64,000 nucleotides of DNA from Octopus bimaculoides (Eukaryota). A program made the position numbers and the translations under genes. Under the pieces are notes generated by a model. The model did no database searches and was not told the DNA's origin. It saw only the letters and a program-made list of their open reading frames with translations. The stretch is from the NCBI RefSeq assembly GCF_001194135.2, contig NC_068990.1:88427180-88491179 (forward strand). The letters run 5' to 3'. This document shows positions 1-64,000 of this stretch, in pieces (position 1 is the first letter of the stretch; each line of letters starts with the position of its first letter).

Positions 1-329
1 AAATATGACTAGTCCATTTTTCACAGGGATGAAACTGGAACTGTTGATAAAGGCAAACTTTACAAGTGAAAACTCTTTTGGTCAACAACAACAGCACTCT
101 TTGTGAAGGAGAACAGACAAGAAAAAGTATACAAACAAATAACAACACTGACAATAAACAAACTGTAAACACTCCAAAGTTTCTTATGTGTGATTTGACA
201 GACAATGTTAACACATCAAAGACTATGTTCGACACAGAAAGAAGCAACAGCAGTAACAATAACAACAACAAAAACAACAACGATGAAAGAACTGACAAAC
301 AAGCCTGCATAAAGGCTTTTAAAAAGATG

Positions 330-1130
330 TCTCTCTTATGTTAGGGCCACCAAGTCCCTCTCTTTAAAGAATCGAATTCTCTAAAGAGGAAATTAAAGAT
401 GCTGGACAGTTAGTTGAATGAAATGGACTGTCAAATTCAACACCTCAGCTGATACTATCCAGAATACATCATGTCACACAGTAACATACCGTACAATTAG
501 GTCGGAGGGCAGAATGAGCCACCAAGGCTCAAATTCAAAAGGAAGCAGATAATGATAGCATAGGTTGTCTGCAATTTAAAGTAGTTGATTTCACATACAA
601 CAAACTTGTGATCTGTACACTCAACTTGAATAAGCTTCATAGACAGGGACTGGTCACTGGAAGCTAAATGCATTCTTGCCAGTTCTCCAAGCTTTCAGAG
701 ACTGTATAAGTGAATTAAACTGGCATTGATGGGGGAAATTGTCAACAATAAATGGTGGTTTGCTTTGATAATGGTGATCAGAATAGAATCGATAAGTTTA
801 ACAAAGAACTAGCAGTAGAAAGAAATAGAGCAGAGGCAGAGGCAGAGCTAGTAAGGAAGTTAGATGATGTATTTAGACAAAGCATTGCAACCAATGTACT
901 TGCAGTGAGATTGGCACTCAAAACACAAAGGCTGCACTGTCAAATCTAATATATATGCTCTTAGGCATGAAGGGATGAAAGCCATTCAGTGGACCTGAGT
1001 GGCAGAGACACAGTGTGGAAATAAATCCACATTTCTGATCTTTACTGGACTACAATGGGAACATGGTAATCGATCCCAAGCAGATGTGTGTGGCTCTTTA
1101 ACAGCATTTCACTCAACTGTTAGAGAGTGG
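330..1130 (+). mobile_element. Degenerate Tx1/L1-like LINE fragment (end of endonuclease plus linker)
   Basis: ggtcactggaagctaaatgca (GHWKLNA-like) followed by coiled-coil-like LAVERNRAEAE; resembles the fragment at about 41580-41760; boundaries approximate. Confidence 0.4.
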
Positions 1131-1149
1131 TGGTGAACCGGATCACAGG

Positions 1150-1406
1150 ATTGTTGTTGTTGCTGTTGTTGTTGTTGCTGGTGTTGCTGTTGTTGCTGTT
1201 GTTGTTGTTGCTGCTGCTGTCGTTGCTGCTGTTGTTGTTCTTGTTGTTGTTATTGTTATTGTTGCTGCTGCTGTTGTTGCTGCTGCTGTTGTTGTTGCTG
1301 TTGTTGTTGTTGTTGTTGTTGTTGCTGCTGCTGCTGTTGTTGTTGTTGTTGTTGCTGCTGCTGTCGTTGCTGTCGTCGTTGTTGTTGTTGTTGTTACAGT
1401 TGCTGT

Positions 1407-1437
<31 letters not shown>

Positions 1438-1478
1438 TGTTGTTGTTGTTGTTGTTGTTGCTGTTGTTGTTGTTGTTG
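1150..1478. repeat. Long mixed (TTG/CTG)n trinucleotide microsatellite
   Basis: About 330 bp of ttg/ctg/gtt units; source of the poly-Leu ORF. Confidence 0.95.
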
Positions 1479-1562
1479 GAGATCAATTATTTCTTCATTA
1501 CAAATTGTTTATTTCCAGAATTATGCACCAGATGCTTTGCAATGTTTAATAAATGTGTAGCG

Positions 1563-1565
<3 letters not shown>

Positions 1566-1611
<46 letters not shown>

Positions 1612-1625
1612 TGTGCGTGTGTGTT
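1566..1625. repeat. (TG)n microsatellite
   Basis: Direct inspection. Confidence 0.95.
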
Positions 1626-1672
1626 TGGGTGGACGAGTATAAAATATATTTCTTGTTTTTCTCTTTTTCCAG

Positions 1673-1906
1673 TCGCTGAAAAAAATTTGTTGCTTAAACA
1701 AGTTACCATACCAGAGAAGTATGTCTTTAGACGGTTTGGGGACATGACCATAAAGAGTTGTGATGGAGCTTGCCAGCAATATCAAGAATGTAGGTCTTAT
1801 AAGTACAATGTAAAAGATAAACTGTGTGCTTTGAGTGGTTTATCACACGTGACTAATAAAATTATACCTACCAGTAGCAGCTGGGTCATAAGAATGGTTT
1901 ACGCAG
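1673..1906 (+). CDS. Exon B1: PAN/apple-like domain, class B (subtype a)
   Basis: ttccag|TCGCTG ... GCAG|gtcagt; 234 nt; CDGAC-x5-C-x11-C (CDGACQQYQECRSYKYNVKDKLCALS). Confidence 0.85.
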
Positions 1907-1992
1907 GTCAGTAGAGTGTTTCCACATTATTTATTGTGTGCGTGTCAGTGTGTATTTACATATTGTGTCTTTGCATATATGGGTATGTGTAC

Positions 1993-1997
1993 TTATA

Positions 1998-2032
<35 letters not shown>

Positions 2033-2043
2033 GTGTGCGTGTG

Positions 2044-2081
<38 letters not shown>

Positions 2082-2082
2082 A
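1993..2082. repeat. Compound (TA)n/(TATG)n microsatellite
   Basis: Direct inspection. Confidence 0.9.
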
Positions 2083-2408
2083 GTATTTTTACATACATTC
2101 ATTTGTTATTTATTGTTGGTTGATATATACATTCATTTTATTATTATTATTGTTGTATTTTGACCTGAAGATTAGCTATATTTTTGAATAGAATTGATTT
2201 TCAATCGATTTAATCGATTCGATTATATTTTATTTTCTATTTGAAAACTTGGTTATGAAACACGTGTAGTCGTTATTATTATTATTATTTTATGATTTTT
2301 ACTTTGTATTTTATTATACTAATTTATCGAGTGTTTACTTATTAATTTTTTCTCTATGTGACTGGATTTTCATGGATGAGTTCATGAACTTTGGTTCTTT
2401 TCTCTAAA

Positions 2409-2431
2409 TTATATATATATATGTGTGTGTG

Positions 2432-2526
<95 letters not shown>

Positions 2527-2538
2527 GTGCGTGTGTGT
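2409..2538. repeat. (TA)n microsatellite with (TG)n edges
   Basis: Direct inspection. Confidence 0.95.
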
Positions 2539-2754
2539 ATAACAAATTTATTGTTGAAACCAGCAAAAATGTATTTCATCCAGTGAGAGATAAATATCAT
2601 TTAATATATTCAGTATTAAAATTCAAGCTGCTATTACTTTCATAGTGTGAAAACACCATAATCTGGCAAGCTTGTATTACATGTTGTGTGTTTCTAAACA
2701 ATCTTTCAAATTCAAATATATAGCAGGGCTAGTTATTTTTGAGAAAATAAAAAA

Positions 2755-3340
2755 GGACACTGGTCTGGCATCAACCACACTCAAATGGTGATTTTTACAT
2801 GCCAATCAGGCGGTAGTGGCATCAGCCACAACATTTCACTTGACTCAGCAGGTTTTCTCAAGCACAGCACATTGCCCAATGCTTGAAAGATACTCTTAAA
2901 TGGGCCAGTTATGCAACACTGGCATAGGCTACAGCTACGGTCTCACTTGGCTTGTCAGGTCTTCTCAAACACAGCATATCTCCAAAGGTCTTGGTTGCTT
3001 TTCATTGCTTCCATGAAGCCCAATATTCGCTGGTTGTGCTTCATCACCTCATTCCAGGTCTTCCTGAGTCTACCTCTTCCACAGGTTCCCTCCACTATTA
3101 GGGTGTGACACTTTTTCACACAGCTGTCCTCATCCATACGTAACATGTGATCCTACCAGTGCAGTTACCTCTCTTGCACACCACATCTGATGCTTCTTAT
3201 GTCCCACTTTTCTCTCAGGGCACTGACACTGTTGTGTGTGCACACTGACATTACATATCCTACGGGGCATACTAGCTTCATTTCTTGCAAAATGTGTGAA
3301 GCACACATAGTGGTGCCATGTAAAAGCACCCAGAACACTT
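2755..3340 (-). mobile_element. RTE-clade LINE 3' fragment
   Basis: Minus-strand EDSCVKKCHTLIVEGTCGRGRLRKTWNEVM is the GRGRPRKTW-type C-terminus of RTE ORFs; same family as 21625-22425. Confidence 0.75.
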
Positions 3341-3694
3341 TGTAAAATGATTGGCATTAGGATGAGCATCTAGCCATAGAATTCATACCAAATCAGACTG
3401 GTGTCTGGCGCAGCTTGCCAGCATGTACAATGGATTGGACATTAAATGATAATGATAGATATATATTATATATGTCTATATAATATATACATACACACAT
3501 ATGTTGTGCATGCACACACACACACATATATAATGATGTGTATGTACATACATACATACATGTACAGCTGTTTACATATTTCTTTAGTTTGTTACATTCA
3601 ATACTTTTTGTTTTAAATGTGTCATTATCTCCCTATTTTCACCTTCCTCCTAACATATACTTGCCTTGATACCAATTTCTCTTCTCAATTCCAG

Positions 3695-3865
3695 GTTACT
3701 CAATAATTAACTGTGGACCCCTAAAAGACATTGCTGGTATCATGAAATCTCAAAATACCACCACCTATAAATCTGATATAACCTATACTTGTCCAGGAGG
3801 AGGAATATCAAAATTAAGATGTGAAGAGGACAATAAATGGATTCCAATAGTGTCTACCTGCAAAG
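3695..3865 (+). CDS. Exon S1: Sushi/CCP domain
   Basis: ttccag|GTTACT ... AAAG|gtaata; 171 nt; NCGPLKDIAG...TYTCPGGGISKLRCEEDNKWIPIVSTCK. Confidence 0.88.
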
Positions 3866-4684
3866 GTAATATAAATAGGTTCTCATTGTCTCTGACTCAG
3901 TAATTTTGTTTTGGTTTTGTTAAGTGTCGCAGAGGAAGAATGGCTGACTCCATGTCAGTTTCCACAGTGTTTGTGGTTAGTGAAAGACAGAGGAGGCTAT
4001 CCTCATGTCAGAGACATTCACAAATTCTTGCAAGGGAGTGAACTTCATTTAAAGAACACAAAAGGTCAGGTAATGTTATTAATTTGAGTGATGGTTTAAG
4101 TCTGCCTCACAAGAACAGAAGCTTGTTCTCTCTAAGAGGCTTCTACATTGTTTCCATCCATCAAATTTCATCTACAGAGCTTTATTTTGAACAAACTATA
4201 ACCATCAGCTAGAGGTTCTCAAAATACCCCATTGTTGAGCTTATTACCACTGCTATATCTCAGCTCATCTTGATAGTTTTTCTCTCAATTTTTAACTTGA
4301 CCTTTCTCATCTATACTTTGTGTCTTCATCCAAAATTTTGTACAATATATAGCACTGAATCGTTCTTTACTAGAATTCAGCAATAATTTGGAATTGACCC
4401 CTGATACTCTAGTGATTTTACATTCCACAATTCTAAATTATAATAACCCAAATAATTATAGTGGTTTCTGATTGGGATAAAGAGCCAACAATTTCTAATA
4501 GACAGTGTTTAGTCAGTATCATCGACTTTAGTATTTGACCGTTATATTATGTTACCAAGCCACCCCTCTCAAGAATAAAAGGAAAAAGTAACATTGGATG
4601 GGTTTCAACTGAAAATATGAAGAGCCTGAATAAATACCATGAAGCATTTCTTCCAGTTCTGTAACAAGTATACATTTGCACATT

Positions 4685-5230
4685 TAAAATAAAGATGAGA
4701 ATGATGATGCAATCCTCTGGAATGTAAATGGATCTTTGTCTAGGACTGTTTGAAGAACCCCACTTTCAAAGATCACCATGAACTCCACAGCCAAGTGTCC
4801 CCTCCAATTAGTAATCTCTGACAGGTTTATGCACGGTAGTTCCTATCCCCCTTTGATTTTTTTGTCACTTTCATGTCATTTTCAAGAATGTTCCCTCAGG
4901 ATAGTATCTTCATTGCCATCCATACCTTGTTTACAACTGAAACTTTAAAACTATGATGACCAAAAAGGCAAGTCTCTGTCAGTAGTCCTTATAACCTCTT
5001 CCACATCACAACTTCATTTGCTATTACTATCCAATAGAGAAAAACTGCCTTATCTGTCTGGTTAAAAGAGAGTGTGTGGCAATGATCATGGTGGGCTTCA
5101 CTGACAGCCAGATCTGCACCCCACACAGTAGCTGCTGTTTGACACAGCTTTCCATGTCAGCAATACATACACAATGAACAAGTGCATGCAATATGATTTT
5201 GTTGCCCTGCACATGTCTTGTGCCCCATTT
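4685..5230 (-). mobile_element. Ancient Tx1/L1-like 3' fossil, co-duplicated downstream of Sushi exons (also about 10690-11560, 20240-20520, 33540-34420, 49185-50060, 54500-54770)
   Basis: The block aaataaagatgag..gatgatg..atcc..tgaatg..gaaggatctct.tctaggacca.ttgaagaaccc recurs at the same relative position in six introns. The family call is my recognition. Confidence 0.55.
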
Positions 5231-5306
5231 TTTCCATTTTTTTAATTCATTTACTTGAATTGACTATATGTATGTATATACATATATATAATATATATAT
5301 ATATAT

Positions 5307-5337
<31 letters not shown>

Positions 5338-5950
5338 GCATCAGTGGATCATATATCCCAAAAAGAAACACACACATTGTTTCGTTTGAAGCAGTAATGT
5401 TGTCAACTTGGTCAAATGGTTGATCATATGGGATCATATGATTGTTCGTTAATTTCCATAAGAGTTTTTTTTATTTCTTTATGCTATGAAGAGAAGAGAA
5501 AGTGAAAAATGCATATATGTGTATATGAAATGGACATGTGTGTGTGTGTTGTCATGTATGTAGTTTTTGCATGGATATGTAAGTGGCACTCTCTCTCTCT
5601 CTCTCTCTCTGTCACACACACTCATTATCTTTCATATACACATACTTCATGCCAGCATGGAAAGTGGACATTAAAAAATGAAGATGCTGATGATGTTGAT
5701 GATGATAATGATGATGATAATATGTATATATGTATACTCATGCTCACCCATGCTAGCATGGAAAGCGGATGTTAAACGATATATGTTTACATACATGCAT
5801 ACATACATAATATGTATCTTTTTATATCAGTGTGTAAATATCTACGATTCGATTGTCTTGATGTCTATTTATGTAACATTTTCACTTCTCTTTTCAACCA
5901 CCTCTTAACATAAATGCACCATTGGCATCAATTTCTCCCTTTAGTTTCAG

Positions 5951-6121
5951 ATTATGTAAAAATTAACTGTGGACGTCCAAAAAATGTTCTTGGTGCGTCG
6001 AGTTTCTACACAACCACCAACTATAAATCTGCAGTGATCTACACTTGCCGAAGCGGAGAACAACAAAAGTCGACATGTGAATGGAAGAGCAAATGGACTC
6101 CTGTAGTGGAAGCGTGTAGAG
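5951..6121 (+). CDS. Exon S2: Sushi/CCP domain
   Basis: tttcag|ATTATG ... AGAG|gtaata; 171 nt; NCGRPKNVLGAS...YTCRSGEQQKSTCEWKSKWTPVVEACR. Confidence 0.88.
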
Positions 6122-6469
6122 GTAATATAAATAGCTCCTCTCCTGTTGTCTGTGTCCATGTAATTTTGTTTTATTTTTATGCTAAATGTCTCAGTCAGAA
6201 GCTCAGGCTGGACATGTACAGCATTATTCTCATAAGCGTAGAAGGAATGTTGGTCTCAGAATTTCATGACATAGCTGTTTCTGTCATTGGTTTTTATTAA
6301 AAACCAAAAATACCATCTCATTGTTATCAATTACATATTCATTATTTAGGTACATTGCCAAACATAATTAGAGAAAGCAATGATATTGTGATATTCATGT
6401 CTTTCTCAAGAGCATTAAGTAAACTTAGAGTGAGAATCAAACCCAGATCATTGATTCATATCACTCTTA

Positions 6470-7230
6470 TACTAAAAGAGCAACTAGGGAAAATACTCCG
6501 GATCATTTTCTGCATAGGAAAGAATTAGTAATGTGATTAATTATTTAAAATTTCACCTTGAGTGTATGGTAAACATTGATTATGTTAATGACTTATTCTG
6601 GTCATGAATTCAGGAGAGACAACATCATAAAGATAATTACTTTTGATGAATTAACATTTCTTAGCTAGCTACATTAAGTTTTTAGTGTCCACATTTACTG
6701 CATTTTTATATTTTTTTCACTAAATACTGATAGAAGTGAAATTAATTTTGTTTTCTAGAGCAATACATTATAAAATCAGTAAAGTCTTACCATAACTAGC
6801 CATATTTAGTTACATCCATTTATGTTATGGTTTCAAGTCACACATGGATTTACTTTGCTTTTCATAATTCTGAGGCTGATAAAACAAGCACTGGTCAAGT
6901 TCTAGTTCTAAAATTGATTAATTTTCATGAGTCCTCACTGCAGAAAATGTGGTCTTGTGTTTAAGTTATGCACACTTAAATTTAATATTGCTACCATGAA
7001 CACTACTTATAATTACTCTTGCCTTTAAGGGTGAAAGATTGTGAAAATTATTTGAGTATCAGACAAAATGTGTTGTGGTATTTGTTCTGGCTCATTAACT
7101 TCTGGGATCAACTCTTTCTAATGCTAACTTTGCCCTTCCAGGGTCATCAAAATACAATGCCATTCAAATGTTGATAATTCAATTGACCAATTATGACCTC
7201 AAATATATGACTATCTTTCTGTTTTGTAAA
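6470..7230 (+). repeat. Conserved pre-PAN-A intron block containing old SINE-like remnants (also about 12085-12780, 20615-21180, 34860-35960, 50600-51240, 54980-55680, 63480-64000)
   Basis: Shared motifs include ttatgttaatgacttattctggtcatgaattcag.agagacaac.tcataaagataat, gttgataaaa.aagcact and tgtggccttgtgtttaagt. Confidence 0.8.
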
Positions 7231-7290
7231 TGATTATTATTATTATTGTTGTTGTTGTTTTCATTGATCTAAATTTTATTTTAACTCTAG

Positions 7291-7527
7291 ACTCTCAGAT
7301 CCATTTTGTGAAAGTAGAAAATGCAATTTTGAATGTATCCAAGAAAACAATGTGGAAAACACGTGCAACATTAGAAGCCTGTGCTAAACAATGTCTGTCA
7401 AGCAAAAATTGTTTATCATTTGAAACAGATAAACAAAATGGAAAATGTTACTTATCACAGGAAAGTGCAGCTTTCTCCAAGAAATTAATACCAAGTACAC
7501 ACACAGATTACTACCAACGAATAGAAG
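7291..7527 (+). CDS. Exon A1: PAN/apple-like domain, class A
   Basis: ctctag|ACTCTC ... GAAG|gtaatt; 237 nt; HFVKVENA...CAKQCLSSKNCLSFETDKQNGKCYLS...DYYQRI. Confidence 0.88.
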
Positions 7528-7757
7528 GTAATTATTACTTTTGTTTTAGTATTGGACTTCAAATCTGTTGAACATGTTCTATATTTCACACGAATTATGA
7601 TTAGGCCATCAATCATTTCTAATAAATGGTTCATTTACAAATTATGCACCAGATGCTTTGCAATATTTAATAACTGTGTATGGTGTGTGCATGTGTGTGG
7701 GAGCGGTGGTGATGATGAGTATAAAATGTATTTCTTGTTTACTTTTTATTTTGCTAG

Positions 7758-7988
7758 CTGACAAGCCTTTCAACCTAAGAAGAGTTAGCATACCACGGAA
7801 GAGTACTTTTGGAACACTTAACTTTGAGACTGTAAGTGAGTGCGATGAAGCTTGTCGTCGATATCAAGGATGTAATTCTTATGAGTACAATGAAGAGACT
7901 AAGTTTTGTATTTTGAGTAATGTGACTCACTTGACTGGTAAACTTAAACCCAACAATGCAAGTTGGGATATATTCATGATTAACCCAG
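7758..7988 (+). CDS. Exon B2: PAN/apple-like domain, class B (subtype a)
   Basis: tgctag|CTGACA ... CCAG|gtcagt; 231 nt; CDEACRRYQGCNSYEYNEETKFCILSNVT...WDIFMINP. Confidence 0.88.
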
Positions 7989-8155
7989 GTCAGTAGCGTA
8001 TTTCCATTTTACTTATTGCATGCATGCCAGTTGCATTTTCATATATGTATGTGTATCACTTGATAGTATTGGCCACCAAAGCCATCAATGGACCTGAGAG
8101 TAATATATGTATGTGTGTAAGATATATATATATATATATATATATATAGATATAC

Positions 8156-8210
<55 letters not shown>

Positions 8211-8211
8211 C

Positions 8212-8251
8212 AAAAAGGAGACCACTAGGTGGACCTAGTGGTCTCCTTTTT
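8212..8251. repeat. Perfect 19-bp inverted repeat with 2-nt spacer, within (TG)n/(TA)n
   Basis: aaaaaggagaccactaggt-gg-acctagtggtctccttttt. Confidence 0.95.
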
Positions 8252-8497
8252 ATATATACATATACAATAATCCTTTGAGATCTCAGATATTTTTCTGAAT
8301 CTCCTTGATTCTTTTAATGTGCTTGTTCCCTGGTATTAAATTAATGTTAATTAATATCCAGTTTTTTACCCTACTGTTTTATATATATACATATAATTTT
8401 TAATCTTAATATATATATATTAACAAGCATGTTGATATGTATATAATGAGAGAAAGGTAGGGACAAAGAAAGAGATGCTTTCAAACCAATGACTGAA

Positions 8498-8700
8498 TCA
8501 AGAACAGCTATACTCCAGAGGTAATAGCTCTCTGTACTTCCACCACCAAATTCTTATTCTAGAAACAATATTTTCAGAACATCCTCCACCATTGCTAATT
8601 TGGTCATCTAGGTAACAGAAACTATCTACATCCTTAAGAAGGCCTCCTGAGCATTTGAGAGAATCTAAATCTCCCTCACTCTCTTTCTCCTTCTCCTCCA
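8498..8700 (-). mobile_element. RTE-clade LINE reverse transcriptase C-terminal fragment
   Basis: LKDVDSFCYLDDQISNGGGCSENIVSRIRIWWWKYRELLPL resembles the RTE VxxFxYLGxxI...W.KFRELLP motif. Confidence 0.65.
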
Positions 8701-8949
8701 CTTCCTTCATGTTGAGTAACCTTGTATTTCCTTTGTGGCAGCGCTCCTGTTTCTGTCTTCATTCCTGATCTCTCTCTTTGGCTGGGTAACCTTGTACCTC
8801 TTCTACAGCAAGACATCTGTTTCTGTCTCTCTGCCTCACAATAACCTTTCATCATGCAATGTAAGATCACCTCCTCCAATACCCCCTCCCCTCTCAAAAG
8901 AGCTTTATTTTCTTTTTGTTTTTCTGTCTAGCAAGTACTTGATGACCCT

Positions 8950-9250
8950 GTCAGTGCAGGTGCCACTTAAAAGCCTCCAGTCCACACTGTAAAGTAGTTG
9001 GCATTTGGAATGGCATCCAGCTGTAAAGCCCTTGCCGAAAATGACCTTACCTTAACTTGTGCCACATGAAAAGCACTAAGTCCATTCTCCTGAGTGGTTG
9101 GTGTTAGGAAGGGAATTCAGCTGTAAAAATCCTGCCAAAACAGTTACAGAAGTCTGGTGTAGGCTTCTGCCTGGCCAGCTCTTGTCAAACCATCCCACTC
9201 ATGCCAGCATGGAAGGCAGTCGTTAAACAATTATTATTATTATTATTATT
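8950..9250 (+). mobile_element. RTE-family 3' UTR/tail fragment with (ATT)n tail
   Basis: ggcatccagctgtaaa...catgccagcatggaagg...cgttaaac then (att)n; reverse complement of the motif at 21650-21780. Confidence 0.55.
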
Positions 9251-9489
9251 ATTTGGTTTGACTCAGGTTTGATTTTATTCCTAGTAGGATTTATGTGAGT
9301 AGCAGAAGTATGACGAAAGAACTCTGGCCGAAATAGGATTAATGTAATGTAATGTAATATAACGCTGAAGCAAATTAACACCAAATATACAGTGCGTGTG
9401 TTTTTATTGGCTAAACTGACAATATGACCATCCTCAAGTACAACAACATCTGTTTCAACACACTATTTCACATCAAAAATCTTGCAAAG

Positions 9490-9547
<58 letters not shown>

Positions 9548-9722
9548 CATGTGTGTATGTGTCTGTATGTATGTATGTATGTATGTTTTTATATCAGCAT
9601 GTAAATTTTTTCAGTTTGATTCATTTAATATCTTTTATTGTAACATTGTTATTTTCTCCTCATTTCCATCACCTCTTAACATACAAGGACCCTTTTATGT
9701 CAATATATCTTATCAATTTCAG

Positions 9723-9893
9723 TTTTCACACGAATTAACTGTGGACCTCCAAAAAACGTTTCTGGTGCAGTGAAATCCTTCAAAACTACCACATTTAAAT
9801 CTATAGTAATTTATACTTGCCCAAGGGGAGAACAACTGAGGTCAATATGTAAAATGAACAACAAATGGAGTGCGGTAGTGTCTAGCTGTAAAG
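9723..9893 (+). CDS. Exon S3: Sushi/CCP domain
   Basis: tttcag|TTTTCA ... AAAG|gtaaca; 171 nt; NCGPPKNVSGAV...YTCPRGEQLRSICKMNNKWSAVVSSCK. Confidence 0.88.
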
Positions 9894-12850
9894 GTAACAT
9901 AAATAGTTTCTTTTTTGTCTAGGTACTTTTCTTGAAGACTAGTTGTCTCCATGACTTTAGAAGATGTTTATGGTTGATCGGAAAGAAAGATGAATCCATC
10001 CTCAGACCAGAGACTTCCCAAATGCTTTTAACAGAGTGGATCCATTAAGTCTACTCAAGGACAAAGTAATACTGTTAAATTGAGTGATGGATTAAGTCTA
10101 CTTGCCAAGAGCTGGAAGTTTAGCAAATTGTTTTCTCCACATGGCTTCCATGTAACTTCTATCTATCAAATTTCATCCACAAGGATGAAGCAAAGTTTTA
10201 GCCTTTAGCCACACAGATAAAATTCCACCAAATACCTTATTTTTTTTTTAAAGTAAATTCATTATGTCCACAGCTGTACTTCAGCTCATCTTCATCAGTT
10301 TTTTCTTAATTTCTAACCTGTATTTTGTCACCCATATTTCTGTCATTATTCAAATCTCTGTACAATATAATGCTCTGAGCCCTTTACTGAAACTTATCAA
10401 ACCTCTGAAACAAACTTTTGCTTCTCTTGTTCTCTGCATTAGATAATCCTGAATTATAATAAAACTAATAATATTACTTCCTGATTTACATACAAAGACA
10501 GCAAATTTTGATTGCCGTTGTCTTGTGAGTACCATCAACTTTACAATTTGACACCCACAAGTAGGAAAGCAACACTGATCCCCATAAGTAGGAAAGGCAA
10601 ATTTGACTTTGGCTTGATTAGAACTTATATCCAAAAGAGCCTAAATACATAGTGTGAAGCATTTCTTCTAGTTCTCTAATTAGTAGATGCAGATGATGAA
10701 GCATTACTCTTGAATGCGGAAGGGGATCTCTATCTAAGACCAGCTGGAGAACCCTTTGAAGATAATCCTGAACTCCATTGAAGAGTCTTCTCTCTGATTA
10801 TTGTCCTCTGACCTACATGTTTATTCACTGTTGTTCACATTTACTTTTGCACTTTTTCCCACTTTCACCTATCTTCCAAAGATTTCTCTTGAGGAAAGTA
10901 CCTTCCTCTACCTTCCTCTTCATCCTCAGCTTCTTTACAACTGGAAAAAGTTGAGGGATTGGTCAAAGAGGAAAGTAACTGTCATCAGATCTTACAACTA
11001 CATCTAACACAAACTTTTTCATGATCTCTTTTGCTGACACAAAGAGGAAAACTGTTTTCTCTGCCCAGTTAAAGGATAGTGTGAGGCAATCACTTTGATA
11101 AACTTGATTCACCACAGCATCTATTTGACACTCACAAGAGCATCTGTTTGACATAAATACACAAGTGAACAATGTATGGACAATGACTGAGTACATACAA
11201 AATGATTTTGCTTTACTGCTGACATGTTGGGCAGGCTTGTCTGATGGCACTTCCATGTGTGCGATTTTATCTTGGACCAGTAGAGCACTTAGGTACCATG
11301 GCCATGCCAACAACTTCAGAAAATTGTCTATAGTATTCCTTTACAAAATGTCCTCCAAAACAAACTTGTCACTTCATTTTCATTGATGCTCTGAGCAATC
11401 CTAAGTAGGTGAGTGCTCTTTTTATCCCACTAATCCTTCATAGATTGTTGGGCTGAGACATCAACCATTTCCATTGAACAAGTCAAGTTTGATCTATCAT
11501 ACTATACAATCTGAAATCCTTTGAATTATATTAGATAATCTAGCCATCGTTTTGGTAAGAAAGTGGTTTATAATTGAAGGAGTCTTTGTTTATATTTCTA
11601 ACATGTTGATGTTCACAAATGGGCTTCCACAGTATATTTTCTACTTAATATTGTGAGCTAAGAGATCTGACAGAGCTTTTCTGCTGGTAAAAGTTGTCAT
11701 TAGATTCAGCACCACTACTAGGTCTTCCAGGTGGTCATGGCAAATATGGAGGACAGCACTTAATCCAATGTTAATATCATCATTATTACAACAAACTCAC
11801 ATTGGCACATAGAAGTTCAGGCTGGGTATGTACAGCATTAATCTCATAAGTGTAGAAGGAAGGTTGATTTCAGAATTTCATGACATAGCTATTTTTGTCA
11901 TGGATACCTTATTAAAAAATAAAAATAGCAACTCATTGTAATCAGTTATATATTCATTGTTGAGGAACATAGCCAAACATAATTAGAGAAAGCAATGGTA
12001 TTGTGTGATATTTATGTCTTTCTCAAGGGCTTTCAGTAAACTTAGAGTGAGAATCAAACCCAGATCATTGACTCATACCACTCTCATACTAAAAGAACAA
12101 TTAGGGAAAATGCTAAAGATCACTTCCTGCATGGAAAACAATTTGTTATATGGCTGATTAATTAAAATTTCCCCTTGAGTTGCTGGTAAAAACCATTATG
12201 TTAATGACTTATTCTGGTCATGAATTCAGAAGAGACAACATCATAAAGATAATTACTTCTGATGAATTAAAATCTTTTAGCTAGTTACATAAGTTTTGAG
12301 TATCCACATGTGCTATATATTTATCTTTATTCAGTAAATGATGATGAAAATAAAATGACTTTTGTAAAATCTGTAACGTCATGGGCCTTTTATATTCTCC
12401 TTTCTAATCACAACAGGATGTAATTTACCTTTCATATTTCTGTCATTGATAAAATAAGCACTGCTCAAATACTTAGCTTGATCTATTTTCATGTATCCTC
12501 TTCTGCAGGATCTGTGGCTTTGTGTTTAAGTTAGGAACCATTATCATTAATATTGGTAACTTTAACAATAATTATAATTATTCTTGTCTTTAAGGGAAAT
12601 GGTTTGCTAGAATCATTCAAAGATCAGACAAAATGTATTGTCTTTGTTCTGGCTCTTTAACTTCTGCGATCACCTTCTGATATCAACTTCGCCCTAACAG
12701 GGACATTAAAATACAGTGCCATTGAAAGGATAAGGATAAATCATTTGACCAATTCTTACCTCATGAATTTGATTTTCTTTCTGTTTTGGAAATTATTATT
12801 GTTCTTTTTGTTGTTAATTTTCATTGGTCTAAATTTTACTTTTACTCCAG

Positions 12851-13087
12851 AAATTGAGATTTATTTTGTGAAAGTAAAAGATGCAACTCTGGATGTATCT
12901 GAGAAAACACTGAAGGAAGAGAACTTAGCAGCAGATGAGTGTGCACACAGATGTTTGTTAGACAAAACCTGTTTATCATTTGAAATAGTTAAAACAAAAG
13001 GAAAATGTTACTTATCAAAAACAAGTGCAGCTTTCCACAAGAAATTAAAACCAACAATACAGAGGGATTACTACCAAAGAGTAAACC
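12851..13087 (+). CDS. Exon A2: PAN/apple-like domain, class A
   Basis: ctccag|AAATTG ... AACC|gtaatt; 237 nt; CAHRCLLDKTCLSFEIVKTKGKCYLS...RDYYQRV. Confidence 0.88.
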
Positions 13088-13919
13088 GTAATTATTCTTT
13101 ACATTTCAGTATTGGACTTAACCATGTTTTTTGAAATGCTTCACTCCATTTGTACTTCACAGTGATAAGTTTACTTATAAAGACAGACATAAATTTTTTG
13201 AAAATAAATAGAAGTGCAATGCTGGGAAGTATAAATACTGTTAAGGTATTTTCATTCAACATCTGTTCTTATTGAACATTTATATGCATGCGTTCAATTG
13301 GTTTTATTTTTAATATGTAAAAAAGGAAACTCGTTTTACTAAAATCTGTAGTAGCAGTAGAAGCGGCAGCGGTGGTGGTGGTGGTGGTAATGGTGATGGT
13401 GGTTAAAGTAACAGCAGCAGCAACAGTGTTAGATTTAATAGCAGCGTCAGCAATACTTGTAACAACTTTTTCTTCATTGATATTACTGCACAGTGTCTCA
13501 CCACTAGTTGCTGTCCTATCTAATCTGACATACAAAATAACATAGAAAATTTCATGCTTATCTTGGAAGATTTTTATCTCCTATATTTTGTTGTTATGGC
13601 AGGATGCCCTTCATATCACCAAACCATTATGCTAAATGAGGGGAGTACATTTTCCCATGTCCCTAGAATCAGAGAATTTGTCTGCTGGGACCAAGGAATC
13701 TTCTCTACTTAAAAGAAGATTCTGTTCAGAAAGCCTCACTAGGAGAACAGATACATTCCTAGGGATTACAAATAGTATTCCCTAATTACTAAAACAATCT
13801 CTAATTTATCCTCAGATAAAAATACATTTAATTGCATTTTTTAAAGTACAACAATGTGTTAGCTAGGATTGGTTTTTGTCAGAAGCTAGCATAAACAGAG
13901 CATCCTCCACTTTCACACC

Positions 13920-14359
13920 TTCAACACAAATGTCTTCTTGAGCTGTGCATATAAGTACTTCTGTCTCTTCAGATCACTCCTCCTCATCCATAGCCACCAG
14001 TCCTCTGTATCTGTCTTCACATTCATATCTCTTGCAAACTGACTATACATTTTCCTTTCCTTCCATGCTTTCTCTTTTTTTAGTTCATGTCTTGTTTACA
14101 TTTGCTTTTAGTTACACAATTATCATCATCAACATTATTCAATGATGATGGCATTCTTCGTGTGTTTCAACAGTGGCTCTACAGCATTTTTCATATCCCA
14201 CCTTACGCTGTTTTCCTCTGCTTTGATGCAGTCCTGGCAACTGATCAAACCTCTCCCACCCTTTTTTCTGGACAGGTATGGCCTATCGGTGTCACCCTTA
14301 GAGTGGAAGGCTCTGTGTACTTTCAACATTTTTCTGGTTTTGGTATCCATTTTCTTCAC
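13920..14359 (-). mobile_element. RLE-type (R4/Dong-like) non-LTR retrotransposon fragment, copy 2
   Basis: KMDTKTRKML...DRPYLSRKKGGRGLISCQDC followed by degenerate downstream coding sequence. Confidence 0.7.
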
Positions 14360-14364
14360 TTCTC

Positions 14365-15950
14365 TATCATCATCATCATCAATACTATTCTTTTTAACTC
14401 AGGTTTTGTTGGAACTCCTGGAGTTTTGGATGCCATGCATGACAGCCTTGCTGCCTGCAGCCTACAGTACTATGTCATTTGTTCTTTTCAATTATCTAAT
14501 TTTTTCCTGATTGTTCTTGCTGTGTCAAGTAGTCAAGCCATTTGTAACAGTAATACTGAGCACTCTCCCCTGATTTCCTTTATATTCCTTGTGATGTCTT
14601 TTGACACTGTTCATCTTTTTCATTTTCCATAGCTGGGCTATTTCGTACTTAAGAAGGTTACATATATCTATTTTTCTGCCCTCTATTTTGACTATTCTTA
14701 GGTCAAATGGGCACACATCATCAGCTATATAGCACATGTGATGCATCTTATACACCACCACTAGGTCTGGACTATTATGCCCTTGCACATGCTCTGTTTG
14801 AATTGGGAAAATGTACAATATTTCGCAGGCCTCCAATTCCACCACTCTCTGTAGTTTGTGGTCATACCACATCTTGCCTCTCTCTAGATCCTACTTTTCA
14901 CAGTTTTTAATGTAGCACATTCGCTACCTCATTATATGACCACAACTAGTAATGGTTTTGGGTAAGTCTAGGATATTCATTTGTGATATGGGCAGTGGTT
15001 TCATCCACTCTATTATGAATATGGCACAGTGAAGATCCTTGCTCATTCCTAAGGTTGACCCTCCATTTTGTGGTCAAAGCTTAGTCTTGTGCTCTCAGTC
15101 TTTTTTCAGTGTTCCTTTCTTTAGCATATCCCACCTATGTTTTCCAACAACTTCACTTGTGGGTGCATGGAATTCATTGTGTACTCCCTTGTTGCACAAG
15201 GCTTCTTCATGTCCTTTTTGTACTTCTTACTTTGTTTTTCCCTTTTTCTCTGCTTCCAATACTCCCTCATTCCTAACAGACACTAGCAAGGTTTCCTGAG
15301 TTTGATACATATACAGTCTTTAACATATATCAGTCCTCTTCCTCCATTTGCTCTCTTCATGTATAGGTGATCAGTGTTTGCATGTGAATGATGAGCTCCA
15401 TGCATCATTAGGAGCTTTCTTGCCTTTCTATCCAACTCCTTTCACTCTTTGTCTATTCACCTCAGAATTCCAGCACCAAACCAAACTATTGAGACTGCTT
15501 GTGAGTTTATTGCCAAAATTACATTTCTGGCATTCAGCTTTGAAACCAATTTTTTACTCAGTTGCTGCAGGAACTCTTTATTTGTCTTTTCTTTCATATT
15601 GTTGTGTTCAATGCCATCTGCCTCTAGTATTCCCAGGTATTTCTAACCATATTTGGTTCAATTGCCTTCATCATTTCACCACTTGTCATACATATGCTTT
15701 CTGTCCTGACAAGCTTTCCTCATTTCATCACCATCATAACACATTTTGAGAATCCAAGCACCGTCTTGATATCATTCAAGAAATCTGCACAAACTGAACT
15801 AGGCTGTCTAGTTCTGCTCCAATTTTTATGAAGTCATCCATGAACAGCAAGTGGTTCAGCTTCTCAAATCATATCCCAACTTTGTCTTCTGTCGTATTTC
15901 ACTTGAGGGACTTAGTCTACAGCATACACAGGATCACAAAAAAAAAAACA
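14365..15950 (-). mobile_element. RLE-type (R4/Dong-like) non-LTR retrotransposon, degenerate RT to 3' end, copy 1
   Basis: Minus strand in order: LNHLLFMDD (RT), ELDRKARKLLMMHGAHH...GGRGL, decayed Zn-knuckle region, then RLE-like PDLVVVYK...DVCPFD, then (GAT)n tail. Confidence 0.8.
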
Positions 15951-16441
15951 AATTTCACAACTTGTGAAGTAAACACAGTGATGTCACTTGGCATGCTGCC
16001 TCGTGAATATCACTGCTAGCTCTTGCTACACTCACAATTGTATGTTGCCATCTGTTAGCATGCTAGAGCACTAGTCCAGGAACGTTTTTGATACCCTTGT
16101 ACATAGGATAAATTCCAGCTGTTTCCTCTTGAAGCATATTTGCTTACTCTATTATTACAATCCAGTATGTAGTTGAGATGTTCAAATAATTGTTTGCAAG
16201 TAGCCTAAATGTTGAAACAAGGTTTCAAATAAGTCTGATGACCTACAACTTGTATGAATTCTTATTAGGATATCGTTTTGTGAATTCATTCTTTTGTTTA
16301 TATTATGTTGTCCATTTACAAAATTATGCATCATATGTTTTACAATATTTTATATAAGAGTGTGATGTTTATGTAGGTACATATGTGTACTTGGGTTGGT
16401 GGAAGAGTGAAAAATATATTTCTTGGTGTTTCTTTTTTCAG

Positions 16442-16675
16442 CCAATGATAAACCCGTGGTAATTAAAAAAGCTAACATACCAGATCAGTATACTTTTGGA
16501 CGATTTAAGAATAAGACCTTAGAGGAGTGTAGTCAAGCATGTCAGCAATATCAAGGATGTAATTCTTATGAGTACAACGAAAAAGATAAAATATGTGCCC
16601 TGAGTAATGTCACCCAGACAACTGAAGAACTTAAAGCTGACAATGGACTTTGGGGTATATATGTAATTAACTCAG
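16442..16675 (+). CDS. Exon B3: PAN/apple-like domain, class B (subtype a)
   Basis: tttcag|CCAATG ... TCAG|gtcagt; 234 nt; CSQACQQYQGCNSYEYNEKDKICALSNVT. Confidence 0.88.
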
Positions 16676-16728
16676 GTCAGTAGAATGTTTCCATTTTATT
16701 TATTGTTTGCAAGCCAGTGTGTATTTAT

Positions 16729-16764
<36 letters not shown>

Positions 16765-17059
16765 ATGTTGGTACAAACAGCAAAAATAGAACTCAAAAAG
16801 TGAGTATATGTATAATTTTATTAATATTTAGCAGAAGTAACAGAGTGACACAAGGTCTGAGAGTTTTGTGCATTGGCACTTATCGAAGTTTGATAAGTAC
16901 CAACAGACAAAACTCTTGGACCTTCAGTCACTCTATTACTTCTGCTAAATATTAATACATATACACACACACACACACAACTAGCACTCCATTAGTTATG
17001 CCTGCAAGTGAAATTCATGTACAAGTAGCTGAACTCTCTATAGACTTCAGGTATCTTTA

Positions 17060-17268
17060 ACATTTTTTTCAGGGAGATTCAATATAACATAAAATGTGTC
17101 AAGGCTGGTCCTTTGAATTACAGATACAACTCATTTTTCCAGTGGAGTGAACTAGAGCAAGATGAAATAAAGTACCTTGCTTAAGGATACAATGCATTGC
17201 TGGCAATTAAACTCACGACCTTATATCATGAACCAAATACCCTAACCACTAAGCCACATGCCTTCACT
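17060..17268 (-). mobile_element. tRNA-derived SINE
   Basis: Minus strand begins gtgaaggcatgtggcttagtggttagg (A-box-like) then gtcgtgagtttaattgcc (B-box-like). Confidence 0.65.
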
Positions 17269-17579
17269 ATATACACACACATAGGTACATGCATATACAT
17301 ACATACATACACTGTGTAGTAGCTCTGCTCAAACCATGTAATTTTTTGTTATCTCACTTTTCCCTGATGATATTTTGCTCATAACTTATAAATACAAATT
17401 TAATGCATAAATTTGTAATTTATCCAATGAGTATAAATGGAAACAGCTGTAGGAAGAAATGATTGTCAATTTATTAATAAGTAAATATTAACCACTAACT
17501 CACCATTTTCTTCTCTTAATTTATGTATTCTTTTTCTTCTTTTAGTCATTTGACAGCAGCCATACAAGAGCACCACCTT

Positions 17580-17593
17580 TATGTATATATACA

Positions 17594-17672
<79 letters not shown>
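17580..17672. repeat. (TACA)n/(TA)n microsatellite
   Basis: Direct inspection. Confidence 0.95.
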
Positions 17673-17675
<3 letters not shown>

Positions 17676-17812
17676 TGATGTGGATGTACCTGCAGATTTC
17701 TTCAGTTTCTTACAGCAAATATCTTTTGTTTTAAATTTGCTATTATCTCCCACTTTCACCCTTCTCTTAACATATACTTACCTTTGATATGAATTTCTCT
17801 TATGAATTCAAG

Positions 17813-17983
17813 TTCACAGAAATATTGATTGTGGACCACCGATTGACGTTGCTGGTGCAACAAAGTCTTACAGTTCCACCACCTTTAAATCTAAAGTAAC
17901 TTACACTTGTCCAGGAAGAGAAACATTTAAATCGAAATGCAAAAAGAACAGTAAATGGACTCCAGTACCGTCTGTTTGCAAAG
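17813..17983 (+). CDS. Exon S4: Sushi/CCP domain
   Basis: ttcaag|TTCACA ... AAAG|gtaatg; 171 nt; DCGPPIDVAGAT...YTCPGRETFKSKCKKNSKWTPVPSVCK. Confidence 0.86.
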
Positions 17984-18382
17984 GTAATGTAAATATGTTC
18001 TCACTTGTTGTCTCTGTCTTGGTAATTTTGTTTTAGTTTTATTAAATGTCTTTCTCAGAGGAAGAATGGTTGATTCCAAAACAATTTCCTCTAATCAGAA
18101 GCATCTTCAAATGCTTGCAAGAGAGTGAACTTTATTTAACATATCCAAGGGCCAGGTAATATTATTTATCTTGGTGATGGTTTAAATGTGCCTCACAAGA
18201 ACAGGAACTGTGGAAGCTTAGGCAAAAGACAAAGATATAGTGTTCAGGCAGATGTTGTGGGCTAACACACTTTTAACTGAGTATTGGGTGGCTTCCATGT
18301 GTATATGGAGGCCTCAGAGTTGCTTCACCATTTCGTCCCATGTCTTCCTGTGTTTACCTCTACCACAGATTCCCTCCACAGT

Positions 18383-18915
18383 TGTCCAAAGTATTATCTA
18401 CCGATGAGACATGATGTTCTAGTTGGGATACTGTATTATGAGATCCATTGAAAGGATAATCGCAAGAACAAAGAAATAAAAACCTACACTATGGTAGAAG
18501 CCATAGCCACTCATAATAAAAAGGAGTATTGGTGGAATGTCCCAGTGAAAACCTCAATAAAATATAAATACAATAGACCTGATGCAATGATTTGGGATAA
18601 TGAAGAGAAACTGGGTACAGTTGTGGAAATCAGCTGCCCAGCAGATGTTAACATAAAGCTGAAGATCAGTGAAAAAGAGAATACTTATGCTGAACTATTG
18701 AGGAATCTGCCGTTACTCTATCCAGATTACAAGTTCAAGTTTATACCTGTAATTATTGGGGCACTGGGATGTGTAACACGCTGCCTAAATACCAATCTTG
18801 AAAAATTAGGTTTCTCAAAACTAGAAAGGGGAAAGCTGATTCAAAGACTACAGATCTAAGCTATCATTGGAACTGTAAAAATCTGTATAACTTTCCAGAA
18901 GTTTATCGTTTAAGT
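18383..18915 (+). mobile_element. RLE-type non-LTR retrotransposon 3' end (restriction-like endonuclease)
   Basis: YWWNVPVKTS...NRPDAMIWD...VVEISCP...EKENTYAEL...IPVIIGALG carries the RPD-(E)-K PD-(D/E)xK motif; microsatellite tail follows. Confidence 0.8.
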
Positions 18916-19336
18916 ATCTATGAGCATTTCCAGATATGCAAGTATATGTATGAGATGAGAAGACATACATAAAACAACACATACAAATCTGCACATAGAC
19001 ATACAAACATACAAATCTACACATATACATACATACATACATACATACAAAAATATGTATACATACATATATACAAAAATACCTTGTTGTTGATGTTTAA
19101 ATTCCAATGAAGGAGCCTTGAATCTAGTTTAGAAACTGGCTCTTTCTCTATTGGCAAGAAATCTTGAAATAAAACTGAAAAATAACATACATACACTCAT
19201 ACATGTATGAATTTATAGCTATATGCAAATGTCTTCAATTTGTCCAGTCATCTTTTATTCTAAATTTGTCATCACATTCTCAGCCTCCTCCTAACATATA
19301 ATAATCATTGATATCAATTTCTCTTCTCAATTCCAG

Positions 19337-19507
19337 TTTACAGAAACATTGACTGCGGACCACCAAAAGACGTTGGTGGTGCATCAAAGTCCTTCAATAC
19401 CACCACCTTTCAGTCTGAAGTGATCTATATCTGCCCAAAGGGAGATAAATTAAAAGCAACATGTAATAAAGAAAACAAATGGACTACTGTAGTGTCTGAT
19501 TGTAAAG
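19337..19507 (+). CDS. Exon S5: Sushi/CCP domain
   Basis: ttccag|TTTACA ... AAAG|gtaatg; 171 nt; DCGPPKDVGGAS...YICPKGDKLKATCNKENKWTTVVSDCK. Confidence 0.88.
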
Positions 19508-21236
19508 GTAATGTGAATAGGTTATTTCTTCTTGTCTCTTTCTAGGTAGTTTTAGTCAATGCGCTTCTCAGTGGAAGAATGGTTGTGTCCATGACAATTT
19601 CTGTTATGTTTATGGAAGGAAGGAAGGAATAATCCTCTAACCAAAGACCCCCACAAATTCTTGCAACAGCGTGAACTTCATTAAAGCTACCCAAGGGCTA
19701 GATAATGGTATTAATATGGATGATGGCTTAAGTCCTCCACCGAAGAACAGAAAGTGTGGAAACATTCTTGCCAGCAAGCTTCCAACTAATTTCTGTCCAC
19801 CAAATTCCATTCACATGTCCACTAAATACCATATATTGTTGTTAAGTAAAACTTATGACCTCCACAGCTCATCTTGGTCATTTTCCTTTCATTGCTAACT
19901 TGACATTTTTCAACCATAAATCGTGACATCATCCTAATGTCTTTACAGTATTATATTCTGAATCCTTGTTTACTAGAACTCAGCAATCCTCTGAAACAGA
20001 TGTCTGTTGCCGTAGTAATCTTCCAGTGAACCATCATAAATTATCATACAAATAAAAATGATAACTGGCTTATACACAAAGCCAACAAGTTTTGATGACA
20101 GGTGTTTAGTCAGTAAGATCAACCCTTGAATTTAACTGGTATATTATATTATCTATCCTTGCAAGTCTAAAAGGCAAACTGATAATGAATGAGCCTGAAT
20201 ACTGAATACTTTTAATTCTCTAATTAATATAGATGTAAACATTGAAAATAAAGATGAGGATGATGATGGATTTGTCCTGAGTGTAGAAGGATCTCTGTCT
20301 GCCACCAGTTGAAGAACCCACCATCAAAGATCAACACAAACTCAAAGGACAAGTGTCTTTTCCAATTATTGTTCTTTGAGTTACAAGTTTATGATCTGAG
20401 GTCCTCATCCACTCTTGCCATCTTCATTTTGCATTCAATAATTTTTTTTTGAGGACAGTTCTTTCCTCTCCATTGTCATCTTCTTTACAATGAAACTTTA
20501 GGGATTAGGAAGGTGGAAACTCTCATGAGTTTAGGTCTTCATTCTGAGTGTCTTCAAAAGATCTTGTGTTATTTCTTTTTTTTTTTAACTCCAGTACTTA
20601 TTCGCCTTGTTTGATAGTTCCTCATGTAGATAGGTTTTCTTTGCTTATTACATTAAATTTTGAGTGTCCATGTTTACTACATGTATAATTCACTGGATGA
20701 TGATGAAAGAATAATTATTTTTGTTTTCCTAGGCAAAACATTGCAAAATCAGTAAAGTGATGAGTCTTGTGAACCTTATTAGTTGTATTCTATTACATTC
20801 TGGGTTGAAATCCCATGTACTTGAGTTTTCATTCTTCTGTGGTTGATAAAATAAGCACTAATCAAATACTGTGAATGATTTAGTTTCATGTATTTTCACT
20901 GCAAAAATATGTGGCCTTGTGCTTAAGTAAGAAACCACTATTGTTAATATTGTTGCTATCAACAATAGCTATAATTATTTTTGTTGTTAAAGGTAATGGA
21001 TCAACAGAATTCTTTTAGCATCAGAGAAAATGTTTTGTGGTATATGTTCTGACTCTTTAACTTCTGAGTTCAAATCCTGCTAATGTAAACTTCGCTTTTC
21101 TAGCGACAATAAAATACCTGTCAACTTTAGAAGTCAATTTAATTTGTCAATTCTGACCTCAAAGATTTGGCCTACTTTCTATGTTAGAAATTGTTGTTGT
21201 TATTTTTAATTGGTTTAAATTTTACTTCACTTCTAG

Positions 21237-21476
21237 ATATTCCAGCGAATTTTGTAAAAATAAGTAGCTCAGTTATGGATGTATCTGGGAAAATATTGTG
21301 GAATAAGAAAAATGTAACAGTAGAAGACTGTGCAGAAAAATGTTTGTCTTACAAAAATTGTTTATCGTTTGAAGTAACTAAAAAAGGTGGAAAATGTTAC
21401 CTACTTCAGGGAAGTGCAGCATCCGCCACAGAAATAAAAACATCAAATAGTAGAGATTACTACCAACGAGTAAAAC
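21237..21476 (+). CDS. Exon A3: PAN/apple-like domain, class A
   Basis: ttctag|ATATTC ... AAAC|gtaatt; 240 nt; CAEKCLSYKNCLSFEVTKKGGKCYL...RDYYQRV. Confidence 0.88.
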
Positions 21477-21624
21477 GTAATTATTTTTGCATCTTATTAT
21501 TCGATTCACTTTTCCTCTTTTTCTAAAATTAGGGATTCATTTATACTTCATATTATATTGACAAACACTTCTGTAAAAATATTCATAGGCTTAATTATAA
21601 GGTTCAACAACAGGTTCGACATTG

Positions 21625-22425
21625 ACATCATCATCCTCATCATCATCATCGTTTAACGTCCGCTTTCCATGCTAGCATGGGTTAGACGATTTGACAGGGG
21701 ACTGGTGAACCAGGTGGCTACACTAGGCTCCATTCTGATTTGGCAGAGTTTCTACAGCTGGATGCTCTTCCTAACACCAATCACTCCAAGAGTGTAGTGG
21801 GTGCTTTTACGTGCCACTGGCACGAAGGTCAGTCAGGCGGTACTGGCAACGGCCATGCTTGAAATGGTGCATTTTACGTGCTACCTGCACAGGAGCCAGT
21901 CCAGCGGCACTGGCAACAATCTCGATTTGAATGTCTTTGAATGTTGGTAATGATCACACTCAAATGGTGCTATTTACGTGCCACCCGCATGGAAGCTAGA
22001 CAGCTGCTCTGGCAATGATCATGCTCGGAGAGTGCTCTTAGTGCTCCACTGGTACAGGTGCCATCATGATTTCGCTTTCACTTGCTCCAACAGGTCTTCG
22101 CAAGCCGAGTATAGTGTTCAATGAAGGAATGGTACGCATAAGTGGGTTGGCTATATCCCTAGCAGAGGCCTTGGATTTTGGCCTCACTTGGCTTGCCGGG
22201 TCTTCTCACGCACAGCATATTTCCAACGGTCTCGGTCACAAGTCATTGCCTCAGTGAGGCCTAATGTTCGGAGGTCATGCTTCACCACCTCATCCCAGGT
22301 CTTCCTGGGCCTGCCTCTTCCACAGGTTCCCTCAACTACGAAGGTGTGGCACTTTTTCACACTGCTATCCTCATTCATTCTCGCCACTTGACCATACCAG
22401 CACAATTGTCTCTCTCGCACACCAG
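21625..22425 (-). mobile_element. RTE-clade LINE 3' portion with repetitive 3' UTR and (GAT)n tail
   Basis: RQLCWYGQVARMNEDSSVKKCHTFVVEGTCGRGRPRKTWDEVV; 3' UTR with recurring ggcactggc units; (cat)n on + strand at about 21627-21650. Confidence 0.85.
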
Positions 22426-22811
22426 TAGTAGCAGCAGCAGCAGTATGGCTGCTATTAAGTTTAATAGGATTAATATGCATCTACACTATAATGGAGAAAG
22501 CTGCTTATTAATTAGGTATGTAACAATTACTAAAAGTTCTAAAACAAAGCAATTGTTAAAGGGTTGACCTTCTGAATCTCCCTGAGAACTACGTTAAGGG
22601 TATACGTGTCTGTGGAGTGCTCAGCCACCTGCACGTTAATTTTATGAGCAGGCTGTTCCGTTGATCGGATCAACTGAAACCCTCATCATCGTAACCGGCA
22701 GAGTGCCATAATATGCAAGAGTGATAAAGAAACAAGGTGGGTTGTCTTTGGATGTGTTAGAAACAACAGCCAAATCACCCTTAAATCACTCACTTTTCAT
22801 TCTGAAAATAT

Positions 22812-22950
22812 TCTTTTCTATTCTAGGCACAAGGCCCGAAATTTTTTGGGAGGGGGCCTGTCAATTAGATCGATCCCAGTATGCAGCTGGTACTTAATTT
22901 ATCGACCCTAACAGGATGAAAGGCGAAGTCAACCTTGGCAGAATCTGAAT
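22812..22950 (-). mobile_element. SINE 3' fragment (same family as 51925-52270)
   Basis: Reverse complement contains gactt..cctttcatcct....ggtcgataaattaagtaccag...ggccttgtgcctaga. Confidence 0.6.
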
Positions 22951-24015
22951 GTAAAGACAGTTTCCCTCTGAAAATATTAACAATTTAAAAAAAAATTTTT
23001 TACTGAAAATGCTCTTCCCATAATTTTGAAGTGCAAATTATGTCCGGAGAGGGATGTAAAAAGAAAAGCGTTTTTAACACTTTTTTATACAAAGATGCAT
23101 CCCCCCCAACCCCATCATTTTGAAGGCTGTGTTAAAAAAAAAATGGGGAAAATCCCTGAAAACCCTTAGTGGTCAGCATGGCCATGATTTTGTAGGCTTT
23201 CTATGAATAATACAAGAAGGTTTTCCATCCTTTAGGGAATTATTACTCTTTACTTGAAATTTTTGTTTCTTTCTTTCTGTTACGCTTTACATGCTCTTTT
23301 ATTAATCCTACATTATATCATCCTTTAGCTTCCCCAATGTTTTTGACTACCCTTAGTGATTACTAAAGAAATATTGTTATTGTTGTTATTATTTTATAGA
23401 TATTTTAAAAATATTATATAATTATGTAGGAGTAAATATCATGTAAATGAAATTTTGAATAAAATATGAGAAAACCATTTGATGCATTCTTTTTTAAATG
23501 GACAATTTATTATAAAATCACGCTCCATTCACAAGATTAGTTTTTGGCGGACACCTTTATTAAGAATTACTGTGGATTCTTTTACATTACAAGACATTCA
23601 AAACTTTGCTTGAATGTTTCAGCTTTAGATAATCCATTTGTATATCCCACTTTTGTTTAGGATTAAATGGTTATATCAACACTTAGTATATTGGTTGAGC
23701 ACATGTTTAAGGGATTATTGATCTTATAGAATTACACCGATAGAGAAGAGATGTACAAATGAATTACCTGCAACCTAAATATTAAAACAAGGTTTAAAGT
23801 AAGTCTCAAAATGTTCTACCGTTCACATGAATTCTTGCTACAGTATCATTTTGTGAACTGGTTATTCAAATATAATATATTGTCCTTTTACAAAATTATG
23901 CACTACATGCTTTATAATGTTTAATTATGTGTGTGTTTATGTGTGAGAGAGAGAGTGAGGGTGACTAAGTACGACTGAGTATAAAATGTATTCTTTTCCT
24001 TTCTTTTTCTTGAAG

Positions 24016-24216
24016 CCACTGTTGCGGAGGATAAAGCAAATACTGGACCACCTATGGATGAAAATGTAAAGAGGTGTTATCAAACTTGCCTGAATTATGT
24101 AGGGTGTAGATCATTTGAGTACAGTGAAAAAATGAATGCTTGTCATTTGAGTAATGTGACTCGCTTGACATATAAAATTCAACTTGACAATATAACTGGT
24201 TCCAATATGAAACCAG
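24016..24216 (+). CDS. Exon B4: shortened, remodelled PAN/apple-like class B domain (subtype b-like)
   Basis: ttgaag|CCACTG ... CCAG|gtcagt; 201 nt, open; keeps the four Cys (CYQTCLNYVGCRSFEYSEKMNACHLSNVT); N- and C-terminal parts diverged. Confidence 0.7.
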
Positions 24217-24339
24217 GTCAGTGGAAAGTTTCCATTTTATTTATTGTGTGCATGTTTGTATGTATTGATAAATATATATTTATATATATATATGCTCATC
24301 AGAACTGCAATGTTGTATAGTAGTGAGACATGTACCATG

Positions 24340-24680
24340 AACATAGAGGATGTTAGAAGATTGGAAATAAATAAAGTAAGCATACCCCTTTGGGTATGCA
24401 CTGTAAGTGTACATGTCTAAGATAGTGTAAAAGTGCTGTGTGAAAAACTAGGCCTAAGAGAAATCAGATGTAATGTTCAAGATAAAAGTTTGCACTGATA
24501 TGGGCATGCAACGCATATGGATGAGATCAGCTGTATAAACAAATGCTGATCATTAAATGTAGCAAGGGCTTGTGGACGACATGGATGTAAAAGACATGGA
24601 TAAAGAGGAAAAGCTCGACCTCAAAATCTGAGCCTCACGAAGTAGATGACTCAGGACTGAGATATCTGGTCATACATAAT
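24340..24680 (+). mobile_element. Degenerate RTE LINE 3' coding fragment
   Basis: Decayed WYGH..RMDE.SCI.KC..L.V.G.CGR pattern with stops and frameshifts. Confidence 0.5.
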
Positions 24681-24725
24681 TCTTGGGAGAACCTACCCAT
24701 CATGCCAAAACTGACTTTTGGAAGC

Positions 24726-24728
<3 letters not shown>

Positions 24729-24788
<60 letters not shown>

Positions 24789-24815
24789 GCACGCGTGTGT
24801 GTGTGTATGTGTGTA
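24729..24815. repeat. (TG)n microsatellite
   Basis: Direct inspection. Confidence 0.95.
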
Positions 24816-25437
24816 TACAAGGTGTCCCGAAATTATAAGTTAGTAAGTTTAGAGTTGCGTCAAGAAAGTTAGCAGTTTTATGAGTGTTTTCGAATGTCAT
24901 AGGTTTAGGTTAGAGAAGAATTTATGTAGATCCTTTCTAGTTCTTTCTAAGGAGGATTTATTTATGCTTTTGGTGACTAGTAAAGCGTCGCCCCTGTATA
25001 GGCCTCCCTTAATGTTAGGGAAATTACCCAGCTAATGCAGATACAGGTATATTACAAATACAATTTGTAAATGGAACAGTAAAAATATGCAAGAATTTTC
25101 TCAAATTCAAGATGTGAATTTGTTTTTGTTATCTCCATTCTAGTGATAAAGCTTTGTATTATCATCATCATCTTCACTTAATGGCTGTTTTCCATGTTGG
25201 CATGGGTTAGTTTCTTTATTAGAAACCAATACATCAAATAATTAACAATAAAAGAGAACGTACATATGTACACACACACACATGCATGCACATGTGGTTC
25301 TATGTATTTATATGTGTGCAAATGTCTAGTTTGTTTCAGTCAACATCTTCTATTCTCAATTTGTTATTATCCCCTCATTCTTACCCTCTTCTTAATATAT
25401 ATTCACCATTAATATCAGTTTCTCTTACCTATTTCAG

Positions 25438-25608
25438 ATTACTCAAAAGTTGATTGTGGACCGCCGAAAGATATTGTTGGTGCATCAAAGTCCTACAATA
25501 CCACCACCTATAAATCTATAGTGACCTATACTTGTCCAAAGAAAGAAAAACTAAATTCAACATGTGAAAAGGACCATAAATGGACTCCAGTAGCTTCTAC
25601 TTGTAAAG
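25438..25608 (+). CDS. Exon S6: Sushi/CCP domain
   Basis: tttcag|ATTACT ... AAAG|gtatct; 171 nt; DCGPPKDIVGAS...YTCPKKEKLNSTCEKDHKWTPVASTCK. Confidence 0.88.
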
Positions 25609-27145
25609 GTATCTTAAATAGCTTCTCTCTTGCTGTCTGTCTATGAAATTTTGTTTTATTTTGTGTTAAATGTCAGAGGAAGATTGGCTGACTCCATGAC
25701 AATTTCCTCAGTGTTTGTGAGTGGTGGAAGAGTGAGAGCGGAATCTAGCTCAATACCACAGTCATTCTCAAATGCTTGGACATCATTAATCCTGCCCAAG
25801 AGTCAGGTATTAAACTGAGTGATGGATTAAGTCTGCCAACCAAACAGGGAAAATATGAAAGCTTGTTCTCTCTAGTTGGCTTCTACATAGTTTTCATTCA
25901 CTAAAATTCTTCCTTTGATGTGAAGCAAATTTTTACTCACATAATCAAGACTCCACCCAGTACCAAAATGTTGTGAAGTAAACTTCTTTAAATCACAGTC
26001 ATACCTGAGGATTCCTATGTAGATCTTCTCTTAATTTCTATTTTGACCTTTCCATCTGTACCATATGTCGTCATCCAAAACTGTGTACAATATAATGCCC
26101 TCAGTCTTCATTAGAATTCAGTAATCCTTTGAAATAACCTTCAAATGCTCTAATGATACTTTTGATCCACCATCTTTAAGTATAATAAATACTACTCATA
26201 ATGATAATGGTTTCTAATTTATCCACAAAACCAGGAATTTATTCTTTACCATCGACTTCAGTATTTGAATGATACTGTATTTTATCAATCCCTGAATGGA
26301 TAACAACAAAGTTGACCTTTGCTGGATTTGAACTCAGAACATAGAGTCTCAATACATAATGCAAAGGATTTCTTCCAATATTCTAATGATTCTTTGAGAT
26401 GACAATTCTGAATTTTAATAACACAATCTGACAGCCAACGGCTTATGAGTATCCAACTTCCACCTGTGCAGATATATTTGACACCACACCGTCAGAATGG
26501 CTTTTCCACCTCCATTCAAATCTACAGTCTCAGAGCCACGCAAACTTGTAGAGAAGACACCAACTATATCTAACTTGCATCACTGGCTGCCCCCACTAGT
26601 GCCTGCTATTTACCCATAAGGTTTGTGATATTCCAGCACCTAATTTTTAGCAGCTGTTCCCTCATAGACCTGCTTCAGGGACCTTTCATTTGTGCTTCCA
26701 CCCCATGCTTCTCAGAACAAGTTACAGGTTTATCGCTGTTGTACTAAGACTGAGTAAAGACTGCAATATATTTTTCAAGTAGGTGGCTGTACCTAACTTC
26801 CAAATGCACCTCTTGTTTCTTACATGATAGACGATGCAGTATGGTTATTATTTTGAAGACAGTCCATATCGTAGCTTGTAGTGTTATTTGTGCAACTTTC
26901 AAGCAGGTAATTGTACTTAGCCCACATATTTTATGTATTGGAACATGAATATGCATAGACACACATATAAGTATGTATATGTACATATACATATATGCAT
27001 ACATGTGTATATATCTATGTCTGTCTGCTGATTTTTTCAATTTGTTTCACTCAGTCCATTTTATTCAAAATTTGTCATTATCTCATTCTCACCTTCTTCC
27101 TAATATACAAGCATCATTGATATCAAATTCTGTTTCCAATTTCAG

Positions 27146-27316
27146 CTTATAAATACATTGACTGCGGAAATCCAAAAGAAGTTGTTGGTGCAAAGAAGTC
27201 CTACAAAACTACCACTTATAAATCTGAAGTGACCTATATTTGTCCAAAGGGAGAGCAACTGAAATCGATATGTGAACAGAACAGTGAATGGACTCTCGTA
27301 GCAAAAACCTGCAATG
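27146..27316 (+). CDS. Exon S7: Sushi/CCP domain
   Basis: tttcag|CTTATA ... AATG|gtaata; 171 nt; DCGNPKEVVGAK...YICPKGEQLKSICEQNSEWTLVAKTCN. Confidence 0.88.
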
Positions 27317-27659
27317 GTAATATAAATAGCTTCTATTCTGTTATTTCTGTCTACATAAGTTTGTTTTATTTTTGTTAAATGTCTTTGTCAGAGGAAGACT
27401 AAATGTATCCACAACAATTTAGATGGTGTTTGTGGCTCATGCAAGGAAGAGTGGAAGCTCTCCTTAGATCAGAGACCTTCTCAAATGCTTGCAACAGACT
27501 GGACTCCATTAATACTATCCAAAGGTCAGGTAATACTATTAAATTGGGGGTTCGATTACGTCTGCCAACCAAGAGCTAGAAGTGTAGAAGTTTGTTGTCT
27601 CTAGCAGGCTTCACATAGTTTCTCACCACCACATTTCATCAACAAGTCTTAGTTACTCT

Positions 27660-28062
27660 CACTTACTCTTTACTCTTTTACTTGTTTCAGTCATTTGACT
27701 GCGGCCATGCTGGAGCACCGCCTTTAGTCGAGCAAATCGACCCCAGGACTTATTCTTTGTAAGCCTAGTACTTATGCTATCGGTCTCTTTTGCCAAACCG
27801 CTAAGTTATTGAGGCGTAAACACACCATCATCAGTTGTCAAGTGATGTTGGGGGGACAAACATATACACACACATACATATATGTATGTACATGTATACG
27901 ACGAACTTCTTTCAGTCTCCGTCTACCAAATCCACTCACAAGGCTTTGGTTGGCCCGAGGCTATAGTAGAAGACACTTGCCCAAGGTGCCATGCAGTAGG
28001 AATGAACCCAGAACCATGTGGTTGGTAAGCAAGCTACTTACCATACAGCCACTCCTGCGCCT
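27660..28062 (-). mobile_element. Near full-length tRNA-derived SINE of a family I recognise as abundant in octopus DNA
   Basis: Minus strand: aggcgcaggagtggctgtatggtaag (A box), ctgggttcattcct (B box), ggcaccttgggcaagtgtcttct..., tail gactgaaacaagtaaaagagtaaagag; a second tail copy at about 59100-59190 (+). Confidence 0.8.
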
Positions 28063-28261
28063 GTGAAGTGAATATTTAACCACACAAACAAAATTCCACC
28101 CAATGCTATGTTGTTCAGTAAACTTATTACCTACACAGCTATGACTCAGCTCATCTTGATAGATTTTCTCTTAACTTCTAACTTGACCTTTCTCACTCAT
28201 ACTTTGTGTCATTCTCCAAAACTCTGTACAATATAAGGCCTGAATCCTTCCTTACTAAAAC

Positions 28262-28345
28262 TTTTATATTTCATTGCTCTATATTTTTTACTTTAAATCC
28301 AGTTTTTATATTTCATTGCTCTATATTTTTTACTTTAAATCCAGT
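28262..28345 (+). repeat. Perfect 42-bp tandem duplication containing the A4 splice acceptor
   Basis: ttttatatttcattgctctatattttttactttaaatccagt at 28262-28303 and 28304-28345. Confidence 0.97.
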
Positions 28346-28584
28346 TAACCAAATCTATTTTGTGAAAGTGAGAGGTGCACATCTGGATGTTTTTGAGAAA
28401 ACATTGTGGTCTAAAACACGGACAACAGCAGAAAACTGTGCGAAAAAATGTCTGTCTGACAAAAACTGCTTATCATTTGAAGTAACTAAAGGAAGAGCAC
28501 GATGTTACTTATCAAAGAAAAGTGCAGCTCTCTCTGACAAACTAAGAGTGGCCAAGGCCAGAGATTACTACCAACGAGTAAAAG
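28345..28584 (+). CDS. Exon A4: PAN/apple-like domain, class A
   Basis: atccag|TTAACC ... AAAG|gtaatt; 240 nt; CAKKCLSDKNCLSFEVTKGRARCYLS...RDYYQRV; a duplicated acceptor lies 42 nt upstream. Confidence 0.87.
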
Positions 28585-29979
28585 GTAATTAATTTTTGTA
28601 TTTGGCCTTTGTTTTCGTGTTTTTCTAAAATTTGTGATTTCATTTGTACTTCATAGTATATAGACAACCATTTTAATGAAGACATCGACAGGTTTACCTA
28701 TAAGGACAGGCATAGACACATGTCACTTTCTGACCATCATGTGGAGTGAAAGAATATGCAATTTTCCATTACTCTTGATACCCATACAAATGGAAAGAAT
28801 TTGGCTAAAAGTATGCTAAGATCACCAGACGTGAAACCTCATTACCAAATATAGAAATATATGTTGTGAGTTTTGTCCAACACAAAACTATCATGGATTT
28901 CAATGTTAAGTACCACTACATATTTACTGGAAGGATGGAGAGATTGATTGGTATCTCAGTGGAAACAGGCCACCTTGAATGTGACTTTGTCTATGGTAGC
29001 CATTTTGGCTTACATTGACAATGTCACTGTCATGGTATCAGACTCTTTGGATGTAGAAGCCATAGATAAGATACTGAAAGAGTACTAGGTTTGTACAGGC
29101 ACATACATAAACTGAGACAAATTAATGTTCTTGCAACTGCCACTTGGAGAGATAAGCCCAAGTTAACCATTAGTGAAAGTGCTCAGAATCTGTTGCAAAT
29201 TAGAGTACCAGGTAGATTTGAACTGAGATGTTGTGAGTGGGGTGACCTGCCTCACTCAGAAATGGGCTAAAAGGAAACTGTCTCTGAATACTAGCACAGA
29301 TGCAAGTAATGCAGACATTGATTTGGTGGTGTACTACCATCTGACTCTCACACGTTGATCAGGCTAGAATAGATACTTTTCCACTTCTTTTAGAAGGAAT
29401 AGGTTCCACTGGTCAGGAAATCAATTTGCTGCCACACCTACTTTATAATAGTTTGTAAATGTCATACTCTGATGCTGACTCACCTACAGAAGTTTCTGAC
29501 CCAATGCAATGATGATGACAACGATGAAAACCAGTATGAACTGATGAAAACCAGTGTACCTTTCTGTAGCTCATCTCCTTGACTAAGCAACAACCATGAG
29601 TCATGCATAGAACAAGGCTGGACATTTTGTATCTAGAATGTTGCCAGGTGCTCGCAGCAATAGAACAGCAGGTCAAGAGCATTGTCAGGAAAGTAATTAT
29701 AGATTTTTATAGAGGATTAATTGACTGTAAGAGGGATGATGGCCTGGGATTAACTCTGGGTATCAATGACAACAGCTTGAACAGTTTCTTCTGGAGGACT
29801 TTTGGGCTGGGGTTTATGGACACAGTTGTATTTCATCCTTTATATTGTCCTCAATCTTTACTATTATCGTCATCTGCAGCAATAGCAGCAGCATTTCCTC
29901 AGATAAATAATCAAGTAGTGCAGGAAAGTATAATAACCAGTCCTTGGTCTATAGTATCATTGTAAAGTGGTACAAAAGC

Positions 29980-30470
29980 AAATGAGACATGGTAGAGAAA
30001 GGGAATTGTAGTGGAGTTAAATTATTGACTCAGGCTATGAAGATCATTGAGAGATTCACAAATGATACCACAAAAGATAAACCCTACATGAGATGCAACT
30101 TGGTTTCATACCTGGTACAGTTACAATGGATGCAATCTTTCTAGTGAGACACAGCAGCACAAGAAACACTTTACTGAGAATAAACTACTATTCTTAGTAT
30201 TCACTAACACAGTCAATGCTTTTGACAGTGTGGCACACTCAGTAATTTGGTGGCCACTAAGGAAATTATATGTAAATAAATGGGTTGTGAAGGCTGTACA
30301 AGCTGTGTTCAAAGATACAGGAAGTAAAGTAAGAGTTAAAAATGATTTCAACAATGAATTTTACATTGACATTGAGTGGCATCCTGCATGAACTTGATTG
30401 CAGAATATCTGTTTCAATATATGTGGACAACACTACCATCATATTGTTGGACATCAAGCACAACAAATGA
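29980..30470 (+). mobile_element. Old degenerate LINE reverse transcriptase fragment (RTE-like)
   Basis: Decayed DAIFLVR...AFD.V.HSVIWW.LRK...AVQAVFKD pattern. Confidence 0.5.
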
Positions 30471-31653
30471 TTGGCACTGCTCTAATGGACTATGAGATGA
30501 TAACAGGATGAAATATCAACCCAGGAAAGTCAGCACCCAAAGAGTGGAAAACTGGGCAAATCGTGGTGATGACGCACAAATATGTACTGAGGCTGTGACA
30601 TGCCTAGTAGTTCTTTGACAGTGAACATGTATGATTATTGTTTGAGCTGTGGAGAAACAGCATCTCTCTTTCAGAGAGCTGCAGTCATTGGTCAAACAAA
30701 GACCAAGACAGGCTGTTTGGTAACCAAATTCTCATAAAGTTCTCACAGTATTCCACTAATAGGGTTCTGTGGTCAGTAGAATTTCCTCTTTTGCTTTGTA
30801 TAGAAGGTTAGATGAAAGTTAGTGCAACAATGTTCTTGAGAAATTTGGATGCTGGTCAGCTCCTGAAGAATTGCAGACCAGACTACAGAAAGAGGGCATT
30901 TGCTTTAGCAATTAGGAGGACTGTAGTTTTGTAAGGTTTCCACAAATAACTCTTGGATGTCTCCGATGCTTTGGGACATTTTTCTTTGTTTGAAAATATT
31001 GTTTCTGTGTTATTTTACATTTTCTTTTATGTAATCCTACTTTGTATCTTCTGTGGTCTTGTCTGGCATTAAGGTTTAGTAAAGAAATCATCATCATATC
31101 GATAGTTTAAAATATTAGGTAATTAATAAGAAGTACAAGCAATTGAAATTTTGACTAGAATATAAAACCATATGGTGCATTGTTTTATAAATAAATGGAT
31201 AATATAAAATCACAATCGATCCACAAAACTATTTTTCAGTGCAAAACACTCTTCAAAGAATCAATGCAAATTATAGCGCATCATGAAACATACATGAAAG
31301 ATTATCTTAATATTTCAGTTATAGATAATCCATTTGTACATCTTTCTTCTGATGATGGGCATTTGTTTAAGACTGACTGACCATAACAGCAGTATCAACC
31401 CTTCAAATCGTACCATTAGAAATGTACAAATGTATTGTCTGCAGCCTAAATATGAAACAAAGTTTCAAATAAGTCTGATGACGTTCTGATTAGGGTGTCA
31501 TTTCAAGGATCAATTCTTTTTGTTTATAATAAATTGGCTGTTTACAAAATAATGCACCAGATGATTTACAATATTTATTTTATGTGTGTGTGGGTGTGTT
31601 TAGGTTGGTTCATGAGTATAAAATATATTTCTTGATTTTTTATTTCTTTCCAG

Positions 31654-31887
31654 CTGACGACAAGTTCTTAATACTTAAAAGAGTTAGCATACCACCAAAT
31701 AATATTTTGGGGCACCTTAAGAATAAGACATTAAAGGATTGTAGTGAAGTTTGCCAACACTATCCAAGATGTAATTCTTATCAGTATAATAAAAAAGATA
31801 AATTATGTGACCTGAGTAATGCAACTCAGGCAACCCCTGAACTTAGACCCAACAATGGAAAGTGGGATACTTACATCTTTAAAGAAG
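31654..31887 (+). CDS. Exon B5: PAN/apple-like domain, class B (subtype a)
   Basis: ttccag|CTGACG ... GAAG|gtcagt; 234 nt; CSEVCQHYPRCNSYQYNKKDKLCDLSNAT...WDTY. Confidence 0.88.
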
Positions 31888-31928
31888 GTCAGTAGAGTAT
31901 TTTCATCTGATTTATTGTGTACATGTCA

Positions 31929-31963
<35 letters not shown>

Positions 31964-32542
31964 CATGGGTTGGACAGAGCTTATTCAGGCAGATTTTCTA
32001 CAGGTGGATGCCTTTCCTGTTACCAACCCTTACTTGTTTCCAAGCAAGATAATATTTTCCCATAGACAGACATGTTTTCACAGAATACTGGAAATGCTTT
32101 CCACTGCTTTATGACAGTGGCAATTGTTTTACATTTATCACTTGATGTCAAGACAAGGAGACACAGACACATGCTCATGCATATATATGTGTGTATAGGT
32201 ATACACATGCATGTATGTACATACACATACATACATACATATGTATGTGTGTGCCTGTGTACACATATGTACATATGTGTGTATATATGCTGTGTGCAAA
32301 TCTCTTCAATATCTTTTACTCATGAAATTTCATTCTAAATTCCTCCTATATATTTGTGTATGTGTATGAGTACATATATGCATATATGTAAGTATATGTA
32401 TGTATTTGTATATGTGCGTGTCTGTATTTATAGCTGTGTGAAAATTTCTTCAGTTTGTTTCACTTAATATACTTTATTCTCAGTTTGATATTAACAACCT
32501 TGTTCTCACTCACCACTGATATTATTTTCTCATCAATTCCAG

Positions 32543-32713
32543 CTCACAGAAAAATTGACTGTGGACCACCAAAAGATGTTGCTGCTGCAAAAAAGTCCTA
32601 CACATCCACCACCTATAAATCTGAAGTGACCTATAAGTGTCCAATGGCACATGTATTGAAATCAGTGTGCAAAGAGGATAATAAATGGACTTCTGTAGTG
32701 TCAAGTTGTAAAG
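32543..32713 (+). CDS. Exon S8: Sushi/CCP domain
   Basis: ttccag|CTCACA ... AAAG|gtaata; 171 nt; DCGPPKDVAAAK...YKCPMAHVLKSVCKEDNKWTSVVSSCK. Confidence 0.88.
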
Positions 32714-35249
32714 GTAATATAAATAGGTTCTTCCTTGTTGCCTCTGTCTAAGTAATTTTGTTTTAGTTTTGTTAAATGTATTTGTCAGAGACAGAATGGC
32801 TGTGGCCATAACAGTTTCCATTGTGATTGTGTTTGATGGAAGGAAGAGAAGTTATCCAGAGACCTCTTCAAATGCTTGCAACAGGAAGAGATTCAGTAAA
32901 GTTTCTCAAGAGTCAGGCAAAGGTGTTAGTTTGGGGGATTATCTATGTATACCACATAAACTCAGGAAGCATGGAATCTTGTTTGCCTCAGCAGGCTTCC
33001 ACATAGTTTCCATCCACCAGATTAAATTCACAATGCTTAGTTGTGAAGCTGACTTTTAATATGCAACCAGAAGTCCACACAGTACCACAGCTATTAAGTG
33101 AACTTAACACATCCACAGCTATAACTCAGTTCATCTTGGCCATTTTTCTCTTCATTTGTATGTTGACCTTTCTCTTCAATACATTGTGTCTTCTTCGAAA
33201 ATTGTACAATACAATGTTCTGAGTCCTTCTTTACCAGAATTCAGTAATAATTTGAAACTGACTTTGATGCTTTAGTTATCTTCTGGTCCAACATCTTAAA
33301 TGATACAAATAATAATAATGGTTACTCATTTACCTACAAAACCAGCATTTTAAACTAGAATGGGTTTAGTCAATATCACCGAGTCCAGTACTTGAGTGGT
33401 GTTACATGTTATTGACTCCAACAAGACAGAAAATCAAAGTTGACATAAGCTGAATTTGAACAAAAAAACATGAAGAATCTGAATACATGCCATAAAGCAT
33501 TTCTTCAAACTTTATAATTTGTATATATTTATATATTTAAAATAAAGATGAGGATGATGATAGAATCCTTGAATGCAGAAGGACCTCTAACTAGATCCAA
33601 CTGAGAAACTCCACCATCAAAGATCTCAAACTCCAAGAGGAAGTGTCTTCTCTGGTTATTTGTCTGTGACCTACAGGTTTATAGACTGTGGGCCTCATCT
33701 ACTCCTACTATTTTAACCACTTTTCCTATGATTTCTATAGTTTCCTTTGAGGACAGTATTTTTATCTCCAGCATCACCTTCTTTACAGGTGAAACTTTGA
33801 AAATTCAGAGGTGAGATTGACCAAAGAAGAAAGTTCCTATCATCAGACCTCACAACCTCATCCACCAGACAACCTCTTTTGCCATAGCTACTAGACAGAG
33901 GCAAACTTCCTTCTCTGCTTGGTTAAGGATGCAAGGCTATAATCACTATGGACTCGACTAACAGCCAGACCTGTCTCATGCAAAATGGCTGCTGTTTGAC
34001 ATAAATCTATCTGTCATTAATACCTTGTAAAATAAATTTATTGCACTGTGCACATCTCAGACTGCACTCCCTAGTATTTCCTGACAACAAAGGTCTTTGA
34101 AACAAACTTACCTCTTCATTTTCATTGATGCCCAGAGTGTTCCTAAGAATGGTGGTGCTCTTTAATTCACTAATCCTATATAGATTGCTCCACTGGAACA
34201 TTTAGTAATTTGATTGACCATGTCAGGTTTAATCCAGTAAACTTTATCATATGTAATCCTTAGGATTACTTGAGATAACATAGCCTTCCCTTTTTTAGGA
34301 TAATAGGTTGTGATTGGAGGAGATTTTGTAACTATTTCGGACGTGTCAGATATTGATATAAGGCCTTCTACAGTGGCTGGTCCACAGTAAATATTGAAAT
34401 TAATATTGCAAGCTAACAGATCTGACGCAGCTTATTGTCTGGTATAATCTGTTGCCTGATTCAGTACCACCACCTGGTCCTTCAAATATCCATGTTGAAT
34501 GTAGTAGACAATATTTGGTTAATGTTTATATATCTATTCCTGTAATAAATTTATGCATTAACCCACAGATGCTCAGACTGGGCATAGACGATATGAATCT
34601 CAAGTATAGGAGGGAGGATGGCATGGGAATTTCTTGACATTGCTGTTTTCATCATGACTAACTGAAGAAATAATGATACTACTTCACTCTAATCGATTAT
34701 GTATTCATTGTTTAGGTACATAGTCAAGCATAATAAAAGAAAGCAATAAGATTATGTGGTATTCATGTCTTTCTCAAAGGCACTAATTGTCTATGTAAAA
34801 TGAACTGATTGAGACTGAAAATCAAAGCTTGATCATTGATTCACACTACTCAGTCCACATTTATACTAAAAAAATAACTATGGGAAAATACTGAAGGTCA
34901 TTTCCTGCAAGGAAAACAAATAGTAATGTAGCTACATATTGAAGCAAGATATTATGATGAATTAAAATTTCTCTGCCAGTGGGTGGTAAAATCATTATGT
35001 TAATGACTTATTCTCATCATGAAATTCAGAAGAGACATCCTCATAAAGATAATCATATTTTTACATCATGCTAAAATTTAATTTTCATGAATTAGAATTC
35101 CTTAGATTGCTACATTAAATTGTTAGTGTCCACATTCACTACATACAAATATTAATCCACTAGATAATGATGATAGTACTGCTGTTTTAGTTTCCAAGGA
35201 CAAATCATTGCAAAATCAGTAACTAACAATACATCCTTTTGAATTGTAG

Positions 35250-35592
35250 TGTCTCACACAGACGTGCCATATTGAGATCTCGCTAGCAGCCATTAGCTGC
35301 TTGAGACCGGAGTGAGATCTCACAAACTTCTGGTGGGCATGCACAACGAGACAGTAAGCTTGAGCTTGTTCACTCTCTTTTCCCATGCACCTCTCACGCT
35401 AGAAGCAGCTTGTCTCACTAGCAGCAACTTGCTGCCTCAAACATACAACACGGTGGACAATACACTATGCTAGAAATGGTTAACGAGAGCCAAACTTCGA
35501 GCCTGTAAATAAATGTTATTCGGATTTGTTATCTCACTTTGTCTTTGACTTGATACTTCGCTTGACTGGATTTAAATTTATAATGAGAGACA
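35250..35592. mobile_element. Candidate solo LTR or other insertion absent from paralogous introns
   Basis: TG...CA ends with a 9-bp imperfect inverted repeat (tgtctcaca / tgagagaca), an internal AATAAA and higher GC; it interrupts the pre-A block. No target-site duplication seen. Confidence 0.35.
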
Positions 35593-36016
35593 CAAGATAC
35601 TCTACCTGTATCTTGGCCAACAATGGCCTCATGTTATAGAATTTTGGGTTCAACTCTCATCTGAATGCACTTCACTTTTCCTACTTTTGACATTGATAAC
35701 GCAAGCATTAATCAGGTTTGAGATTGATTTATTCATATGCATTCTCACTGCAAAGTTTGTAGCCTTGTGTTTTAATTTAGAAATGATTATCATTAATATT
35801 GATAATCTCAGCAATAAAGGATTGACAGAATTATTTAAGCCTCAGATAAAATATGTAGTGGAATTTTTTCTGACTCTAGAATTAAATGCCAATCAAATGT
35901 AGAGGCCAGTTTAATTGACCAGCTCCTGCCACAAAATTTTGTCTTTTTTTCTTCTATGTTAGAAATTATGATTACAGTTGTTCTTTTCATTCATCTAAAT
36001 TTTACTTTAATTCTAG

Positions 36017-36256
36017 ATACTCTGATCCAGTTTGTGAAAATAAAAGATGCATTTCTTGATACATATGGAAAATCACCATTGAACCAGAAAAATGCAACAC
36101 CAGAAGAATGTGCAACAAAATGTTTGTCTTACTCAAATTGTTTATCGATTGAAATGGATAATGAAAATGGGAAATGTTTCTTATCAACAAAATCTGCAAC
36201 TTCTTCCAAGACATTAAAAGGAGCCAAAAGGAAAGATTACTACCAACGTATAAAAC
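36017..36256 (+). CDS. Exon A5: PAN/apple-like domain, class A
   Basis: ttctag|ATACTC ... AAAC|gtaatt; 240 nt; CATKCLSYSNCLSIEMDNENGKCFLS...KDYYQRI. Confidence 0.88.
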
Positions 36257-37706
36257 GTAATTATTCTTTGTATTTTAATATTATGATTCTCTTTCCCTCT
36301 TTTTCTAAAATTTGTAATTTCATTTGTAATTTATAGTATATAGACAACTATTTCTGTAAAGGCATTGACAGGTTTAACTATAAGGACAGACATGACCCTG
36401 AAGAAAAAGTAGTATTTGGAAGTGTGAATACTGTTAGGACATTCTCATACAGCATTTGTTCACCTCAAACATTTGATGTTTTCAATCATTGCTTTATATA
36501 AGAACGGAAACTCTTGTATTTCTTAAATCAAGGTAGTGGTGGTCGTCGTCGTTTTCGTGGCAGCAGGAGTGGCATGTGTGTGGGAGGGGGGGGTAACATT
36601 TTCCAATTTTGGCTCAGTGACAGTGGCTTTGAAGAGACAGTGTTAGTCAATGCCATCACACCCAGTTCTTGTCTGGTATAATATTGTGTCAACTCCAAAA
36701 GGCAAAGTTGACCTCCATAGAGCGTGAACTCGGAATTTAATGAATTAGAAGAAATACCACTAGATGGCATAGCTTAAGTGCAGTATCTCACTACTAGTTG
36801 CAGTCCTTCATAATCTGATATGAAAAATAACTGGAAAAGTAATGCCAGTCTACATAGTTATGTATCTCCTATATTTTGGCATGTTTACTTGGGATGGACA
36901 CCCTTCCTATCACCAACCATTATACAACATACAGAGATTATATATTCCCATACAACTGGAGTTCGAAAAGTTGTCTGCTGGGACAAAAGGAAAGGATCCT
37001 CTCAACATAAAATAAATTCCTATTCAGAATAGTTCCAAAATAAATTAACCTGTAATTTCACACACTCTTTGAGCTCAAAGATTTTGTCCTTTCCTATCAA
37101 AATCATTTATTCTCGAATCCCTGGATATCAGAGGAAATTCACTAGGCTTAGTGATCTCAGTATTAGAATACTCAAGGATTCTAGGATGTTGTTTTTATCA
37201 TGATAAATTTTTCTGAGTCAAAGAGAAAAGTGAGCCATTTCTCTGTATATCTATGAAGAAATTTAACTGAGCTGAAGTTGCAGATCTCACTGCAACATTT
37301 AACCTGGATACACTCAACAAATTCAAGCACATTCAAGGATCATGTTTATACATAGACAATATCTGAGCAATTTCGAGAAATTTGAACTGCCATACCATGA
37401 ATAAATTTTGGAGGCTCCTAACAGAAATCTTCAAGAAGTTTGATTCAAATATAATGATTGCAAACGAGAATACTAAAACGAACTCAAACTCTCTCAAAAA
37501 TTAAGTAAAAAATCAGGAAAAATAATCCAGACCCCTTGTCCAGTACCAGATCGACCCCCAAATCTTATTAGTTTGTGCCAGTCACAAGGCCAAATATCCC
37601 TGAAAGTTTCATCTGCATCCACCCAGCTGTACTTGAGATATCGTGTCCATGGACAAACAAACAAACAAACACGACTGAAAACAATACTTCTGCCTTTGCT
37701 AAGGAG

Positions 37707-37709
37707 AAA

Positions 37710-37748
<39 letters not shown>

Positions 37749-37752
37749 GTAA
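37707..37752. repeat. (AAT)n microsatellite
   Basis: Direct inspection. Confidence 0.9.
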
Positions 37753-38529
37753 TAATCATCAGCTTCATCACAGTTTTATAAGATGGTGAAAGGGCAGAAG
37801 GTTCACAGGCATTTCATCCATATTCATATTCTGAGTTCAAACTCTGTCGATGTTGCCTTTGGCTTTCATCCTTGTAGAGTTGATGAATTAAGTAACAATC
37901 AAGTACTCGGGCCAATGTAATCTGTTAGTCCCTTCCACAAAATTTCAGGCCTTAAAACATTAGATAATTATGTAGAAGCAGCATATAAATAAAATATCAG
38001 AAAGCCTTCTGGTTCAGTAATTTTTATATGGACAATTTATTGTGGAAACACAATCCATCCACAAAAATAATTTTCAGAGCATGATATCCATCTCAAAGTT
38101 CATTTGAATTATACTAAATGATAAGACACATTTAGAAGCTCATCTCATTCTTTAGATTGTAGATAAATTATATGTACAGTCTACTTCTGCTGGTGTGCTT
38201 TTCTTTAAGATTAAATGGCTTTAACAGCACTTGACAAATTGGGTGATTATCAATTGAACAGCACTTAGACTATACAAAAATTCCCCACTAGTAGAGGAAT
38301 GTACAAATAAATTATATGCATCTTAAATTTTGAAACAGCATTTCAAATGTGTTTAAAGATATGCTACAACTCGTATGAATTCTGATTAAGCAGTCATTTT
38401 GTAGACTACTTACTTTTTTAAAATAAATTGTACATTTAAATCACATGAGGCACCAGATGCTTTATAATGTTTAATATGTCTGTGTTTGAATATAAATTGT
38501 ATTTCTTGTTTTCTTTCTTTTTGATCTAG

Positions 38530-38763
38530 TTTTTAGTGAGATTTTTAAATTTAAAAATGCTTACATACCAAAGCATGATACTTTTGGACAACTGAAAAAT
38601 GTGAGCTTAAATGAGTGCAAACATGTTTGTTATCAGACTTCAGAGTGTAACTCTTATGAGTATAATGAAATAACTTTGCTATGTGATCTAAGTAATGTAA
38701 CTCACCTGACTCATGACCTTCAACCCAACAATGAGGGTTGGGATATTTACATAATTAACCCAG
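38530..38763 (+). CDS. Exon B6: PAN/apple-like domain, class B (subtype b); absent from the ORF track
   Basis: atctag|TTTTTA ... CCAG|gttagt; 234 nt; FKFKNAYIPKHDTFGQLKNVSLNECKHVCYQTSECNSYEYNEITLLCDLSNVT...WDIYIINP. Confidence 0.87.
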
Positions 38764-38849
38764 GTTAGTAGAGAGTTTTCATTTTATTTCATTGTGTGTG
38801 TGCATACATGAGTCTGTGTGTTGGTGTATAATGTATATATGTGCATGTA

Positions 38850-38907
38850 CATACATGCATGCATGCATACATCCATCCATCCATCCATCCATCCATCCAT
38901 CCATCCA

Positions 38908-38938
<31 letters not shown>
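38850..38938. repeat. (CATC)n/(CATA)n microsatellite
   Basis: Direct inspection. Confidence 0.95.
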
Positions 38939-39299
38939 GTAAAATTTATCTTATGTGTACAAGTAGATGTACAACTGCTACTGTTAATTTTGGAGCTCCT
39001 CAGATTATCATGGTCCAGTCTGCTATATTTAGTAGTTGAAGAAATTACAATGAACACAGGTTTACATTATTAGCGCCAATGTACATCTCACCATTGTGGT
39101 GGCTTGAAACACTGCTTTGGATGTTCCATTATATTTGAATGCTTAACCAGAATGCATTAAATTGTTGAGAACTAAATGCAATAGTGTTTCCTGATGATCC
39201 AAATGCAACACTAATTTCAGGAAACCAGACGGCCACCTGATAACCTATCAATCAGGTGACTCTACTAGCCAGATTGATTTCATCCTCACCAGACAGTGG

Positions 39300-39770
39300 G
39301 ATGCATGGTTACTCTTAAATACAAAGACCCTCCCAGGTGAAGAATGTATCCCCCAGCATAGACTATTCATTAATGATTTTAGACTCAAGGTCAGAAGGAT
39401 GCCAAGAAGCAGACCAATCCAGAAAAGAAGGATCTGGAAGCTAAAGAACCCTTCACATGGTCAGAAATTTAGGGACATCCTCATCAAGAAATTTGATGAG
39501 AGGGAGGAGGAGCTACAGACTTCAGACATAGATGGTAGCTGGAAATTCCTATGGGACAGCTTACTAAGTGTCACAGGCCAAGTCTGTGGATGGAACAAAG
39601 TCCCTTCCAGACCTGGAGTAATGTGGTGGTGGAATAATATGGTAGACAAAGATGAGGTCATTGCCACTTGTCTTTGAGGTAGCCTGTAGGAGGGTATCAT
39701 AAAAATGATCCTTCTGATCATTTGGTAGGCTCGCTCGTGGGGCGTAGGCAGAGATAATTGTAGCTGTGAT
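39300..39770. mobile_element. RTE LINE fragments joined in inverted orientation
   Basis: + strand linker RIWKLK...VCGWNKVPSRP..WWWN (to about 39647) abuts a - strand AP-endonuclease piece IISAYAP..SL...KDHFYDTL. Confidence 0.7.
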
Positions 39771-39771
39771 G

Positions 39772-39824
<53 letters not shown>

Positions 39825-40042
39825 CATACATATACATACAGGTTTATGTACATGCATCCATCCATCCAGCCATACCTACCTACATACATGCATGTTTGTA
39901 TGTATATATTTGTACCTGTATAAAAATTTTCTTTAATTTGGTTCACTTAATATCTTTTCTTGTAATATTATCATCATTTGCTTGTTCTCACCCTCCTCCT
40001 AACATACACATACCAGTTATCAGTTTCTGTTATTTATTTCAG

Positions 40043-40213
40043 TTTTCCTGGCTGTTGACTGTGGACCTCCAAAAGATGTAGTTGGTGCATTGAAATCCTA
40101 TAAAACTACCACCTTTAAATCTGAAGTGATGTACACTTGTGAAAATGGAGACCAACTTAAGTCAACTTGTGAAAAGAACAACAGATGGTCTCCTGTAGAG
40201 AATGCTTGTAACG
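40043..40213 (+). CDS. Exon S9: Sushi/CCP domain
   Basis: tttcag|TTTTCC ... AACG|gtaaca; 171 nt; DCGPPKDVVGAL...YTCENGDQLKSTCEKNNRWSPVENACN. Confidence 0.88.
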
Positions 40214-40949
40214 GTAACATAAATAGAGTCCCTCTTGTTGTCTATGTAATTTTGTTATACGTTTGTATTAATAGACACATCTGAAATTTGACTAGTGACT
40301 GTCATTGCTGTCGCTGCCACCATCTGTGGTTGTTTTCAGCATAAGAGGCAGAGAGAAATAGGTTTACTAAGAAATATAAGAGGGGGAGAAATCTCTCTCA
40401 AGGGGAGAGAATTGCAGTGAAGAGATTTTATTTTTTATATACTTATTTTATTATGCGAGTAGATATTTCTATATAATTCACTCTTTTTATTTTTTATATT
40501 TTGGTTGTTCTAGTAGCTGCAAGTAGATGCAGATAAATTCATTCCACTCTGATTTGGAGCTTGACAATGCACTACAGCGTGGGATAAAACTACATGGTCA
40601 TTTAAAACATTTAGGAACTATGTAAACTATCGACTTATCTATTTTTTTGTTTGTTTTAAATAGTGGAGAAAAGTGGTGAGAGAGTGAGGGCATTAAAAGC
40701 CCCTGAGTCACAATTGAGATTAACATTATACAAAGTACAATCGATATGTTCTATTTTTTTGCTTTTAACAGTGGAGGAGAGCTTAATTGATAGAGAAAGT
40801 GTTAATGTTATCAATAAAAGACTATTAAAATGGCTTTAAAAAAAAACATTCACCCAAAGAGAGTTCCAGAAAACCAGGGTTTTTCAAAAATCAAGAGGAG
40901 TGATCCCCACTGTTCCCTTTTTTCCAGCCAACATGCCTGTGCTGAAAGT

Positions 40950-42155
40950 AATGTGTGTGAATGTGCATGGCCTGGGGCCAGTTTAGAAGCAATTTTGCTT
41001 GCTCAACAATCTCAGGTCATTTGATTTAAATGTGAATAGAATCAGTGAGACAAGTATTTCTGGAAAGCATGCTTTTGCATCTGTTTTCAAAGATTACAAG
41101 ATATTCTCATCTTATGGTCTGTCAAGAGTGGGCAGCGGTGTAATAATGTTATTCCAGAAATCTTGGCAATCTTGGAAGTGGATGTCCAAGACACGAATAG
41201 CAGTGTAGTTGATGCCTTTATACTGGTGCCCGTTTATGCTTTAGCTGGTGCTGGAAGGCCAGATTTCTTCAGGCATCTAGAAACATTTCTGGGAAAGTCT
41301 TGCACTTCAATACTAGTGATGGACTGAAGTAGTATTTTGGATACCCAGAAAGACTATGTTGGGTAAGTACATAGCAGAAGTGGGTGCAAAAACCTTAAAA
41401 GTCTGCTCGGAAACTTCATGCTGGCTGACATGTATTGACTGGATTCTCCTGATGTGCCTGTGTAGACATGAAGCAACCACAACAGGTCATCCAGACCATA
41501 TCAAAATAGAGTATTTGTTAGATCAGCAGACAGGGATAGAGTAGGTTGTCCACAATTTAAATTTGTCAGCTACCCAGACCACAAATTTGTGATCCGCACA
41601 GTCCATTTAGATAGGACACATAGAAAAATCCAGTTGCTGGAAGTTGAATGCATCTTTACTGACACAAAAAGACTACAGGGACCAGATTAGTGAGCTAGTT
41701 AAGTAGCAATTGACAGGGGCCGTCATCAATGACAGGGTGGTGGATTGCCCTGATGAGGCAACAAAAATCATGATCAGGTCTTAGACAGATCAGGACAGGC
41801 ATGTGTTTCTCATTTCTGAGCAGATGTGAGCAGCTTTCCAGTAGCACTTCATGCAGCTGTTTGGAGAGGGTGATAGGTTGATGTGGGTAGCGGACTTTTG
41901 CTTATATCTGGACAGCAGGCAATGAGCAATTGCATAAGTTGCAAATTACCTGGTTTGCACGGTCTGCCCTATGAATTCTGTGAGTTCATGCCAGATTAGT
42001 GACAGTCCCCTAAAGGGAATAATACTACTGTTGGTTAGACCTAGGAAGCTGCACCGCTTTATGTCGGCCTTGACACATTTCCTGTGTCCTTATGTTTACA
42101 AGGGGGAAACAAGCACCTCCACCCAGCTAAGCCTGCATCGAGAGATATGTTTCTG
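40950..42155 (+). mobile_element. Degenerate Tx1/L1-like LINE (AP endonuclease region plus scattered downstream pieces)
   Basis: aatgtgcatggcctg (NVHGL), ISET, GRPDFFRHLETFL, DHK, WKLNAS motifs across frameshifts. Confidence 0.6.
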
Positions 42156-42299
42156 AGTCTTTGCTTGTCATCAGTCTGGAGTAGCATGACCTGCTAGTCG
42201 AAGATGCCTGTCAAGCTCACCCTGCTCAAAAAGTCCCTGAACAAGGGTTAAGGAATTTGAACAAAACACCCATGTTTCCAGAGGTGAATTATCCAAACC

Positions 42300-42455
42300 C
42301 TAACCCCAAAGAATTCCTCTAAACACGTGTCTATGATGCTCCCCAACTACTTCTGCTCGTGATCAGAGATGCACATATTGTCTGCCACTAAGGAACATGC
42401 TCAACTGATTAAGATCAAGCAAATTTGTGATATTGAACAGAATATTTGCTGTAGC
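42300..42455 (-). mobile_element. Interspersed repeat copy; an inverted paralog lies at about 48660-48825
   Basis: Its reverse complement aligns by eye with tatagcaaatattctg...gacaatatgtgcatctctg..gagcagaagtagt at 48660-48825. Confidence 0.7.
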
Positions 42456-42588
42456 CCATCTTTTACACCAAGACAAAACATGCCCATATTATTATTATCA
42501 TTGTTGTTGTTGTTGTGATTGTTATTGTTGTTGTTGCTATAGTAATGGTTGTTGTTTTTCATTCATCTAAATTTTGCTCAAATTCCAG

Positions 42589-42828
42589 TTTCTGTATTAT
42601 ATTTTGTGAAAATAAAAAATGCATTGCTGGATGTATCCAAGAAAACATTGTTGAAGAAGAAAAATGTAACAGCAGATGCCTGTGCAGAAGAATGTGTGTC
42701 TGACAAAAGCTGTTTATCATTTGAAATAATAAAAAAAAGTGGAAAATGTTACTTATCAAAGAAAAGTGCAGCTACCTCTAAGAATATAAAAGTGACCAAA
42801 CACAGGGATTACTACCAACGAGTGAAAC
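42589..42828 (+). CDS. Exon A6: PAN/apple-like domain, class A
   Basis: ttccag|TTTCTG ... AAAC|gtaatt; 240 nt; CAEECVSDKSCLSFEIIKKSGKCYLS...RDYYQRV. Confidence 0.88.
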
Positions 42829-43163
42829 GTAATTATTATTTGTATTTTATTATAGGAATACTCTTTACCACTTTTTTTGTAAAATTTGTGGTTCCATTCA
42901 AAATTTATGATATATAGACACCTGTGAAGATTTGACAGTTTTACCTAAAGGACAACTGAAAAAACAAAGGCATATTAAGAACTGTAAATGGAATCTAAGT
43001 AATGAGACAAGATTTCAAATAAGTCTGAAGATGTTCTATATTTGACAAGAAGTCTGACTATGGAGTAATTTTGTGAATCTCTTATTTGTAATAAATTATC
43101 CATTTACATAATTATGTGTGAAAATGCTTTACAATATTTAATATATGAATGGTGTGTGCATGG

Positions 43164-43226
<63 letters not shown>

Positions 43227-43273
43227 GATGGTTGGATAAATATAAAATGTATTTCTTTCCTATTTTTGGTCAG

Positions 43274-43498
43274 ATGATGGGAAACATATTAAATTTATAA
43301 AAGTTACATTACAAAGAAGACATATTTTTGGACGGCTTAAGGATAAGGACTTAAAGGAGTGTAATCAAGCTTGCCATGACTTTCCAGGATGTATTTCTTA
43401 TGAATACCGTGCGAAAGATAAGTACTGTGACCTGAGTAATGAGACTCATGAACTTATACCCAAAGGTGTAGGTTGGGAAACTTACCTCATTAATAAAG
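43274..43498 (+). CDS. Exon B7: PAN/apple-like domain, class B (subtype a); absent from the ORF track
   Basis: ggtcag|ATGATG ... AAAG|gtcagt; 225 nt (in-frame 9-nt loss); CNQACHDFPGCISYEYRAKDKYCDLSNET...WETYLINK. Confidence 0.85.
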
Positions 43499-43629
43499 GT
43501 CAGTAGTATTTCCATCTTATTTATTGCATACATGTTTGTGTGTACTTATATACACATATAAGTATATATGTATATAATGTATTATATTTATCTATTTTCT
43601 CTCTCTCTCTTTCTCTCTGCATACACATA

Positions 43630-44090
43630 TATATATATATCCTCATCATCATCATCGTTTAACATCTGTTTTCTATGCTGGCATGGGTTGGACAATTTGA
43701 TTGGGGAGTGGTAAGCCAGGAGGCCACACAAGGCTCCAATCTGATCTGTCAATGTTTCTACAGCTGGATGCCCTTCTTAATGCCAACCACTCCGAGAGTG
43801 TAGTGGGTGCTTTTTACGTGCCACCGGCATGGGAACCAGTCAGGCAGCACTGGCATTAGCCGCATTTGGATGTTACCTCTTACATACCACCAGCACAGGA
43901 GCCAGTTGGGGCAGGGGTTGCTAGCATCGACCACATTCAGATGGTGCTTTTTATGTGTCACCAGCACGGGGAGCCAGTCAGGCAGCACTGGTAATGACCC
44001 ACACATGAATGGTGCTTATTGCATGCCACCAGCATGAGAGCCAGTCAGGTGGCACTGGTATCGGCCACAACTACAATTTCCATTTGATTG
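43630..44090 (-). mobile_element. RTE-family 3' UTR fragment
   Basis: catcatcatcgtttaac...tttctacagctggatgcccttc...gagagtgtagtgggtgc, as at 21640-21830. Confidence 0.75.
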
Positions 44091-44689
44091 TGATTTAATT
44101 TGATTTTGATTTACTTGACTCAGTAGGTACCAAACAGTGGGACTGAACACAGAACCATGTGGTTAGGAAAGAAACTTCTTACCACACAGCCATGCCTGCA
44201 TTTTAAAAATATTTAATCCATGGAGAGTATTCTTTATCCCTTCTTAAGAGCTGAATTCAGTCATGTTACTCCAGAGATTTCTTATTGACTAGTTCACACT
44301 CGCAGCAAAAAGAAGCATCTGGCAAAATTTATGTTAGCATGATTAAAAAGTAAAGTTTCCATCCATTTATTCATGTCAGCCCTTTAAAATTTAATTCTAA
44401 ATATTTGATATTTGAAAAAGGTTACATAAAAAAGTAAAATAGCTCCTAATCATTTTGTTAGAATAAAACTTCTATTCGTTTATAAAGATTATATCCCAGT
44501 AACATTTTTCATGCTTTCATTCACCCTCAAGATAACAAAAGAGTCAATTAGCTTAGTTTCCTCTCTATTTTCCCAACCTTTGCAATGAGAAGCTTTGCTG
44601 ATAAGAAGACTATTATCATTCTCAGAAAAGAGCAGCCAAAGCTTGAAATGAAAATCAGAATCAAAGTGGGTAGCAAAGAATATTATCAG

Positions 44690-45665
44690 TATTTTGATTC
44701 CAAGTATTATGAACAGTATGAGTGAGTGATGGGATGTCCCATTCTGTACAAATTTTTCTGTTTCTCATGTCTCTTATTTTGTCAGCATAAGAACACATGG
44801 ACAACTACTGGCTACTGCAATTTGTACAGTTTGATTAGAGCTTTGACAAAACACAAAAAAATTCAGAACCATCAGAATTCCATAAATGCTCTGAAATCTT
44901 TGGCTCACAGTGAATTAATACAGCAATTGATCACTGACAAGCAGCTTTGATTCAGTTCCATAATAGATCTTGTGAGAAGAATCACATATTCAAAAGGTTC
45001 ATTCATTGAACTGAAATTTTGGCCTCTCAAGAATTACCATTTATAGGACACAAGGAAACAGAAGAATCAGACAATGAGGGTAATTTTCTGGCTATATATG
45101 AAACTGTAGCAGAATACAATGGTTGTTTAAGATCACATTTAGATTTCATGAAGAAAACTGAACTGCATATTTTATGAACTTCCAAGTGATACTCAAAACA
45201 AGATCATTTTATTGTATTGCTGGTATAAGTGAGGGTGAAATTGAGGTAATGATAAAATAAAAACAGCATTTGTTGCTGTTACGGTTGATGAGACTATGGT
45301 CCTTCAAATGAAATCTCAATTGTCACACATTTTGTGATTTGTTGATAAGAAGGAAAAGCATCAAGAAAAGTTTTTGAGATACATCAATGTCAGTAAAGAC
45401 AGAGAAGCTGCATTGCTGACAGAAGTTTGAAAATTTCATAATGAATTCAACTGAGGCCGAAAATTCATCGCACAAATTTATTATGGATGGAACATAATGG
45501 CTGGGCTTTTGAACAGAGTGAAAACTAAAATAAAGGAGATTTTTGGTGCAAATGTTTCATATTTGTATATTTACACATTCACTTAATTTGGTATTCCCTC
45601 TATCAGCTTCAAATCTTCATGAATGTCAAATTTTCTTCTAAACTTTAACAGGACTTTCAACTTTT
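44690..45665 (+). mobile_element. hAT-superfamily DNA transposase remnant
   Basis: VAVTVDET at 45272-45295, then decayed QLS.IL.FV...E.FL..I.VS.DR.A and H.LNLV motifs typical of hAT transposases. Confidence 0.6.
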
Positions 45666-45672
45666 TCTCAGT

Positions 45673-46455
45673 TGATCTGGAGAAGACATTTGATAGGATT
45701 CCAAGGAAGGTGACTGAGTGAGCATTGACAAAGAGAGGTGTACTAGAGGTAATAGTGAGGGCAGTGATGAGTTTGTATGAGGGGGTAAAGACAAGAGTCA
45801 GAATTGGATCAGAGCTGTCGGAGGAGTTTGCGGTGAAAGTTGGTGCGCATCAGGGATCTGTTTGTGGTGATGGAGAGTGCAAGAGAGGGGTTGATAATGG
45901 AGATACTGTATGCAGATGACCTTGTTCTGATGAGAGATGATGGAGGGATGGAAGGAGGCATTTGAAAACAAGGGTTTGAAGGTAAACCTCGGGAAGACAA
46001 AGGTAATGGTGAGCAGAGAGGAAGAAATGTTAGTAAGTAAGGTGGATCCATGTGGTGTGTGGGGGGAGGAGGGTAATGGCAAATGCAGTGTTGTGTATGA
46101 GATGTGAGAAATGGATTCATGGTAGATGTACAAAAATGAAGAAGGTGACCCCAAGACTGGCGAGAGAGTTTGTTTGTGGAAGATGTAAGAAAGGTGTTGG
46201 AGGGCTCGCAAAACTAGTGGAAATGCTATGTGATGAGGTGGAAACGGTAAGAGGGTTTTGTTACTTGGGAGATAGGGTGGATGTAAGAGGTAAATGTGAA
46301 GCAGCTGTGACAGCAAGAGCGAGACTTGACTGGGTGAAGTTCAGGGAATGTGGAGCATTGTTATATGGAAAAAGGTCCTCATTAAAGATGAAAGGAAGGG
46401 TCTATAAGAGTTGTGTGAAAGTTGCAATGTTGTATGGGAGTGAGACATGGTATCT
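45673..46455 (+). mobile_element. RTE-clade LINE reverse transcriptase fragment with Cys-rich finger
   Basis: DLEK.FDRIP, VGAHQGSV, YADDLVL, KGLKVNLGKTKVMV, C..C...C..C..WIHGRC, GFCYLGD, MLYGSETW. Confidence 0.85.
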
Positions 46456-47708
46456 GAGAGAGAGAGAGAGAGAGAGAGATATGGTAATTTTGAATATTTA
46501 ACATCAGATTTAAGGGAAGGTTGAACCTGAATATATACATAAATCATAAAAACCCTCACTGGTAAAGAGACTAGGAATTAGGGATCGACTTAACTGTGAT
46601 TGCTCAGCCATTAGTTATCTTCAAGATGCAAGATTTCCTAATCTTGTTGAAACTTTGTCCTTGATTTGCTAGGTGAGAGCCGAGTTGTGTTTTCTTCAGA
46701 TGCCATGAGGGATCAGGTTGATACCTAACATTAAACTGCCTAAATGAAGAAAAAAGTGTGAACCCAAGGAATCTTGAGATGATGTTCTACTTGGAAGTCT
46801 ACTCTCCTGCAAACTGGTTGGTTGAACAAAAGTGGTGTCCATGTTAAGATTGCATGTCCCAACTGTGGTTCACTTATGAGAGTGAACTGATAATTTAGTG
46901 AAAAGGGTTCAAATCCTAGGGCTCACTGCAATATCAAGAACAGTAAGTTTGAAGAATTCTACTGCCAGGTTCTGGATGGTGTTGCTGAACTATCAGAGAA
47001 GTGTGGTTAATGTCAAACATTCAAGAACTCACAGACATAATATTGGCGCTTGAAGTAAATTAGTTTCTGGTGAAAGTAATAAAATTTTCATGTCTGATTC
47101 TAACCTTACCTGTCACATCTGCTTCCTGAGAGAAATTGCTTTCTTCATTAAAGTGAGTAAATAATTACGTGAGGTGTTCTCAAAGTGAAGAAGAGAGATT
47201 AAGTAATTTGGTCTTCGTTTCTATGAATAAAAGAACTTTTGAAGAAGATGAAGGTAGACTGTGGTGCTGATACATTTTATATCAAAGTGATCAATGAATC
47301 TACCAAAAAATATCAAGAAGTGAACTGATTTACAAATAGATTTTAAGGAGCTCATTGTTTGTAGGTTCTATTATTTTCTCAGATTTCTGTCCTAAACAAT
47401 AATGGTCATCATGGCAAGCCTATCACCAGAATATTGCTAATGGGGGAAAACATGTCCAGCAGAGAGGAGTATCAAGCCCAACGTGTAGCCTGTTGGTGGA
47501 AGTACATTTGTTCATCTTAAAATTAGTTCATATCACATTCACTGATGGACTGGAGGGTTGGATAGGTTTTGGTGAGTGGAAGAGTAAGTCTCCACTTCCC
47601 CACTTTCTGCCTTGGTATTAGCTTGTATTATAGACTGCACACCCTGATTTCTAAGTTACCCTTTTTCACTGGCTCACAATTGATAACAATTTCTCCTTTC
47701 AATTCCAG

Positions 47709-47879
47709 TTTTCTCAAAAGTTGACTGTGGACCACCAAAAGACATTGCTATTGCATCAAAATCCTACAATACTACTTCCTATAAATCTGAAGTGACCTAT
47801 TCTTGTCCAGGAGGACATGAATTAAAGGCAATATGTAATGAATACCATAAATGGGCTCCAGAAGTTACTGCTTGTAACG
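47709..47879 (+). CDS. Exon S10: Sushi/CCP domain
   Basis: ttccag|TTTTCT ... AACG|gtaatc; 171 nt; DCGPPKDIAIAS...YSCPGGHELKAICNEYHKWAPEVTACN. Confidence 0.88.
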
Positions 47880-50249
47880 GTAATCTAAATAGGTTGCTTT
47901 TTTTTTTCTCTGTCACAGTAATTTTGTTTTATTTATGTGTTAAATGTCTTTGTCAGAGGAAGTCTAGCCGAGTTCATAAAAACTTCCGTTTTATTTGTGG
48001 TTGGTGGAAGGGAGAGAAAAGGCTATCCTCACACCAGAGACTTTCCCAAATGCTTGCGACAGAGTGGACTTCATTAAATCTACCCAAGGGCCAGGTAATT
48101 ATATTGATTTGGTTGATGGATTAAGTCTTCCTGTGAAGCACAGGATGCATGAGAGCATGGAAGAACAGGAGCATGTTTTTTTTCCAGCGGGCTTCCACAT
48201 AGTTTTCATTCACCAAATTTTATCCACAAGATGTAGTTTACAGTTGTAAGGCAAATTTTTATCCTCACAGCCAAAATACCACCCAATACCTCATTATTAA
48301 GTAAACTTATTAACTCCACAATTATACCTTGGCTCATCTTTATAGTTTTCTTCTTAATTTCTAACTTGACCATTCTCATACATACTTTATGTCATCATCT
48401 AAAATTCTGTGCAATGCAATTCATTGAGTCCTTCATTACTAGAATTCAACAATAACATTGTGTAACAAATTTTCAATTATTTTTTGTCTTTGGTTTGTAA
48501 ACGCTATTTCTTATTTGCTTCTGTCTAGAAATCAAAGGAAATGACAAATATTCCCTTCAAGCTTTGCTTTTGTGACCGGTATATCAATGTTTTGACACAA
48601 CTATTTTCAACTATGTATTCATACAGATTCAACACTGAGTTGCTGAAGCAGAAATATTGTTATAGCAAATATTCTGCTCAATACCACAGAGTTGCTCATC
48701 ATTTGCTTGACCTTAATCACTGAACATATCCCTCAGTGGCTGACAATATGTGCATCTCTGGTCATGAGCAGAAGTAGTGGGGGACCATCATAGCCATGTG
48801 CTGAAAGGGATTCTTTAGGGTTTAAATAAATGTAACAAAAGTGAAGTTTGAAGGAGATATTAACCATTTTTCATACTTTCTAGGAGTAAGCAAACAGAAA
48901 ATAACAGTTACTACCCAAGGACAAAATTTGTGTTACACAATGTAATCTGAGTATCTTCCATTTCACTCTTCTAAATTATAATAATAAAAATAATAGTGGT
49001 TGTTTCTAATTTGGGGGAAAAAATCAGTTTATGAAAGTAAGGATCTAGTCAATATCATCAATTTCATTACTTGACTGTCAGTTTGTTATTGAACCCCACA
49101 ATATTAACAGGCAAAGTTTCCAGTAGGTGGATTTGTGAAGCATTTTTTCGAAAGCTGTAACTAGTATACATTTATACATTTAAAGCAAAGACGAGAATGA
49201 TGATGCAATCCTTTTGAATGTCACAGCATATCTATCTAGAGCCATTTCAAGAACTCCACCATCACTCTGTATTCCAAGGACATGTATCCTCTCCAATTAT
49301 TGTTATCTGATGTTTAGGTTTATGCATTATGGGCCCCAAACATTTTCACTATTTTTGCCACTCTCACATCACTTTCAATAATTTTGAGGAGAGTATCATC
49401 CTCTTCATTCTCACCTTTATAAGTAAAACTTTAAATATGCAGTTGAAGGATTGACCAAGATAGAAAGTTCCCATTGTCAGACCTTTAAACCTCATCCACA
49501 ACACAGCCTCTTTTGCTATAGCCACTGGACAGAGGAAAACTGCCTTCTCTGGTCAGTAAAAGGAGGGTGTGGAGCAATCATTATGATGAACTTGAATAAC
49601 AGCTGGATCTGTCCCTCACACAATAGCAGCAGGTTGACATAACGTTGTAATTCAATAATGCCTAGACACTGAACAAGTACATGTAGAATTATTTTCTTGC
49701 TTAGTGTACTTCTTGGACATCACTGTCTGATGGCAGTTTTATGACTGGATTTTTTTTCTTGGTTTCAGAGAGCCATTTGACAGCACTGCCAAGGACTCCA
49801 GGAAGTCACCCTTAGTATTCCTTAACCAAAGACCTTTCTGAAACAAACTTGCCACCTCATTCACATCAAAACCCAGAGTATCCCTGAGATTGTTAGTGTT
49901 CTCACCTCTCCACTAATTTTCTATAGACTACTAGAGTGTAACACCTATCAATTCCATTGCCCAAGTCAGGTTTGATCCACTATACTTTGAATTGCATTAG
50001 ATAATCTGGCCTTCCCTTTTTATGATAGTGATGTGTGATTAAGAGAAATTTTGTTATCGCATTGACCCACAGTTGCTCAAGCTCAGCATAGACCACATTA
50101 ATTGCACGAGTGTAAAATGGAGGATAGCCTAGGAATTTCATAACATAACTGCTTCTGACATGGCCAAATTATTAATAAAAAATAAAAATACCCCCACATT
50201 TTAATAAGCTGTATATTCATTATTTAGGCACAAGAGCAAGCATAATTAG

Positions 50250-50471
50250 CCCTTTTGATACCAACCCAGCTGAAACTGCTTCAGGCTCTGTAAGACAAAT
50301 GTCTTGTTTTCAAAAGTTCTGAATTAAAATCTTCCATCAAACCTTAGTCACAATTTATGTTCCTAACACTAACTTAATGATAACTAAGTTATTTTACTAA
50401 ATTCTTTGTTATATTTAAAATTAACTGAAAGAAACATAGAGCATCTCAACAGAAATATGGTAACAAAAGGG
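50250..50471. mobile_element. piggyBac-type MITE (about 222 bp)
   Basis: TIRs cccttttgatacc / ggtaacaaaaggg (12/13 match), flanked by ttag and ttaa. Paralogous introns (about 6365, 11980) show the empty site cataattagagaaagcaatg. Confidence 0.75.
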
Positions 50472-51302
50472 TTAAAGAAGCAATGACATTGTGCAATATT
50501 CATGTCTTTCTCAAGGGCAGTAACAGTTTATATAAAGTGAACTAACTGAAACTGAGAATCAAACCCAAATCATTGACTCACACCACTTTGTCCACATTTG
50601 TACTAAAAGAAAAACTGGAAAAGAACAGTCAGGGTCACTTCCTGCATGGAAAACATATAGGAAAATGACTTCTTATTGAACCAAGTTATTATCACTAATT
50701 AAAATTACACCCTCAATGGCTGGTAAAATCATTATGTTAATGATATGTTCAAGTTGTTTAATTCAGAAGACACATCATCATGAAGATAAAAGTGATGGGT
50801 TTTAGTTCTTGCCATGACTGGTCACATTTTTTCACATGCTTTTACATTCAGGATTCAAATCCCATCTGGGTGTACTTCACCCTTCATATTTGTGATTGAT
50901 TAAACAACCACTATTCAAGTACTGAGGTCAGTTTATTTTCATGTAACCCTGCTGCAGAATATGTGGCCTTGTGTTTACATTAGAAGCTATTATCATAAAT
51001 ATTGGTAACGTCAACAATAATTATGATTATTTTTCTTGTTAATAGTGATGGCTTGAGTGAATCAACAGAGCATCAGACAAAATTTGTTGTGGTATTTGTT
51101 CTAGCTCTTTAACTTCTTTGTTAAAATTTGGCTTTTGTGAACTTTGGCTTTCCAGGGACAGTAAAATAAAATACCAGTCAAGTGTAAAGGCCAATTTAAT
51201 TGGCCATTTCTGATCTCAAAGATTTGACCTACAGTCTATGTCAGAAATTATTATTTTTATTGTTGTTATTTTTCATTGGTCTAAATTTTACTTTAATTCC
51301 AG

Positions 51303-51542
51303 TTGCTGAGACCCATTTTGTGAAAGTAAAAAGTGCAGCTCTAGATGTACCCAAGAAAACATTATGGAATAAGGAAAATGTAACAGAAGAAGCTTGTGCA
51401 GAAAAATGCGTGTCTGACAAAAAGTGTTTATCATTTGAAATAATTAAAAAAAGTGGGAAATGTTACTTATCAAAGGAAAGTGCCGCTACCTCTAAGAAAA
51501 TGAAAGTAGACAATAGCAGAAATTATTATCAACTAGTAGAAC
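51303..51542 (+). CDS. Exon A7: PAN/apple-like domain, class A
   Basis: ttccag|TTGCTG ... GAAC|gtaatt; 240 nt; CAEKCVSDKKCLSFEIIKKSGKCYLS...RNYYQLV. Confidence 0.88.
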
Positions 51543-51924
51543 GTAATTATTCTTTGTGCTTTATTCTTGGAATTCTCTTTTCTTTTCTTTTCTGAAATTT
51601 GTGATTTCATTTGTACTTCATAGCATACAGATAACCATTTTTATAAAGACATTGACAGGTTAACTTTAAGGAGAGACAAACATCTGCTAAGAAAAAACTA
51701 ATATTAAGAATTGTAAATACTGTTAGGACATTCTCGATCCACATTTGTGCACTTGGAAAAATTGATGGCTGATTTCAATTGTATTTTTATATATGGAAAC
51801 TGCCTATTCTTAAACCTGTATAGTAGCAGTAGTCGTAGTAGTAGTAGTAACTCCAAATTTGGTACAAAGCCAGCAGTTTTGAGGGGACTGTTGTAATGTT
51901 TCCAGTTGTTTGTCATTTGCACAT

Positions 51925-52290
51925 TAGCATGCAGGATGAAATGCTTAGCGGTATTTTGCTCATCACTACGTTCTGAGTTCAAATTCTGCCGAAGTTGACT
52001 TTGTCTCTCATCCTTTCAGAGTTAATAAAATAAGTACCAGTGAAACACAGGGATCGATATAATTGACTATCCCCCTCCCCTAAAATTTCAGTCCTTTTGC
52101 TTTTAGCAGAAAGGATTATTATTATTATTATTTCATCTGTATTTATGTTCTGAGTTTAAAATCTGCCAAGGCTGTCTTTGCCTTTTATCCTTTTGGAATT
52201 GATGAAATATGTATCAGTTGAGCACTGTGGTTGATGTAATTGACATACCTCATTTACTCCAAAATTTCAGACTTTGTGTCATAGTAGAAA
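51925..52290 (+). mobile_element. Two tandem SINE copies
   Basis: Each has ttctgagtt(c/t)aaa (B-box-like), tttgcc/tctc..atcctt, a..tataag/taccag/tatcag and an (att)n tail. Confidence 0.65.
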
Positions 52291-52337
52291 GGTTTATTAC
52301 TATTTTGCTGCTGCTGCTACAACTGCTACTACAACTA

Positions 52338-52349
52338 CTGCTGCTACTC

Positions 52350-52395
<46 letters not shown>
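52338..52395. repeat. (ACT)n microsatellite
   Basis: Direct inspection. Confidence 0.9.
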
Positions 52396-52617
52396 GTTCT
52401 GTGTTTTAATGTTAGTTAATTATGTAGATGTACCATGTAACCCAAATATGAAAAAAAATATTAGAAACCTATCTGGTTCAATATTTTTTCTACATTCAAT
52501 TTATTATGTAAGCACAATCCATTCACAAAGCCATTTTTCAGCATAATATATCCTTTCCAAAATTCAATGTGTGTTGAGTATAAAATTTATTTCTTATTTT
52601 CTTTCTTTGTTTTTTAG

Positions 52618-52851
52618 CCAAAGGTGATCTTTTTACATTTAAAAACACTATCATAGTTGAGAAGGATACTTTTGAAACACTGAAAAATGTGAGCTTAAAG
52701 GAGTGTTATAAAACTTGCCTTCAAAATCCAGGGTGTAACTCTTTTGAGTATAAGGAAGAGGCAAAGATCTGTAATCATAGTAGTGTCAATCACTTGACTT
52801 ATGACCTTAAACCAAGCAAAGATAGTTGGGATACTTACATCATTAACCCAG
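52618..52851 (+). CDS. Exon B8: PAN/apple-like domain, class B (subtype b); absent from the ORF track
   Basis: ttttag|CCAAAG ... CCAG|gtcagt; 234 nt; FTFKNTIIVEKDTFETLKNVSLKECYKTCLQNPGCNSFEYKEEAKIC...WDTYIINP. Confidence 0.87.
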
Positions 52852-52929
52852 GTCAGTAGTGTTTTCATTTTAATTATTATGTATGTGTACGCATCTACAT
52901 GTGTGTATAATAGATTTACATGTATATAC

Positions 52930-52965
<36 letters not shown>

Positions 52966-53029
52966 TCTGTGGCACAGAAGTATTTTTGACTTCTATTTTT
53001 GGCAATGTAGGTGCTCATGTAGTGCCCTT

Positions 53030-53070
<41 letters not shown>

Positions 53071-53593
53071 TACATATTTTATATTGTATGTATGTATTTT
53101 ATTCATTTGCCTGTACGGCTGATAATTCGCTTGCTACTTGTGATGATATTTTAATAATAACATCTCTCATATTTATTTATAAATAATTTCATGCATTTTG
53201 TTTGTTTAAATAGTGTTTGGTCACTTCAAACGAACTTTTGCAGGCATAGTGGAGGAAAATTTTAGTAGTAGTTAGCTGGCAGACTTTGGCTAAAGAGAAA
53301 TAGGCACTTTTTGGTGCACATTTCAAAACTGGTACCAAGTTAACCAGCATTACTTGAAATAATGTACAAAATTAAATATAGATTACATATAAATTGTGTA
53401 TGAAGAGTAAAAATGTATATGAAAAATGATGTATAAAATATAAGGTGAAAATGTAGTGGTATAAATATAAGAAATGTCAGGAATATAAAAATTTATAAAA
53501 GATATAAAGGATAAAAAATAAATACTAAAATAAAGGAAGAAAAAACTATATAAGTAAGCAGTCTAACTTCCCAGTTTCTATTACCAATTCCAG

Positions 53594-53764
53594 TTCATGA
53601 AAAAGTTAACTGTGGACTTCCAAAAGATGTTCCTGGTACATTGAAGTTCTACAAAACCACCACCTATAAATCTGAAGCAACCTATACTTGTTCAAAAGGA
53701 GAACAACTAAAGTCAACATGTGAAATTAACAACAAATGGACTCCTATTGTATCAAACTGTACAG
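53594..53764 (+). CDS. Exon S11: Sushi/CCP domain
   Basis: ttccag|TTCATG ... ACAG|gtaatg; 171 nt; NCGLPKDVPGTL...YTCSKGEQLKSTCEINNKWTPIVSNCT. Confidence 0.88.
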
Positions 53765-55737
53765 GTAATGTAAATAGCTTCTTTCTTGTCTCTATGTAAT
53801 TTTTTTTCTTTTTGTGTTAAACACTTTTGTCAGAAGATGCCTTACTGACTCCATGACACTTTAGATGGTATTTGGTGCTTGTGGCTGGTGGAGGGTGAGA
53901 GCTAGTTATATTCTGACCAGAGACTTTTCCAAATGCTTGTAACAGGGGACATCCTTGATTCTACACAAGGACCAGGTAATGATATGAAATTGAGTGATAG
54001 ATTATGTCTGCCAACCAAGAGCTGGAAGAGTAGAAACTTCTTTTCTCCACCAGGCTTCCACATAGTTTCCATCTACCAAATTTCATCCACAAGGCTTGGT
54101 AGTGAAGCAAATTTTTAACTACACAGACAAAATTCGATCCACTTCCATATTATTGTTATGTAAAATTATATCCACAGGTATGCCTCAGTTCATCTTGGCT
54201 ATTTTTTTCTTAATGTCTAACTTGACCTTTCTCCCCTATACTTTGTGTCATCATCCAAAACTCTGTCCATTATAATGCATTGAGTCCTAGATTTCAGTAA
54301 TCATCTAAAACAGACATCTGATGCTCTTTTTCTCTTCCAATTTACCACCCTTAATGTTTCCTGATTTATGCATGAAGTCAACAATTTTTTGTGGGAGGTG
54401 TTTAGTCAATACTATCAACATACAATTTAACTGATACTTTGTTTTCTGTCCCTGCATAAAGGAAAGCAACTGTAAGCATTTCATCCATATACATTGAAAT
54501 TAAAGATAAAGGTAATCATACAATCCACTTGAATGTAAAAGGATCTCTCTCTAGGACCAATTGAAGAACCCCTTACTATTGAAGATCATCCTGATCTCAA
54601 AGGATAACTATCCTCTCTGATTATTGCTCTCTGACCTACAGACTTATGCACTCTGGTCTTCATCATCTCTCACTATTTTCACTTCATTTTCAATAGTTTT
54701 TCTTGAGGACAGTACCTTCCTCTCTATCATCAACCTCTTTATAACTGAAAATTGAAACACGTGGATGAGGTATTTACCAAAATGGAAAGGCAGTGCCACC
54801 TGATTTTTGTGGAGACCCTGCCAAATCAGACTGGAACCTGGTGCAGCTCTCCGGTTCATTAGCTCCAGTTAAAGCATTTAACCCATGCCAGCATGGAGAG
54901 CGGATGTTAAATGATAATGATGATGATGATCATCATCATCATCATTATCATTAACTCACACCATTCAATCCATATTTATACTAAAAGAACAATTAGGGAA
55001 AAATAAATATGGTCCATTCTTGCATGGTAAATAAATAACAGCTACTTTTTGAACCAAGATATTATGACTGACTAAAATTTCACCCTCAGCGGATAGCAAA
55101 ACTATTATGTTTATGACTTATTCTGGTCATGAAATTCAAAAGAGACAACCTTGTAAAGATAATCACTTTTTTCTTTATCGCATTAAAAGTACAATTTTGA
55201 TGAATTTAATTTTTTTTTAGCTAGCTACATTAAGTTCTGAATTTATTATATATTTATTCACGAGAGGATGATGGAAAGAAAACTATTTTAGTTTTCCAGG
55301 GTAACATATTGTAAAATCACTAAAGTGACGGTTCTTGCTATGACTAGCCATATTAGTTACATTCTGGTTTCAAATCCCAGCAGAGTATACTTTTTCTTTC
55401 ATATTTCTGATGTTGATTAAATGAGCACTAGTGATGTATTGAAGCTGATTTATTTTCATACTGCAGAATCTGTGGCTTTGCATTTACATTAGAAACTATT
55501 GTTGTAAATATTGGTAACACCAACAATAATTATAATTATTCTTGTTGTTAAGGGCAATGGATTGACAGAATCATTAGAAAATCAGACAACATATATTGTA
55601 GTGTTTGTTATGGCTTTTTAACTTCTTAGATCAAATCCTGCTGGTATATAATTGACCAATTCTGATCTCAAAGATTTAGCCTGCTATTTTTATTGTTATT
55701 TTTCTTTATTGTAATTGTTATTTTACTTTAATTCCAG

Positions 55738-55977
55738 TTGCTCAGATCCATTTTGTAAAAGTAAATGGTGCAGCTATGGATTTATCTAAGAAAACATTGT
55801 GGGATAAGAAAAATGTAACAGCAGAAGCCTGTGCAGAAAGATGTGTGTCTGACGAAACTTGTTTATCATTTGAAATAACTAAAGAAAGTGGGAAATGTTA
55901 CTTATCAGAGAGAAGTGCAGCTGCCTCTGAGAAAATAAAAGTAGACAAGGGCAGAGATTACTATCAACAAGTAAAAC
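55738..55977 (+). CDS. Exon A8: PAN/apple-like domain, class A
   Basis: ttccag|TTGCTC ... AAAC|gtaatt; 240 nt; CAERCVSDETCLSFEITKESGKCYLS...RDYYQQV. Confidence 0.88.
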
Positions 55978-56572
55978 GTAATTATTCTTTGTGTTTTATT
56001 GTTCAAATTTTCTTTTCTTTTTTTATTTTTACAAAATTTCTGATTCCATTGTAAAGACAGATTTACCTTAAGAGACAAACACATGCTCCTGAAGAAAAGA
56101 GCCACAGAGGCTCAAATACAAAAGCTTTAGGTTCTGTCTGGACTATAAAAGAATATATACAGAAAAGAAGGGCCTATGGAATGGTGGACATTCGATTCTG
56201 CACCGTAGCGTGCATTTGTTTAACATTGAATGGCCATAATAACACTTGATATTTTGGTTGACCACCTGTTTAAGGTCATACTAACCCTATAAATGCACAC
56301 CATGACACAAGAGATGTACAAATGTATTCTCTTCAGCCAAAATATTGTGACAAGTTTTCGATTAAGTCTGAAGATGTTCTATAACTCACATGAATCCTGA
56401 CTAGGGTATCATTTGTACATCAATTATCTGTTTATAATTAATTGTCCATTTCCAAAATTATGTACGAGATGCTTTACAATAATTATCATGTGGAGCATCT
56501 GGTGTATATTTGTATTTGGGTGGGTGGACGAGTTGAAAATATATTGGTTATTTATTATTTTTTTTTTTGTAG

Positions 56573-56806
56573 CCCATGATAAGCCTTTTGTGTTGAAAAA
56601 AGTTAACATACCAAAGCAGGATATTTTGAAACGGTTTAAGAATGTGAACTTAAAGAAGTGTAATGAAGCTTGCCATCAATATCTAGAATGTAATTCTTAT
56701 CAGTACAATGAGAAAACAAAGTTATGTGATCTGAGTAATGTGACTCAGTTGACTGATAAACTTAAACCCAGTGATGGAAGTTGGGATGTATACGTGATTA
56801 ATCCAG
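56573..56806 (+). CDS. Exon B9: PAN/apple-like domain, class B (subtype a)
   Basis: ttgtag|CCCATG ... CCAG|gtcagt; 234 nt; CNEACHQYLECNSYQYNEKTKLCDLSNVT...WDVYVINP. Confidence 0.88.
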
Positions 56807-56873
56807 GTCAGTAGAGTGTTTCCATCAAATTTATTGCATGCTTTGCTATGTTTATATATATATACATATTATA

Positions 56874-56950
<77 letters not shown>

Positions 56951-56956
56951 GTGATC

Positions 56957-57008
56957 NNNNNNNNNNNNNNNNNNNNNNNNNNNNNNNNNNNNNNNNNNNN
57001 NNNNNNNN
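56957..57008. other. Assembly gap (52 N) with near-duplicated (TG)n flanks
   Basis: ttatatctgtgtg...gtgatc occurs on both sides of the gap. Confidence 0.95.
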
Positions 57009-57013
57009 TTATA

Positions 57014-57064
<51 letters not shown>

Positions 57065-57689
57065 GTGATCATCCTCATCATCATCATTTAAGGTCTGTCT
57101 TCCATGCTGGCATGGGTTGGACAGTTTCACCGGAGCTAGACATGCTGTGGAGCTGCATTAGGTTTTATTGTCTGCTTTGGCCTAGTTTCTACTGCGGATG
57201 CCTTCCCTAATGTCAACCACTTTATAGAGTGCTTTTTAATGTGAGACCAGCATTGGTGCTTTTTATGTGGCACTGACAGCAGTGGAGTCATCAAGTAAAT
57301 TGTGAGACTAAGACCTCTCTGCTTGGAGAGAAGTGGAAACAAAGGAGATGACTTCATGTCAGTTTAGAGTTAAAGGCATAATAGAGAGATAGAGATAGGT
57401 GTCTTACTATAGAAGAGATAATTGGCTACCCCAGTAGGAAAAGAAAGATGAGGAAGAAAAGAGAGAGTTAGAGAGAGTCAGAGTGAGAGAAAGAAACAAG
57501 TAAGTGGTGGGGAGTATAACTGGTACAGAAGTAAGAGAGTAGGTGTTCCACAAGAGTATGAGAGTAGATGTTTAGAGATGGTGAAGAGATGACTGTAGCA
57601 AGTGGTGGTGAGGAAATTTGGACTGGCTGAGAGTGGAGTAGGTAGATAAGTGAAAGTATGATGGAGAGTGTGCTTGTAGACACATAAGG

Positions 57690-59100
57690 GATAGCAGTGG
57701 GTGGTGATCGTGGGTGGGGAGTAGGAGGGTTTTGACAGCGAACAGATTATGTGTGTGACGGGCACACAGCCATAAAGGACATGCCTGTATATATGGATGG
57801 CATAATTTTATCTAGCTTGATATGTCTTCTCATGCACAGCAAATTGCTTGAGGTCTTAGTTGTTTGTCATCTCTGTGAGGCTCAACATCTGAAGATCAGT
57901 CCTCACCACTTCATCCCACATCTTCCTGAATCTGCCTCTTTCACAGGTTTCCTTTATAACTTGAAATCAGTACTTTTTTATGCAGTTGTCCCCATTGCAC
58001 CACATGACCATAGTAACACAGTCTTCTCTTTAGCACACTACATTTGATGCCACTCATACCCAATTTTTCTCTTAAAACATTTACACTCTGTTGTACATGC
58101 ACATCTAGCAGAGCATGCTGGCTTCATTTCTTTCAAGCCTTTGCATGTCCTCTGCTGTCATGGATAATGTCTCACTGCCATGTAGCATAGCAGTTCATAC
58201 ACAAGCATTGTACAATCTACCTTCTACTCTGATGGAGAAATTCTTTCATTCCTACAAATTTAGTAGCTCCCTAAACTTTGCACAGCCTATTCTTATTCTA
58301 GCAGTTATGTTTTCAGAACGACCCATCCACAACTAACTTGGTCACCTAGGTAGAAGAAGCTATCTACTACTTCTAAAGACACCCATTGGACATTGGACAT
58401 TGGAGAAGGTCTATTTCCTCTACATTCTTAGTCTTTATTGTACTTGCACATCTGCTGCATACAAAGACTACTTTCTTTGATAACTTTCTTGTGATACCAC
58501 TGCATTTCTTATGTGTCCATAGCTTGCACTGGGTACACCATATGGAATTCCTATCTACACTTTTTCTACATGTGCATTCTCACCTCCACCTTTACTGCAT
58601 ATGCATCTCATCTAGACTAACTCTCTTCCTAGTTAAGCTATTTCCCCTCTCTGAAACTTTCATGACCTGGTCTAGGAATTTGATACCCCTGTAGTTCTTT
58701 CTAAGGCATCACCTTTACCTTTGCAGTAGGACATGACTGTAATACTGCTGCACCAATCATTGGGTATGACTCCCTGTTGGACAACTTGATTAAGTGTACA
58801 GGTAGCTAGATAATATCAAACTCTGCCAGATATTCTAAGCATCTCGGCAGTGATTTCTGATGGTCTGGGAGCTTTCCATGCTTTCCTATCCTTAATTGCT
58901 TTATCTACCAAGCTACCAGTAGTGATTCAGCTATAAGAACAAGGTCATCAGCAAAGAGGAGCTCTCAGAGCAGCCCATCTCAAGTTCCTCTGTTATTGCC
59001 TGGAGGACTATAATGAACAAGAGGGGTTGACGACTGATCCTTGGTGAACCCCTACTTGCACCCTGAATTCAACGCTATACTCATTACCAACCCTCACCTA
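57690..59100 (-). mobile_element. Degenerate RTE-clade LINE (RT to near 3' end)
   Basis: Minus strand VRVGNEYS.EF.VQVGVHQGS...LLFIIVLQAI...LLFADDLVL, continuing as decayed RTE C-terminal sequence. Confidence 0.75.
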
Positions 59101-59412
59101 GAATAAGTCCTGGGGTTGATTTGCTTGACTAAAGGCAGTGCTCCAGCATGGCCACAGTCAAATGACTGAAACAAGTAAAAGAGTAAGTAGACGGGATGTT
59201 GATAATCTATGTGACACTCTAAATTCAAGAGGAGCAGTCATTCATCTAACTATACACACAAGATAGTGTGTGTGCACTAGCATGCAGGTGTGGAAATGTT
59301 TTCAGTTTGTTCAGTCGTTATCTTTTCTTCTAAATTTATCATTATCTCCTCATTCTCCCTCTCTTCCTAACATATTCTCAAAATTGATATCAATTTCTCT
59401 TATCACTTCCAG

Positions 59413-59583
59413 TTTACACAGAAACTGACTGTGGACAGCCAAAAGACATTTCTGATGCATCAAAATCTTACAACACCACTACCTTTCATTCTGAAGTGAG
59501 CTATTCTTGTCCAGGAGGACATAAGCTAAAAGCAATATGTAAAGAAGGCAATAGATGGCTTCCAGTAATGACTTCTTGTAAAG
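59413..59583 (+). CDS. Exon S12: Sushi/CCP domain
   Basis: ttccag|TTTACA ... AAAG|gtaatg; 171 nt; DCGQPKDISDAS...YSCPGGHKLKAICKEGNRWLPVMTSCK. Confidence 0.88.
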
Positions 59584-60132
59584 GTAATGTAAGAAGGTTC
59601 TCACTTTTTCCTCTGTCTAGATAATTTTGTTTTATTTTTGTGTTGAGTTTCTTTATCAGTGAAAGACTGGCTATACTCATGTCAGTTTTCATGGTCTTTG
59701 TGGCTGGTTGGAAGGAGAGAAGCATTTACATAACCTCAGACCAAATATTTTTGCAAATGCTTGCAACAGAGTGGATGTCATTAAATCTATTCAAAGGCAA
59801 GGTAATGATATCAAATTTAGTTGATACATTAAGTTTTCCACTGAAGAACAGGAAGCACTAGAGCATGTTCTTTCCAGAAGGCTTCCACATAGTTTAGAGT
59901 AAAGATTGTTTGCCAACATAACATGGCAGTCCTGATTTAGGACAAATGTTGCTGTAATTTAGCCCCAGGAGACATTGTCTCCACCTGGCTATATGACGTG
60001 ATCTGTGTCCTTATATTTTCGAACAAGGGAATCGATTCTGACCTCAAATTTTTGTCTTTCTGTCTATGTTAGAAATTATTTTTTTTATTGTTGCTGTTGT
60101 TTTCATTGATGTAAATTTTACTTTAATTCCAG

Positions 60133-60372
60133 TTGCTGAGACCCATTTTGTGAAAATAAAAAGTGCAGCTCTAAATATATCTGGGAAAACATTGTGGAAA
60201 AAAGCAAAAGTAACAGCAGAAGCCTGTGCAGAAAGATGTGTGTCTGACGAAACTTGTGTATCATTTGAAATAATGAGAAAAACTGAGGAATGTTACTTAG
60301 CAAAGAAAAGTGCAGCTACCTCTAAGGAAATAGAAGTAGACGATAGCAGAGACTACTATCAACAAGTAAAAC
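60133..60372 (+). CDS. Exon A9: PAN/apple-like domain, class A
   Basis: ttccag|TTGCTG ... AAAC|gtaatt; 240 nt; CAERCVSDETCVSFEIMRKTEECYLA...RDYYQQV. Confidence 0.88.
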
Positions 60373-61149
60373 GTAATTATTCTTTGTGCTTTATTATTGG
60401 AATTTTCAACACAAACACAGCAGTTCTAAGGGGAGTGTTAATTCATACTACTTACCACAATTCTTGACTGGTATTATATTGTATCTGCACCAGATGATGG
60501 AGTTTGAACTTGGAGTATAATAAGACAGAAGACATAAGCAAGGTAGCATGTCTTTTGCACAGTATTTCACCATTTGTTGCATTCCTTTATAATCTGACAT
60601 GTAAAATAACAGAATAAAGTAATGCTAATTTATTTAGTCATGTATCTCCTATACTTTGGTATGGTTATTATGGCTTTATGCCTTTCCTGTAACCAACCAT
60701 TATACCCACATAAAGAGAGTTCTTTTTTCCATGCTACTAGAATTCGAGAAAATAGGAACAGTTCCATAGTATTAAGTAGAAAACAGCCAGCAAATTCACT
60801 GGAATTGATCACAAGGATTTTGTCTTTCCTACCAAGACCCTTTCTTCTTGATATGCTGTGCTCAGGGAAAACACTAGATTTAGTGACCTCAATGTTTGAA
60901 TACTCATGAATGCCTGCATGCCATTTCTATCATGATGAATCTTTCTTGTCAAAAATAAATGAGAGCCATTTCTTTGTATATCTATGAGACAACTGTAATA
61001 GGCCAAAATTGCCAACCTCACTACAATATGTATTCTGTGTGCAATCAAGAATTTCAGACAAATTCATGGCTCAGGTTTATACAAAGATAATTGCCTATTT
61101 CAAGTAATATGAACAACCCCTTCAGGCCTTGTGGCTATTGTAGAAACTA

Positions 61150-61175
61150 TCATCATCACCACCACGACGACGATG

Positions 61176-61206
<31 letters not shown>

Positions 61207-61215
61207 TCATCATTA
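61150..61215. repeat. (CAT/CAC/GAC)n trinucleotide microsatellite
   Basis: Direct inspection. Confidence 0.9.
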
Positions 61216-62008
61216 TTCAACATTTGATAGTTTCAGGCAAATTTCCACTGCATTATTTGCTACACCTCTGTGTTGCTGATGTGTGTGCAGCCTTGTGTGG
61301 TCTTGTTTTCTTTCTGCTGTTGGGGGAGTACAAACTCTTCCAAGTATTGTATTGCATCCATTTGTTTTGTCATGTGGTTTGACTTTAGTCTTTTGTTGTA
61401 TTAGTGTTTGCATTGTGTGTTGTGTGTGTAATGCGAGTTGTGTTCTTCTGTTGGGTATCCGACCTATAGAGTACATGTTGTAGTGGTTGTTTATTTTATT
61501 GGATATTTACTGTGTAGAGTGAATCTTGTGTTTGTAAATTGTTTATTCAGGTTGTACTATTGAAGTGATAATGTTTTACACAAGATGTGGGCTTCTCCGA
61601 GCAGGGATATTTTTTGGAGTGTGTAGAATTCTATTATATCATAAGACATAGTTGGAAGCCACCTCATTGTTTAGATTGCAAATTATGTGTCAATCTGTCT
61701 TCTGCTGATGTGCTTTTCTTTAAAATTAAATGGCTATAACAACACTTGACACATCAGTTGGTCATCAGTTTAACAGCACTTAGGCCATTACAAGAGGAAT
61801 GTACAAAAGGATTATATGCTACTTATATTTTGAAACAAGGTTTCAAATGAGTCTCAAGATTTTCTACACTCACATGAATTCTGACTAAGCTGTCATTTTG
61901 TGGATCAATTTTTTTGTTTATAATAAATTGTACTACATAGATGCTATATAATATTTAATGTATGTTTGAGTATAAAATGTATTTCTTGTTTCCTTTCTTT
62001 CTTTCTAG

Positions 62009-62242
62009 TTGATGAGGATATTTTTACATTTAAAAATATTATCTTAGATGTGCAGGATGTTTTTGAACCACTGACAAATCTGAGCTTGAAGGAGTGTAAT
62101 GGAGCTTGTCGTCAGACTCCAGGATGTAACTCTTATAAGTATAATGAAAAGAGAAAGTCCTGTCATGGAAACAATGCAACTTACTTGATCCATGACCTGA
62201 AGCCAAACAAAAAGGGTTGGGATACTTACATCATTAACCCAG
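62009..62242 (+). CDS. Exon B10: PAN/apple-like domain, class B (subtype b)
   Basis: ttctag|TTGATG ... CCAG|gtcagt; 234 nt; FTFKNIILDVQDVFEPLTNLSLKECNGACRQTPGCNSYKYNEKRKSC...WDTYIINP. Confidence 0.87.
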
Positions 62243-62329
62243 GTCAGTAGGGAGTTTACATTTTATTTATTGCGCATGCAATTACATGTGTGTGTTTGTG
62301 TGTCTTTGCATTTATGTACATGTGTGTGT

Positions 62330-62366
<37 letters not shown>

Positions 62367-62405
62367 AAAATAAAAGAGAGGTTTGTATGATAGTGTATAG
62401 AGGAA

Positions 62406-62760
62406 TATATTATTTAAAAGAGTTCCAACTCTGTCTGTTTTTTATGTTTTATTTATATTCTTATAAAATTAATGTGGGATATAGAATATAGAATATATAA
62501 TATAAATAGTAAAATGAAATGAAGTATTGAATGTCTTATTGAATATATGAAATATTGAGTATTAAATATATAAGGACTAGTATACTTTCCTGATGACTGC
62601 CATGAGGCAGGAAAGTATACTAGTCCTTATATAAGACATTTGATACTTCATTTCATTGTACTAGTTATATTATATATTCCATATTCTATATCCCACATTA
62701 ATTTTATAAGAATATAAATAAAACATAAAAAACAGAGTTGGAACTCTTTTAAATAATATA
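62406..62760. repeat. Long AT-rich inverted repeat (about 355 bp) with a hammerhead-like core at its apex
   Basis: Arm 62406-62592 is the near-exact reverse complement of 62608-62760, apart from two small indels and a few substitutions; CTGATGA-ctgc-catgag-gcag-GAAA at 62590-62614. Confidence 0.9.
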
Positions 62761-62792
62761 CTTATATATATATACATGATAGCCATCTACTC

Positions 62793-63130
62793 ATGACCAA
62801 GGAAGACCATTGCTGACCTTTAAGAATATTGTGCGCTCTAGGACTAATATTTTGCATTTGCAGCTCTGTTGGTGGCTAATGAGCCCTACTCTTGATAAAC
62901 ATACATGACTGCAAACATTGCAAATCAAGCTTTCTTCATTCACTACACTAGCAGTGCACTTTCGAGTAGCACGCTTAAATTTTTCATGCAGAATACGTAC
63001 TCTCTCAAAGGTGTCAACCCCCTCCTTAACCTGCTTCCTCCATCTGTAGTGATGACAGGCGTTGCTCTCCCAGACAGTCTCCTGCATATCACAGGCCTTT
63101 ATTGAGGACTTGGCTCAGTCTTTAAATCAC
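62793..63130 (-). mobile_element. RTE-clade LINE extreme 3' coding end
   Basis: LICNVCSHVCLSRVGLISHQQSC matches the C..C...C.SRIGL.SH C-terminal finger of RTE elements. Confidence 0.7.
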
Positions 63131-63223
63131 AGCCTTGGTTTCTGCCAAGATCTTCTGTTGTATCATTATCAATTTCTGCTCTTTCTCACTCAGCTCCTAA
63201 TATATACTTATAATCAATTCTAG

Positions 63224-63394
63224 TTTTAGCAAAAGTTAACTGTGGAACTCCAAAAGAGGTTGTTGGTGCATCAAAGTTCTACAGTACCACCAAATATAAA
63301 TCTGAAGTGATCTATATTTGTCCTGGAGACGAAACACTAAAGTCAGTATGTGGGAAGGACAACAAATGGACTTCAGTAGCTCCTATTTGTGAAG
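63224..63394 (+). CDS. Exon S13: Sushi/CCP domain
   Basis: ttctag|TTTTAG ... GAAG|gtaacg; 171 nt; NCGTPKEVVGAS...YICPGDETLKSVCGKDNKWTSVAPICE. Confidence 0.87.
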
Positions 63395-64000
63395 GTAACG
63401 TAAATAACTTCTCTTTTGTTGCCTCTGTCTGGATAATTTTGTTTTGTTTTTGTGATAAATGTGTGACTACATACTGTAATAAGATATTATGATTAATTAA
63501 AACTTCACCCTCAGTGGGTTGTGAAATCAGTATTTTAAAGACTTATTCTGGTCATGAAATTCAGAAATGATAACCTCGTAAAGATAATTAGTTTTTTTTT
63601 TTTTTAGTTTTTTTTTTCCCCTGTTAAATGTGTAATTTTGATGAAATATGATTTCTTAGCTTGCTAACATTAAGTTTTGAGTGTCCACATTACTACATAT
63701 TTATATTTATTCACTGAATGATGATGATGATGAAAGGGAAATTACTTCAGTTTTCCCAAGCAAAACATTGTAAAATGTTAAAGTGATGGTTTATAAAAAC
63801 TTGCCATTACTAGGCACATTTACATTCTGAGCTTAAATTCCATTCTTTTACATCCTGAGCTTAAATCCCAATGGGATGTACTTTACCTTTCATACTTCTG
63901 AGGTTGATAAAACAAGCTGTATTCAAGTACTGAAGAATCCTCACTGAAGAATGTATGGCTTTGTGCTTAAGATAGAAACCACTATCATTAATATCTGTAA

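Follow-up and report, generated by a model that had tools for sequence, protein, structure and literature searches.

The window analysed here is a 64,000-nucleotide stretch of Octopus bimaculoides chromosome CM046610.1 (about 88.43-88.49 Mb), and positions below refer to it. Between 1673 and 63394, 32 plus-strand exons of three classes (9 PAN-A, 10 PAN-B and 13 Sushi) were independently recovered (Table 1), which follow one another in the order B-S-S, A-B-S, A-B-S-S, A-B-S-S and then A-B-S six times, i.e., one 5'-truncated unit and nine complete units. All of them have AG at the acceptor and GT at the donor site and are of phase 1-1, with two nucleotides of a split codon at the start and one at the end. 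Sushi exons are invariably 171 nt long (13 of 13), PAN-A exons measure 237 (two) or 240 nt (seven), and PAN-B exons 234 (seven), 231, 225 or 201 nt. When joined, they form 6672 nt (2224 codons) with no in-frame stop, compared with 172 and 259 stops in the other two frames and a mean of 171 (minimum 131) for shuffled exons used as a control. A previous sequence-only reading had claimed this three-class array of 32 exons and 2224 open codons, and it was confirmed at the same limits. Its account of strong divergence on a constant framework was also reproduced: two Sushi copies (S1 and S8) share 29 of 56 residues, the four Cys columns are invariant within each exon class (128 Cys in total), and the Sushi Trp is present in all 13 copies. 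The chain contains 32 N-X-S/T sequons and 13% Lys. The window DNA is not an assembly artefact, because 0.92-0.96 of its 31-mers are present in independent DNA runs of 2015, 2022 and 2025.

Table 1. Exons of the PAN-PAN-Sushi array and the assembly gap in the window.
Feature	Position	Strand	Remarks
PAN-B exon	1673..1906	+	234 nt, phase 1-1; PAN-A partner upstream of window (L001 6774-7016)
Sushi/CCP exon	3695..3865	+	171 nt; part of RefSeq model P0010
Sushi/CCP exon	5951..6121	+	171 nt; RefSeq uses alternative acceptor 6 nt upstream; RNA junction 6121->7291 (X33)
PAN-A exon	7291..7527	+	237 nt; RNA junctions 6121->7291, 7527->7758
PAN-B exon	7758..7988	+	231 nt; RNA junction 7527->7758
Sushi/CCP exon	9723..9893	+	171 nt
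PAN-A exon	12851..13087	+	237 nt
PAN-B exon	16442..16675	+	234 nt
Sushi/CCP exon	17813..17983	+	171 nt
Sushi/CCP exon	19337..19507	+	171 nt, second of pair; AF2 model pLDDT 82
PAN-A exon	21237..21476	+	240 nt
PAN-B exon, short, divergent	24016..24216	+	201 nt; PAN_1 E 3.4e-7; orthologue L002 2350-2550; final array exon in RefSeq model P0010
Sushi/CCP exon	25438..25608	+	171 nt; orthologue 95% nt identity; absent from every RefSeq model seen
Sushi/CCP exon	27146..27316	+	171 nt; orthologue
PAN-A exon	28345..28584	+	240 nt; 200-nt RNA contig within exon (X14); 42-nt exact tandem duplication of acceptor region just before exon
PAN-B exon	31654..31887	+	234 nt; orthologue
Sushi/CCP exon	32543..32713	+	171 nt; orthologue
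PAN-A exon	36017..36256	+	240 nt; orthologue
PAN-B exon, 'FxFKN' subtype	38530..38763	+	234 nt; orthologue 96% nt identity
Sushi/CCP exon	40043..40213	+	171 nt; orthologue
PAN-A exon	42589..42828	+	240 nt; orthologue
PAN-B exon	43274..43498	+	225 nt; orthologue
Sushi/CCP exon	47709..47879	+	171 nt; orthologue; X32 depth on exon, none at 47912-48090 read-through
PAN-A exon	51303..51542	+	240 nt; orthologue
PAN-B exon	52618..52851	+	234 nt; orthologue
Sushi/CCP exon	53594..53764	+	171 nt; RNA junction 53764->55738 (X14)
PAN-A exon	55738..55977	+	240 nt; RNA junctions 53764->55738, 55977->56573; AF2 pLDDT 91, PAN fold
PAN-B exon	56573..56806	+	234 nt; RNA contig connects 56806 to 59413
Assembly gap, 52 N, noncoding	56957..57008	.	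inside intronic (TG)n microsatellite
Sushi/CCP exon	59413..59583	+	171 nt; 95% aa identity to O. vulgaris P0001
PAN-A exon	60133..60372	+	240 nt; orthologue
PAN-B exon	62009..62242	+	234 nt; 82% aa identity to P0001 159-235
Sushi/CCP exon	63224..63394	+	171 nt; next PAN-A visible in O. sinensis orthologue P0012

Both PAN classes scored above the Pfam cut-off for PAN_1 (single-exon E values of 7.6e-13 to 3.4e-7), and Sushi passed its own cut-off when a multi-copy protein was used as the query. A profile of the Sushi exons retrieved only CCP proteins from the PDB, including DAF (E 3e-10), CR2, CR1 and MASP-2. The AF2 model of a PAN module (pLDDT 91) matched the N domains of plasminogen and HGF with TM 0.77-0.78 and rmsd 1.7-2.5; leech antiplatelet protein, the Sarcocystis galactose lectin SML-2 and FXI A4 were also among its fold matches. 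The earlier PAN and Sushi calls are therefore right, as Pfam, PDB-profile and fold searches agree, whereas the accompanying apple label was wrong: with four cysteines in the pattern C-x3-C-x5-C-x11-C, the PAN modules are of the HGF/plasminogen N type and not six-cysteine apple domains, and the Sushi modules are CCP. Both PAN and CCP are extracellular binding modules.

The splicing that the joined chain had assumed does occur, as RNA contigs (runs X14 and X33) contain five exact GT..AG junctions (S5951 to A7291, A7291 to B7758, S53594 to A55738, A55738 to B56573 and B56573 to S59413), of which two connect one unit with the next; the exons are transcribed and joined one after another by splicing, unit boundaries included. 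This RNA evidence is limited to pairwise junctions, with a contig depth of 2-4 at array exons and no single molecule spanning the whole chain, and three deep RNA runs of 2026, sampled at 6%, gave no array signal. The assembly gap begins 151 nt into the intron 3' of its neighbouring PAN-B exon. Aligned to the gap-free orthologous intron of O. vulgaris, the two flanks of the microsatellite/gap segment fall next to each other, and no open frame resembling PAN or Sushi was found at that place. The reading frame is independent of the gap, because an X33 contig reaches the exon end at 56806 and continues directly with TTTACACAGAAACTGACTGTGGACAGCCAA, with which Sushi exon 59413 starts.

The 62-kb exon-bearing segment of the window lies in the interior of a far larger same-strand array. 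The 8 kb upstream hold further A-B-S-A exons, and downstream the orthologue models of O. vulgaris and O. sinensis run on past the window. Adjoining same-strand, fragmentary "uncharacterized" RefSeq models of O. bimaculoides sum to 8551 aa, and five adjacent O. vulgaris models, spread over more than 1 Mb, sum to 12,032 aa; in that species the array is bordered by two genes, one NDUFV1-like and one transposase-like. Hence, the 2224 codons are not a whole gene, as the earlier reading might suggest, but one inner stretch of an array that comprises at least 8.5-12 thousand codons. The locus is not absent from databases either: RefSeq and ENA carry models of it, such as XP_052826949 (P0010; LOC128248840), which corresponds to the window exons from S3695 to B24016, and the O. 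vulgaris and O. sinensis models automatically named 'SVEP1-like'. These models are fragmentary and none is characterised; each begins or ends mid-domain, and neither a signal peptide nor a membrane anchor nor a true terminus was identified. No publication describing this array or protein was found.

Close relatives of the array were detected in octopods only, in agreement with the proposed lineage restriction. For nineteen of the window exons, O. vulgaris has an intact, collinear 1:1 orthologue, with 82-96% nucleotide identity (88-96% for 18 of the 19), all AG/GT splice sites retained and 76 of 76 compared cysteines kept. Indels are restricted to multiples of three in 18 of the 19 exons, and B24016, despite 18 gap columns in the alignment, is 201 nt long in both species. 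No stop-creating change was seen, against about 16 expected if the exons were unconstrained. Selection has maintained the open frame, disulfide cysteines and splice sites from a time before O. bimaculoides and O. vulgaris diverged. Across four methods, dN/dS was 0.79-0.94 for all sites, 1.12-1.48 for PAN-A, 0.64-0.74 for PAN-B and 0.60-0.73 for Sushi. Scaffold sites, defined as those conserved among paralogues, gave 0.29 (p = 0.0015), far from a value near 1, whereas variable sites gave 0.91 (p = 0.56), indistinguishable from neutral, so the notion of a fixed scaffold with a variable surface has now been measured. For PAN-A variable sites dN/dS reached 1.53 (p = 0.11), an excess over 1 that is not significant against dS, in a two-species comparison in which relaxed loop constraint and diversifying selection are inseparable. 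Variable sites showed more non-synonymous divergence (0.098; PAN-A 0.128) than the divergence of introns (0.067; p = 3e-8), a baseline that is probably too low since dS (0.095) also exceeds it. Overall, amino-acid substitution outside the scaffold proceeds at or above the neutral rate, most strongly in PAN-A, while the scaffold is conserved.

The best reading, to which we assign a probability of about 0.6, is that this octopod-restricted large PAN-PAN-Sushi array encodes a giant multivalent extracellular binder with fast-evolving surfaces. The product would be an N-glycosylated, lysine-rich 'beads-on-a-string' protein, in which disulfide-locked PAN pairs might display fast-changing surfaces and rigid CCP modules might serve as spacers, so that many slightly different sites could act together in multivalent glycan or protein binding. 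The frozen Cys framework combined with unusually fast surfaces suggests a protein of extracellular recognition or adhesion that is so far uncharacterised, and by analogy such a pattern would be that of proteins tracking a changing partner, in pathogen or microbe, gamete, or self/non-self recognition or in adhesion.

It is possible, though on balance somewhat unlikely, that the array is instead a cluster of head-to-tail multi-unit genes, or a locus with internal promoters, internal poly(A) sites and much exon skipping, in which case the 2224-codon chain would never be one protein. RefSeq and ENA represent the array of each species by five separate models, the RNA junctions observed are all pairwise, and, as every exon has phase 1-1, any exon subset remains in frame. 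Moreover, O. vulgaris P0001 terminates in a short hydrophobic tail that arises by read-through of a Sushi donor, and most window Sushi exons are followed by this same potential tail. The model borders, however, look computational: P0010 takes as its start a Met located five codons from the 3' end of exon B1673 and finishes with a 32-nt terminal mini-exon without UTR, and P0005 ends by read-through of a PAN-A donor although the PAN-B partner lies about 1.3 kb downstream (L001 about 2465). Intact, conserved, unannotated exons, one of them transcribed, are present between models, and neither a signal-peptide exon nor a stop-bearing terminal exon was seen within the window.

Doubtful, too, is a role as a structural or matrix protein (mucus, egg coat or cuticle-like ECM), for which the high dN/dS would reflect relaxed loop constraint and the repeats would add only length and cross-linking. 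The neutral-like variable sites and the repetitive, Lys-rich, glycosylated composition are consistent with such a role; long PAN arrays are likewise present in mucin-like proteins of annelids (e.g., Dimorphilus P0022), and a proteome of mucus from O. vulgaris skin lists three 'Apple-like' and three 'Sushi' proteins, not linked to this locus. On the other hand, units are conserved 1:1 between species with no homogenisation or copy-number variation over 19 exons, whole-domain PAN-A dN/dS exceeds 1 by all four methods, and variable-site non-synonymous divergence surpasses that of introns.

It is highly improbable that the locus consists of tandem small genes (signal peptide, PAN, PAN, Sushi, membrane anchor) with the long frame as a chaining artefact. 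Open frames do reach hydrophobic stretches on the 5' side of PAN-A exons ('MLEIIFFIVAVVFIDVNF...') and on the 3' side of Sushi exons ('GNINRFSLVVSVLVILF'), and a 356-aa Argonauta hians protein is composed of a signal peptide and two PAN-A, PAN-B pairs. Nevertheless, these stretches correspond to T-rich polypyrimidine tracts and intron starts and contain indels of lengths not divisible by three, with stops in 11 of 13 copies; splicing from Sushi to the next PAN-A was observed twice in RNA contigs at exactly the predicted sites, and X32 covers Sushi 47709 but not the 'anchor' read-through after it. Decay of a non-functional array by neutral drift, which the overall dN/dS and the very low expression could suggest, is strongly disfavoured by the absence of stops in both the 2224 codons and the orthologous exons, the frame-preserving indels and constant length of B24016, the retention of every splice site and compared cysteine, and the scaffold dN/dS.

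No characterised protein with a repeated PAN-PAN-Sushi architecture was found among database relatives, and likenesses to known systems are partial. CSMD1-3 are very large extracellular proteins in which a binding module alternates with a CCP/Sushi spacer, one module per phase-1 exon, as in the octopus array. In CSMD, which is conserved across vertebrates, CUB-Sushi alternation is followed by a Sushi run and a membrane anchor, whereas the octopus array has a PAN pair instead of CUB (domain searches gave no CUB match, and an anchor was not found), evolves fast and is confined to octopods. SVEP1 is similar as a giant extracellular adhesion protein with many Sushi modules, yet its defining domains are VWA, EGF, pentraxin and HYR, and it has no PAN modules; none of these four domains was detected in the window product, P0001, P0002, P0005 or P0006, so 'SVEP1-like' was rejected as a misnomer. 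The HGF/plasminogen N domain shares the PAN_1 match, the four-cysteine pattern and the predicted fold, but these proteins have one N-terminal PAN followed by kringles and a protease, while the window has at least 19 PAN modules, always in A-B pairs with CCP. Factor XI/prekallikrein and the apicomplexan microneme proteins MIC4 and SML-2 (Sarcocystis) also have tandem PAN-superfamily modules that bind protein or galactose; however, apple modules contain a third disulfide (six Cys) linking their N and C ends, and known apple arrays comprise 2-11 modules without CCP. Sea urchin EBR1 and abalone VERL are giant glycoproteins of species-specific recognition whose repeated module or module pair is fast-evolving, as in the octopus array, although they are built from TSP1+CUB and ZP-N modules, respectively, rather than PAN and CCP, and VERL repeats evolve in concert whereas octopus units are individually orthologous between species. 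Among octopods, the hypothetical Argonauta hians protein mentioned above (GAB1601772.1; P0024) shares the PAN-A/PAN-B pairing and the 'DYYQ' end of PAN-A; it differs in being small and lacking Sushi, with a signal-peptide-like N-terminal start and two A-B pairs, and may resemble an ancestral building block of the array.

The array is a new PAN-PAN-CCP super-repeat of known modules, which is confined to one lineage, very large and fast-evolving. All 32 exons that the sequence-only reading had placed between 1673 and 63394 on the plus strand were recovered from stop-free segments and from class alignments including the flanks, and each of them has an AG acceptor, a GT donor and phase 1-1 boundaries, the split codon giving two bases at the start and one at the end. 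The order is B-S-S (A, B and S being PAN-A, PAN-B and Sushi), after which come nine units, each of them A-B-S or A-B-S-S. PAN-A exons measure 237 or 240 nt and PAN-B exons 201-234 nt, and the constant length of 171 nt holds for 13 of the 13 Sushi exons. When joined, the exons give 6672 nt with no in-frame stop, as claimed, compared with 172 and 259 stops in the other two frames and a mean of 171 in shuffled exons. Amino-acid identity among the paralogues of the window is 38-64% for Sushi, 38-70% for PAN-A and 24-58% for PAN-B, the first and eighth Sushi exons sharing 29 of 56 residues as first counted, and all cysteine columns are invariant.

Within the intron that follows PAN-B 56573-56806, at 151 nt, a (TG)n tract contains a 52-N assembly gap; the gap is irrelevant to the frame, because a 116-nt RNA contig (run X33) matches up to 56806 and then runs directly into Sushi exon 59413, of which it covers the first 30 bases. 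In the gap-free orthologous intron of O. vulgaris, the two flanks of the microsatellite/gap segment map next to each other, and no PAN/Sushi-like open frame was found. Long microsatellites, (TTG)109 and (GT/TG)26-39, occupy the same relative position just up- or downstream of several PAN-B exons, one of them containing the gap. In addition, PAN-B exons are of two subtypes, 'FxFKN...' (38530, 52618, 62009) and 'DKPxxLKK...' (7758, 16442, 31654, 56573); their alternation in O. vulgaris P0157 and over the 3' half of the window suggests a putative higher-order repeat of two units.

The PAN fold consists of one alpha-helix packed against a curved antiparallel sheet, the helix being tied to the sheet by a core of four cysteines (two disulfides), and the apple subtype of factor XI and prekallikrein has six cysteines, its third disulfide joining the first and the last. 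Both PAN classes matched Pfam PAN_1 (CL0168) as single exons (E 7.6e-13 to 3.4e-7), with 36-48 bits for PAN-A and 30-36 bits for PAN-B against a curated cut-off of 21.4, and the O. vulgaris array model P0001 reached 657 bits over 28 stretches. The spacing C-x3-C-x5-C-x11-C is invariant in 9/9 PAN-A and 10/10 PAN-B exons. An AF2 model of PAN-A 55738 (pLDDT 91) matched plasminogen (4a5t, E 8e-4, TM 0.77) and the HGF N domain (3hmr, TM 0.77) in Foldseek, the TM range to plasminogen/HGF PAN modules being 0.77-0.78; other fold matches were leech antiplatelet protein, the Sarcocystis galactose lectin SML-2 and factor XI apple 4. Thus, the PAN part of the earlier 'PAN/apple' call stands on both profile and fold, but the apple part does not: the third cysteine pair is absent from 19/19 PAN exons, and since their modules have four cysteines rather than six, they are of the HGF/plasminogen type and not true apple domains.

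Sushi/CCP modules are about 60 residues long, with four invariant cysteines and a tryptophan between the third and the fourth, and CCP genes typically have a single exon for each module and phase 1-1 introns. In the 56-residue module of the array, C6, C32, C42, C55 and W48 are invariant in 13/13 exons. A single Sushi exon scored 16.5 bits against Pfam PF00084 versus a cut-off of 20.7, and scores of 32.8 bits and 129 bits were obtained for a 675-aa stretch with five Sushi copies and for P0001, respectively. The Sushi assignment is supported by a profile of the 13 exons, which matched only CCP proteins in the PDB, DAF being the best (E 3e-10), followed by CR2, CR1 and MASP-2, with MCP also present. 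The AF2 model of a single Sushi exon was all-beta (pLDDT 82); with 56 residues it was too small for Foldseek to place, no match being found at E <= 0.001.

The window corresponds to CM046610.1 at ~88.427-88.491 Mb, and a representative protein search led to XP_052826949.1, 'uncharacterized protein LOC128248840 [Octopus bimaculoides]', whose 761 residues are the predicted splice chain from Sushi 3695 to PAN-B 24016. It is one of five consecutive plus-strand RefSeq models of 1133, 709 (LOC128248838), 1865 (LOC128248839), 761 (LOC128248840) and 4083 aa, which sum to 8551 aa. These models seem to have artificial borders: the start of LOC128248840 is a Met five codons upstream of the 3' end of exon 1673-1906, its last exon is a 32-nt terminal mini-exon without UTR, and LOC128248839 ends in the read-through of a PAN-A donor. 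Several intact array exons between the models are unannotated: Sushi 25438, Sushi 27146 and PAN-A 28345 within the window, and PAN-B, Sushi and PAN-A exons in its 8-kb upstream flank. In O. vulgaris, the array lies between an NDUFV1-like and a transposase-like gene, and its models of 2247, 4470, 861, 857 and 3597 aa sum to 12,032 aa, with gene ranges summing to >1 Mb. All database array models are incomplete at both ends, starting or stopping mid-domain, and none shows a signal peptide, the first O. vulgaris model (P0004) having no obvious hydrophobic N-terminus. Similarly, neither an N-terminal signal peptide nor a membrane or GPI anchor was found within the window, which is an internal segment of the array. 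Rfam and tRNA scans of the window gave no matches.

Splicing of the exons was detected as five exact GT..AG junctions in RNA contigs, two of the junctions connecting a Sushi exon with PAN-A of the following unit, and a 200-nt RNA contig also covers PAN-A 28345, one of the unannotated exons. Array expression was low in the RNA runs examined, and in three deep 2026 runs (X24-X26) the exons were essentially uncovered when 6% of reads were sampled. The array may be one gene or several, and exon skipping may occur. Two acceptor variants were also observed: tandem acceptors 6 nt apart ('tttag TTTCAG ATTATG'), both of which keep the frame and the upstream one of which is used by XP_052826949, adding Val-Ser; and an exact 42-nt tandem duplication spanning the polypyrimidine tract and acceptor of PAN-A 28345, which yields two candidate acceptors 42 nt apart. 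Besides these, short intronic segments with RNA contig depth of 1e3-1e5 in every run examined and many partial matches behave like highly abundant, SINE-like interspersed repeats of the octopus genome, and several intronic open frames are of retroelement type, two of them carrying a PHD finger (Pfam E 1.5e-6 and 3.2e-5) and the others having no Pfam match.

RNA junctions and other located features of the array and its introns (positions in the window)
Feature	Position	Strand	Detail
RNA junction	6121->7291		run X33
RNA junction	7527->7758		run X14
RNA junction	53764->55738		run X14
RNA junction	55977->56573		run X14
RNA junction	56806->59413		run X33
Tandem acceptors	5943-5951		
Tandem duplication	28262-28346		
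Retroelement-type open frame	18452-18856	+	
Retroelement-type open frame	22187-22480	-	
Retroelement-type open frame	39198-39674	+	
Retroelement-type open frame	46037-46498	+	
Retroelement-type open frame	58376-58579	-	
High-depth intronic segment	5730-5809		
High-depth intronic segment	7170-7329		
High-depth intronic segment	27646-28093		
High-depth intronic segment	48628-48806		
High-depth intronic segment	50239-50596		
High-depth intronic segment	54792-55023		
High-depth intronic segment	59900-60059		
Long microsatellite	1151-1478		
Long microsatellite	1565-1624		
Long microsatellite	43165-43223		
Long microsatellite	56876-57067		
Sushi read-through tail	3866-3900		
Sushi read-through tail	17984-18033		
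Sushi read-through tail	47880-48121		
Sushi read-through tail	63395-63489		

Nineteen exons of the window (24016 to 60133) have collinear 1:1 orthologues at the O. vulgaris locus (L002), all with AG/GT sites, no stops and lengths equal or 3 nt different. Nucleotide identity is 88-96% for 18 of them and 82%, in a gapped alignment, for the short divergent PAN-B 24016; their best paralogous matches are only 67-86% identical, and therefore the units are older than the split between the species and are not undergoing homogenisation. Orthologous introns in O. vulgaris are mostly ~1.05 to 14 times the O. bimaculoides length (e.g., 8249 vs 595 nt), with 2 of 18 shorter, and exon order and phase are the same. 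In addition, the intron flanks of all 32 exons can be aligned among paralogous units for 100-900 nt (e.g., 7528-7757, 56310-56572 and 3866-4949), the mean pairwise nucleotide identity upstream of PAN-B (0.64-0.74) being equal to or above that of the PAN-B exons themselves (0.56-0.75), which could reflect splicing control elements or plain slow decay.

Over 1308 codons, dN/dS between the two species was 0.79 (NG86), 0.94 (LWL85), 0.93 (YN00) and 0.84 (ML); by class, the four methods gave 1.12-1.48 for PAN-A, 0.64-0.74 for PAN-B and 0.60-0.73 for Sushi, and values among the window paralogues were 0.55-0.80. When codons were split into scaffold and variable ones by conservation among the window's own paralogues, dN/dS was 0.29 at scaffold sites (p = 0.0015 versus neutrality) and 0.91 at variable sites, in agreement with the proposed fixed scaffold and variable surface, and 1.53 at variable sites of PAN-A (p = 0.11). 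All 76 compared cysteines are kept between the two species, and none of ~311 substitutions creates a stop, with ~16 expected in exons free of constraint. At variable sites, non-synonymous divergence (0.098, p = 3e-8; PAN-A 0.128) is higher than intron divergence (0.067 over 19.8 kb aligned), a yardstick that is probably low, since synonymous divergence (0.095) exceeds it as well. The fast evolution of the surface is either adaptive or merely permitted.

The favoured reading, according to which the product would be a giant, glycosylated, extracellular multivalent binder, is based on established PAN/CCP roles, on the selection pattern and on fold matches to PAN proteins that bind heparin, collagen and galactose; the window chain has 32 N-glycosylation sequons and 13% lysine. 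A bolder proposal, that the whole array is one transcription unit in which combinatorial exon choice gives each cell or individual its own repertoire of a fast-evolving recognition protein of the surface, appears highly improbable. Such a unit would hold ~8,500-12,000 codons in ~120-170 symmetric phase-1 exons over roughly 0.3 to >1 Mb, exon choice might be helped by the unusually conserved intron flanks, and the outcome would be an octopod-invented analogue of Dscam or clustered-protocadherin diversity serving immunity or self/non-self recognition, for example as a skin cue stopping suckers from gripping the animal's own arms. A mini-gene in each unit, with a signal peptide before PAN-A and a membrane anchor after Sushi, comes to mind because read-through translations of the flanks are hydrophobic; it is rejected, as flank alignment shows these stretches to be T-rich intron ends with stops and frame-breaking indels, and RNA contigs splice through them. 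Decay of the array is ruled out, the open frame, splice sites, cysteines and scaffold being clearly maintained.

Reading through Sushi donors (GGT AAT, Gly-Asn) yields a short hydrophobic tail, 'GN(I/V)N.F.L..S....ILF*', at the four tabulated sites and at the other Sushi donors, with early stops in most copies. The C-terminus predicted for the O. vulgaris model P0001 ('GNINGLFLVLSAYVILF*') is of the same form, and the tail may be a relic or an optional GPI-signal-like terminal ending.

If the extracellular binder reading is true, octopods carry a megabase-scale gene or gene cluster, a new super-repeat built from old modules, in which cysteines and splice sites are all kept and the replacement of surface residues proceeds at the neutral rate or faster. 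A kept scaffold with a fast surface is a signature seen in immune, gamete-recognition and host-microbe interface proteins, and the locus offers recognition biology a concrete candidate, open to testing, in an animal that lacks antibody-type immunity. It also clearly illustrates how automated annotation fragments a giant repeat gene and misses conserved exons: existing annotation of the locus offers only fragments, named 'uncharacterized' or, wrongly, 'SVEP1-like'. Accordingly, the description of the array as undescribed holds for the literature, where no paper naming or describing the family was found by domain names and LOC/XP identifiers, but not for the databases, in which the array is present as fragmentary models. 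A skin-mucus proteome lists 'Apple-like' and 'Sushi' proteins, its supplements not naming the array loci, and a cephalopod venom preprint mentions Sushi in unrelated toxins only.

Lineage-specific expansions are well known in cephalopod genomes. In protein searches, close relatives of the array were found only in Octopus species, and the next best matches after octopods were PAN arrays of a generic kind from an annelid and other invertebrates; a homologue search with the unit profile gave 5 short matches only and is uninformative on taxonomic spread. In Argonauta, a small protein that looks secreted has two PAN-A/PAN-B pairs and no Sushi. Only PAN-family and Sushi domains passed Pfam cut-offs in the window product, P0001 and three further database array models (P0002, P0005 and P0006), with no match to CUB. 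SVEP1 is defined by VWA, EGF/EGF-Ca, pentraxin and HYR domains in addition to Sushi, and the octopus array, which lacks these, does not fall under that definition. The closest system in design is CSMD, in which a binding module alternates with Sushi; that family is defined by CUB in this position, whereas the octopus array has no CUB and is not a member, so the likeness is one of design only. In evolutionary behaviour, the octopus array comes closest to giant recognition proteins such as EBR1 of sea urchins, although it is not a member of that family either.
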